Source of the DNA: Chiloscyllium plagiosum
Taxonomy: Eukaryota
Assembly (NCBI RefSeq): GCF_004010195.1
Contig: NC_057757.1
Span: forward strand, 4,952,416 to 5,014,415
Reading direction: 5' to 3'
DNA length: 62,000 nucleotides
The notes below the pieces were generated by a model. That model saw nothing but the letters and a program-made list of their open reading frames with translations, had not been told where the DNA came from and searched no databases. Positions 1 to 62,000 of this stretch are shown piece by piece (position 1 is the stretch's first letter; every line of letters starts with the position of its first letter). The position numbers were made by a program, and so were the translations under genes.

Positions 1-260
1 TCAAGGACACTCAATAGTTGTTCCTTGAACAAGCTCCACATATCAATTATGCCCTTGCCTTGAAGCCTACTTTTCCAAGCCACGCATCCTAAGTCATGCC
101 TCACCGCATCATAATTTCCCTGCCCCCAGCTATAACTCTTGCCCTGCAGTGCACACTTATCCCTCTCCATCACTAGAGTAAAAGTCACCGAATTGTGGTC
201 ACTGTCCCCAAAGTGCTCCCCTACCTCTAATTCTAACACCTGGCCTGGTTCGTTACCCAA
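1..260 (-). mobile_element. CR1-type LINE ORF2 fragment (end of endonuclease region), runs off the left edge
   Basis: Reverse strand reads ...VGEHFGDSDHNSVTFTLVMERD..., homologous to VGEHLGASDHNSIRFKIVMEED of ORF 16543..16746. Confidence 0.85.
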
Positions 261-1034
261 ATGATAATGAATGGACAACCTGACTTTGATACTGCTTAGT
301 CTGATTTGGAAAGTATTGGTCAAGCACAGAAGAGACAGTGTATGGTTAGATTTTTGAGTGGTCCAATTGATAATGCATGTGGCTTGCATACCTCAGTTAA
401 GGTACTGAGCGGTGGGTGCACCCTCAGATCTATATATATATATAGAAATGTATTTATGAAAATGAATGCAGATACATTTAGATGAAAGCCTTACAAATGC
501 TTGTTGTTAACAGACAAAACAGTTCCTGTATAATGTAGACAGCTGACTCCCCATCTTTTGAATCATAGAGGCTTGCTAATTTTTTTTTTCATTTCATCCC
601 TTTACCTGAGAGAATGTACCTTTCATGCCTTGTCTTCAGCTGAAATTGCAACCATCATGAAACTTGAGAAACTGGGAGGTTTAATAGTCTTTTAAATTTT
701 TTTTCATTTGGTGAATCATTGGCAATGGCAGCATTTACCCAGTTGCCCTGGTAGACATGGAAGAGGGCCACAGTCTGAAACCTCTGTGACCTGTGTGGTA
801 TAGGTACACCCCATAGTGCTGTTGGGAAAAGAGGTCCAAGATTTTGGCCCAGTGGTGGTGAAAGAACTCGAATGGGAGCTTGCAGGTAGTGGTTTCCATG
901 GCTATAGCTGCTACAAAGCTTTGACTTGTTTTTGAAATTCTTTTGTTTTAAAAAGAAGCTGTCAATGTTAGTGCTTAATCATTAATATTTTCTATTCATA
1001 AGGTTTAAAATATAGTACTTGTATTTTATCTAGA

Positions 1035-1195
1035 TCCTTTCACACTTCAGGGTGTCCTAAAGTGAACCAGCGAAACTCTTTGGAAGTATTGTCATTGTTG
1101 TAATGTGGTAAATGCAGCAATTAGTATATGCACAGCAAGCCTCCATAAACAGCAGTGTGATGATGACCAAGTAAACTTTCCTTAGTGGTATTTTT
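1035..1195 (-). mobile_element. old DeuSINE/SacSINE1-like SINE fragment
   Basis: gtcattgttgtaatgt...gcacagcaagc.tcca.aaacagca.tgtgat.atgacca core; related copies at ~13515-13830, ~48840-49060 and ~51225-51355. Family name from memory of the consensus. Confidence 0.55.
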
Positions 1196-1727
1196 TATAT
1201 AGACCAGACTCTGTAGGTGGTATGTCTTCCATGAAGGATATTGGCAAACCTGCAACTTCCTGAGCAAATCTTGGCAGCATGTGGAGCTGTTTTTTGTGCA
1301 GCTAGTCGAGGGAATGAAGCATATGGGCATAAACCAGCAATGTGGATTAATGCAGCACTACCATTGCCACACCACTCTGCAACTCTTGAATGAAGTTGAG
1401 TCAAAGCAGCAGTTGCCTGATGAGGCATTTGTCAGTCTATAATCTGTGTATATTTGAGCACTCATCTGCTCGTACACCCATTCCTTGTTACCAAAGGGAG
1501 ATCCAACAGTGCTTCTCGGCTGACAGCAATGTTCCCTGTTTCTGAGTGTGCTTCTTTCTCCCATGTTTTCAAATTCAACCATAAGAATGCCCAGATATCC
1601 TAAAGAAACCTGGGTGGAACAGTGACAGGAGAGCAACATAAGTGCTTCAATTGAGGTATGTTTCTGATTGACTTTGACAGTCCAGTTCTTTAAGAACACT
1701 CTTACCCTGGTCAGCAGTCACCCAGGT

Positions 1728-1832
1728 GCAAAAGCAGAAAATGCCAGAAAAGCTCAGTAGGTCCAGCAAAATCTGTGAAGGGAAATCAGAGATAACGTTT
1801 CGGATTCATTAACTGATTTCTTTTCACATACT
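1728..1832. mobile_element. degenerate short inverted-repeat remnant of another Penelope-like terminus
   Basis: gtgaagggaaatcagagataa ... ttaactgatttcttttcac inverted pair, preceded by gaaaagctcagtaggtc..gca, which resembles the family-A terminus. Confidence 0.45.
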
Positions 1833-4649
1833 GTCGCAATTAAATATGGATCCAGGTTTTATACCTTTCTCACTTGGTCATGCAGCATGTTCCTGTCAGT
1901 TGTTTTGGCATCCTGAGTTAAATTGTGCCTAGGTTTCTGTCTGTGAAGCCTCTCTTCTTCGACATTAAAATCAGACCAACCAATACTTTGGCCAGTTGCC
2001 TGTGTTTTGGCCCAGAAAGGGATGCACTAATCAGGATCTTTTACGTTGGCATTCCAAAAGCAGTAGAAATGCCTTTAGGTTGCTTTCCTTGTTGGTTTCT
2101 CTTTGGCTGTTCTACTAATTGCTGCTAACATTGCCTCAAAATCAATGGCAGTACACAAAGTAGGCAAGTGCACCACTGGGTTGTCTTCAGCTCATCTGTC
2201 TTGTTTCAGAGGTCAGTTTTTATGCCAAGGGTTCTTTTGCCAGCCATGTTATTGTAAACTGTAACTTGACAAAGTGATTACAGATTAAGTAGCTATGGTA
2301 ACTTCGCCTACTGATTGAGCAGTTGGATCTGTCTAAAACAGTCAGTGTTTAACATGGTTTAATGATCACCTTTGCTATTGGTGGGAATAGAAATGCAACA
2401 TCCTTGTGTGGTACAAAACCACTGCTTGAATTGAGCATTTTGAAGGCCATTTAACCCTTTGCCAAATCAATGGAAAATTTGGAGATTGGTCTTCCAATAG
2501 TTTCAAAGCACTTTACTGTGGCAGATTTTTGCTTCATCAGTATTATCCCTTGATATTTTAATGTGTAGAAATCTGTGGATCTCTGTATTGAACATACTCA
2601 ATGACTGAACCTTCACACTCCTTTGGGCTGGGGAATTTCAAAGATTCACGAGCGTCTGACTGAAGAAATTCTTACTCAATCTGAGTTATACAGCACAAAA
2701 CAGGTCCTTCGGCCCATCAAGTCTTCGCTGACCTATCTACACTAATCCCACTTTCCAGCACGTGGCCAATAGTCATGAATGTTATGACATTTCAAGTGCT
2801 CATGCACATCCCAGTCCCATATGGCCTGCCCATGATTATTGACTCCTGCCCCAGTCAGCAGAAATATTCCTCCTGTATCTACAACATTGAGCCCTACAAG
2901 AGTTTTGTGTAGAGCGTATCTCATTCCTTCCATGCTGAGGTTGAATCAGGTATGGCTTTTTTAGGGCTGACAGTAACCATATTTAGCAGTAGTCTTCTGT
3001 TGAGCAGAATTATGCCACATTTTCAAGGCCTGCAGCCATTTTGTCCAGGCTAAAATTAATCCTGTTTATGTGCAAGTGAATATTATATGGTAGTAGCAGA
3101 GAGACAGGTGACCATTACACTGCAAAATAGTGAGATTTTTTGAAGTCCAGAATTTTAGGCTGCTTCTGGAAACATCCCATCGAACCTATTTCAGAGTTCA
3201 GAATCCTGTGGGGTTGATCTTGGGAGGAAGTATCTTACTGAACTCGGTGCATGCGGATCTTCAGGCCAGAGGTGTTGTATAACATTCCAAAAATGACCAA
3301 GGCATATGTATTTGGAATGGCATCCATTCTTATGCCAGAAGTTGTCATCACTGAAAGATTGTGCTTTAGTTGCCTGTGCGTTTGGTCATCCTCTCCTCAG
3401 CAGAGGTTTCCCCCAAAAAACAAACGTGCGTTTGCATTAACTGCTTTTCAAAATCTAAGCAGTCGTGGCAGGCAAGGTGTGATTGGCCTTGTCATAGTGG
3501 TTTATAGCTCAGAAAAAAGTCCCTTCAGCTCATCGGCTCTGTGCCAATCAAAAGCAGCTACTTAACTATTCTAATCTCATTTTCTTGTACTTGGTCCATA
3601 GCCTAGTATCATAAACTGCAGCAAGATCAGTTAAGCCCATCTGTGTTATTGGTCTAATGGTAACTGTTGGCTAGGACATGAGTGTTTCTTCACTCGTTTC
3701 AGACCTTTTACATTCGTGTGAACAAGGAGCGTGGGGCCGCAGTCTAATCACCTTTCCAAAGGTGGCCGATTTATTCTCAGTTCTGTAGACTCAAGTTATT
3801 TGTGATGGGAAATGAGATTTTTTAAAAGTATAAAATGGAACAGCTTGGCTGTTGCACTGTTGCTTTTTGTTTGACGTTTAAGCTGATGAATGACTCACAA
3901 GCAATAGCTAGGTGTGAGTAGCTAGACTGTACATGCAGTATGTTCGTTATCCCCCTCTGGATATAATTCCTGGCTGAGGATTCCAGCTCTCTGCAGCATC
4001 GCCCAACTGTGCAATAACAGTGCCTTCCATAATTGAGTATTCTGATCCCTTGCATACGTCACTAAGCTCTTGGAATGAGCTTCAAGTTCTTCTGTGCCTA
4101 ATGGCTTCTATCTGTTAACTGTCAGCTTTGCAGGAGAGCAGCATTTTTAAAGATTTCCCCTGAACTGCAGAAAACCTCAGTGCTGGAGAAGAGTCAGAAA
4201 TCTTCAAGTTTGATCAGTAAAATACATGCTGTTCATCCCGAAACATTGTTGACTTTATTTTAGAGAGAAGGAAATGGGCTCATTACCAGAGAGCTAACTT
4301 TCAGCTACGTGGCTGAATGCCACACTAAAACATGCACTGTGGATATCATACTGTCTGGCCTTTTATTCTGTCAAGTTCAATTTTTTTGTTATTGCATATC
4401 CTAGAATAACTTCAAATCATTTGCACTTTTTACTGACCAGCCAAAACCCGATCTCATTTAAAGTTCCACTAACTTTGGCTAATTGGTACCAGATCCTGTT
4501 TAGCCATCTTCCTCGGCCACTGTCTCTGTCCACAGCGCCTCCTTTGTTTGGCACACCCCTCCCCAAAAAAAAACTCACATTCAATCTGTTCCGGCAGTAC
4601 CTCACTTCATGCAGTTATATAAATTAGGCTTATTTTCTCTTGCATTTAG

Positions 4650-5010
4650 AAGATTTTTATGGGGTTAGTCGATCAAAGTCTTCAAGGTATTAAAAGGCAA
4701 AGATACTTAGATAAAAATACTGTTTCCACAAGTTGGGGTTTCTAGAACTAGGGGGCATAGTTTTAGGTGCAAGAGTCAGACTGTTCAAGAGAGATGTTAG
4801 GAGGCACAACACACAAATGGTGGTAGAGGTTTGGAACTCTTCCAAACAGCAGTTGTTGCTAGGTGGGTTAGCTTTAAATCTGAAGTGTTTGTTAGGCAAA
4901 GGTATTAAGGGATATGGGCCAAAGGAAGATGTATGGCGTTAGGTCATAAATCAGCCATGATCTCATTGAATGGCAGAATCGGTTTCAGTAGCTGAATAAC
5001 CTATTTTTAT
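4650..5010 (+). mobile_element. old CR1-type LINE 3' fragment
   Basis: tctagaactagggggcatag...tggaactct...gggatatgggccaaag...cagccatgatctcattgaatggc, typical CR1 3' region. Confidence 0.65.
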
Positions 5011-7719
5011 TCCTCGTTTTTTTTTACTACTTACCCTTTTCACCATGGCTTCCTGCATACAAAACCTGGTACTCTGGAATCTACCAGGTTTGCTATGCTG
5101 CTCCAACTCTGGCCCCTCACTCCTCCATTGCTGCCGTGCCTTCAATTTACCAAGGCCCTTCACTCTGAAACTCTGTCCCTAAATCTTACTGGCTATCTCC
5201 CTTCCTTTAAGTTTCTCCTTGCGAACCTGCCTTTTTGATTAAGCGTTTAACTATCTTTGTGACTCGGTGTCAAACTTTAGCAGGAAGCACTGTTGTGAAG
5301 AATCTTGGAACCATTATATTATCTTAAGGTATAACTGCAAGTTCTATCAATTTCTTGTTTGATTTTGTTTTGATACCTTGCTCAAATGGCAAAACTTCTT
5401 TTTGTGATTTGGAGCAATTGATGTTACAGGTTGCTTAACCATATTAGCTAGGTGGCACCAAATACTGTCCTCACCTAGTAACTCTTTGACAGATGACTGT
5501 GGAACCCTGCTTAACCTTTGTACTTGCCCTCCCAAGATTTTATACCAAGGCCATCAGTAACATTCCAATTGCATGCTATTGCACTGATCTGGAGAAGTCA
5601 GAATGGATCAGTGATTATGTAGGAAGCCAATTCCTTTCCCAGACAGCCATTACAACATGAACCATCTCTACTGCGGGCAGAGGGTGGGGTGATGACGAGA
5701 TTTTCTTTTTGCTTCATTGTTCCCATGCTGCCAACAGCTCGGCTCCATAAAAATCAGCAACCCTTATCATGAATCATGGTCAGTGGCTATGCCTTCAGAG
5801 TGAATGCGACAGCAAGTCTCACCAGGTTATTCCTCACTGGAGAGGTAACAGTTAAGCATAATTCTAGACACCTGCTGAAATTCTGATCAGAAGGTATGAC
5901 CAGATTGGGATGAAACAGTGGGCTATCTTGATGTATAAAACTCAGGAAACCATAAACTTGGATCAAATTCCCAAGTTAATTGGGAAACAATTCTGTTCTA
6001 TGAAAAGGTTCTGTGGCCGCATAGGTGGCAAACACATTGTCGAGGCAGGTCGAAACATACAACTGCTAAGCGCACATCGGTTGCAAATTCCGAAGTGTCA
6101 GTTGTTTTAGGTATGTGCTGAGAAGTTCGGAAATGGCAGTTGTGATAGCAGTGCTTTGCCATGGACAGACCTTAAGATGTAGCTTCAAGATTCATATAAA
6201 GTAATGCATGGTCTCATTATTCAACAGTCACTCAGGAAGCGACATGGTTCGTATATATTTTTAACTTTGGAATGGCTGTCATGTTTGGTGTTTGGCCAAC
6301 ATGAAATGGGATGATCTCCAGTAGGGTACGTTCCAGACAGCTGACAGCAAACTAGTTTTCCTCGTCCCCTCTCCTGATCTGCAGTTCCTCACTGGGTTAC
6401 AGTTGTGCAAGCACCAGTTGCATTCCAGCACAGCAGTCCAGATTTAAGTGCCAGTCAGCTATTTGGCTGTTGAAGCTTCACACTCTGGTCAGATCCTGTT
6501 GTAGCTTAAGTGCATGCGGTTTAATCGGTCATGCAGTTAGTTATCAGCCGTGGACTCAAATCAATAAGACGTGTGTTTGACCTATTTTGTTCATACTGTT
6601 TTTCGGAAAGTGATCTATTCACTTGATTTTTTTTTCAGAATCTTTCCTTTGAATCTTTCCTTGAAAGCATGTTTTTCATTCTACTTCTCCCACTTTCAGT
6701 TGGGCCATACAATCTGTTGCATATTTTACAAATGTAGTTCCAGCGTAGATTTATGCCTTCCTATTACCAAATCATTCACCGCGAGTAGATCTTTTATCCC
6801 TGTTAACTTTTTCCTAACTTCTAATCATTTTGAGCATCCCTTGATTTTGTTTTTCCTGTCACCTCAAGGGACCACCTGTTTCTCTGGTCATCATGGTCAC
6901 TAAAGCCTTGCATCTCCAGTATTATATTGATGATAGTCCTCTTTAATGCAACCAAACTGTGTTGTGATATTCAGTAATAAGGTGTACAGGGTCTGTATTA
7001 CCTGTTAGAATCACTGAATACAAAACCTGTTTATGAAACAGGCTCTATTCACTTGTCCCACTTTGGAAGACATAACTTCTAAAAGCTTTTCTAATCTTAA
7101 ACATTTGCAAATCAGTGAAACTTTCTAACATTTTGTATTCACTGGACTTTAGCAAATAGTGACTTGATTGAAACATTTAAGATCCCAATTTCCCTTGGAG
7201 CGTCTGTACATACCAGTTGGTGTGTGACAGCATTAACCTCTGGTTCCATAAGTCGCTGCCGTGCATGGAACTCCAGTCCGCTCAGTTGCAGGAAAAACGA
7301 GAGGGAATGTAGGTCTTGACAGGGTGCATGTAACTAGGGGGCTGCTGTTAAAAAAAAAAGTCTTGTCCTTTTAAGAATGACCAGGAGGTTTATTTTTCAG
7401 AGGTCATGAGTCTTTGGGGCACTTTGTTTCAAAGGCTTATGGGGGCAAAATATTTTTTATGGCAGTGGTAGGTGAGTAAGGGTTGAAAGGTTATTGTGGG
7501 TAGATGAAAATAGCTACTATTTAGATCATTTATAATGTTACAGAATGACTTGAAAGGGCTGAGTGGCGTACTCTTACTCCTAATTTGAATGTTTGTATGT
7601 CTTCTCTATCCATATTCCATAATTTGTCTTATCACTGTTTATCATTGCATTCATCACTGTAATCTTTCTTTGCTGTCCCTTTCTTCACCTTTTTTCCCTA
7701 TTGTTAGTGTTTTCATCAG

Positions 7720-8080
7720 TGGGTTGTACAAGTCCCACTCCAGGACTTGTACACCACAATATCAGCTGACACTTCACTGCATTACAGAGGGAGTTCTGCA
7801 TTGTCTGAGGTGCTCTCTCTTGAATTAGATGGTAAACTGAGGCTCTGTTTATGTTTTACGTTTCAAAAAAAAATTCCCTGCGTTATTTTGAAGATGTAGG
7901 GGATTTAACCCTGATGACCTGCCTAATATTTAATCCTCAACCAACTGTTAGGAAAAACAGATTTTCTGGTTGTTATCCCATTAATGAGTTTGCTGTGTGC
8001 AAAGTGGTTGCACGTGTACGACTTGAAACAGTGACGTTACTTATTGGCTATCAGCTACTTTGAGAAATCTGCTCACAAAT
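7720..8080 (+). mobile_element. old DeuSINE/SacSINE1-like SINE
   Basis: gctgacacttcactgcattacagagggagt...aatatttaatcctcaacca...ttgctgtgtgcaaagtgg; related copies at ~13915-14200 and ~28735-29090. Confidence 0.6.
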
Positions 8081-10594
8081 GCTAAAATTTCTTTTCTTTC
8101 AATATGCTAATGTAGCAGTTTCTTACTGTCCTATTATCTCTGTTCTTTTTCACATTGCTCCCATCTAGAGGTGCTGAGACCAATTGTAGTATCCCCTTCC
8201 ATCATCCTTGGAGACAGTGTGTAACCAGCTGAACTCCTAGGGAAACTGTGAGTACAACCTTTGAATAGGTTTGTTGGGAAGGGCAATTTTAATGGATCCA
8301 TTCTTATTTCATACTTTGATCTCTTCAACTTTAGAGAATAAAGCTTTTTAAAAGTTAAGTCTAAACATTTGGGACATGGCCCCCTTTCCTTCTGCAGTTC
8401 TCCAGATATCAGTGTCTCTGCAGTTGGAATCTCCTCTACTCTGTACTTATAATTTAACTAAAATGTATTAACTGACTGACCAAATGGTGAGGATGCCCAT
8501 GGTTAAGCTTGGTGAAAGTTGCTTTGGTGGTGCCACTGTGAATTGGCAAGTTTCCCACTGAAGTTTTGTGAAACAGGTTTGACTTGAGGTGGCGGCAAGG
8601 CTACTCCTATTTAGGGGAGGGGTGGAGCAGCTGGATTCTTCACAGTGACTGCATATTAGAAAGTATCACTCGGTGTTAGAGAGCATGAGAGGCGATTTTA
8701 TTTTGGCATGGGTGGGTGCTGAGATTCCGAGTGGCACCATCAGCTTTTTCTTTGAGGGAGAATTAACAGGATAGTTCGGAAAAACACGAGCAAGCGGATG
8801 TGGGATCTAATTTAAACTGGTTAACTGGGAATGTGGGAAAATGGTGTCATGTAGCACATCACGAGGAATTTGGTAGGGTGGAATCAAACCCCAGTCTCTG
8901 GCACTGAGGCAGCAGTGCTAACCACTGGATCACTCCATGTAATTCATTCAGTTGTGCATCAGTGTGTGGTCTGCAGGAGAGAGTGCAATCTGCTGATGGG
9001 AAAACTGCAAGAGTTTAATTGTAGCTAGTGTTTTGCTCTTTCCTATGAGTGTCTTGAGTGAGTGCATTCTACCTTCCTCTGTCAGGCCAAGTAGCTGCTT
9101 AAATGTAAAACATAAAACTGGTATTTTTGAACAAGTCTTGGGCCCCTAGCGCAGACCCAAAACTGGTATCATTCTTGAGCTTGACTTTGCTGGCATTGAG
9201 CATGTTGTGGATTTAGAGTTTTCTCAGCTACTGGCTCGTTCAGTTTTAGACATGAGTGGTTAGAGGGGCTAGGTTCTCTATTTTTAACTTCCCCTCTGGA
9301 TGGTACATTTAGTTAAAAGGATTGCTGACAGTGGGAAGTCATGGTGTGGGTGAATTGTGGGTCTGTTTCAATGGCCAACCTTCAATCCTTTGTGGTTTGT
9401 AAAAAAAAAAGTTGCTGACTTCTTTGGCTGCTTTCCAATACAGTCAGTAATCTGACTGCAATAGAAAGTTGTATACACTACTAAGTTAGTTAGCCAGTTC
9501 TGCGTTTTGATTATGCTCTTATTAAATGAGGCAAACAAAAGTCTATGGCAGTGTGCCAGGCTCAGAATTTTACACAGCGAACAGATTGCAGAGTATTTGC
9601 TGATGTCACCTCAAACTCTAGTTCTTGCTATTTTAAAAAGGGATTCCAGGGCTCTCCCCAAACTTTGTCTCTGAAAATTCAAATGCATGCCTGCTCTCTG
9701 TAATCCTCTAGGGTTACATTTAATTTCACTTTAGCTGGGGAGCTGAAAATAATTTTTTTGGTAATATTGGGTTGTACTTTACTGATCCCTCTTTCTCTGC
9801 TTGCCCTCTTTGACCCATTCCCAAGAACCCTGGTAGTGTATATTTTGTATCCAATGTGAGAGAGGCTGGCTAGATGAGACTCAACCACATTGATATGGTC
9901 TGGAGTCACTTTCAGGCCAGTTCAGTTAACAGTGGCAGATTCCTTCCATGAAAGACACTAGCCAGTCAGATTTTCTTGACAGCAAACGGATCATAACTTT
10001 TTTTTATTTCAGATTTACTTAAGTAACTGAAGTGAAATTTCCTAGCTGACTCAGTAAATGAACTTGCGTTTCCAGATGGCTGGTCCAGGATTCTAGATTA
10101 CTAATTCAGTGGTTACTAGATCATGGCTGTTAGACTATCGTGTTGCTTGGCACTTCATAGCAGCTCTTGTAACTTGCTTGTTATCTTGTAGATGCCATAG
10201 CTGAAAATATGGTTCCTGGCGAAATAGCAGACTGATGATTGGTTCCTTCTATCTTCAGGCTTGTGTTTCTGCACCAGCTATGCTTCTATTTTAAGATGCT
10301 GTTTTGCACTTAGGCAGCATTTAGTGTGGGTTGGTCTTGATTCCTGCGTGTTTCCTTCTCTGGGCGACTATCCGTTACTGACTTATCGTCATTGGCAGCC
10401 TTTGACTGGCAGAGATTCTTGGCTGCAAATAATGTATAAAAACATCTTTCAGCTAATGCAGTTTTTCCTCTTCAAAGTTTTTAGTCTTGCCTTCATGTTG
10501 ATTGATAGTAAATTTGTGTTTTTGATATTTATTTGGAGGCCTCAGATGTTTGCTGTTCTGCAGGTTTTGATAGGATGGGTTCAAATAGAGTACA

Positions 10595-10889
10595 TCAAAT
10601 AGAGATGTACAGCATGGAAACAGACCCTTTAGTCCAACCCATCCATGCCGACCAGATATCCCAAGCCAATCTAGTCCCACCTGCCTGCACCCGGCCTATA
10701 TCCCTCAAAACCCTTCCTATTCATATACCCATCCAAATGCCTCTTAAATGTTGCAATTATACCAGCCTCCACTACATCCTCTGGCAGCTCATCCCATACA
10801 CGTACCACCCTCTGCGTGAAAAAGTTGCCCCTTAGGTCTCTTTTATATCTTTCCCCTCTCATCCTAAACCTATGCCCTCTAGTTCTGAA
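10595..10889 (-). mobile_element. young CR1/HER1-type LINE 3' end
   Basis: ORF 10671..10862 (RGNFFTQRVVRVWDELPE); nearly identical to 14480-14770 and 40487-40843. Confidence 0.92.
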
Positions 10890-11305
10890 CCAAGAGCCAT
10901 CGATGCAAGGTGTTTATCAAGAAACGTGAAGTTGAGTTGGATTGTCTTTACCCAGAGAGTGGTCAGAATTTGGAGCTTGCCTCCACATCAAGTGGCTGAA
11001 GTCATTGTATTTGTGCATTTAAAAGGAGGAAGCTAGACAAACATAGGACATAGAAGGAAATAGTGCGCTACAGTGATGTAGAAAAATGGAAGAAGGCCTC
11101 GGTGGAATATGACCACTCGGTGATTGAATGTTAGGTTTCTGAGCTGTATACCTGATGTATATGCAATAATATAATGTTTAATTAGTCAAGGGATTATTGT
11201 TAGGAGTATTGATAACTTTATCAATGGATTCCCTGTTCCCACATCCCAAAAGTAAATGTCTAGTATGGTCTGATTTTTAACTGTGAACTTTGTCCTTTCT
11301 TTCAG

Positions 11306-11444
11306 TGAAGTAAGCCAGTATTTTGTGAATGATAAAGGGAATTACTATCAGACCAATTCATCTGTTGTATTAGCTACTCAGAACAACGTATCTTGGGGAG
11401 TCTCCAACACCGGTTGTAGGTTGGGAACCTGACCTGTGGTCAAG
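11306..11444 (+). other. candidate non-coding 5'-UTR exon of the GIGYF gene, containing a 14-codon uORF (11329-11373)
   Basis: Acceptor tttgtcctttctttcag|, donor AAG|gtaggt, 139 nt, non-repeat-looking sequence. No transcript evidence. Confidence 0.4.
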
Positions 11445-11629
11445 GTAGGTAACATTCTTCTGTTTGTGTTGTGCTTTGAACATTGCAGTGGTGCCCTATT
11501 TGCCCTTCGGGCACTGTTTTAATTAAATCCAATGCCTGTTATTTAAAATCTTGTAGCACCTTGATAATAAATCAGTCTTCCCACGACATCCACATTTGGT
11601 TGCAGTCTGTCTTGAACTGTTAATTTGGA

Positions 11630-12270
11630 TAGGAATAAATGGTTTCAGTTGATAGGATATCCTGAATGGTGTGTCACGGGTCGATGCTGAGGCCTCAACT
11701 CTTTGATATATAGTAATGATTTGGATGAAGGAATCAAAGGTATGGTAGCTAAATTTTCTGATGACACCAGGGTAGATAGGAAAGTGAGTTAGCAAAATGA
11801 GATACTAAACCAGCAAAGGAAAATAGGTGAAGTGAAAGGGCAAAGAACTAGCAAATGAAGAATAATGTGGAAAATGTGAAATTGTTGCAGAGCTGAGATG
11901 CAAAGAAGTGTGCCTGAATCACAAGGTTAGTAAACAGGATTATTGTGGATGGAGGTTTCCTCTTGTGGGAGAGTCTAGAACTAGGGGATCAGAGCTTAAG
12001 ATATGAGGCCACCCATTTCATAAACAAAGAAGCATTTTCCCTCTGAAGGTTGAGTGGTCTTGAGTGTTTTAATTCTCTTCCTCATGTGGCAGTGGATGTA
12101 AAATCTTTGAGTATTTTGAAGGCAGCTGTAGCTAGATTCTTGATTAACATGAGGATGAAATATTGTCAGGAGTGTGCAGGAAAGTAAAATTGAAGTTCAA
12201 ACCAAATCTGCCATGATCTGTTTGAATGATGGAGCAGACTTGAAGGGCCAGTTGGACTGTTGTTGTCCTT
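11630..12270 (+). mobile_element. old, internally deleted CR1-type LINE fragment
   Basis: Remnant of GVxxGSxLxPxLF..Y.NDLDEG...VAKFSDDT followed by a CR1 3' region. Confidence 0.7.
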
Positions 12271-14481
12271 GACTCTGTTTTTCTTTCCTGTTAGTGCCTT
12301 TGGTCCTCCTCATTCCCTTGAACTTGTTCATTGCTGTTGGTCTCGTTTGAGTCAGATCTCTTTTTTTAGTTTTAAATTTTCCTCATAACAATTGTTGGAG
12401 TGTGCTCAATTTCTGTCAAGAATGTTTTTTTTGGGTGGTATCATTTTCTGAGCTCCAGTTCTGCTTGCTGCATACCTGCTTTGGTTTGCACCCTTTCTTA
12501 TTTCGAATTTTTATTTTATCTGTTCAATATTACATTCAGCTAAGTTATCTCTTATGGTGTAAAATTGGACAGGAAAGCTCTCCTGTTTCTCTTAGGATAG
12601 GGTATTTAATGCCCACATGAATAGGCAGAACATCAGGGCTGCTTGAAATTGGGTTTCACACCTCAAATGGGTTTGCAGTATCTGAGGCAGTAATGGCTGC
12701 CATTGTGTTTTGACTATGTAATGACAACTATGCCTTTGCTCTAACAAGTCTCCAGCTCTCACATCTCAGTGTTTGTAACAAGTTTCAAGCCTTTAATTGT
12801 GGTCAAGTGGGGAAAAACTTGAAGTCCTAGATAATTCAGAATTTTGTCTCAAATGTGCTTATGGTGCTGTAGCAGTTCCCTGACACTGTACTACATACAC
12901 TGCAAGGTGATGAAAAATAGATTAGTTAGTTGACATTCTCATGAAAATAAGGGACACTGAAGCAAAATTTTTTTCCACAGGCTTGGGAGGCTGGGACTAG
13001 AAAGAAAATTTAAAAATTAGAGCTCTCGAGCATAAAATTGAGAAGTTTGGATCTCTTAATTGTAAACGACATCAGATGCCAAACCAATTAATTTTGAATC
13101 TGAAGTTGATAGAATTTTTATAAAAAGCATTTGGGTCAATGGAGCTGAGTCATGGATCAGACATGGCGTGGCAGAACATACATGAGGCAATGGAGGGCTT
13201 CTGTATTACTTTTGAACTTGAGCGAGAGGTTAAAAGAAATCTTCTTTCTCCCCCTCACTGATAGCCTAAACATTCATGTTACTGTTGTAATTGAATCATA
13301 GAGTATTACAGCATGAAGATAGATCATTAAGCACCCATCCACTAATTCCATTTCCCAACACTGACCGACAGCCTTGTATGCTTTGGTGTTTCAAGTCTTC
13401 AATTAAATATGAAATTATTCCTGCTTCTGCCCCCTTTCAGGCAGAACACTCTAGATACCCACCACTCTCTAGGTGGCAAAAGTTCTCCTTAAATCCTCTC
13501 TAACCTCTAAGATACTGTCATAATGCAGGAAATCTTGCAACTGATTTATGCAAAGCAAGCTCTCTCAAAACTGTGAGATAATAGGTCAGAATTCTCTGTT
13601 CATTTGAAGGTTAAATTGACAGGTGGAAAGCCTCCAATCATGATCCTGGGGTATTAAGGTGCCCACCATGAGGACCTGTGGCAACCTCCAGCTTAAGAGG
13701 TCCTCTCCAAAACAGCACCTCTGACACCATGGCACCCCCTCAGCTGCGTGTTGAATTGCGAACCACAATTGTGTGCAAACATGGGTTGAACTCATCAATT
13801 TCAAATGAGGTGTGACTGCTATCAACCGACAAAGACTTCTGAAAAACTATTTCAGATGCCTGTACCACCTCTGCACTTGTCAAAGCCAGGAGGTCAAAGC
13901 TTCAGACTGCATGCTCATAATCTAGACTGTGAAAATGCAATATTGAAGGAGCTGCTGCCTTGTCGCAGTTTCCATGTTTAAAATGAAATGGTCAACCTTT
14001 CACGTTAACTTCAGTGATTCCAATGCATTACCAAAAGTGCAGATTGCCTAGCATCTTAATCAACCGTACTGAGTTAGATGACCCAGCCATTAACTAAATT
14101 GATAATTGTGCAATGTTGATGCTGCAAAATGGGTTGTAGCATTTGTCGTATACATAATTGCATTCTAAGACAATTTGTTGTATGTGAACAAATTTGTGTC
14201 CTCAGATCATCATTGAAATTTGCTGTCTATTTAAAACGTGACTGGGCCTGCAGTCAATTGCTTTGATTTGTGTGTGTTTTTTTTTCAACATAATCCTTTT
14301 CTAATTAACCATTTTCTGGCCTTGTGTACTTTTTATTTGGAAGCGAATTTACATTTTGCATATTTAAGGCTCCATTATTATTCATTCCGATCCCTCTACT
14401 AGAAATTTAACATTCGTGGTGGTATTTAAAACATGTCGCTCTGAATTCTGTTCTTTAGTTGTGTGTCAAGGATGTCCTCTA

Positions 14482-17400
14482 AGAGTCAGAGTCAGAGATG
14501 TACAGAGCCTTCGGTCCAACCCGTACATGCCGACCAGAGATCCCAACCCAATCTAGTCCCACCTGCCAGCACCCGGCCCATATACCTCCAAACCCTTCCT
14601 ATTCATTTACCCATCCAAATGCTTCTTAAAAGTTGCAATTGTACCAGCCTCCACCACTACCTCTGGCAGCTCATTCCATACACGTACCACCCTCTGTGTG
14701 AAAAAGTTGCGCCTTAGGTCCCTTTTATATCTTTCCCTTCTCACCCTAAACCTATGCCCTCTAGTTCTGGACTCCCTGACCCCAGGGAAAAGACTTTGTC
14801 TATTTATCCTATCCATGCCCCTCATGATTTTGTAAACCTCTAGAAGGTCACCCCTCAACCTCCGACGTTCCAGGGAAAACAGCCCCAGCCTGTTCAGCCC
14901 CTCCCTAGAGCTCAAATTCTCCGATCCTGGCAACATCCTTGTAAATCTTTTCTGAACCCTTTCAATCTTTCCGATAGGAAGGAGACCAGAATTGCACGCA
15001 ATATTCCAATAGTGGCCGAACCAATGTCTTGTACAGCCGCAACATGACGTTCCAACTCCTGTACTCCATACTCTGACCAATAAAGGAAAGCATTCCAAAT
15101 GCCACCTTCGCTATCTGCGACTCCACTTTCAAGGAGCTATGAATCTGCACTCCAAGGTCTCCTTGTTCAGCAACACTGCTGAGGACCTTGACATTAAGTG
15201 TATAAGTCCTGCTAAGATGTGCTTTCCCAAAATGCAGCACCTTGCATTTATCAGAATTAAACTTCATCTGCCACTTCTCAGCCCATTGGCCCATCTGGTC
15301 CAGATCCTGTTGTAATCTGAGGTAACCTTCTTCGCTGTCCACTACACCTCCAATTTTGGTGTCATCTGCAAACTTATTAACTGTACCTCTTATGCTCACA
15401 TCCAAATCATTTATGTACATGTCAAAACGTAGAGGACCCAGCACCGATCCTTGTGGCACTCCTCTGGTCACAGGCCTCCAGTCTGAAAAACAACCCTCCA
15501 CCACCATCTTCTGTCTTCTACCTTTGGGCCAGTTCTGTATCCAAATGGCTAGTTCTCCCTGTATTCCGTGAGATCTAACCTTGCTAACCAGTCTCCCATG
15601 GGCAACCTTGTCGAACACCTTACTGAAGTCCATATAGCTCACATCTACCGCTCTGCCCTCATCAATCTTTGTTACTTCTTCAAAAAACTCAATCAAGTTT
15701 GTCAGACATGATTTCCCATGCACAAAGCTATGTTGACTATCCCTAATCAGTCCTTGCCTTTCCAAATACATGTACATCCTGTTCCTCAGGATTCCCTCCA
15801 ACAATTTGCCCACCAGCGACGTCAGGCTCACTGGTCTATAGTTCCCTTGCTTGTCCTTACCACCATTCTTAAACAGTGGCACCATGTTAGCCAACCTCCA
15901 ACATCTTCCAGCACCTCACCTGGGACTATCGATGATACAAGTATCTCAGCAAGGGTCCCAGCAATCACTAGCTTCCCACAATTCTAGGGTACACCTGATC
16001 AGGTCTTGGGGATTTATCCACCTTTATGCGTTCCAAGACATCCGGCACTTCCTCCTCTGTGATATGGACATTTTACAAGGAGTCACCATCTATTTCCCTA
16101 CAGTCTATATCTTCCATATCCTTTTCCACAGTAAATACTGGTGCAAAATACTTGTTTAGTATTTCCTTCATTTTTTGTGGCTCCGCACAAAGGCTGTCTT
16201 GCTGATCTTTGAGGGGCCCTATTCTCTCCCTAGTTACCCTTTTGTCCTTAATGTATTTGTAAAACCCCTTTGGATTATCCTTAATTCTATTTGTCAAAGT
16301 TTTCTCATGTCCCCTTTTTGCCCTCCTGGTTTCTCTCTTAAGTATACTCCCACTGCCTTTATACCCTTCTAAGGATTCACTCGATCTATCTGTCTATATC
16401 GTACATATGCTTCCTCCTTTTTCTTAACCAAACCCTCAGTTTCTTTAGTCACCCGGCATTCCCTATACCTACCAGCCTTTCCTTTCACCCTGACAGGAAT
16501 ATACTTTCTATGGATTCTCGTTATCACATTTCTAAAGGCTTCTCATTTTTCAACCGTCCTTTTACCTGCGAACATCTGACTCCAATCAGCTTTCGAAAGT
16601 TCTTGCCTAATACTGTCAAAATTAACCTTTCTCCAATTTAGAACTTCAACTTTTAGATCTGGTCTATCCTCTTCCATCACTATTTTAAATCTAATGGAAT
16701 TATGGTCGCTGGCCCCAAGGTGCTCCCCCACTGATACCTCAGTCACCTACCCTGCCTTATTTCCCAAGGCTCGGTCCAAGTTTTGCACCTTCTCTAGTAG
16801 GTACATCCACATACTGAATGAGAAAATTTTCTTGTACACAATTAACAAATTCCTCTCCATCTAAACCCTCAACACTCTGGCAGTCCCAGTCTATGTTTGG
16901 AAAGTTAAAATCCTCTACCAAAACCACCCTATTATTCTTAGATAGCTGAGATCTCCTTACAAGTTTGTTTCTCAATTTCCCTCTGACTATTAGGGGGTCT
17001 ATAATTCAATCCCAATAAGGTGATCGTCCCTTTCTTATTTCCCTGGATGTATTTCCAGGAATATCCTCCCTCAGCACAGCTGTAATGCTATCCCTTATCA
17101 AAAACGCCACTCCCCCTCCTCTCTTGTCTCCCTTTCTATCCTTCCTGTAGCATTTGTATCCTGGAACATTAAGCTGCCAGTCCGGCCCATGCCTGAGCCA
17201 TGTTTCTGTAATTGCTATGATATCCCAGTTCCATGTTCCTAACCATGCCCTGAGTTCACCCGTTTTCCCTGTTTGGCCCCTTGCATTGAAATAAATGCAG
17301 TTTAATTTATTAGTCTCTGCCTGCCCTGACTATTTAACTCTCTTCTGTTCTCAACTGTACCAGATTGATCTCTTCCCTCACAATCTCCCTGCCAGTATAT

Positions 17401-17561
17401 TCGTCCCCTTCCAATTTAGGTGCAATCCGTCCTTGTACAGGTCACTTCTACCCCAAAAGAGATTCCAATGATCCAAAAATGTGAATCCTTCTCCCATACA
17501 CCAGCTCCTCAGCCATGCATTCATCTGCTCTATCCTCCCAATCCTGCCCACACTAGCTCGC
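14482..17561 (-). mobile_element. 5'-truncated, frameshifted CR1/HER1-type LINE (~3.1 kb): ORF1 esterase remnant, APE endonuclease, reverse transcriptase, 3' tail
   Basis: ORF 14962..15894 has NYRPVSLTS, GVPQGSVLGP and FADD. ORFs 16543..16975 carry DFNFPNIDW and SDHN. 17395-17535 (-) reads NAWLRSWCMGEGFTFLDHWNLFWGRSDLYKDGLHLN. Confidence 0.97.
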
Positions 17562-17954
17562 CAGAACTCTCTGCTTCATTTTAATCTGGTATGCCGTGGT
17601 AGATTTCTAGGTTTCTTTTTTGTGACTGATAATCAGGTTTTCAAAGAGGAAAACATTCTTTCTGCTGATGTAAATTAGAAACCAAGAAACCTTTCCTTTT
17701 CTGTAGATATGTTTTGCATATGAGATTGGTGCACAAAGTCATTCATGGTCATTTCATGTATATGTTTCTGGCATTCTCCTGGAAGCAGAAAAGGTTGAAA
17801 TGATTTGTCACAAATGTTTAAAATTATAAAGGTTTTGGATTGAGTAAATCAGGAAAAACATTCTGGTGGCCTACTGGTTTGCATTCAAAGACAAAACATG
17901 TTTGCAGAGTGGCTAGACAGAGTTTAGAGTGCACTGTCTGTTATGGAGAAGAGA

Positions 17955-18543
17955 AATAGATAGAAAAATACAGCAAAGAACAGGCCCTTTGGCCCACGAT
18001 GTTGTGCTGAGGTTAATCCTAATGTAAAATATAGTAACTAACCTACGCGCCCCCTCAACTCACTGCCATCCATGTGCATGTCCACAGTCGCTTAAGTGTC
18101 CCCAATGACTCTGCTTCCAGCACCACCACTGGCAATGCATTCCATGCATTCACGACTCTGTGCGTAAAGAACCTACCTCTGATGTCTCCTTTATACCTTC
18201 CTCCTTATATCTTCAAACAATGACTCCTCGTACCAGTCAGTCCTGCCCTTGGGAAAAGTCTCTGGCTATTGGCTCTGTGTTCCGCTCATTATCTTGTATA
18301 CCTCGATCAGGTCTCCTCTCTTCTTCCTCCTCTCCAGAGAGAAAAGTCCGAGTTTATTCATAAGACAAGCCCTCCAGTCCAGGCAGCACCCTGGTAAACC
18401 TTCTTTGCACCCATTCCAAAACCTCTGTACCTTTCCTATAGTAGGGCGACCAGAACTGGACACAATATTCCAAGTGTGCAAAACCTCGCAGCTCTTGAAC
18501 TTGATCCCCATGTTAATGAAAGCCAAAACACCATATGTTGCCA
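17955..18543 (-). mobile_element. CR1-type LINE 3' fragment, second subfamily
   Basis: ORF 18266..18583 (LGLFSLERRKKRGDLIEVYKIM); 3' UTR differs from the 14482 copy. Confidence 0.9.
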
Positions 18544-19037
18544 ATCCTTTTGTTTTGAATTCCTTCCACATCTTCCAAACCAATGATGATTACCACCAAG
18601 AAGGACAGCCACCACCAGCAATATCTCCTCCAATCTGCATCCTAATTTGAAACTGTGTTGCTGCTCCTTTGTTATTGCTGGATCAAAATAGAGGATCTCC
18701 TTCCCTAACAATGTTGCATGTACCCACAGAGTATAAACTGCAGTAATTCAAGAAGGGAGCTCACTACAGCATTCTCAAGGCTAGTTGGGAGTATGCAGTG
18801 ATCCCCACAACCCATGAATGAAATTTAGGAAAATTGCTTATCAGAGCAATTGGATTAATGCAAAATTTGTATACCGCTGGAGAAAAGAATGTTGTATGAT
18901 TGTTTGTTTGAAATTTGTCACTTCTATATTCGTCCTGGTGAGTGCAAGGCACAATTTGCAACATGTTCCCCTCTCTTCACCAATGCCAATGTAAAACAGA
19001 ACAATTTCTTTTCAAAGAAGAACTTGGAAGGTGAAAG

Positions 19038-19338
19038 GGTGGGTGGCAGTGGTTAGCACTGCTGCCTCAGCGCCAGAGACCCGGGTTCAATTCCCGCCTC
19101 AGGCGACATTGACTATGTGGAGTTTGCACGTTCTCCCCATGTCTGTTTGGGTTTTCCCCCGGGTGCACTGGTTTCCTCCCACAGTCCAAAAATGTGCAGG
19201 TTAGGTGAATTGGCCACCTAATATTAGGTGACGGGGTAAATGTAGGAGAATGGGTCTGGGTGGGTTACGCTTCGGCGGATCGGTGTGGACTTGTTGGGCC
19301 GAAGGGCCTGTTTCCACACTGTAAGTAATCTAATCTAA
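19038..19338 (+). mobile_element. HE1-type tRNA-derived V-SINE
   Basis: A/B boxes (tggttagc...gggttcaattccc), V-domain (gtggagtttgcacgttctcccc), CR1-like 3' end, (aatct)n tail. Confidence 0.93.
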
Positions 19339-20298
19339 GATGGCTGGGATGGCTAGCATAAGAGCTGGCAAGTGAAAGACCTGATGCAGAGCCAATAGAC
19401 TGGCTTCCTTCTACTTTGATATGATCCCTGGACTGGATTTGCAGCAAGATGAGAAATTAAGGCTATTGCAGTAGTGGGTTTTTTTTTGTATTTTCAATGG
19501 CGCAGGGTGTCTTCTGAATTGCCCCTGTGAAGGGTGCATGCTTTATTGTACATCAAAGCTGAACTTTAACACTTCTTTAGCATTGGAGCCTGGACAGTGG
19601 TGCATTGGTGCAGTAAACACGTTGACATTCTCTTTGAAGGCTCAGGTTATCAATCATAGGCTGATTTAGGTCATGCACCATATCATTTTCTTAACAAAAG
19701 AAGCTAACTTGTTTTTCTATGCACCATTTCAGTGCCACAACAACTTGAGGCTAGTTTTTTTTCAATAATGAAAATAATAGAAGGATGAGAATCTGCCATT
19801 GAACCCCATTGTTGTGTCATGAATAATGGTAGGTCATCTCTTGGCTTGAATGCATATGTTCTTAAGAAACAACTAGCAACTGTGGAAAGCAGGGGGAATT
19901 CAAGTGAGAAGGCCTTTAAAAGCAAAATCAATTATTACATTTTGTTTTCAAACTTTTATTTAAAAAAAGAGAACCTGCCTGAATACATTTCCCTTCCATG
20001 ACCTCCATTTTCACACTGACTCAGTAACTGCACATACATTAACGTGCTACTGTGTTGTCATTTTGGGTGCCAATGATGCTGTATTTAGTGACAACAGTGC
20101 CATAACATTGTTCTGTGGAAGATGGCACATTTTTTATTCATCATTCTTTAAAAATTGAGCATCTACTGCAGAAGTGCTCTGTATACAAAGTGTTCAGTTA
20201 ATACGTGAAAGCAGGCTATTAATGAAAAACTTCCATATCAGAAGCATGCCATACATCTACTGCATGTTTTCTCACAAAAGTGACTTTCGTTTAACATG

Positions 20299-20502
20299 GA
20301 GAAAATGAGGACTGCAGATGCTGGAGATCAGAGCTGAAAATGTGTTGCTGGAAAAACACAGCAGGTCAGGCAGCATCCAAGAAACAGGAAAATCGAAGTT
20401 TCGGGCATGAGCCCTTCTTCAGGGCTCATGCCTGAAACGTCGATTCTCCTGTTCCTTGGATGCTGCCTGACCTGCTGTGCTTTTCCAGCAACACATTTTC
20501 AG
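20299..20502. mobile_element. palindromic Penelope-derived mini-element (family A), copy 1
   Basis: ~84 bp arms spanning 20332-20504. TSD ctttcgtttaac(a/g)tg at 20284-20298 and 20503-20517. Confidence 0.9.
20395..20423 (-). ncRNA. minimal hammerhead ribozyme-like motif (family A)
   Basis: Minus strand: C-CUGAAGA-A-GGGC-UCAU-GCCC-GAAA-C-UUC; sister copies end in C-GUC. Confidence 0.6.
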
Positions 20503-20799
20503 CTTTCGTTTAACGTGCTTTTTTTTCCCAGATCACATTGAGTGTGAAACAAGGGATAGCTCTACGTCATGTCTTACTGACTTGCACGCAAGTCTTTAAA
20601 CACTAATGGAATATTATTAGCTTGAAGTAGTTTGGACAACACAAAGGATGTACATTCAAAGCCTCTTTGTATTATGTTTAGAGTACCTCTGAAAGCTTGT
20701 GTTGAGTTTAGATAACACTAAAGGTAAATTGCAAAAAATCCTGCATTATTAATTTAGCAGTTTTCTTTGAAATCTTGTCAATCTTGAGCCTGCTTAGCC

Positions 20800-21260
20800 A
20801 TTCAGTCAGGTTACAGCCAATCTGAATACTTCATATTCTGACCTACCTCCTTTCAGCTCTTGCTTATTAAGGATCAATCCACCTGTACCTTAAAAATATT
20901 CAAGGACTCTGCTTCAACCACCTCTTGAGAAAGAGAGTTTCAAAGACTTATAACCCTCAGGAAAAAAAAATGTTTTTATCGCCTTTCTTAAATAGGTAAC
21001 TCCTTACATTTAAACAGTGACCCCAAATTCTAGATTCTTCCATATGAGGAAGCATGCATTCCACATCTTCCCAAGGCCCCTCATGATCTTATATTTTCAT
21101 CATGTTGCCTTTTACTCTTCTAAAGTCCAATGGAAGCAAGTCTAATCTGTTCAATGTTTATTTGTAAGACAGCCATCCATTCCCAATATTCATTTAACAT
21201 ACATTTACATTCGTCATAATCTAGCAGACCAGTGTAGTACACAGTACTCCAAATGTCTTA
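20800..21260 (-). mobile_element. old CR1-type LINE 3' fragment
   Basis: gagagtttcaaagact...ttaaacagtgacccc..ttctagattct...acacagtactccaaatgt; similar old fragments at ~33985-34330 and ~37320-37660. Confidence 0.6.
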
Positions 21261-23722
21261 TCAGCATGGAACATGCAGCTGCTTTTCCTTGTCTTGGTTT
21301 GGTATTGCCATAATACAATCAGCTCTCAGGCCTGATTGCTGCTTTCAACAGAGCCAGAGAACTGGTCTATGGGGAAATAAGCAACACTTCCTACTCCTCA
21401 ACTCCCTAGCCTCCTCATCTCCCCATATCAGGCGCTCTCAAAACGACTCTCTTCTCCTCACGAATTCTCTCAGTCTGAAGCACTGAGGACTTATGTTCAA
21501 GAACCACCCCAACAACTGGTGAAAGTTAGTTCATAAAATTGAAATGTAAAGCTTGCCTCCAGATCTGGTCATCAAGATTTGTAAAGGCGATCCTCATTGT
21601 CAGAAGCAATATCACCTAACACATAAAGGTGGAAATATGCTTTTCTTACCCAATCTGGCCTACATGTGAATTCAGACCCACAACAATATAGCGGGCTCTT
21701 AACTGCTCTCTGAAATGGCCTCAGAAGCCACAAGGACTGACAACACGTGCTGGCCTTGTCAACATTGGCAACATACCATTAAAGAATTAAAAACCAAGAG
21801 TTGGTCATGTAATGCAGGAAAATAACAGTAAATGTAAGTCCTTCTCTTAGGGAAAAGAGTTCTAGCTTAAAGAAGAAATCCTGCAATGTCACAAACATCA
21901 TGGATTTCCCTCCTATCATTAAAGCTCTCCTTGTTAAAAAAGCCCCTTTTAAAAGTCTCTCTTAGATGCAAGGCAAAGCAAGTTGAGTGAATTCCCAAGT
22001 GATACTGATTCAGCTGCTATTTAAAAATGGACTTCTAAATCACATTTGTTTTGGAATGTAATTCCTTATTCCTGAGAGCAAGGTGTTATTTCTTGTCTCT
22101 AACCTCGTTTGAAGCTTGTGAATTTTGTCGTCCTGCAATCTCCATCCAAGTTAAATAGCTTGTTTATTGTAACCACCTCCATTTGGCTGTTATTTTATTG
22201 CTGGCAATGGTGCAGCTGTGTGCTGGGGCCCCACTTGTCTTGTTACTGAAGTTCATGTGGCAATAAATTCCAGTGTAGTATGAATCACTGCACAATCATG
22301 TAGACTGACATATTATAAAGGAAGTTTAAATGAAGACTGTTGAAAAATGGAATTAGCCAGATTGTGTTGGCAATGATATTTGTAGAATTGTGCAAGCTTT
22401 CCAACAGTTTGTGACTCATGACAAATGTCAATTTGAGGTACATTAAGCATGTTAACTCACTATTTCTGTTCCCAATAAGACTATTGCCCCCTTCTAAGGA
22501 AGTAATTTTACCACTAAACCTTTTTTTTATCCGTAGATGGTAAATCTCAGAGATTAAAATAAACTCCTGAGGGCAGCATTGCTGCTTAGTTGTCTTGAAG
22601 TGAATTATGAAACAGTACACAGTGTGTCCCAGGGCCATACTTAAATTGGAAAAATGACGAGAGGTCTGGGGGATGGACAAAAGGTTTTTTTCCTCCTGTC
22701 TAAAAATGGGAGTCTGCTTTTTTATATTTTATGCGGATTTGGGATTGGATTAGCCAATACGCCCTGCCCTTTTCTCTTCCCTTTTGATTCCCAGAATACA
22801 ACTATTCTGGTTAAAACAATGTGCATGGTTTGAATTGGTGCAGTAAGCCAAAGTTGCAACGTATCACAAAACTGTTTGTTGGGCAGTGCACACAGCGTGA
22901 ATGGGGAGTGTCTTGGCAGGTTCGGACTTGGAAAAGGCCAAGGACATCCTGTTCAGTAACGTAGTTAACTGTTAGAGAAGCTTTGTATTGCAGCTGGCAG
23001 CCTCTGCTTCTGCCAGGTGGTACTTGTCTTTTTCTGAAGCTTTCTCTTCCCCCGCAGATGGGGTCAAACGCAGCAACAGATGCTGTTGCACAATTTTCCT
23101 TGCCTGCCTGGCAAACTTAATTTGGCGAGACTCCCTTCAAGTTTCCTAATAAGACAACAGCCGGAAATCATCAAACACTTGTTTGCAGTTCCAATTCCCC
23201 CCAGTCAGTTTGTTTAGAATTTTTTTATCTGAAAGGGAAACCAGATAGATCCAGAGAGCCTCCAATCATATCTGCAGTCAGTGCTGAGTTCACAGATCTC
23301 AGCTGGTGGTACGTTTGTGTGGCGTTTGGCACTGGTCTGGCTGGCATAGGGTAAAAGTGATTTTGGCCAGGGTCCATCCTATTGGCTGTAACCCACTGAC
23401 CCACACAAATGTGCAGATCTTGGGTGCCCCTGAACAGACCATCACAAAGCATGATTGCTGTAGAAAAGCACCAAAATCCAGTGCCTCTGTCCTATAGAAC
23501 TGACCACAATCCAGAAATGCCAGGCAAACAGTCAAAAGCAATAGCAACAAAAGTTATTTTCCCTTGTGTCAGTTTCATTTCAAACATCTGCCAGTCAATT
23601 CTCTTATTGTGCGGTGTTTTTTTGCCACTCTAACATCAGGTCGACACAGCAAAGGAAAGCTCTCTGTGATGTCCTGTTTGTATTTGTTGATGCGGAGAGC
23701 GATTATTCCTCTAACTCAGTCA

Positions 23723-23950
23723 CGAGCTGAAAAATGTGTTGCTGGAAAAGCGCAGCAGGTCAGGCAGCATCCAAGGAGCAGGAGAATCGACGATTCGGGC
23801 ATATGCCCTTCTTCAGGAATCATTCCTGAAGGAGGGCTTATGCACGAAACGTCAATTCTCCTGCTCCTTGGATGCTGCCTGACCTACTGCGCTTTTCCAG
23901 CAACACATTTTTCAGCTTTGATCTCCAGCATCTGCAGTCCTCACTTTCTC
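23723..23950. mobile_element. palindromic Penelope-derived mini-element (family A), copy 2, opposite orientation
   Basis: ~96 bp arms centred at 23821. TSD cctct(a/g)actcagtca at 23708-23722 and 23950-23964. Confidence 0.9.
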
Positions 23951-24509
23951 CTCTGACTCAGTCAGCACTAATGAGTACAGAACTAGTCATGGTTACCAGC
24001 AGCACAGAAAAAGTGTCAGGGCTCTCCCACTGCTGCATGCAACTGCAGAATTACATCAGTTGCATTCTGATCCGGGAACCAGTTTACCTTCGGAGGGTTA
24101 GTCTGAACTTGTTGGACTGAAGGGCCTGTTTCCAGACTGTAGGGATTCTATGATTCTGTGGTGGAAGTTAAATTTTAGTGGGGCGATTGACTGAATATCT
24201 GAGTACACAGCATGGTGATTTTAGAATTGTATGCTTATTCACGTGATCGTGATGCTACTGTGCACACACAGTCCCACTATCTGGGTCAAGTCTGTATATC
24301 ATCTAACATTATCAAAATAGCTTCGCAGATCATCTGCCTCCTTGCTATTTGTTAGACCTCGCCAGAGGTAAATTTAGTTTGTTTTTAACGACAGAATACA
24401 GTGCAACACTTCACTAGCTGGGCCTTTGAATGTGAGGTCCTAGAAGGCACGTATAAAAGCATGCCTTTCTTCCGCACAAAGAGGGTGTGAACAAATCATG
24501 ACTGTTCAG

Positions 24510-25450
24510 TTGCTAAATTTGCTGATAGCACAAAGGTATGTTGGAAGATACACTGTGAAGTGGTCAAAATTAATTTGCAAAAGGATACGGATGATTTGTG
24601 AATGGGCAAAAGTTTGGCAGTTGGAGTATGACCTGGAGAAATGTGATTTGGCAGGAAGAATCAAAAAGCCGCATGTTATATAAATGGAGAGTGTTTGTAA
24701 ACCTCTGAGCTACAGGTGGATCCATGAATTGCAAAGTTAATGCACAGATATAGTGAGTGATTTAATAGGCAAATTGGATCTTGTCATTTATTGCATGATA
24801 AATGGGATATACCCAGAGGACATTTGCACAAGGCATTGTTGTTGCCATATTTGGAGAACTGTACTGTTTTGGTCCCTTTTTAAGAAAGGATATAAATGCT
24901 GATATCTAGGAAAGGCAGGATCCTGCCTGAGGAAGAAGTCAGGCAGGCTGGGCCTGTGCCCTTAGGAACTAAGAAGAATGGGAAGTCATAGTCAAAGATG
25001 TACAGCATGGAAACAGACCCTTTGGTCCAACCCGTCCACGCCGACCAGATATCCCAACCAATCTAGTCCCACCTGCCAACACCCGGCCCATATCCCTCCA
25101 AACCCTTCCTACTCCTATACGCTTGTTGAACTTATAAGATCTTGAGGGGACTTGACAGAGTCGATGCTGAACGGATGTTTGCTTGCTCTTGTAGGGAGGA
25201 TAGAAGAAGAAAATGCAATTTAACAGTAATTTGAAACACATTTTGAGATTCTTGAATCTTTGGAACTCGCTTATCCAGAGATGGAGCCATTTTTATTGTA
25301 TTAAAGGCAGAGGCAGATTCTTGAGTAACAGGGGAGTCTAAGGTTATCAGTGCTGGTGCAAAAATGAAGTTGCGACCTGATCTTACTGAATTGTGAATGA
25401 GTCTTGAGCAGCCGGATGGCCTACTCTTGTTCCTAATTCCTGTGTTCATA
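24510..25450 (+). mobile_element. old CR1-type LINE fragment interrupted by a young minus-strand CR1 3' tip (~24985-25113)
   Basis: KFAD remnant at ~24515-24527; ORF 24498..24683 (CEWAKVWQLEY); inserted gatgtacagcatggaaacagaccc...aaacccttccta. Confidence 0.75.
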
Positions 25451-26390
25451 AGACTGCATGTTGATCGGTATTATGAAGAAAATATTATTATGACCTTCTT
25501 ACAGGCATTCTCCTGTTCCACTGGAAAGGTTTGACTTGCTTTGGATTTTGGTGGAGCTGCCACCTTGAAGCTCTGTTGCCTCCTCTCAGTGTGATGAGCC
25601 TTTTGCTGAGTGCATTTGATTCAACATAGCTGTCCCTGAGAGTGTTCAGCTTGTGCAGGTACTGATGCAGTAAGCTCAGCTTGGGCTTGAATAAGTCCTG
25701 GGGTCTTATCATTTCTTATCTTTGTTTTGTTTTTTCTGCTGGTTTTTAACTGGAAACCTTAACCTGATATTTTGAGGGAGGGGAGAATGTAATAGAAACA
25801 AAAGATTGCTTAATTTGAAATTCCTGGTGAGAACCAAAGTTCACTTCTCTTAGCTTTTATCTAGTTTACTGTGTACAGGAAGCTGATTGTAAACATTTCC
25901 TGAAAAGGTGTTTGTTTTCTGATCAAAATCCCTAAAACACTTTGATCCATTCAGCACACCAGATTCAGATACACAGTGTAGAGTTTTGCGATGTGTATGT
26001 GAAGGAATGCATACAAGTTATTTTCCTTCCTGCACAGTTTCCTGCTTTGTGCTGTGATCTATCCACTGAGAGGATGGCTTTGCTGAAAAGTGTGCTGCCT
26101 TTTCTTTGTTGTTAAGAGATGGGAGTTCTTGTCCTTCCGGTGTCAACTTGGCTTCATTAAATGTACTTCTGAACATAAAGGTGACCATTCAGCCCATGGA
26201 GGCTGTATATTTTGAATAATCCAGTTAGTCCCTTCTTCTGCTTTTTTTCCTTCTTTGTAGGTCTGCAAATGTCTTCTCTCCCAGTGTTTATCCAATTCAC
26301 TTATCGAACGTAACTTTTCATTCAACTCACCACCATTCAGAAAGTATATTCCAGATAACAGAAACTTTCATTTGGATTTTATCCTCTCGT

Positions 26391-26653
26391 AGAATTCCTA
26401 CAGTATAGAATCAGGCCATTTGGCTCATCAAGTCCATATTGACCCTCTGAGGAGCATCCTGCTCAGGCCATTCCCATGGCCACTCCACCTAACCTGAACA
26501 TCTTTGACTGTGAGAGGAAACTGGAGCATGTGGAGGAAACCCACACAGACAGGGCGAATGTGCAAACTCCACACTGTTGCCCGAGACTGGAATTGAACCT
26601 GTCCCCCTGGTGGTATGAGGTAGCAGCGCTAACCACTGAGCCACCGTGCTGCC
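26391..26653 (-). mobile_element. HE1-type V-SINE, diverged
   Basis: Reverse complement of ggcagcacggtggctcagtggttagc...gtggagtttgcacattc. Confidence 0.85.
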
Positions 26654-27813
26654 TTTTTATCACCCTTTTTATTTTAACTAATCACCTTGAACCTATACTC
26701 TGGTTAACATCTCGTCTGTCTGATGTAATAGTGTCTTCCATCAGAGTTATTCAAAATTTTGAATGTCTCCATTGTCTCCTCTATTTTTCTGATCTGACAT
26801 ATTTAGTAGTAACATGGGTAGGCTATCCAGCCCATAGACCCTGCTCCACCATTCAGTATGTTTGCCCGCCTCCCCCCCTCTATCGCTGTATCCCTTATTC
26901 CTTTAATACCCAAAACTCCATTAAACCCAATGTTGAATATACTTGGCCACCAAACATGTACAGCTCTCCAAAGTAGAGAGTTCTTCCAAAGATTCATATG
27001 AACATGTGAAACAGAGATATTCAGCCCCTCAGGCCTGCTCTGTCATTCAATACGATCATGGCTGACATGTTGCTTATAAGCCCTTTACTGAAAAGAAATT
27101 TCTCATCTCTGTCCTGAGTGACTGACCACCTGATGTGTGACCCTTTGTTTTAGGTTCCTCAATTTTTCGAGGCTAGTCTCTCCCTAGTACCATTCCACTA
27201 CATCTCTCCTCCACCACCAAGTTTTTGATGTCTTCTCTTAATCATGGTGACTAAATTAAAACACAGTGCTGAGACCGAGGACAGAAGCTAAGCTGAATGC
27301 CATGTTGAGAGAGACAGGAGCCAGAGGTCCTTGCAAGTCCTACTAATGAAGTTTAAAATGAAGAGTCGGGCCTGGTTAACATTCCCGTCAACCATCACTG
27401 TGGTAAACATGTAAATTAACCAGCCATTAATCTTATTCTGGACCTTGGAGTGTGAAATTTACTGCTGTGTTTACCTAATTAACAATGGCTGCGTTCTAAC
27501 TAGCAGCTCATTGCAGATGAGTTGACTTGGCCTATCTTAAGGTTAAGTGTGGCATAGTTGGTCTTTCACCCTTCAAAATCCAAACATTGGTCTTTTCTCC
27601 TTTTCCAAGGGAGTTTTGGCATTATGCCTGAAATGTAGCTTTCAGTGAGTGGTGATTTGTAAATAAGCTGGATTTAATATTGATTTCAAACTTTATCAGC
27701 AACCACTGTGACTGTTTAGACTAATCTTGTTAGACCAGTTGATAAGTATTTTGCTTGGGAGTGCGTTAGGAGTTTTTGTTGGTGGGAATAGAGAGTAGTA
27801 CTTTGGAATTCTA

Positions 27814-28259
27814 AGTTAAAAATCTCACAACACCAGGTTATAGTCCAACAGGTTTAATTGGAAGCATACTAGTTTTCGGAGCGCCGCTCCTTCATCAGGT
27901 GATAGTGGAGGACATAATTCTAAGGCACAGAATTTATAGCAAAAATTTACAGTGTGATGTAACTGAAATTATACACTGAAAAATACCTTGATTGTCTGTT
28001 GAGTCTTTCATCTGTTCGAATACCATGATAGTTTAACTTCTTTCATGTGTAAATTAGCAAATCTTTTTTTAAAAGTTGCATTCTCAGGTTAGCTGTAACA
28101 ATGGGTATTAGCTAGACAATATGTTGAAGGTGTTAGCCCCCTGTATTCTGTCTATGCCATGATGTTTAGATTGATTCTAATCTAAAAAGTGAGAAAACTA
28201 GAGTTTTCCATGAATTCATGCAGTTTTTGAGCAAAGTACAATGTAACTCTGCAAGTACA
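27814..28259 (-). mobile_element. Penelope-like element (family B) 3' terminal fragment
   Basis: aagttaaaaatctcacaacaccaggttatagtccaacagg terminus shared with 31121-31510; hammerhead-like motif; flanking aattcta repeats at 27807-27813 and 28260-28266. Confidence 0.7.
27868..27900 (-). ncRNA. minimal hammerhead ribozyme-like motif (family B), best preserved in window
   Basis: Minus strand: AC-CUGAUGA-A-GGAGC-GGC-GCUCC-GAAA-AC-UA-GU; perfect 5-bp stem II, 2-bp stem I. Confidence 0.65.
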
Positions 28260-30982
28260 AATTCTAGACTTTGATCAGAGATCATGTTTTATCAACTTTA
28301 TAAGAGCATTAAAATAGCATCCTTTTAGAACGACAGCCTCCAACTGCTGTGGTTACTTGGACAACTGCTGCCCTCTGCCACCTTGCCCAACTGCCCATTA
28401 CTCTCATCTCAACCAAGCACTTAACCCTTGACCGGCAATGTGACTGCAAGTTATTCCTTGCTCCACCAACACCTATCTTTGTCTGAAGCCTCCAAAAATA
28501 TCCTTTCTGGCTAGGATAATTTGAAGTTAGTTCTAGGACATCCAAAATATCACTCAGAAGCTAATGGAATGGACTTGAGGTGATAATGATAGCAAGCAAT
28601 GCTACTGTGAATACTGTGCTTGAAATAGGCATCATGGTGTTACTGATCTGTACAGGAGACAAGCTTCCACATTTCTGCACTGAAAATTATTTCTGTATTT
28701 CAATGCTGCCGCTAACTTAATCTGTTATCCCTTATGTGTCAGCCTCAGCTCTGTGGTACCACACTCTCCTCTGAGTCAGTCCAATCCCATAGACTTAGAA
28801 CCTTCAACCCCTCAGACTCGAATGAGGGATGCAGTGCCATCTTTTGGGTGAGCTACCAGGCTCTCAGCCAAAGATTTAAAAAGATCCAATCGGACTTCAA
28901 ACGACTGAGTTCTCCTCCATAATCTCACCAATATTTGTGTTTCAGCCAGTGCTGTTAAAATCTGGTGACATCATTGCTGTTTGAGATTTTACCATGTGAA
29001 CATTAGCTCCACTTTCCAATAACTGAGATTGTCAATTAAAAGTGATTCTTTGTAAAACCCTTTTGGACATTCTGAAAGTAGCTGTACAAATCCAACTTCA
29101 TAGGACAGCATTAAAACAATTTCAAGCCTTAAACTGTTTGCAGGAGCACCTTTAAAGTAGTTAGGACTTGCAGCTAATGCTTGACCAGCATTATGACCTG
29201 CTCTTTGTCACTATGTGGTTAAACAAGGAATGTAGATTAAAAGGAGGCACAAAAGAGAGCTTTCCATGTTATAGTGTTTGCTAAGACTCCAGTGCAGTTC
29301 AAATGCATTTCTTAAGTTTCTTCCCACGATACAAACCTGCAAGTGAAACTTAGTGCCATATTGGAGTGTAGTACATGAATTAACTATTCCTTGTATTCAT
29401 TTTACAGTGGCATAAAATTTATCTTAACTTTCTGGCTATGTGACTTTGATATTAAAATGGAGGATTAGTTGGAGGGTAGGTACATGTGGTGGAGCTGTGA
29501 AATTTCACTGGATTTAATAGCTTTGCAACTTTGAGCATAATTACTTGTCAGTTTAAGTTGATTTTTGTTTATTACTGCTGTTTGAGTCTTTATTGGAAAG
29601 TGGTAAATATTGAGGAGTGCTTTTTTGTTCCACCACCACAGTATTTAATGGGTGAATATAGTAATATTTGGTAATAAGCATTGTTGCAGTATACATTGGG
29701 CTTCTTGGTACAATTCCATTTATTTTGGTGTTTGGGAGGAAGTTCTCTTATTTTGGTGGTGTGTGGGAGGAGAGAATGGTTCACATCTGTGCAACTGAAC
29801 ATGGAAAGAATCTGTGCTGAAATGGGTAGTAACTTCTGTAAGTTGACAGCGTTGATTGCAATTTAAACAGCCTTGTGGTTTGAAGACAGTGGTTTTGAAA
29901 TTGGCTTTGAGTCAGGCTGCACTTGAAAGAATTTGATTTTTTTCCATTTCGGTGGTGAACGCAACATCGCAGGTGATATCTAAACACAGACTGGGTGATA
30001 TATTTGAAGTTGCACCTAAACCATTTTGCTGCCTTGTCTCTCCATTACAAGCTGACCTGACTCTGCTTACAATGGGAAGACACTTATATCCATGGGTTTT
30101 TATGGCCCTCCTGTACTCTGAAATTTGCTGCTCTACTTTGTTCATTACCATGAATCATTTAAGAGGCATATCAAGCTGTCTGCATGTTTCTTTCTGCCAG
30201 CTACATTGTGTGATGAATGGGAACCATTTCCTTTTTTGGTAAATATTTTCCTTTTGCCAGCTACATTGTTGTTAAAGCAGCCACTCGCCCGTGGACCAGA
30301 AGTAGTGGTGACCATTTCATCTAGGCATCCCTCCACATCCTACCTGGAAGCTTGCTTGAAGAGTAGCATTCAGAGGTGCAACGGTTAAATTGTTCATCTG
30401 TTCCCTCAGGGCTTTATGCACAATTGCCAGTGCTGGTAAAGTGGGTTATTTCACTCTGCTGCCTTTAACTCCTCCTTTTAAGGAAGTGCCCAAAGGTGGT
30501 TGTTGAGAATGTTTCCCTTCGTTTTCCCGTTTCATTCAGAACAACTTGATTCCGTGTTGATGTGTGGTTCTTTGGCTGCTTGCTATTTTTTTTTGGCACT
30601 TAATTGAAGTGGCTTTAGAACTGAACCTTCTGACGGAACTGAGAGTGTGTTGCCGTTGAGCCAAGGTAACAGTGATAGCTTTTGGATTTGTAGATTCAGT
30701 TCTTTGCATATCCTGCCAATCTGTGGCTTGATCCCATGAGGAGAGAAAGCTAATGCCAGTTACTTGTAGCTCAGTTCATATACTTCCTACTATCTCTTCC
30801 CAGTGAAGATTTGAAACGGGCATTTTGGCAGTGTGGGGTTTTAAGTGGGTGACAGAAGAGAAGATGCCAATGATATGTAGCTCTCGAGGGGGAATAATTA
30901 CCATGCTTAACTTTGTTATCATAACTTTAGTGATGTGATTTTATTTTTAATCTTGTAGAGTTGTTTGTCGGAAGACAAGGAA

Positions 30983-31023
30983 ATGGCAGCAGAGACTCAG
31001 ACGCTCAACTTTGGACCTGAATG
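30983..31023 (+). CDS. GIGYF1: GIGYF coding exon 1, MAAETQTLNFGPEW (exon probably starts at 30959)
   Basis: Acceptor ttttaatcttgtag ends 30958; ATG in strong context (gaaATGG); donor TG|gtaatg at 31024. Confidence 0.96.
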
Positions 31024-31120
31024 GTAATGTATAACCAAAGCGCTTTCTGAGAAAGGACATGTTTTGGAGATTTTCATCATGCCCTCATCAGGACAGAGGT
31101 TAAGAAATACCCAAGTAAAA

Positions 31121-31510
31121 GGATGATTTGGAGGTGCCGGTGTTGGACTGGGGTGGACAAGGTTAAAAATCTCAACAGGAGAAAGTGAGGTCTGCAGATG
31201 CTGGAGATCAAAGCTGAAAATGTGTTGCTGGAAAAGCGCAGCAGGTCAGGCAGCATCCATGGAACAGGAGAATCGACGTTTCGGGCATAAGCCCTTCTTA
31301 GGGCTTATGCGCGAAACGTCGATTCTCCTGTTCCCTGGATGCTGCCTGACCTGCTGCGCTTTTCCAGCAACACATTTTCAGCTAAAAATCTCAACACTTG
31401 GTTATAGTCGAATAGGTTTATTTGGAAGGACTAGCTTTTGGAGCTCTGCTCCTTTATCAGGTGGACAGCTAGTGCTTCCAAATAAACCTGTTCGACTGTA
31501 ACCTGGTATT
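31121..31510. mobile_element. palindromic family-B Penelope-derived element, interrupted by a family-A element
   Basis: Arms ggttatagtcgaataggtttatttggaaggactagct / agctagtgcttccaaataaacctgttcgactgtaacc enclose a decayed hammerhead (31431-31462, minus). Confidence 0.8.
31178..31382. mobile_element. palindromic Penelope-derived mini-element (family A), copy 3
   Basis: ~84 bp arms. Perfect 14-bp TSD taaaaatctcaaca at 31164-31177 and 31383-31396. Confidence 0.92.
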
Positions 31511-32548
31511 ACACTTATACTGTGAGAATAAAATGCTGATTGTTTAAATTCTAGCTGCAAATTCTTTAAACAAAGCTTGGCAATTAACTCATCATAATTA
31601 CTGGTGCATTCTCCATGATGACGCCTCTACCAACTGGAGTCCACTTGCCAGTCAATCTGCAGTTCTCTTGTAAAATATAAGTGTAAAATATAACTACCTA
31701 ATTACTTTGTGTGATAATTGAGTGTTCATGAAGTTTGTAGGATACTGGGGACTGGGCTTTATGCATTTATTTGAGATGCTGACTTCTATTGTACCTTGGA
31801 CCTTTTGCACTTCGTTTCAGTGGAGTTCAGCTTCAGTGAAAATTAATAGCAATCTCTTAAACAGACCACGCTGTAGTTGTACAAACTAATGCAGTACCAA
31901 AAATTAAAATGCTGTTCCACATCAATGGATTGTCTTGCTTGAGTTAATCAGTACACTTTCCATTAACCATTTTGCAATCTAACATATTGCAGATGCTGAT
32001 ATACCTTTGTGTTGTTTCTCTCAAGCTTTATGTAGAATCACCTAATTTAACTCCTTCAAAAACAGTTCATTTGAGCCATTAAAATTTAGCCGATGGAATC
32101 TTTCAACAAAGGGGAGGCCATTCAACCCATTGTGCCTGCGCTGGCTCAGTCCTATTTAATTCTGTTCCCAGCTATGAGTTATTCTTCATGATCAGTGCTT
32201 ATCAGTTCAGGAAGGAGAAATCTGGGTGTCATTAAAATGTTGCTGTGGGAGAATGGAACTAGCCCTTGAGCAGAACTCTGGCCTGTATTAGTTTGTAAAA
32301 AAAACTGTGGTATGGATAAGTGCAGAGTACTAAATAAATGTGTTTAGATTCACTACGCTATCATTCAGTTTTTTTATTAGCTGTGTATATTGGCTACTGA
32401 TATATCCCAGCACATTTATTGCATCACACACCCTGTTCCAGGAAGGACTTTGGTTTAATCCCTGTTTATAGCTTTGTATATTCATTTTAAACTACTTATT
32501 TTATTGAAGTGAATTGACTATCGAACAAATTGTGTTCTCTCGTTACAG

Positions 32549-32678
32549 GCTTCGTGCATTGTCCAGTGGTGGAAGCATTGCATCCCCACCTCCTTCACCT
32601 GCATTGCCAAAATACAAATTAGCAGATTATCGATATGGGAGAGAGGAAATGCTAGCACTTTATATGAAAGATAACAAG
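32549..32678 (+). CDS. GIGYF1: coding exon 2, LRALSSGGSIASPPPSPALPKYKLADYRYGREEMLALYMKDNK; canonical 4EHP (EIF4E2)-binding motif YRYGREEML at 32628-32654
   Basis: ttacag|G acceptor, AAG|gtactt donor, phase 2 to 0. Confidence 0.97.
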
Positions 32679-34494
32679 GTACTTTTAACAAGCCTAACCA
32701 GTTGAGTTTTCCTTTGCATTCTGCCTGTACTTTTCTGTAACTTGGTGACATTTATCAGTTCAGGAATGTTTCTGAATTGGAGAATACAAGCTGAACTGTG
32801 TTTGGCTGTGATGTGCTGTTTTTTTTTGACAGTCTGTTGTGTGCTCATTATTTTGAATGACAATTCTTTGCCATTTGTAGTGACCGCTCACAGCCAGGAA
32901 GGGTAAGAACGATAGAGTTAGGTGAGGGAAGATGATTTCTGAGCGTGCAAAGAAGCATGAAATTGTGGGGGAGCTGTCTGGAGTCAGTCATGAAGAGTGG
33001 TTGTACTACTATCTGATTATCTGAGGATCAGTGCCTCCATATTTACTTTTGGGTGTGATATTTGCTTTCTGTTAGTTTTTTTTTAATTGAAAACTTTAGG
33101 TTCATAGTGAACAGAAAAAACTGTTGTTTGACCTTTTGAGTTTGAGTAGTTGCCCAACAGCACTTGAGTTTGGATGTTGGGTATTTCAGTAGCAGGAGTG
33201 GGCACGTTTGGATGTGAACGTACTCTCTGTTTGCAACTCGGTGCGAGAACACAATGGTGTAAATTAGTTAAACTGAAGTGGGACTTGCTGAACTTTTGAT
33301 CGTGAACAACAGTGAAAGATGCCTTGATTTAGTTTGGCATGCCGGCATTCCATTTGTGCAACTTGGATATGGTGAAGAAACTAAAGTTAGATTAAAATCC
33401 AGGGTACTTAGGTTATTGGAGTTGGGCAGCATGACTGTGTCCAAGGATGAGTAAGTTACCCTTTGATACTGTCGGATGTCTGATAAAATGGGTTTAAGTG
33501 GTGCTTGATGTAAAACTGTTCAGCCAGCTGGTTGAAGTAGTTAAGCTGACTACGATGGAAACAGAATTTGGAGGGTGCGGACTCTGGTGATAGTGGCACT
33601 CGCCATAATATGGGTCTGTGCTTGCTAATGGAAAGTAAGATTTAATCATATCTATGGGGTGAGAATTCATGAGTGGAAACTATCCATTGCATTAGTCAGA
33701 TACCCTTGAAATATTCAATTACAGTACTTGGAGCCCCAGAGAAAGAAATGGAAAAGTTTTGTTGGGATAATTATTTGTGGTAGAGGTTCATTGGTGGTCT
33801 GGTAAGCTTTGGTATATGTAGGCTTCTGAATGTATCATTTTAGTTCCTAAACTTAGTAATGCAAAATAGTCATCAGTTATTGTTTTCCATCTCTCTCTTC
33901 AGTTTTGTTTCCTCCTTTGTCCCAAGCCACAAAAAAGTTAACAACTCAGTGTTACCAGACTTCATTTGCTGCCTTGCTTAGAATTTAAGAAATAGGAGCA
34001 GAGTAGGCAATTTGATCCTTCAAGGCTGCATTCATTAGGATCACAGTTAATCTAAAATCGATTTTCCTGCTTGCCCTATTAACCCACTCCCATTCCATAA
34101 CAACTGACTCCCTTGGAGATTGACGCTCAGTTTGACTGGTCTTTGAATATATTCTGCAACCCAGCCTCCAGATTTCCAAATGCTAGCCACCCTGTTAGCC
34201 ATCCTGAGCTCCACCTGAAACAGGAGACCTGTTATTTGAAGCGGTGTCCAGGTTCTCGACTTCTCCAGAGAATAAATATGCACTCTCTCTTTATCCCATC
34301 AAACCCCCTCAGAATCTTGAAAGATTGATCTGTGGCCCTGCTTTCAGTAAATAGTTGAGAATATTGACAGATCAACGGTACATGGGACATTACAAAACCT
34401 TCGAGCAGTGGACCCATAACCAATAGCTCTGAGTTCAGAGACTAGAGAAATCCAGTGCACGTGCTGAGACCTGTTCTTGGTTTTATTTTGTCAG

Positions 34495-34590
34495 GTTCCT
34501 GAAGAGCTGTCGGACAAAGAATTTCTGGCTGTCTTACAAGATGAGCCGCTTCTGCCCTTAGCACTTGTACCTCTTACAGAGGAAGAGCAG
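34495..34590 (+). CDS. GIGYF1: coding exon 3, VPEELSDKEFLAVLQDEPLLPLALVPLTEEEQ (auxiliary 4EHP-binding region)
   Basis: tttgtcag| acceptor, CAG|gtgggt donor, 96 nt. Confidence 0.97.
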
Positions 34591-36177
34591 GTGGGTTGAG
34601 TTAATGTGTTTTGTTTAAAACCTGCAAATACTGCTGGATGCAGTGTGTAAACATGTAGTTTTTCTTTGATGTACTGTCAGCTGGATTCGTTCAAGGTCTC
34701 ATACTCTTGTGGACTCAAAGTGGGCCACTGCTGATAAGCTTCAACTAAAAATATAACAGTGGCCGTGAGAGTAAATATTTTACAGTTGCTTCCCCTGACT
34801 CCGCATAGTCTGCAGGGAAGATTAATCAGCTTTACATAGATACCATTCGTTTGTTCCCACAGTAATACCGGAATATTTGCTGCATTACACTTTATTTCCT
34901 TTCCTGTTGGACCTGCTTGCCTAGATTCAGGACTTTTCCTGGCTTAGTTATGCATTTAAAAAATTGAAATTTCTAGACTAGTAGTTGCTATCTGGGTCTT
35001 TGCAAGAAATCACTCTCTTATGTAGTTGCAGTGCTGCTCTGGAAGGAGGGAATTGCGTTATCCGGCCTCAAGTTGACTTTTTATGTTGCTATCAGAAATC
35101 CAATCTGACTGTGGCTGCAAGTAGGCAGGACACTCATTAGATGCAGCAGTTAGGATAGTGTGGCCGAAGGGAATTGACGCTCCTTCTGCCCCTTTGGGTC
35201 ACTGCATACTTGTTCAATTCAAGACCTTATTTACTGCAGGAGATATAGCTGTTGAAATGTGGAGTGAATTTGGGTGCTGTCTTAAAATGCACTTGTTTAC
35301 TATGACAACAGCAGCAATCTGTATTCGTGTAGCCACTTCAGTATCGAGTATCCCAAAGTGCTTCGTAGGAACAAGATTTTACTGTGTCATAAAGTGTGAT
35401 ATTATAGATGAAGAGAGGGAGGCTTTAAGGAGCATTTTGAAGATGAAGAGCAGCCAGAGTATTTTAGAGTTGGAATTATAGATCTTAGGACTGAAGGAGC
35501 TGGGTCTCTCATTGGAATGATTAAAATCAGGGCATTATAGAAGGCTAGAATTGGAGCTGGGCAAAGATCTTGAGGTTGTGAAGTTCAAGGGTGTTAGAGA
35601 TCAGGTGGCGTTAGGGAGGAATTTGAGCGCACAATTACTTTAGAATTAAAACTTTTGATCTAGCCAATGTTTCAGTCGCAGGTGATGGGTTAAATGGGAT
35701 TTGCAAGTGAGGGCCAGTCTGAAGGTTGGTCACTTTATGGAGGGTGGAGGCCATCCTGTATGCATACATTTTTGCCATTTTTGTTTGTTCCTCATTGACC
35801 ACAGCAGCTGTTCCCATGGGCTGTAAATACAGCTACTAATTTAAAGCAATTGCTGAATTATAGTTCATCATAGCGTGAAACATTCAGAGTTAAAAATATT
35901 GTCTGAGCAGCTTCACCTCCGCTTAGGAAAAAAAAATGGATGGATCTTGGGAATCCAGCAGAGAAAACTTTTACACAATTCACTTGTTGAGGCAGCTGGA
36001 CAAGAAAATGGGACTTCTGGACAGACATAAATGTGACATTTGTACCAAATGGGCATCAGTCACTTATGATCTTTTATAAAAAATGTCTGTCGTAACAGCC
36101 TTGACATTTTGCAAGGAAGAGCTGTCTTTTTTTTTAATTTATCTTAAACTGAAAATCCTGTCTTTGTTTCTGCATAG

Positions 36178-36289
36178 AGAAATTTTTCTATGTCTGTGAA
36201 CAGCTCTGCAGTGATGAGGTTGATGGGGCGGGGAGGAGGAGCCCCATCGGCAGGGGTTGTCAGAGGCCGAGGCAGTGCAAGAGGCCGAG
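36178..36289 (+). CDS. GIGYF1: coding exon 4, RNFSMSVNSSAVMRLMGRGGGAPSAGVVRGRGSARGR
   Basis: tgcatag| acceptor, GAG|gtaaga donor, 112 nt. Confidence 0.97.
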
Positions 36290-37794
36290 GTAAGAAACCA
36301 GAACTGCAACATGTACAAGCTGTGATCTCTCAGAGAAGCAGAAGGAATGCAAGAGTCAGCCATGTAGCCTCTTGAACCTGCTCAACCCTACAACAAATCA
36401 TGGTAGAGACACCCCACATCCAGTTCACTGCCCCATCTCCATACATCCCTTTGTTCCCAAATAGCAGTGCTGTTTGTTATTGGATGCTGCCTGGCTGTCT
36501 CTTGTATTGTGGTTACTCTCCTGCTTAGGCCACAGGAGGACATGGGCATGCAGATTAACTATGTTATCTTGGAGAAAAAGTCTGACTGGCTAAACTGAAC
36601 TCTGTATAATCCACCGCCTGGCGGTCATCCACCCCCTGTCCAATTTTGTCCAACTTCTGTACCATACATGTCAAAAAATAAACCGAACAGCTTTATGCTG
36701 AATACACATTCATTGTTTGCATTTAATTGTTTTTACAATCAACACAAGTCTTCCGCCTGATCAAATGTCCCTCACGGTACTAGCTTGAGGTGACCTCTTC
36801 ATCCTGTTGTAATCCTTTTTGTAAAATCTTGTTTCACATACATAAGTGTGTGTATCCTCTCCACATGGTCCTGACACTTCATTTGGTGGCCAAATTATCA
36901 AATTCACTTCTTTTCTAAAACAAAAAGCTTCATGTGTAAGGACGTGTAATCTCAAGAGAAAGTTGTCAATAACCAGTTCCATCTACACTTTCACATGATA
37001 TATTCCAATACACTATACCTAACTGTGTTATCCCTATTCGATTTGTCACTTTCCTGTCATTCACTTTTTATTCTAAGTGACCCTTCCCATTAATTACTGT
37101 TCTGTCTAATTCAGGAGTTCTAGGCGAACCTTGCGTGTTTTCATAATATCTTTAAAACAAAAATCAGTGATTGCTTTATGGCTGTAGACATTACCAAACT
37201 TATTGGTTCTTTGTTACCAAAAGTGTATGCAATTTTTTTCAAAAGTAATCTGTTAGATCACACTTGGCATTTTTTTCCTTTTAATATTATCCAAAATACA
37301 GACATGGCAGCCACACTCTATTCCCCTTATTTCTAAGTTGTGTCCCCTAGATTTAGACTCCCAAACCAGGGTAAATTTCTTACCTGCATCAACCCAGCGT
37401 ATCTCTATTTTGTAAGTTTCAAAGAATTCACCTCCGTTCGAAACTCTGGAGAGTAATGGCCCAGTTAGGCCAAACTCTCTTAATAGGTCAGTTCTACCAT
37501 CTTTAGAACAAGACTGATGAACCTTCCTTGCACAGTCTCTGTGGCAATAATATCATTCCTGAGTTAATGAGACCAAAACTACGCACTACTCCAGGTGTGA
37601 TCTAACCAAGCTCCTGTGCAATTGAAGCAATACATCACTAATCTTGTATTCTGATTCCCCAACTCTCCACTAAACGGAGCAATTTCTTTCAATCTACTTC
37701 ATCCAGATCCCTTGAGTTGTGATCAGATTCAGGAAATTGTTTTGCAGCATGTGTTATTTCCCACTTTTTTTTCCCTTGTCTCTTTAACCCGCAG

Positions 37795-37903
37795 GTCGAG
37801 GAAGGGGTGAAAGTGGTTACTACCAAAGAAGTTTCGAAGACGGTGAAGGAGGTTTTGGCCGTGGGGCACGTGAAATGCTGCGAAGTCAAAGTTGGGAAGA
37901 AAG
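37795..37903 (+). CDS. GIGYF1: coding exon 5, GRGRGESGYYQRSFEDGEGGFGRGAREMLRSQSWEE
   Basis: Long pyrimidine tract + ccgcag| acceptor, AAG|gtaatt donor, 109 nt. Confidence 0.97.
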
Positions 37904-39239
37904 GTAATTGCAACAGGTGTTACGTGCAATTGGACAGAGGCCAGGGGAGGTTGACTATGGCTAAGAGGTTTTTACGAGGTGGTTGATGGTCCTCCATCCT
38001 TGTGTTCTTTAACTGTTCAAGTTGAAATGTTGTTGTGAATGCTATTGAAAATTATGTGTTTAAAGCTATATTTACCCTGGTATTAAATTAAAATCATTCC
38101 TGCAGGGCCAGGTACTGCAATAATGATATGCCTTTCTCAGATCCATGTATGAGTGCATGGAAACTGATGGCTCGGTTTGCATCAATATTTTGAAGCCATG
38201 CTGCAGAGCTGAGTTCTTAAATCAGCTGTGATACAAGATTGTTTGCATGGCAGCAGCTGTACAGACTCCATATCAGGAGATATGACTGATACCAGGAGAG
38301 AGAATCTGATGCTGTGACATTTCTGACTCTTGTGTTCTAAGTCTTCCTTGCCTTTAAGAGAATTCACCTTTAAGGGCTCCACATGCTCTGTGTGTAGTGT
38401 TGTAATTCTGCCTGCCAGATTTGTAACTAAGAATTTGTAACTTGCACATGCTGTCATGGCTACTTATGTTCTTTTCTGTTTTATAATAACTAACAGAGTT
38501 AATCAATCCCTGAGGAATATTTTAATTATTAGATCATTATCAGGAACATGGCAGCTTAGATTCAGGGGTACTGGCTGCCATATTGAAACTCCGAATGGTG
38601 AAATAGGAATTGGTTCAGGTGCAAAATGAAGGAATTGCACAAAACAGAAATACATTAATCTTCTTGTTGCCTCAGTGGTTTCCAGAAAAGCATATGTTGT
38701 TTGCATTTTCTGATTGCCTTCCCTTAAAGGCCTAACTTTAGCCTTAGTATGGTTTCCTCGTCCCAGCAGACCTCCAGCACTCAATCCCATCAACAGCTCT
38801 TAAAGCAAGAGTCCACTTAAGGCTTTGACCAGCTATAGATTCTCGTTGGCTATCAGCTGACAGCTTTCCAGTAGATGGATGCTCAAAAGCAGCAGAGGTT
38901 TTAATGGGTGATTCTTCCCTGTCCACCTCCCAGGCAACAGGGGCACCAATAGTGATTGCCTCGCTTGTTGCAGTGATTGAGATCAGCTAATCAGTCATGA
39001 TCGATCAGGAATAGTTTAACAATTGGAGGAGCCTCAACAAATAAGCCTATTGATGATAAAAGAACCCAGTGCATCAATATATTTAAAAAGCTGAAGCATT
39101 TGTAGCCATCCTCAGCTGAAGTGCTAAGTGGACAATCCATTTTGACTGAGATCCCCACCATCAGGGTTGTCAGCTGATTTGATTCACCACTTGATATCAA
39201 AAAATCTGACAGAGCACATTGGGTGATGAAATGCAGACT

Positions 39240-39830
39240 GGGTGAACACTTAGGGTCATTTTTTTGGGGATGGAACCTGAGCTTCCAGTTGCCTGCCACT
39301 TCATCACACCATATTCTCATGCCAGTATTCCCGTTGTAGGCCTATTGCAGTGTTCCATCAAGCCTCATCGCCAGCTCGAAGAACACCATTTCATTTTCTG
39401 TCTGGGGACCCTGCAATCTCTAGGACTCAACATCAACTTCAATAATTTCAGAGTCTGATTCCACCTTTCCACATTTTTTAAACCAACTCCACACCCTGTC
39501 ATATTACGTCATGGGTTGTTTTTAGCACAATCATCCGTTCCTGCATACTCTAAGGCGCATTATCACATTCCGCGGGTTGCATTTAGCACAGCTAACGCGT
39601 TTTCCTTGCTCTTAGCTGTTCTTATCACTTAAGTTTCTGACCAGACTTCTGTCCTGGTTTACTATCCCATAATCTTTGTCCACCCTCTCCTTTTTCATAT
39701 CTCCCTCTTTCCCTCTCTTCAGTGTAAATATCACTTTTAACTCTGAAAATGTTAACTTTTTTTTCCCACACATGTTGCCAGACCTGCTGAGTTTCTCGAG
39801 CAGTTTTCTTTTCAGATCTCCACAGTTCTT
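39240..39830 (+). mobile_element. old Penelope-like element 3' remnant (GIY-YIG C-terminus plus terminal repeat)
   Basis: ORF 39264..39458 (LPVACHF...RQLEEHHFIFCLGTLQSLGLNINF) resembles LEEEYFIFHLGTLQP of ORF 58675..58860; terminus ttgccagacctgctgagttt at ~39775-39800. Confidence 0.75.
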
Positions 39831-40271
39831 TATTTTATACTTTAACAAATCTTGAGGCTCCATTATTTACCTCGCAGAATTGCAAAACAATCTAAACTAA
39901 CCAGAAGTCCATTAGTGCTGCACAAGAAACAATTACTGTAAAGCCAGTATTCAAAAGCTGCTTTTAAAAGAAGCTACCCTAGCTGCAGAAATGCTTAAAA
40001 GTTAATTATTAATTTCAGACACAGAAAAATCCACCAATTATTTTTATTTTAAAAAAGCAGAACCTAAACTCAACAAATAACATTCACAATTATGCGCGTG
40101 AATCCCACAACTCTCACCACGATATGAGGTTGCTCCGTACTTTTGTATGGTCAGCTGGGAGTGCGAGTATGGTGAGCAATACTAAATGGTCATATGGCAG
40201 TCTTTTCATTCTTGACGTTTCTCTACTTTTGGGTGTTTGTTTTCCAACTGCCAATTCTTTGTTTTCCACAG

Positions 40272-40312
40272 GGGTGACAGAAGATTTGAGAAGCCTGGGC
40301 GTCGAGATGGAG
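40272..40312 (+). CDS. GIGYF1: coding exon 6, RGDRRFEKPGRRDG
   Basis: ttttccacag| acceptor, GAG|gtatgg donor, 41 nt; phases fit both neighbours. Confidence 0.95.
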
Positions 40313-40486
40313 GTATGGTTTGAGCTTTAGTGGAAATAAGATTCATTTTGCGTCCTCTCTGGACCCCAGAGTGATTGAGACTACATTTTTACAAATTGCT
40401 AAGAAACTTTATGCACTCATCAGTTATTAGGCAAACTCACTTTCAGAATAATCCGGATGGATCAACATAGAGTCATAGAGATGTAC

Positions 40487-40843
40487 AGCATGGAAACAAA
40501 CCCTTCGGTCCAACCCATCCATGCTGACCAGATATCCCAATCCAATCTATTCCCACCTGCCAGCACTCTGTCCATATCCCTGCAAACCCTTCCTATTCAT
40601 ATACCCATCCAAATGCCTCTTAAATGTTGCAATTGTACCAGCCTCCACCACTTCCTCTGGCAGCTCATTCCATACACATACCACCCTGTGTGTGAAAACG
40701 TTGCCCCTTAGGTCTCTTTTATATCTTTCCCCTCTAACCCTAAAGCTATGCTGTCTGGTTCTGAACTTTCCCACCTCAGGGAAAAGACTTTGCCTATTTA
40801 TCCTATCCATGCCCCTCATAATTTTGTAAACCTCTATAAGGTG
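40487..40843 (-). mobile_element. young CR1/HER1-type LINE 3' end
   Basis: ORF 40547..40888 (LIEVYKIMRGMDRINRQSLFP...WNELPE). Confidence 0.92.
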
Positions 40844-41009
40844 AAATTTCGGTGCTAAAGTTAAATGCAGACCCTTTTGGCTGAGCAAGTTATAAGTCTG
40901 GCTGGGCAGGTTGAAAGTCTGACTTTATCATCTTTCTTTCTCCTCCCTCCCAACATTTTTTCTCCTCCTCCTCCTCCTCCTTCCTTTTTCTCCTCCTCTT
41001 TCCTTTAAG

Positions 41010-41183
41010 TACGGGTAGGGTTTGAGGAAGTAGCTCCCACGTCACGCAAACAGGATTTTGCACGTTCTGACAGCGAGAACTGGCGAGCCATTCGAGAAGA
41101 ACAAAACGGTGAAGAGGAAGACGGAGGCTGGAGGACAGCCGGAGCAAGAAGAGAAGGCGAGAGGTGGCGGCCCCCAAGTCCAG
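41010..41183 (+). CDS. GIGYF1: coding exon 7, VRVGFEEVAPTSRKQDFARSDSENWRAIREEQNGEEEDGGWRTAGARREGERWRPPSP
   Basis: ~80 nt pyrimidine tract then tttaag| acceptor; CAG|gtacca donor. An in-frame alternative acceptor would start the exon at 41019. Confidence 0.93.
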
Positions 41184-41796
41184 GTACCACAGAAGACCCA
41201 TTTCCAACTTGTGCCAGATAGTTTTAGAGTATCTTTTGCAGTGTTTGATGTAGCAGGGGGGCATTTATAGCAGGATTTGCTGTCGAATTAAGGACTAGGA
41301 TGGACAGAGGGCTCTAATTATAGGTCATAAGTTCAGGGTAAGGAACAAGTAAAAACATCTGGCCATTATATTTCCTAAAGGCAGTCATTAGGAAGATGTA
41401 CAGACCAGGTGCTTAACTGGCATAGCTGAAACATTGTTGAAATAATAATTGGGGGAGGCAATGACCTATGTAACCACATTTTAAGAATGGTGATTGACAA
41501 AGGCTTCACTGGAGGATTTGAAAGTGATTAAAACTAGTAAAGTGAAGACATTTAAAATGCCTTTGATGGAAGCACAGTGCTAAGAATTATGAAGGCAAAC
41601 TTGAATGGAAAAGAGCTGGTTAAACTGCTTTGAATTTAAAATTACCTGGAGAGTAAAGACAATAGAAAATTTGAAGTGCAGTAGCAACAAAGGAAAAGCT
41701 GCAAAGGTTTGAAGTCACTGACTTTTCTATGCAGGGAATCATGGTGGCAAAGATGTGGAATTGGCTATTATTTGTTAACTGTATCCGTTAGTTATA

Positions 41797-41985
41797 CAGA
41801 ATTTCCCCCATATCTGCGGGTTATACGTTCCAAACCGTGGTTAGTAGTGAATCCTATCATCTACCTCCCTGGCAGCCCCATGGTCCCTGGTTATGGAATG
41901 TTCCATGTTACTATTTTCAGGCTGCGGTAAATGGCACATAACTGAAACCATAGAAGCCAATTCTGCGGATATGGGGGCTCCACTG
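41797..41985. mobile_element. Tc1/mariner (Tigger-like) MITE remnant
   Basis: Imperfect TIRs cagaatttccccatatctgc / gcggatatgggggctccactg, flanked by TA and TG. Confidence 0.55.
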
Positions 41986-43123
41986 TGTGTTGGGGCAGTT
42001 ACAGCTTCAAGATAGGATAGCATAATAAAGTCATCAGTCTGTGCAGTAGGTTTAAATAACCTTGGAATGAATTAAAGTACATGAAAAAAGAATAGGCACC
42101 TATGTTCTCGGCGCAGTGATAGGTACACCGCATCTGTAACAAAAGTGGATAGTACTGGAGCCTGACAGAGGATTTTTGAAATTGTTGGAACCGTAGAGAG
42201 TCAGTTTTCCAGAACTGATTTGCATAGCATTGAAAGTTTGTGGCTTTATGATGGGAAGCCATACCTGAATAAAGAGCATATTTGATTATATAGCTAATGC
42301 CATGTCTGGGGTAAGAATGCAAGCATGTCTAACTTGCAAGTCTTCTGATTAGGTGCCTCATGGAACTCTTTCCTCCCGGGAAGTTGCCCGATGATGTATT
42401 GGCACAAAGAAGGAATGAATCATGACTGGATAATCGGAAACATAAAGGTCCCTGTAAACTTGCAGGTTTTAGGTTTTTTGTTAAATGGAGAATATGACCA
42501 ACATTGGGAAGAAAAAAACAGCTTTTATTGCTCCTGAGAATGTGACTGAGCTTCAGCCCTGTGCTGCTGCAGTCCATGGTGCTGTTGGGAGGGAGTTCGA
42601 GTTCTAAGTTGCTTAATGACCCAGCAACAGTAAAGGAACCAGTGGATTTAGTTCCAAATCAGGGTAGTGTCAAACTTTCAAGATGGAGTTACAGGTTGGA
42701 AGATCCCAAAGAAAGTTAATGTGAGGAGTTCATTTGGTTGGATGCCCAGAAGAAATTAGCTCTTCTCCATCCAGCACTATCACTTGTTGTCATACGGTTT
42801 GAAATCTAACTTTGAAGTTACTTCAAAGGGGAGGTGTTTTGTAGGTGCATCAGATCCTTCTATCTTGGGTAATGTTCAGAAGAAGGGCAAGCTTTTCAAC
42901 TTTGTAAAGCATTCTATATGTAAAAGTTTATAAACCCACTCTGGGATTTGACGGGACAAACTCAAAGATTTTTCTGTCTTGAATTCTACTGCGCCAACTG
43001 TAATGCTAGAGACTGGCACTAAATACCATGAGATCTTGCAGTGCTTTTCAATTGAGAGGCTGATATATGTCCTTACCATTGTGTGTGTCCGTCCCCATTC
43101 TCAACCTTATCCGCTTATTGCAG

Positions 43124-43341
43124 ATGGTCCTCGCTCGGCAGGCTGGAGGGACCATGCTGATCGGCGGCGAAGGTTTGACTTTGACTTCCGGGAGCGAGAT
43201 GAGGAGCGTACCTACAGAAGGGGAAGGACTGGTAGTGGAAGCTACGAGGATGAGAAGGATAATTTACCTGAGTGGTGCCTAGAAGATGCAGAAGAGGAAA
43301 TGGGGACGTTTGATTCATCTGGGGCTTTCATGTCATTAAAG
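43124..43341 (+). CDS. GIGYF1: coding exon 8, DGPRSAGWRDHADRRRRFDFDFRE...DNLPEWCLEDAEEEMGTFDSSGAFMSLK; contains the DDX6/Me31B-binding motif (LPEW...FDSSGAF)
   Basis: ttgcag| acceptor, AAG|gtacag donor, 218 nt; lies inside ORF 42979..43422. Confidence 0.97.
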
Positions 43342-44898
43342 GTACAGAATGTTTGGCTGTTGAAGTGGGATGGCAGAGGAATGAGTGACCGTTGCAGATG
43401 TTTCTCTGTACATGTGCTGTAGGCAATATTTTCTCAACCCTCCAGGGTTTGAATAGATAAATGCAATTAATTCTGTTGAATGACACCTCCGCACCCCTCC
43501 CTCGAAATCTGGTGGCCCTGACTTTTGCTGGTGTGTTTTCCTACGGGTGCTCCAAGTTTTTTGATTCATTCAGAGTGCGGGCTTTGGATTTATTGCCCAT
43601 CCCCCTCAGAGTCAACCATATTGCTGTGGCCTTAAGTAAAATTGAGAGATTAGGTAAGGGTGGCAGATTTTCTTCCTCACGTCACAGCTGAATCTTTACG
43701 CCAATTCACCAATCATCATTAGACTCTTAATTCTCAATTTCTATTGAATTTAATTCCACAATGGCAGATATTAGGATTTTGGGCCCAGGACCCAGAGCAT
43801 TACCTAGGTCATTTTTCAATTCCAAATTTATTAATTGAATTTAATTTCTGTCACTGGTCTTTGCACTAGTGCATTAAGCAGCTTGGACTTTCGATTTGCT
43901 TGTATAGTGATATTGCCACTATGCTGTTATCTCCTAGTGGCTTGTCCAAGCAATTCCAGGTGGATAGAAATTAATAGACTGATCACTGTTTTGCCATCAC
44001 ACATTTTTATATGTGTGCACAGGAGCCCTAGTTAATTCACACACCTTTAACCTTCTCTTGTACAGTGCTAACTGTCAGTGTCTTGAGCTGAGATGAGCTA
44101 ACTCCAGTGCAGTTTGAATGTCAAAAGGGACATTTGGTTTTTCGGTGAGAGGGCAGAAAGTTACCATATTGCTAGTGGGGCTAATAGGATTTAATTATAA
44201 GGATAGGTTGCGTCTGATCAGATGCCCAAGGATCTCTTACTCCTAATTCATAAGCCTATGGACTGTTTGTATTCCTTTAGATTGAGAAAAATGAGATGTT
44301 TATAATTGGAATTGATTGGGTTTATGGGGAGGAAGCTATTTTCTTCGTTGGGAGGAGTCCAGAGGAAGGGAGGACAGAATCATCAGAATAGAGCATTCGG
44401 AGTGATGGCAGGAATCATTTCCTCGTTTGAAAGGGAAATATGAAAGTCTTCCCCGAAAGGTTGTCTCGGAGTCATATGAAAATCTCAGGACTAAGGAATT
44501 ACATTCGGCAAGGATATTCGGTATTGCAGAACCCGTCCATTTGGATAGAGTTAAAATGCAGATCAGAGGAGCCGAATGGCCTCATATTTGTCAGGCTCTG
44601 TGATGCTCTGAGTAAAGCATTAATAAAACTCTCATTATTTTGCAGACTAGTTGAGGCGAGTAGCATTAGTGCATTTAAACAGAAGCTAGTGAACATACAT
44701 GAAGAAAGGAAACGTGAGATGTGTTAAGGTAGAAGAGGTCCATGTTCAGCGCAGACACCAGCTCAGACTCACTGGGCCTAATGACCTGTTTCTGTCATGT
44801 AATTGCTATTTAATGTAGTTTTTGCAGCTTTCTGCAAAGCACCCATCCGGTTTCTTGTGCTGTTTTCCTAGCTAATTCTTAATTGCTGTGTTAAACAG

Positions 44899-45034
44899 AA
44901 AGGTTCCAAAGAACCAATTCCTGAAGAGCAGGAACTTGAATTTCGAGGAGTAGATGAATTGGATGAACGACCAGAAAATGAATATGATATGGAATTCTAT
45001 AAAGAACCTGATAGAACAGAAAACGAGGATGCAG
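44899..45034 (+). CDS. GIGYF1: coding exon 9, KGSKEPIPEEQELEFRGVDELDERPENEYDMEFYKEPDRTENEDA
   Basis: ttaaacag| acceptor, CAG|gtaacc donor, 136 nt; conserved KEPIPEEQE word. Confidence 0.93.
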
Positions 45035-45814
45035 GTAACCAGAGTAATACATGCTCATCAGTTCAAGGCATCCAGCATCGTTGTTATAGATAACCGTAAT
45101 TCAATTCGTGCTTAGGATTCTCTCATGCTTCAAGATTTTCTGCAAGCAGCCCCTTACAACAGTATTTTTTTCCCCATTTTCCCTTGGCCCTGCTCCTCAC
45201 TTGTGAACCAAATGCAGCCACTTAACAGCAGAGTTGAGGGGGGGAAGCATGGAGACGTTGGAGATAAATGTCTGTCTCTCACACCCGCTGAGGATGGTGT
45301 TGATGCAGATAGAACAGCACTGGAACAGCTCCGGTAACCAAGTGAGCAGTAAATATATTGGTTTACAGCAAGGTGCCTGCACTGCCGGGACAATCATCTT
45401 TGTCCAGCAAACAGAAAGAATGAATTCGTGCTCCAAATTAGTGTTGGAAGTGTGCTGAGGGCACCAAGTGGCAGTACAGGGAATAGATTTCCTGTGCCCT
45501 GAACCTTGGAAATCGTCCAGTCTTTTGATGTAATCGCCATCATGAGGATTTTGTCCATTTTTTTTTTAACATCCTTTTCGCCAGCCCCCATGTCCACCAC
45601 CCTCCTAGCAATCTCTCCATGATCTAGTTTCCTGTGCACATGCATTGTTTTTGGAAGGGAGGAATTTTTGACCTGGCACCTTCTCCAAATGATCAAGTGG
45701 GTGAGATGAGATGGTAATGGCAGGCCAATTGATTGCAGAGAGTGTAACGGTTGACCTGTCTTAACCCCTGGTGTGCATCTTTCAGCAGAAGTCACACTAC
45801 AGCTCATTCATGAC

Positions 45815-46345
45815 TTGGAGTCATAGCATCATACAACACGGAAGTAGAACCTTCGCTAAGTCAGCCATGCCATCCCAGGTTTCCCAAACTGGATTGGTTC
45901 CAATTGCCTGCATTTGGCCCATATCCCTCTAAACATTTCCTATCCATGTACCTGTCCAAATATCTTTTAAATGTTGTAATTGTACCCACCTCGCCCACTT
46001 CCTCTGGTAGCTCATTCAATAAATGCACCACCCCTCTATGTGAAGAAGTTGTCCCTTCGGTCCCTTTTTAAATCTTTTCCCTCTACCTTAAACCTATGCA
46101 TTCTAGTTTTGGACTCCCCTACCCTGGAGCGGGGGAAACCTTATCCATACCCCTCATGATTTTATAACTCTCTATAAGATCACCCCTCAACATCCTGCAG
46201 GGAGGAAAGTCCCCGCCTATTCAGCCTCTCCTTATTTCCAGTCTCGAAAACATCTTTGAAAGTATTTTATGCACCCTTTCCAGTTCAGTAACATCCTTTC
46301 TGTAGCTGGGCAACCAGAATTGTACACGTTATTCCAGATGTGGAT
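45815..46345 (-). mobile_element. CR1-type LINE 3' fragment
   Basis: Co-linear with 14480-15030 (ggcccatatccctctaaac...accagaattgtacac). Confidence 0.88.
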
Positions 46346-46360
46346 AGCTAGTAGGGGCAG

Positions 46361-46876
46361 GAGAAAGTGAGGACTGCAGATGCTGGAGATCAGAGCTGAA
46401 AAATGTGTTGCTGGAAAAGCGCAGTAGGTCAGGCAGCATCAAAGGAGCAGGAGAATCGACATTTCGGGCATAAGCCCCTTCAGGAATGAGGAAGGTGTGC
46501 CAAGCAGGCTAAGATAAAAGATGGGGGGAGGGGCGTTGGGAATGCGATAGGTGGAAGGAGGTTGATAGGCCGGAGAGGTCGGGAAGAAGATTGCAGGTAA
46601 AGAAGGCGGTGCTGAGTCCGAGGGTTGGGACTGAGATAAGGTGGATGGAGGGGAAAGGAGGAAGCTGGAGAAATCTGCATTCATCCCTTGTGGTTGGAAG
46701 GTGAAAGATGAGGCGCTCTTCCTCCAGGCGTCATGTTGCCATGGTCTGGCGATGGAGGAGGCCAAGGACCTGCATGTCCTTGGCGGAGTGGGCGGGGGTG
46801 TTGGTGTTCAGCCACAGGGCGGTTGGGTTGGTTGGTGCGTGTGTCACAGAGGTGTTCTCTGAAACGTTCCGCAGAG
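46361..46876 (-). mobile_element. Penelope-like element (family A), 5'-truncated, non-palindromic
   Basis: Family-A terminus plus GIY-YIG C-terminal remnant (QPQGMNADFS; SAKDMQVLGLLH). TSD agct(a/c)gtagggg(c/t)ag at 46346-46360 and 46877-46891. Confidence 0.88.
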
Positions 46877-46894
46877 AGCTCGTAGGGGTAGCTA

Positions 46895-47300
46895 AACTGG
46901 AATGAGTGCAGAAGAAATTTATTTGGATGTTGCCTGGACTCTGGTCTGAGTTATAGGGAGAGGTTGGACAAGCTGGGACGTTTTTTCTGTAGAGCATAGG
47001 AGACTGAGGGGGGACCTTTTATAGAGGTGTATAAGATCATGAGAGGCATGGATGGGGTGAATATACTGTCTTTTTCTCAGCATTGGGGAATCAAGAGTGA
47101 GAGGGGAAATAATAAAAGGGAACCTGAGGGGCAACATATTTTACACAGAGTGGTATGCATATGGAATAATTTGCCAGAGAAAGTGGTTGAGATGGATACA
47201 CCATCAACGTTTAAAAAGGCATTTGGACAAATATGTGGATAGGAAAGGATTAGAAGGGTATGGGCCAAGTGCAGGGAAGTGGGGTTGGTGTGGGTGGACA
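46895..47300 (+). mobile_element. CR1-type LINE 3' fragment
   Basis: ORF 47027..47242 (YKIMRGMDGVN...RVVCIWNNLPEKVVE). Confidence 0.88.
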
Positions 47301-47519
47301 TTTTGGTTAGCAAGGACCAGGCTGTAGGACTCCATGACTCTAGTCCAGTTATAATATTGCTTTTGCTGTCTGCCTCATACATTTATCCCTGTCTGAAATT
47401 GATTAATGTTCAAAGGCTGGCCAAGGTAGTGTTTTTTTTCTCCTTCTCCTCTTCAAGTTTAATCTATGTGCCCACTGTCCTTCAAGGGTTTTGCTCCTGA
47501 ATAACCTCTTCCTTCACAG

Positions 47520-47717
47520 CAGACAAGACCGATCTACCAGCTGAGATTTACAATGGCAAAGTCTCGCCATCGTGCTCATCATCCTCTCCCTCAGAGTCAC
47601 AGGCCCAGGAAGTGTTTCTCGCAGTACCAGAAGAGTGTGAACCCACTGTGCACAGGGCAGAACCTGATATGTCAGACTCTGCATCAGATGCTCAGGGACA
47701 GAGCAAACCTGCCGATG
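47520..47717 (+). CDS. GIGYF1: coding exon 10, (A)DKTDLPAEIYNGKVSPSCSSSSPSESQAQEV...GQSKPAD, disordered linker
   Basis: ccttcacag|cag| tandem acceptor (47520 or 47523), ATG|gtatga donor; open frame, phase 1-1, S/E/P-rich. Confidence 0.85.
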
Positions 47718-49633
47718 GTATGAAATTCTAATAATGACTAATTGTTATCGAAGTCAGTGGAAGGGTAACCTGAGGTGCTTGACACTTACGTAATCAGTGT
47801 GGAAATGTGCCGTCCTGTAACAATGTCAAACTGTGTGCCCTCACCATCGAACATTTCTTCCTTCAGATTTTAATAATATATTTTCAGCTTCTGCTGTTAT
47901 CAACTAAATCTGGTTGATGCAACAAAAGAATGCAAAAATTAATGAGTCTCTTCCTCCCCCCCTCTTTCCCCCCCCCCCCCCCAAAAAACCATGTGTGCAT
48001 TAATTGCTGTTGAAAATCCGTATTAGAATACATATTGTTTATAATGCTATTTCTCTAAGCTGCATGGTTGGATGGCTCCACAGCATTCAGCAACAGACAG
48101 GCCTTGCGCAGTTCTGTTTTAAAATGCATGCAGCAGCCATCTTGAGGGCACCACATAGTGCAGCACAGAGTCAGCAGAAGGATTGGAGGGAATTTTGTAC
48201 TTTGCGCCTGATTTTGCACATGTTTAATACATTTAAAAACATATCCAGTCACTTCACCAAGGACCACCATTCCTTTTCCCTTTTGGCTGCTCCCAGTTTC
48301 CCCCGCTGGCACTCCTTTTCCCTGTCACATTGACAAACCGTGAAATGCTTGGCAGCTTTTCAGTCTTACCGATTTGTCAAAATATTAAACTGATTCTGGG
48401 CAGGGCACTGGCATCTTGAGTATGCGGGAGGTCCCAGCCAAGCACAACATGCATGCGCACACCACACACATTTTCCTAATGTTGAGTATTTTGTCACAAT
48501 AGCAAGAGCTGTGAAACTTCCACAGGCCCCTTCCCCATTTCCTGAGGAAGAGCTGATAATATAGTGTCCTAACAAGAAACCAGTCAAATGTTAAAAGATT
48601 AGTCATCTGTTTAATATAATGTAAACATTCTGTATTGCTATATAGAGAGCCAGCACAGACTAGATGGCTTCCTTTGCTCCTCTGGTTCAGTGCTGTGACT
48701 TAATGTTTTTTTTAAATGTTTTGGGCTTACCTACCCACAGATGTGGACCATTGAGCAAATCAGCATGGTCTTGTAAATGCTTAGATGGTATTGGCATATT
48801 TCGAACAGTCCCTGCTGTGATGGTTACCTAGAGAGGAACACTTGCATTTATTGTCGTGCACAGCCGCAGTTGTTTTAAGCATTTCAAACCCAATGAAATA
48901 TTTTGTCTAAAGTAGTCACTGGTGTAATGGGAAACATCCCTGCAGTGATGAAATGGCAGGTTGGTTGTTTTGACGGTGTTTAAGTAAGAAAGGTTGGTCA
49001 GGGTACACATAGAACCTCTATCTCCTGTTCAGAATGGAGCTTTGGAACATTTAACATCCACTACTTCTGAGGTACATTATATATGTGTAGATGTTGACCT
49101 CCGCATTCAGCTAAGAATTCCTTGGTTTTAATGTACAGCATGCAAGAGTTGTTTCCTGATTTTTTTGCCCCAGTTATCCTGAATTTTCCATGTTCCTTGT
49201 GCCTGTTTTGAGAGTGGAGTTGGTAGGAACAATCTGCTGATTTTTTTTTTATTATAATATCTCAAGAATATTCTCATTTAAACTGTCAAGAAATAGCACA
49301 GGACAGCTGTTCTCTGCTGCATTCAGAACTATGGCACTATCAGTATTGGTAGTTGTCAAGGGCTGGCTTTAATTTCTCAACCCTCTCAAAAATATTCATG
49401 TATGTAATTATTGCCTAAAATATTGGTCACAAAGACTCAATCCGTTGGCATTCACTGCAGTGCAACACTCCCTCAGTACAACAGTGCAGTGTCAGCTTAG
49501 CTGGGTGGGCCAATTAAAAAGGAAACTGCCTGCATTTATATCGCAACTTCTGTGATCACTTGATGGCATTTTCAGCCGATAGCTACTATAACCAGCCCAG
49601 TCCTGGAATGCAGCACAGCCCTAGGGTTATAAA

Positions 49634-49845
49634 GGAGAAAGTGAGGTCTGCAGATGCTGGAGATCAGAGATGGAAATGTGTTGCTGGAAAAGCGCAGCAG
49701 GTCAGGCAGCATCTAGGGAACAGGAGAATTGACGTTTCGGGCATTAGCCCTTCTTCCTGAAGAAGGGCTATTGCCCAAAACGTCGATTCTCCTGTTCCCT
49801 AGATGCTGCCTGACCTGCTGCGCTTTTCCAGCAACACATTTCCAT
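49634..49845. mobile_element. palindromic Penelope-derived mini-element (family A), copy 4
   Basis: ~88 bp arms. Perfect 15-bp TSD ccctagggttataaa at 49619-49633 and 49846-49860. Confidence 0.92.
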
Positions 49846-50102
49846 CCCTAGGGTTATAAACCCTAGTTTATACTCTGGTATAGTTTCTCCCTGCAAACCT
49901 GTTGTCCATCCTCTGTTCTGAAGAAACTTTTTCTCCTTTTAAGTTTCCAGTTTGTAAAATATTTTAATTAATAATTTTAGTAAATTGCTGCACTTGTTGA
50001 AGAGGATGATTGCTGGACTGGATGGAACTGCATGGAAGTTGTTAGGAGTTTTCATGAAAGCATAAAATATAGTGCAGAAAGGGGACTGGTAAGCCATTAA
50101 AT

Positions 50103-50428
50103 GGGTGGCACGGTGGCTCAGTGGTTAGAACTGCTGCCTCACAGCACCAGGGTACCAGTTCAATTCCAGCCTCGGGTGACTGTCTGCGTGGAGTTTGTAC
50201 ATTCTCCCCGTGTTGCATGGGTTTCTTCTGGGTGCTCCAGTTTTCTCCCACAGTCCAAAGATGTGCCGGTCAAGTGAATTGGCCATTCTAAACTGCCCAC
50301 AGTGTTGGGTGCATTAGTCAGAGGGGAAATGAGTCTGGGTGGGTTACTCTTCGGAGGGTCAGTGTGGACTGATTGGGCCAAAGGGCCTGTTTCCACACTG
50401 TAGGGAATCTAATCAAATATAATCTAAA
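50103..50428 (+). mobile_element. HE1-type V-SINE
   Basis: Same head, V-domain and tail as 19038-19338. Confidence 0.92.
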
Positions 50429-50853
50429 TATGCACACACTATTTGGATGCAATCTAGTTAACGTTACTCGCCTACTCTTTCCCTACATCTGAACAACTTC
50501 TAAAATGTTTTCTTTTAAATGTGGCTCTGCCAGCACAATCTTGAACCAGCTATAGGAAGTGAATAAGAATGGCTGTGCTGACTGGCCCTTCTTTATTGAG
50601 GTGCAGAAAAATTTAGAAATGACAGGAAATACATAAGACTGGTAGCAGCTAGAAAGGGCATTTCAGTTGTGAGCTGTTAAAAGTGGAACAAACTAAGACA
50701 AATCCAGACCATTTATTTATTGTCTTTCAGGTGCATTTTTAGACCTATAACTGCTATTTCTCTTCCCTCTTCCTTATGCTTTGGGGGAATAAATTGTCCT
50801 GAGTCCTGACCTTTTGTTTTCTCTCTCTCGGTCATGTTTTGCTTCCCATGCAG

Positions 50854-51011
50854 AAGCTGTGAATCTGGGCCAACCTGCTCAGCTAAGCCCTGCAACAGTG
50901 TCCACATTATCCTCGTCCTCGCCTTCTTCCTCTCCTCCCTATCCCAGCACCGTTGCCGAATTCGCACCAGTGGACAACGATGACGACGATGGGATGAAAC
51001 GTTTTGAACAG
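50854..51011 (+). CDS. GIGYF1: coding exon 11, EAVNLGQPAQLSPATVSTLSSSSPSSSPPYPSTVAEFAPVDNDDDDGMKRFEQ
   Basis: cccatgcag| acceptor, CAG|gtgagg donor; DDDGMKRFEQ corresponds to human DDEGLKHLQQ. Confidence 0.92.
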
Positions 51012-51562
51012 GTGAGGAGGGGGTTGAACATGTTGTCACATGACTGCCTTGTTCATTCTTAGTAGAAAATCCAGGAACCTGCAAATGATGGCTCAATTAC
51101 AGGCTGCCTTTTACCTGCTCCAGTAGATGGTTTATTAAAGTTTTCTCAAAATCTTGCTGATACTTCGGTTCAAAGAATTGCCACTGAATGTGGATTCCCT
51201 GAAGTTTAACTTGGAATAAAGGGAAGGCTTGCATTTATATAGTGCCTTTCTCAACCTCAGGACATCCCAATGTGCTTTACAGCTACTGACGTAATTTTGA
51301 AAGTAATCCCTGTAGTAATGCTGATAACACAGCAGCCAGTTTCCACGTAGCAATATGAAACATTTAATTCCCCAGAACTTTCCGATGTGGGTCAATGTTC
51401 CCAAGCGAAAGGGTACCACCCCTTTTCCTCGATCCTCAGAAGTTGAGCCCGATTTTCTTTTAAATGAAAAGCTGGTCCTCAGATATGTAATGCCAGCCTT
51501 TTGCGGCCACCTGGGTGTAACTTCGCTGCGACCCTTCCCATGTTGTGGTTTCTGTGTGGCAG

Positions 51563-51725
51563 GAGGCTGAGAAAATGGTGGCATCACTACATGACAATTC
51601 ACTGGATGATGAACGATTTGTGGAGATGATGCAAGATCAGAGGAACCGAGCTGCTGCTGCCTTACCCCTCTCTCATGAGGCAGCCATGAAATGGTTCTAC
51701 AAGGATCCACAGGGAGAGATCCAAG
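51563..51725 (+). CDS. GIGYF1: coding exon 12, EAEKMVASLHDNSLDDERF...AAMKWFYKDPQGEIQ (start of GYF domain)
   Basis: tggcag| acceptor, AAG|gtaaga donor, 163 nt. Confidence 0.97.
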
Positions 51726-52002
51726 GTAAGAAATTGAGCAGAAGTGGGCCGTTTTGAAAATCAAACGGAAATGTCTTGGTGCGTTTCTGGGTTTGGTAAC
51801 TGAGGGAGCCTTCAAGTCACTTTTTAAACTACCAACTGCACAGGCTACAACGTCACGTGCCGGATTTCCAACTTGTCCAGATTTTGTTACCTTCATCCAG
51901 GGAGCATGTAGTCTTGCTGTGCTTGGCGTCAAAGCTTCTGCAGCAACGTAAAAATTGGCAAAGTCACTGTTTTTGATGATCATTCTGGTACTAAATGAAA
52001 TA

Positions 52003-52679
52003 GGAGAAAGTGAGAACTGCAGATGCGGGAGATCAGAGTTGGATCCTCTATCAAAAAAGACATTGACTTGGACCCCATTTACCACCCCCTGAGAAAAAGA
52101 ACAGGAAATGACATTGCCATAGGAAATAACATCATCACAGGAAATGGCATCACCAACCCAAGGAAACCCAAACACATCAACAGAAAGCAGGAGACACCAG
52201 CAGTGCTTCGTCCGGAGGCTCACTGAAGATGTTACCCAGTATGGTGAAAAAACATCTGAAAATGAACCTTCCAGCTCAGCGAGCAAAACTACACTCAAAC
52301 TACACTCAGAGTTTGAGTGTGGCACGGGAAATGCACAACCGGTCAGGCAGCATCAAAGGAGCAGGAGACTAGATGTTTCTGGCATAAACCCTTCATCAGG
52401 AATGACGCTTGTGGGCCAAGGGGGTTGAGAGATAAATGGCACTCATACCACAGCTTCATCTCGTTCCTCACCACCTGCCTACGGAATCAACTGATCCCAC
52501 AGGGATTCCAGACCGCATTCAGACCATACCTATCGCACTCCCAGCTTCCTTCCCCCAACCCCCGCCCCTTGGCCCATAGGCCTCTTTCTGATGAAGGGCT
52601 TCTGCCTAAAACATCGATTCTCTTGCTCATTGGATGCTGCATGATATGCTGTGCTTTTCCAGCACCACCCTCGTCAGCA
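52003..52679. mobile_element. older family-A Penelope-derived element with inverted termini and a nested insertion
   Basis: ggagaaagtgag...gatcagag tail; inverted termini at ~52314-52420 and ~52565-52672. Degenerate TSD ctggtac(t/c)aaatg(a/t)aa at 51985-52000 and 52680-52695. Confidence 0.8.
52044..52305 (+). mobile_element. Penelope-like element (family C) 3' end nested in a family-A element
   Basis: Begins with ORF-end remnant SIKKDIDLDPIYHPLR. Decayed hammerhead UCA-CUGAAGA-U-GUUACC-CAGUAU-GGUGAA-AAAA-CAUC-UGA at 52220-52259. TSD tcagagtt(g/t)ga at 52033-52043 and 52306-52316. Confidence 0.75.
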
Positions 52680-52896
52680 CTGGTACCAAATGTAAGTCTT
52701 GCAATGTGTGAGATATGCCTTTGAAAGACTCTGCCTGACTGACATTAGAAATCTGAAACGCTTTGTCTCCTTTACACAACACAACACTGTGTTTAATTGT
52801 TTAATTGTGTGGTTTAACAGTGGGGCAGGGGAACTTAATTGCTTGATTTCTCTCCAATTCAGGGAAGCCTAAAATTAAATGTTGACTTTTTATCAG

Positions 52897-53063
52897 GTCC
52901 GTTTACAACGCAGGAAATGGCTGACTGGTTCCAAGCTGGATATTTTCCCATGTCCCTCTTGGTTAAACGGGGTTGTGATGAGGGCTTCCAGCCGCTGGGG
53001 GATGTGATTAAGATGTGGGGAAGAGTGCCTTTTGCTCCTGGTCCCTCTCCTCCTCCGTTGCTG
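52897..53063 (+). CDS. GIGYF1: coding exon 13, GPFTTQEMADWFQAGYFPMSLLVKRGCDEGFQPLGDVIKMWGRVPFAPGPSPPPLL (GYF domain core)
   Basis: ttttatcag| acceptor, CTG|gtaagt donor; GPF-x4-M-x2-W-x3-GYF signature. Confidence 0.98.
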
Positions 53064-53163
53064 GTAAGTAAGCATTCCTTGCTGGGATTTGAAAGGGGGA
53101 TGTTGACTTTAGTGGCTTATTTAAAAGTCCACATTCCTTACTTTATATACTGTTTTGTCATGC

Positions 53164-53172
53164 CACACACAT

Positions 53173-53216
<44 letters not shown>
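53164..53216. repeat. compound (CATA)n(CA)n microsatellite
   Basis: Read directly. Confidence 0.97.
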
Positions 53217-55454
53217 CCCATGCAAATACCCATCTTGTGCAAGATTACCTTGTAATGGGGTCAGTGGAGGGGAGAAAATGAGAAGTAACGCCTCACCACA
53301 TCCTGTCTTTTAGCTTTGTCTCCTCCTGGTGCACAGACCCTAGCTAGATTCTCCACATGCATAACTTGAGACAGTGAACCCTTTGAAACACAACCTCTTG
53401 ATAATGCCAAAATTTGTCCCCCAGTGAGTGCTATTGAGCTGAACTCTCAACTCTCCCCTCTGCTGTAGTGACGAGTGGCTAATCTGCAGGCACTTGAGCA
53501 ATGATAATTTGGTGGCAGCCCTACCAGTTCCCAAATCATGCTGTAGTCTCTTCAGGGAGCAGATTACCCCCCCCCCCCAACCCAGAAAAATGTAGGGTGC
53601 AGGATTGAATCTTCAAGTTCTGATTCAGTACCATTCAGAGCCATGGTCTGAGATCACTGCACAGCCTCCAAGCTATCGTGTATTTTTTTTGTAGAATACT
53701 TTTAAATGTGTGGAGCAGACCTGTGGCGTGAAATGATTTCTAGGGTTGATTGGTACCAGTGCTGAACTCAGAAACGTAAGCTGACCTGTTCATTCTCTCA
53801 TTATTTAACAAATGGATGGTTTATTTCTGATTGGTGGTGGCAGCAAAGCAAGCTAGGCATCAACGTGACTGCGTCTATGTGTCCTTTAAGTGGGAGATGG
53901 AATTCTGTGGAAAGCCAGCTAGGAATTTCATTATGGCTAATTTTTGATGTGGGTGGCTGAGGCTTCTCTCTTGTCAGCATATTTCACTGACATGATTCAA
54001 GTGAGGACATAGTAGTGATTTCCTGCTGACACATTGTTAACTTGTGGATCTGCTCTGTGGTTTAGCTTGGGAGACTAGTGAGATACAGCTTGTACACACA
54101 CTGAAATAGTGGCACAAACCATGATTGTCTAATTGTTGCAATGGTTTGGTTTGTTGGCCACACAAAGGAGGTGTCAGATTTCAGAACCATTTGTTTTCTG
54201 CCTTGTTGACAAAGCATGTTGGGTTAGAGTGTAGCATGGTAAAAATCTACATTGTTTGTGAGCCGGTTGACATTCTTGCTTCCTCGCCTTTTGATTTTCT
54301 GCCCATATCTCAACGTGCTCCCTATCCCACCTTTAAATCTTGGCCCCCTCAAACAACCGGCTCCCTTACAGTGAAAGGATTTGCATCTTTATCGCATTTA
54401 TCATAGCCACCAGACTACTTGGTGCTTAACAGCCGACTATGTACCTTTTGTTAAATGTAGTGCCCATTGTTCATCGGCACTCTTGAGTGGCGAGTGTATT
54501 GACTGTGATCTTGTCTAATTGTATTTCTCTTTGATACCCCCTTGCCTCAGTGAGTGCATGCCCAATGGTAACTACCTCTCCTTGGAGGGATGGGCTATCC
54601 TCGACCCAAGTCAGCAGTCTGATGTTTTAACACCCCTGTGGTCTGCAGGATCGTCATTATCATTCTAATCTCTTGACCTTTCTGCTAGTTGACTGTTTTT
54701 AAGGTTGCCACTTGGTCATTGCATCCTTCTCATTAGGAGTAAAGTTGACAGTAATTTATTTTTGGTCAGGGGGGGTCAGTCCTTATCCTCCCTTTGTTAA
54801 AGCTTGTCCCTTACTCTGTAAGCCATCAACCAAGAGAACAGTCAAGTGGAATTGTGGCCTCCTCACAGCCCTGCAGAAAATGCTGCTTTATGTCAGCCAG
54901 TAGGAGGCATACGTTGTCTGTAAAAATTAGACATCAGTTTGTGATAGGAAGTGCTACCCAAGACTCGGAAGCTAAAATCACAGGCATATCTTGTTAAAAT
55001 AAAAATTGAACCAACGCCATTGTCACTGGTTCCAGTGTGGGCCATGCCTGGACATCAGTGCAGATTAAAACCAACCAGACTCCAGTCCCATGATCTCTTC
55101 CTGTCCCTTAAAGGAGCTTACTTGATTATCTTCCATCCATCAAATCTCCCCGTTGGCCAGTAACTTAGCAAATTTATAGCTTCAAATAAAGACCTTTAGT
55201 TTGAATTTTATTTGTAAAGTTTGTGTTTAATATTATTTACCACTTTTTTTTCATTTTATTTTTCTTCCTATCTGCATTTCACAGGTGTCTCACAAGACTA
55301 ACCAGTACAAATATTTGCGTGTGGTAAAACCTAAGTGTAAAGGTGACCGAGCAATCTATTTGCAGAATTGGGTTTTTCAGAGCACATGTTGGTTCGAGAG
55401 GCGGAGAAGTTGGAGTTTATTTTTTTTCAAATGGAGTTTGTTTGGTCTTGGTAG

Positions 55455-55552
55455 GGCGATATGGACCAGGGGAGACTGAAAAAGCAGCGGGAGTTGGCAG
55501 CTGCCTTGTATCATCAGCTTCAATACCAGCAATTTCTGCAACTCATAAACAG
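55455..55552 (+). CDS. GIGYF1: coding exon 14, GDMDQGRLKKQRELAAALYHQLQYQQFLQLIN
   Basis: cttggtag| acceptor, CAG|gtaaga donor, 98 nt. Confidence 0.95.
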
Positions 55553-56840
55553 GTAAGAAGTGCAGATCTCTTGTACTCTGTGAAGTACAGGGCACCCCAT
55601 GACCTGCAATATCTTTCATTTTGCCATTTACTAACCCACCACAGTGTCACACAAGGGATGTCATGCAATGGTTTGACAATGTTACTTTAAATTCAGGGTG
55701 TCTATTTGAGATGTGAGAGTGATGCTCGATTAGTCCATACAGAGCTAATCTGGCCCAGAATGCCTTTTTGGGCCCCACAGATGGTTTGCAAGCCTGTCTC
55801 TCTAAGTTGCATCTCGTTTTTTTACTTGTTTTCAGCTATAGTGGATTGATTGTTGGCCCCCAAGTTAAAACACTCTCTCTTTGCTGCATAATGTCGTCAA
55901 GTCATTTGCTACCATGGTCTCTGCACTCTTCAGTCCAAACTTTTATGAATGCTATGTGTTGGCTGGGATGATTAGTGTTAACGTTGCGCAGTGGAACACC
56001 TTTTTGCATTATTAGCTTCCATTAGCATGCCCAAGTTGAGGCAAATCATAAGCTAACAGAGATGGACTTCAGCTTTCTTCTGTACTAATGTCATCTGATT
56101 ATTTCCATCATGACGCATTTATTGGTCTCTGATGATTTCATGTGTTGGGAATAGTGGTGTGAGCAAGGAGGGCCCACTATGACTCAGATCTGGATTCACT
56201 TAACACCCTGTATTGGTGGAAAAGAGGGAAACTTTGTCCTTGGCTGCGTGACCTGGTTCTGAACTACGGGGTTTCCAGGTTTATTAGAGCATTTGTGCTT
56301 TACATAGAGTAACACTCATGTGCATGTTCCCATTGAAAATTTGTTCGCTTGAAATAACAGATTGCTCCAGCCACACCTGCAAAGAGAAAAGGTGGGCCAA
56401 TGTTTCAAGGTGACGGCATTGTCCATCAGTTATTGCATTATTCTCAAATTTTATTAATTGGATGTAGATTTTTGCTTGGCTCTACTGAATCAGGTATATG
56501 ATCAGTCATTTATTTGCATGTCTCTGGGATGTCAGCAGAACACTTAGCATTATTTGCAAATTTCCTAGCTGCCTCACCTTCAACCTGAGAGTGGGCATGA
56601 ACAGTGACAGTATTTTACCTGGAATGGAACTGGATGGAGAGCAATGAAATATTTTGCACCTTAGCTGGTAAACACATCATATGCTTTTGGCACAAAAGTA
56701 GAAAGGTTTGATCTCTTTCTCCCCCCCAACACCAAACTTTTCAGTGGCCATCCACTGGTCTGCACCCTGTGATCTAATCTAATTTTGGTGTTGAGATTGG
56801 TCAGTGTCCCCTGAACTCACCACCTGTTTGTGGGATTGGA

Positions 56841-56894
56841 GTCACATGTCAGCAAGTCTGGATAGAGGTCACATGTCAGCAAGTCTGGATAGAG
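56841..56894. repeat. perfect 27-bp tandem duplication
   Basis: gtcacatgtcagcaagtctggatagag twice. Confidence 0.95.
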
Positions 56895-57462
56895 GTGATA
56901 GGATCCCTCCCCTAAAGGAAGCACTTGGGACCTTAGAACACCTCAGCAGCTCTCGTTGCTAATTGATATTCTGTAGATAGCCCGTGTTTTATCAGGTTTA
57001 TTGAATAGAATTTCAGAGCCAATGTTGTAACTCACTTTTGCCATTCCCAAAACTATTCTAACCACTCAACTCCACGCAAGTTTCTAATGTGGGTTTGTTT
57101 TCAGATTATGTACTTAAAGGCATCCTGAGATGTCTTGGGTGGATTCTGTTCCTTGCCTAATGCCTATAGCTTCTAACTCCGCGTTATTTTATAATATATG
57201 ATGCATGAGAAATGGTCACCTGATAAATTAGAGTGCTGGTAGCAGCGGCAGCACTGCACGTCAGAGTGAGAATTTGGTCTAGACAAAGGAAGCTCTACTC
57301 CTCCTGTAACTGTGGCGTGTGCCTGGCCTCGTTGCGTCTGTCTTTGTCTTGATGGGTGTGTTTCCAGTGAGCAAAGCAACCAACCCCATTCACAGGTAGA
57401 GAAACTAACATGTTCCAAAGCTGAATACAAAATTCATAATGGCTCTCTCCTTGTTTTTGTAG

Positions 57463-57570
57463 CCGGCAGCAGCTTGTACAGTGTGCGCTACAGCAGAAGG
57501 CAAACATGACGCCCCAGCAACAACAGCAACTTGTGGTGTTCCTGCAGCAGATCCAGGCCCTCAAATCAAG
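57463..57570 (+). CDS. GIGYF1: coding exon 15, SRQQLVQCALQQKANMTPQQQQQLVVFLQQIQALKS
   Basis: tttttgtag| acceptor, AAG|gtagtg donor, 108 nt, Q-rich. Confidence 0.94.
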
Positions 57571-58005
57571 GTAGTGATATGGAATAGTTGCACTAACTGT
57601 TCTGTTTTACCTTCAAATAATTGTAGATTAAAGTTAGAAAACTCTGGATTTGCTGCACTTGACAGCAACAATGTAATATAACAGGGATTTGCACTTCATG
57701 TATAAACTGCGTGTGTAATATTCTTAACCATCGACATAAACTAAACAGTTATGACAGTTAATTTGGCACCTGAGTTTATTCAGTCTCCAGCAAGATGAGA
57801 ATCATCAATGATTGTCTTGTAACATAAACTAGGAACATGGGTAATGTGGCATTGAAGGCTACAACAGCTATTCAGTTGCCATAAGGAGAATGCTTCAAAC
57901 CAAGATGGAATCTGGGACTTATCTATTCTCTGGTCGCCTGCCAAGGAAGTGATATCGTGAGCCTGTCTCTTAAAGGTGTACTGCTGTTAGACAACACTAT
58001 TGTGT

Positions 58006-58317
58006 CGCACGGTGGCACGGTGGTTAGCACTGCTGCCTCTCAGCGCCAGAGACCCGGGTTCAATTCCCGCCTCAAGCGACTGACTGTGTGGAGTTTGCAC
58101 GTTCTCCCCGTGTCTGCGTGGGTTTCCTCCCGGGTGCTCCGGTTTCCTCCCACAGTCCAAAGATATGCAGGTCAGGTGAATTGGCCATACTAAATTGCCC
58201 ATAGTGTTAGGTAAGGGGTAAATGTAGGGCTATGGGTGGGTTTCGCTTCGGCGGGTTGGTGTGGACTTGTTGGGCCGAAGGGCCTGTTTCCACACTGTAA
58301 TGTAATCTAATCTAATC
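58006..58317 (+). mobile_element. HE1-type V-SINE, young
   Basis: Intact A/B boxes, V-domain, gaagggcctgtttccacactgta and (aatct)n tail. Confidence 0.94.
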
Positions 58318-58390
58318 ATTGTAGACTCGCAGTGCTAGTTGACTTGTGTATTCCATTCTCTTCTATCAGTAGACTGTTGTGAAGAATATA

Positions 58391-59537
58391 GGAGAAAGTG
58401 AGGACTGCAGATGCTGGAGATCAGAGCAGAGAGTGTGGTGCTGGAAAAGCGCAGCAGGTCAGGCAGCATCTGAGGAGCAGGAAAATCGATATTTCGGACA
58501 AAAGCCCTTAATCAGGAATGAGGCTCGTGGGCCGGGAGGCTGAGAGATAAATGGGAGGAGAGGTGGGGCTGGGGAGAAGGTAGCTGAGAATGCGACAGGT
58601 AGACGTAGATAGGGGAGAAGGTGATAGGTTGGCGAGGAGGGTGGAATGGATAGATGGGTAAGACAATGGACGGGTCAAGAGGGTGATGCCGAGTTGAAGG
58701 CTTGGGACAGGGATAAGGTGGGGGATGGGGAAATGAGGAAACTGGTGAAATCCACACTGATCCTGTGTGGTTGCAGGGTCCCAAGGTGGAAGATGAAGTA
58801 TTCTTCCTCCAGATGTTGGATGGTTAGGGTTTGGCAATGGAGGAGGCCCAGGACCTGCATGTCCTTGGTGGAGTGGGAGGGGGAGTTGAATTAATTCAGC
58901 CACAGAGTGGTCGGGGTCGGTTGGTGCAGGTGTCCCAGCGATGTTCTCAAAATGATCTGCAAGTTAGCGTCCTGTCTCCCCGATGTAGAGCGACCACATC
59001 GGGTGCAATGGATACAGTAGGTGACATTGGTGAAAGTAGGTGTAAATTTCTGTCAGATGTGGAAGGGTCCTTTGGGGCCTTGGACGGTGGTGAGGGGAGA
59101 GGTGAGGGTGCGGGTTTTGCAATTCTTGCAGTGGCAGGGGAAGGTGCTGGGTGTGGGTTGTGGGCTGGTGGGAGTGTGTGGATCTGACAAGGGAGTCGTG
59201 TAGGGAATGGTCTCTGAAATGCTGATGGGGTGGGGAGTGAAATATATCCCTGGTGGTGGACTCTACTTGTAGGTGGTGGAAGTGGGAGAGGATGATGCGA
59301 TGTATAGGGAGGTTTGTGGGGTAGGAAGGTGAGGACCGGGGTCCTGTCCTTGTTGCATTGGAAGGCGTGGGGGTTCAAGGGCGGAGATGCAGGAAATGGA
59401 GGAGATTTGCTGGAGGGCATCAACCATGTGGGAGGGGATATTGCAGTCTTTGAAGGACGCGGCAATCTGGTGTGACCTGTGGTGGAATTGGTCATCCTGG
59501 GCTCAGATGCGGTGGAGGAGTTGGGAATAAAGGATGG
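58391..59537 (-). mobile_element. Penelope-like retroelement (family A), 5'-truncated, ~1.15 kb, with RT C-terminal and GIY-YIG endonuclease remnants
   Basis: Minus strand reads (with stops and frameshifts) QDDQFHHRSHQIA, NVTYCIHCTRCG...LYIGETG and LEEEYFIFHLGTLQP. Perfect 15-bp TSD tgttgtgaagaatat at 58375-58389 and 59538-59552. Confidence 0.93.
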
Positions 59538-59969
59538 TGTTGTGAAGAATATGTTGGACTGACTTGGCTTCATGGTTCTGCTTGATTTTCCACAGAGCGC
59601 ATGCAGGCATGTGTGTTCTGGGTGAGGTGAAAATAAAAGGAGGCAAATATAAAAGTTTGTGTTATACTGTGTTCTTTCAGGCTTGTTGAAATTTTTAAAT
59701 AGCAAATTTTTAATTCCCTGATATTTGGAGATAAAGGGTGCATTTGATCAAAGTTCAAGATATTGAGGGGAACTGAGGGAAGACTGAGAATTAGCTTTCA
59801 CCTGTTGACTGATCTGGGACTCGGTGACATATGGCTGGTTCTAATTTATAGACTTTAAGAAAGAAATTAGGAAGCAATTTGCCCACACCAAATGTATTTT
59901 CAGTCTAGAACTCTCTTCTGCAAGGTGTAGTTGATGCTTGATCAGTTAATTATGATTCTGAGATTGGGT

Positions 59970-60325
59970 ACTGCCATGCTTGCCTTCATTGGTCAGAGCA
60001 TTGAGTACAGCAGTTGGGACATCACGTAATAACTACAAGGCATGGGTAAGGTTGTGTTTGGAGTACTGCGTTCAATTCTGATCGCCCTGCTACAGGAAGG
60101 ATGTAATTAAACTGGAAGGGGTGGAAGAAAGATATACAATGTTGTTACCAAGACATGGAGTGTTTGAGTTTATAAGGAGAGGCTGAGAGGTGACACTTAG
60201 AGGTTTATAAATTCATGAGGGGCATAGAGAGGGTGAATAGCTGTGGTCTTTGCCCTGCAGGTAGGAGAGTCGTAATCTAGAGGATATTGGTATAAGATGA
60301 GATGGGAAAGGTTTAAAAGGGACCT
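59970..60325 (+). mobile_element. CR1-type LINE near-3' fragment
   Basis: cttgccttcattggtcagagcattgagtacag...gagtactgcgttcaattctg...aggtttataaaattcatgaggggcataga. Confidence 0.82.
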
Positions 60326-61458
60326 ACTGCCTTTTGAGAAGGGCATTGCTTGTCAATGGCCATTCGGGTGTTTCCTTTCTTCCTGGTGGTGGAATACAAA
60401 TAGGTTTACACACCTGTTGTTTTTCATTGTGTCCTACACATGCGCGCACACAGCATGAGTACTGGGGAAAAATAAGCACTACTGCAGTTAGTCGGTAGTG
60501 CGGGGTTAAGGAAGAGAGAGAAACCTAGGGAATCTCCTCAGTTTAGGGGACTTTCTCTGACAAGAAAAGAAAAAATAAAAGGGACCTGCTCCTTGCTGCT
60601 CCTCATAACCTCACTGCTGCCACTCCTGAGTCCCACATAAGTCCAATGCCAGTCTGTCTACTTGTGCTACTGGAATCTCTGCTCTTGTTGCTTCTTATCA
60701 TCATGCAATTGTTCCTGAGACCCCCACTGTTCCACCATCAGTCTTCCTATTTCTGGTTTTCACTTTGCCAGCTCTTCTCATTTATCCATTTCCTGGCTCT
60801 TTATTTAATGAACATGAAGATAGTTTTGATATTAAAAAAAATGACAATGTGCAGAATGTGTGGATGAATGTATAAGTTGTTACAAACCCAGTAAATGAAA
60901 GGTGGGAATAGATTTTTTTAAATTAAGACCCAGACAGAAATATCCTTTTTAAGTCTTGCCCAAAAATGGTATTATCCCAGCCTGTTGGCATCCTTCCCTT
61001 TGTGGAAGTGGAGTCAGCAGAGTTTGGTGGAAATTGACATGAATTGTGACAAAGGAGGGTAGTTTAAATAGGCGACATTATATTGATGTGGAATAGATGA
61101 TCTAAGAATTGTTAACTGCATTCTCTGACGTGAAAATAGTTCTTCGATTTGGATAATGTTTCACCAGATCGCAAGAGTGTGTGGCTGCTTTGCTTTCCCT
61201 TTGGGCTTTCGAGCAGGTTTCCTGATTGCTGGGTGGAATTATGAAACACTGGCACAGATTTGAGTGCTGACAATCGCAGTTTGACTTGTTCAGTCATCTT
61301 TAAGCAGTGACCGTGATTGTATAGTATTCTGTTCATTCTGAAGGCAAGAATGAACAATGGTTTGGACTATTTCCCCAGTGCAGCGTGTTTTATTTATCTA
61401 ATCATGACCACCTGCCCACCTGAAAATTCTCCTCCATTTTGTGTCCCCCACCTCACAG

Positions 61459-61559
61459 GTGTGCAGAGCAAAATTTGATTCCTGCTATCAACAGATCCAT
61501 GTCTGTGCCCGAAACTGGGTCTCTTTGGGACCTTCCGACCTCTGCTTCACAGCCCTCAG
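61459..61559 (+). CDS. GIGYF1: coding exon 16, RCAEQNLIPAINRSMSVPETGSLWDLPTSASQPS (last in window)
   Basis: cctcacag| acceptor, CAG|gtgagg donor; resembles human QNLLPTMSRSLSVPDSGRLWD. Confidence 0.95.
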
Positions 61560-62000
61560 GTGAGGATCCGCATTCATTTCATGGGGTTTTGAACAGCATT
61601 TGCTGCTCCATAGGATATTGCTAAGCAGCCAAGGTTATGCAGTGGACTGGTTCGTTGGATGATGTGCACTAATTATGTGTAAATATTTTCAAATCAAGTT
61701 ACATCACATTCATTCTGCTGTGTAAAATGAGGCCCATCTCTCCCTTCCCAAATTTTCTCCTCTGCTTCCCTGTAGGCTTGAATTCCTGCTTGGCTCCCAG
61801 TCCTTTGGGCATGCAGGCCAGAGCAGGACCAGTGATAGTGCTATTGGTGATGGGTTTTTTGTTGTTGCTACATTACTAAGTTTTCATACTCACAAGTTTT
61901 GTTTTCGTATTTTCTGTAAACGTTGCCAAAATTCATCACTGTAGGCCATTAGTGCTATGTGCTGTGATTCAGGCTTTTTGCAACCGATTTAAAGGAAGAA

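Follow-up and report, generated by a model that had tools for sequence, protein, structure and literature searches.

Minimal hammerhead motifs in a Chiloscyllium plagiosum locus: probable decayed 3' ends of at least three Penelope-like families

Introduction

Minimal hammerhead ribozymes (min-HHRs) are known from the pseudo-LTRs (pLTRs) of Penelope elements, and their metazoan consensus is NNN CUGANGAH G..C GAAAN NUH NNN (Cervera and de la Pena 2014, PMC4209133). Consensus families with differing stems II have been described within single genomes, six in the coelacanth and eight in Xenopus (PMC4209133), so that the novelty implied for such a situation by an initial annotation of the DNA studied here does not hold. 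The motifs in our window (the whole stretch of Chiloscyllium plagiosum DNA analysed, 62 kb) have the published layout, and share with the min-HHRs of PMC4209133 the type I topology, the extra base between A9 and 10.1, the G10.1-C11.1 pair, a palindromic 15.2-16.2, the lack of a loop III and a short stem I, as well as the presence of several families per genome, mostly as single copies or as inverted pairs separated by 100-700 bp. The differences lie in the family called A below, whose stem II has 4 bp and whose stem I is weaker than in most of the listed examples. The supplement text of that study, apart from file 1, has no match for shark, Callorhinchus, Chiloscyllium or Leucoraja, and the present finds extend the 2014 motif class to more motif families from cartilaginous fish.

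The Poseidon element PAc of Anolis carolinensis (Frangieh et al. 2024, PMC11167929) likewise carries the motif in its pLTR, with a 30-40-nt tail that is optional and reflects two sites of initiation, and its template is uncut RNA, as appears to be the case here. Its start codon lies at the start of stem II, as in our family C, with the cut site 26 nt further on (28 nt in C). PAc differs in being an intact element whose protein-assisted cleavage has been measured, whereas the window copies are known from sequence fragments; in addition, A carries a Neptune-type cysteine linker.

Endonuclease-bearing Penelope elements insert as units with a head-to-head inverted 5'-truncated arm, a one-ended tail and target duplications (Arkhipova et al. 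2013, PMC3846280; Craig et al. 2021, PMC8557442). The window units have the same design but are reduced to the last 90-130 nt and fold back at the 5' edge of the hammerhead in 5/5 hairpins, a clustering that the passages on those units do not state. Animal non-LTR retrozymes, reported from one chondrichthyan genome, likewise owe their type I hammerhead to Penelope pLTRs, but form head-to-tail tandem arrays, in contrast to the solo or head-to-head copies of the window (Li, Clavereau and Pollet, bioRxiv 10.64898/2026.07.22.740005). By examining the motifs, the insertions that carry them and their decay, we hypothesize (with a probability of roughly 0.88) that the copies are decayed 3' ends, or pLTRs, of at least three Penelope-like families with hammerhead-bearing masters, left by insertion and now inactive.

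Motif sites in the window

The window holds 13 motif sites in three sequence families, A, B and C. By a fixed descriptor (CUGANGA, one extra nucleotide, stem II, GAAA, NN, UH and a 2-bp stem I) none of the sites in the window is free of deviation, which bears out the earlier remark that every copy deviates; 4 sites have at most one deviation (mean of 0.01 in 100 dinucleotide shuffles) and 8 at most two (mean of 0.27, maximum of 2). The site at 29551, one of these 8, lies outside every family and is probably a chance match, as those at 15789, 4180 and 52677 are also taken to be. All A, B and C motifs listed by the initial annotation are real and correctly placed, and the list lacked two A sites (31275-31302 and 46458-46483) and one B site (31432-31460). 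Its possible fourth family (31066..31092, minus strand) is rejected: the best parse has at least 4 deviations, the shuffles contain 13.7 such sites per window, and it is a single copy in the window.

An Rfam scan of the window found no hammerhead with E up to 5, as one would expect of motifs that lack stem III. Fortuitous likeness to a short consensus accounts for the fourth candidate and probably for 29551, and the Rfam result fits it too; for A and B it is rejected, since 8 sites stand against 0.27 expected and 7/8 lie in repeat families, all at the equivalent position, and as a general explanation it has a negligible probability. The hairpins described below gave miRNA-like Rfam matches only, regarded as chance.

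Family A and its Penelope-like protein

The longest A copy (58390..59600, minus strand) consists of a broken frame with RT thumb, CxCxxC linker and GIY-YIG, followed by a 3' UTR, a hammerhead (58488..58515, minus; G8>U, 11.3 C>U, stem III CG>UA) and a tail. The broken frame, at 58741-59598, matches proteins with RVT_1 and GIY-YIG: 275 matches have an E of 0.001 or less, those from skate, ray and whale shark being the best among the named proteins, and both domains occur in 6/8 scanned matches. Pfam searches of the retroelement fragments themselves gave nothing significant. The linker between RT and endonuclease reads FPCHCKNCKT and aligns to FPCNRRVCNTC-type motifs; judged by this motif, A has the cysteine linker of the Neptune clade, and by its protein matches the family is identified as the 3' end of a Penelope-like element.

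Other A copies are shorter. A 5'-truncated copy (46359..46876, minus; target duplication at 46346 and 46877) retains a C-terminal remnant of the endonuclease and a hammerhead (46458-46483, minus) with 2 nt of the core deleted. Four are hairpin insertions. The one at 20298..20504 is head-to-head, with a tailed long arm (minus), a tail-less short arm (plus) and the target duplication CTTTCGTTTAAC at 20284 and 20503; its minimal hammerhead (20395..20422 from C3 to H17, minus) has 16.2 G>U, and the fold-back junction cuts the 5' strand of stem I. That at 23725..23952 (target duplication at 23707 and 23949) has a full core in both arms, one at 23789..23816 (minus; A15.1>U) and one at 23826..23853 (plus; A9>G, 11.2 C>A, 1.1 G>A; stem II probability of 0.0 within the hairpin), its centre lying 4-5 nt 5' of C3. 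The hairpin at 31177..31383, inside a family B insertion, has the target duplication TAAAAATCTCAACA at 31164-31177 and 31383-31396; the junction cuts both cores, and the site at 31275-31302 retains stem II, GAAA, CG and UC. The hairpin at 49633..49849 (target duplication CCCTAGGGTTATAAA) has one hammerhead with G12>A (49757-49784, plus) and one interrupted by the junction (49731-49758, minus). An older A unit, split by C (52002..52682; target duplication at 51985 and 52680), comprises a tail, an inverted arm and a direct arm, with an N-terminal piece of a short ORF at 52452-52538, and its empty-site joints occur in public runs. Its hammerhead at 52588..52615 (plus) has 11.1 C>U, G12>A and 16.2 G>A; that at 52372..52399 (minus) has four deviations, every one restored in most other copies (in 67-89% of the depth of public run X1).

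The majority of the 12 A arms has CUGANGA, GAAA and the UH site all intact, which no single copy manages. One unpaired base stands between A9 and 10.1, G10.1-C11.1 is present, the 15.2-16.2 palindrome is CG in 7/12 arms and UA in one, loop III is absent, and stem I is weak (2 bp, a U-U mismatch and 1 bp). The statement that the loop varies while the stem is kept has mild support (8/48 against 4/84, P=0.03, for arms that are not independent), and compensatory changes in stem II are lacking; covariation of stem II, proposed earlier as a check, does not go beyond shuffles within A, 203/500 of which reach the observed score, the rows being neutral descendants that give the comparison little power.

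Families B and C

Family B is present as a tail-less end (27808..27905, minus; 81% identical to 31374-31463) and as a hairpin insertion overlooked previously (31127..31510), which consists of a tail (31127-31160), a long arm (minus) and a short arm (31466-31510, plus) and is split by the A insertion. The hammerhead of the former (27870..27898, minus) has 15.2 G>A, which breaks stem III, and that of the latter (31432..31460, minus) has G8>A and G12>A, so that both boxes are intact in one window copy and changed in the other, a 1:1 tie. One unpaired base separates A9 from 10.1, G10.1-C11.1 is present, and 15.2-16.2 is GC in 2/3 arms. The B consensus given earlier, GAAA-ACUA, needs amendment, as ACUA is private to the 27898 copy and GCUA occurs in 2/3 arms. 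The tail has 34 nt in one copy and is absent from the other, an inverted arm is present, and a search for a target duplication of B found none.

Family C is a 3' end inserted in A (52044..52305, plus), with the target duplication TCAGAGTT(G/T)GA at 52033 and 52306 as its only insertion anatomy and with high depth in public runs. Upstream of the motif lies a coding-like remnant, presumably a Penelope C-terminus. The hammerhead (52223..52256, plus) has a 3-bp stem I, a 6-bp stem II and three deviations, at 11.1 (mutated in this sole window copy), G12 and 16.2 (15.2-16.2 reads CA); CUGAAGA is intact, the extra U and G10.1 are present, and an ATG at A9 opens a frame reaching the end of the element. 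The AAAA reported as the second box of C is indeed the reading of this copy, but reflects a G12A change in it, G standing in 58% of X1 depth and in 103/172 reads of run X21. Among 40 of the 171 rows listed, G12 is the sole deviation seen restored, 11.1 and 16.2 falling outside those rows.

Pfam, word-indexed protein searches and Atlas gave no protein link for B or C, these being weak searches on fragments that are short or non-coding. The three families, earlier called unrelated, have no DNA similarity to one another within the window, and their ancestry is probably related. All their stems, as had been noted for stem II, differ in sequence from family to family and still pair (three points, without a statistic). 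The proposed assignment to the minimal type I hammerheads associated with Penelope, whose stem III is vestigial and palindromic, stands for A on its RT/GIY-YIG frame; for B and C the same assignment is likely, given tail, inverted arm, target duplication and geometry.

Insertion anatomy

All four A hairpins have an inverted 5' arm and a target duplication, with an optional tail of 30-40 nt; target duplications measure 10-16 nt. The fold-back lies at the 5' edge of the motif in 5/5 hairpin insertions and never at the cut site, which indicates that uncut RNA was the template, and hints at a copied RNA whose start lies just ahead of the ribozyme. These fold-back points bear on the role of the Penelope hammerhead.

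Alternatively, the short hairpins and solo ends might belong to a separate, self-copying non-autonomous family of SINE or retrozyme type, and not be truncations of full elements. The four A hairpins are nearly identical in size and anatomy, the depth over the motifs exceeds that of the flanks by a factor of 10^4 to 10^5 (a ratio that is not copy number), and pLTRs are the source of animal retrozymes. The centres, however, vary by copy (from -5 to +7 relative to C3), and private variants are common to both arms in 3/4 A hairpins, as fits folding back anew with every insertion; there are longer copies that retain coding remnants, and no head-to-tail array of the motif was found among 7 tandem rows or in a self-comparison of the window. 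We consider a non-autonomous origin improbable.

Decay and predicted folding of the copies

Deviations are enriched at CpG (14/72 against 8/210, P=9e-5), and in three inverted units, folded on the plus strand, the probability of stem II is 0.0. With deviations concentrated at CpG and the motif buried in duplex in the folded hairpin copies, the copies in the window look dead, and most likely they are dead as ribozymes, as far as these models tell. The placement of CpGs within the motif accounts for the undercounting of such motifs by descriptor scans of single copies in methylated genomes.

The motif sites lie between host exons, 4/13 of them on the host sense strand. An exon at 30983..31023 (plus; MAAETQTLNFGPEW) is one that we take to encode the GIGYF N-terminus, and a coding stretch at 52896..52997 (plus) encodes a GYF domain (PF02213, E=1e-13). 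Together with the presence of repeat RNA in run X21, this location might suggest ribozyme activity in some copies, by which host pre-mRNA would be cut or regulated. All four sense sites, however, have a changed core (A9G once, G12A three times), 3/4 lie in the inverted units in which stem II is predicted not to form, and of the 2662 RNA reads, which stem from many loci, only 4 are 99% like this locus, with clustered ends absent. Such activity is thus extremely unlikely.

Proposed origin of the copies

In the scheme that we favour, decay of 3' ends left by insertion, the master element of each family would carry a minimal type I hammerhead. In a partial-tandem transcript of the master, two motifs would pair via a 4-nt palindrome (ACGU in A and probably C, AGCU in B), building the missing stem III, and would cut after GUC or CUA, probably assisted by the element's protein, as published work suggests. 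Reverse transcription may start at either of two sites about 35 nt apart, giving the optional tail, and may cross the uncut site, often stopping or folding back at the 5' edge of the motif; the 200-bp hairpins with target duplications seen in the window would be the result. Neutral decay after insertion is visible in the copies, and would be fastest at CpGs on 11.1/G12, stem III and 17/1.1, while the hairpin copies are predicted to pair the motif with its own complement and so would probably have no ribozyme action.

Masters may instead keep the motif for a role other than cutting (a protein-binding fold, a promoter or start-codon context, or a stop for reverse transcription), cleavage being incidental or absent; we regard this as unlikely, yet as the most serious alternative. 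The uncut site is retained in all copies, the junctions lie at the 5' edge, stem I of A is weak, and the A dimer fold (-9.3 kcal/mol) is far above the competing duplex (-21.9), so that the energy model does not prefer the dimer. The table of read ends is empty, with no RNA-end pile-up at predicted cut sites in 2662 reads from a library unsuited to showing one. Core mutants of Anolis PAc left insertion in vitro unaffected, with zero reads ending at the site, and Xenopus dimers failed to cleave in 8/9. On the other hand, the A majority has every catalytic position intact while stems differ across families, which fits selection for catalysis, and the PAc and Schistosoma motifs cleave under the right conditions.

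A far more speculative possibility, to which we give very little credence, is that fold-back inversion provides the vestigial stem III with an extended cis partner, so that a type I hammerhead dependent on dimers becomes a type III one active as a monomer. In the B hairpin (31405-31500) the first position of the short arm is the complement of A15.1, and the hairpin RNA is predicted to fold as a three-way junction; a type III reading of this hairpin is rejected, as position 17 would be G, with 5 nt before C3. If the idea were true, some among very many hairpins may hit the right register, and Penelope inversions would be a source of new intronic ribozymes.

Outside the genome, a pattern scan gave 0 matches in viral contigs and 27 loci (23 distinct) in metagenomes, none of the 27 with flanks similar to the window; 5/23 combine a stem I of 3 bp or more with a stem II of 4 bp or more and a stem III that pairs, part of this pairing being fixed by the pattern itself.

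Minimal hammerhead motifs in the window

The motifs that the initial annotation had assigned to families A, B and C, sequence families of minimal hammerhead motifs at the 3' ends of Penelope-like elements, are present where it placed them; they are real and were read correctly, and its inventory was incomplete, overlooking three of the 13 motif sites (10 of family A, two of family B and one of family C). Run on the window and on 100 shuffles, a fixed minimal hammerhead descriptor gave no perfect match, four matches with at most one deviation (shuffle mean 0.01) and eight with at most two (shuffle mean 0.27); seven of these eight fall in families A and B, and the one at 29551 in no family. An Rfam search of the window returned no hammerhead match at E values up to 5, and no DNA similarity was found among the three families within the window. 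A suggested fourth family (31066-31092, minus strand) is rejected, as it needs at least four deviations, a level at which shuffled windows give a mean of 13.7 sites (60 shuffles), and has no second copy within the window.

The layout is that of the metazoan minimal-hammerhead consensus in PMC4209133, in which genomes typically have several hammerhead families; the supplement files searched for that paper make no mention of sharks. A literature search found no paper on shark Penelope hammerheads, and a 2026 preprint (bioRxiv 10.64898/2026.07.22.740005) reports hammerhead repeats in one chondrichthyan. The families described here are additional members of an already described hammerhead class.

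Family A

An alignment of 12 arms from seven insertions, spanning about 130 nt, gives the majority sequence AUUC CUGAAGA A GGGC UUAU GCCC GAAA CG UC GAUU, in which all conserved positions are present, so that the core boxes are intact at the family level; stem III is down to the palindrome ACGU and stem I is weak. Every copy deviates, as had been noted: all eight arms with a whole core differ from the majority, and in the remaining four the core is cut by the fold-back junction. In X1, a public sequencing run aligned to 51960-52760, the majority base accounts for 67, 67, 84 and 89% of the depth at the four positions where the copy at 52372-52399 (minus) deviates, and for 70% at position 11.1 of the copy at 52588-52615 (plus), in both cases among 40 of 171 rows listed.

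Family A is linked to Penelope by its coding sequence. The copy at 58390-59600 continues into a frameshifted frame that, with stops read as X, has 275 protein matches at E values up to 0.001; six of the eight matching proteins scanned contain both RVT_1 and GIY-YIG, in most cases with scores under the Pfam cut-offs, and a Pfam search of the fragment itself gave no significant match. The fragment carries a cysteine linker of the kind described for the Neptune clade. The best named relatives of the window's Penelope fragment are from skate, ray and whale shark, which places the source of the DNA among the cartilaginous fishes.

Six scored motif positions in family A are CpG sites (11.1/G12, 15.2/16.2 and 17/1.1), and deviations concentrate there: 14 of 72 CpG cells deviate, compared with 8 of 210 cells for the remaining fixed positions (P=9e-5, leaving a 2-nt deletion out of the counts). 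The motif's non-CpG positions show no significantly slower decay than the DNA downstream (8/210 versus 37/552, P=0.17). The pattern is one of neutral decay after insertion. The loop is more variable than the stem, as proposed (8/48 versus 4/84, P=0.03, the arms not being independent). Stem II shows no covariation beyond shuffles within family A, formally one of the outcomes that the initial annotation had named as refuting it, though these rows have little power. Across families A, B and C, all stems change sequence yet remain paired.

Families B and C

A further copy of family B, at 31127-31510, is a hairpin interrupted by a family A insertion. The stem III region reads GAAA-GC-UA in two of three arms, the two copies split one against one at G8 and G12, and a 34-nt tail in one copy is absent from the other. 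In the hairpin at 31405-31500 (minus), pairing of the short arm with stem III gives a fold resembling a type III three-way junction, but position 17 is occupied by G and there is no space for stem I. Two marine metagenome contigs (L004:397-431 and L009:397-431) carry a perfect minimal hammerhead that matches family B at 94% across 35 nt and sits in unrelated flanking sequence; metagenome loci L008, L011, L016 and L026 likewise fit the layout.

Family C is a single 262-nt piece inside a family A unit, flanked by an 11-nt duplication, and its empty site is seen as joints in other runs. Its motif has a 3-bp stem I, a 6-bp stem II and three deviations, at 11.1, G12 and 16.2. Of these, G12 is covered by the 40 of 171 rows listed, and G accounts there for 58% of X1 depth and for 103 of 172 reads of the RNA run X21. 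An 18-nt unit is repeated 3.1 times at 52101-52155. The piece upstream of the motif may be a Penelope C-terminus, an identity that protein searches with it did not confirm; families B and C are thus Penelope-like by anatomy rather than by protein. A frame open to the end of the element starts from an ATG at A9, and the cut site follows 28 nt later, much as in PAc, the Anolis Poseidon element (26 nt).

Insertion anatomy

Four family A insertions are head-to-head hairpins of 170-230 nt with target duplications of 12-16 nt, about 35 extra nt on the long arm and one common end point for all short arms; the published Penelope units (PMC3846280 and PMC8557442) likewise combine a tail and an inverted arm. 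Both arms share private variants in three of the four hairpins. In all four, and in the family B hairpin, the long arm starts within -5 to +7 of C3 and not at position 17, the cut site; the template was therefore uncut RNA, which probably started or stalled at the front edge of the motif. Several of the joints with the best support in X1 are likewise found 4-7 nt ahead of C3, where the loose ends have mixed flanks, and depth falls from 640,000 at 52388 to 31,000 at 52425, a drop confounded by subfamily divergence upstream. Two initiation sites are reported for PAc in PMC11167929.

Both insertions of one Penelope family within another are found at the boundary of the host element's tail: family A sits 3-4 nt from it in B (31164-31396), and family C straddles it in A (52033-52316). 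These two cases, seen post hoc, could reflect cross-family targeting of the tail. Between inverted arms, 52452-52538 (plus) holds a short piece like the Penelope protein N-terminus (E=9e-4), and that element is internally deleted. At 39210-39830 (plus) lies an older, decayed Penelope 3' end with an endonuclease C-terminus (tblastn E=1e-14), possibly of a further family; the descriptor found no hammerhead downstream of it.

Cleavage and fate of the copies

From the literature, two motifs would cleave as a dimer through the stem III palindrome; by analogy with PAc (PMC11167929), a protein may assist cleavage and the hammerhead may be dispensable for insertion in vitro. Cleavage rates of dimer-type minimal hammerheads in vitro are low in published work, including a review. 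Several points count against a simple cleavage role: 2662 RNA reads show no clustered ends (the library being poly(A) single-cell and unsuited); the modelled family A dimer lies 12 kcal/mol above a competing duplex; the predicted dimer of the B-like natural motif gains nothing over two monomers; and eight of nine Xenopus dimers are inactive in the published account. We put the probability that the master elements were competent to cleave at about 0.65. Ribozyme activity of the copies in the window is very improbable; three inverted units folded on the host's sense strand give a stem II probability of 0.0, and all four sense-strand motif sites carry a core change.

Host setting

The DNA is vertebrate, with a GC content of 42%, and also holds reverse transcriptase fragments from other retroelements. 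A plus-strand host gene has a GYF domain (PF02213, E=1e-13), and we take it to be GIGYF. Near-perfect 85-95-bp hairpins lie between host exons at 20332-20504, 23725-23917, 31212-31383 and 49666-49849, and yield chance miRNA-like Rfam matches; they would give long duplex RNA in the pre-mRNA, as candidate editing substrates. A further abundant SINE-like repeat family, bearing no relation to the hammerheads, occurs at 19042-19341, 26476-26649, 50102-50420 and 58001-58316.
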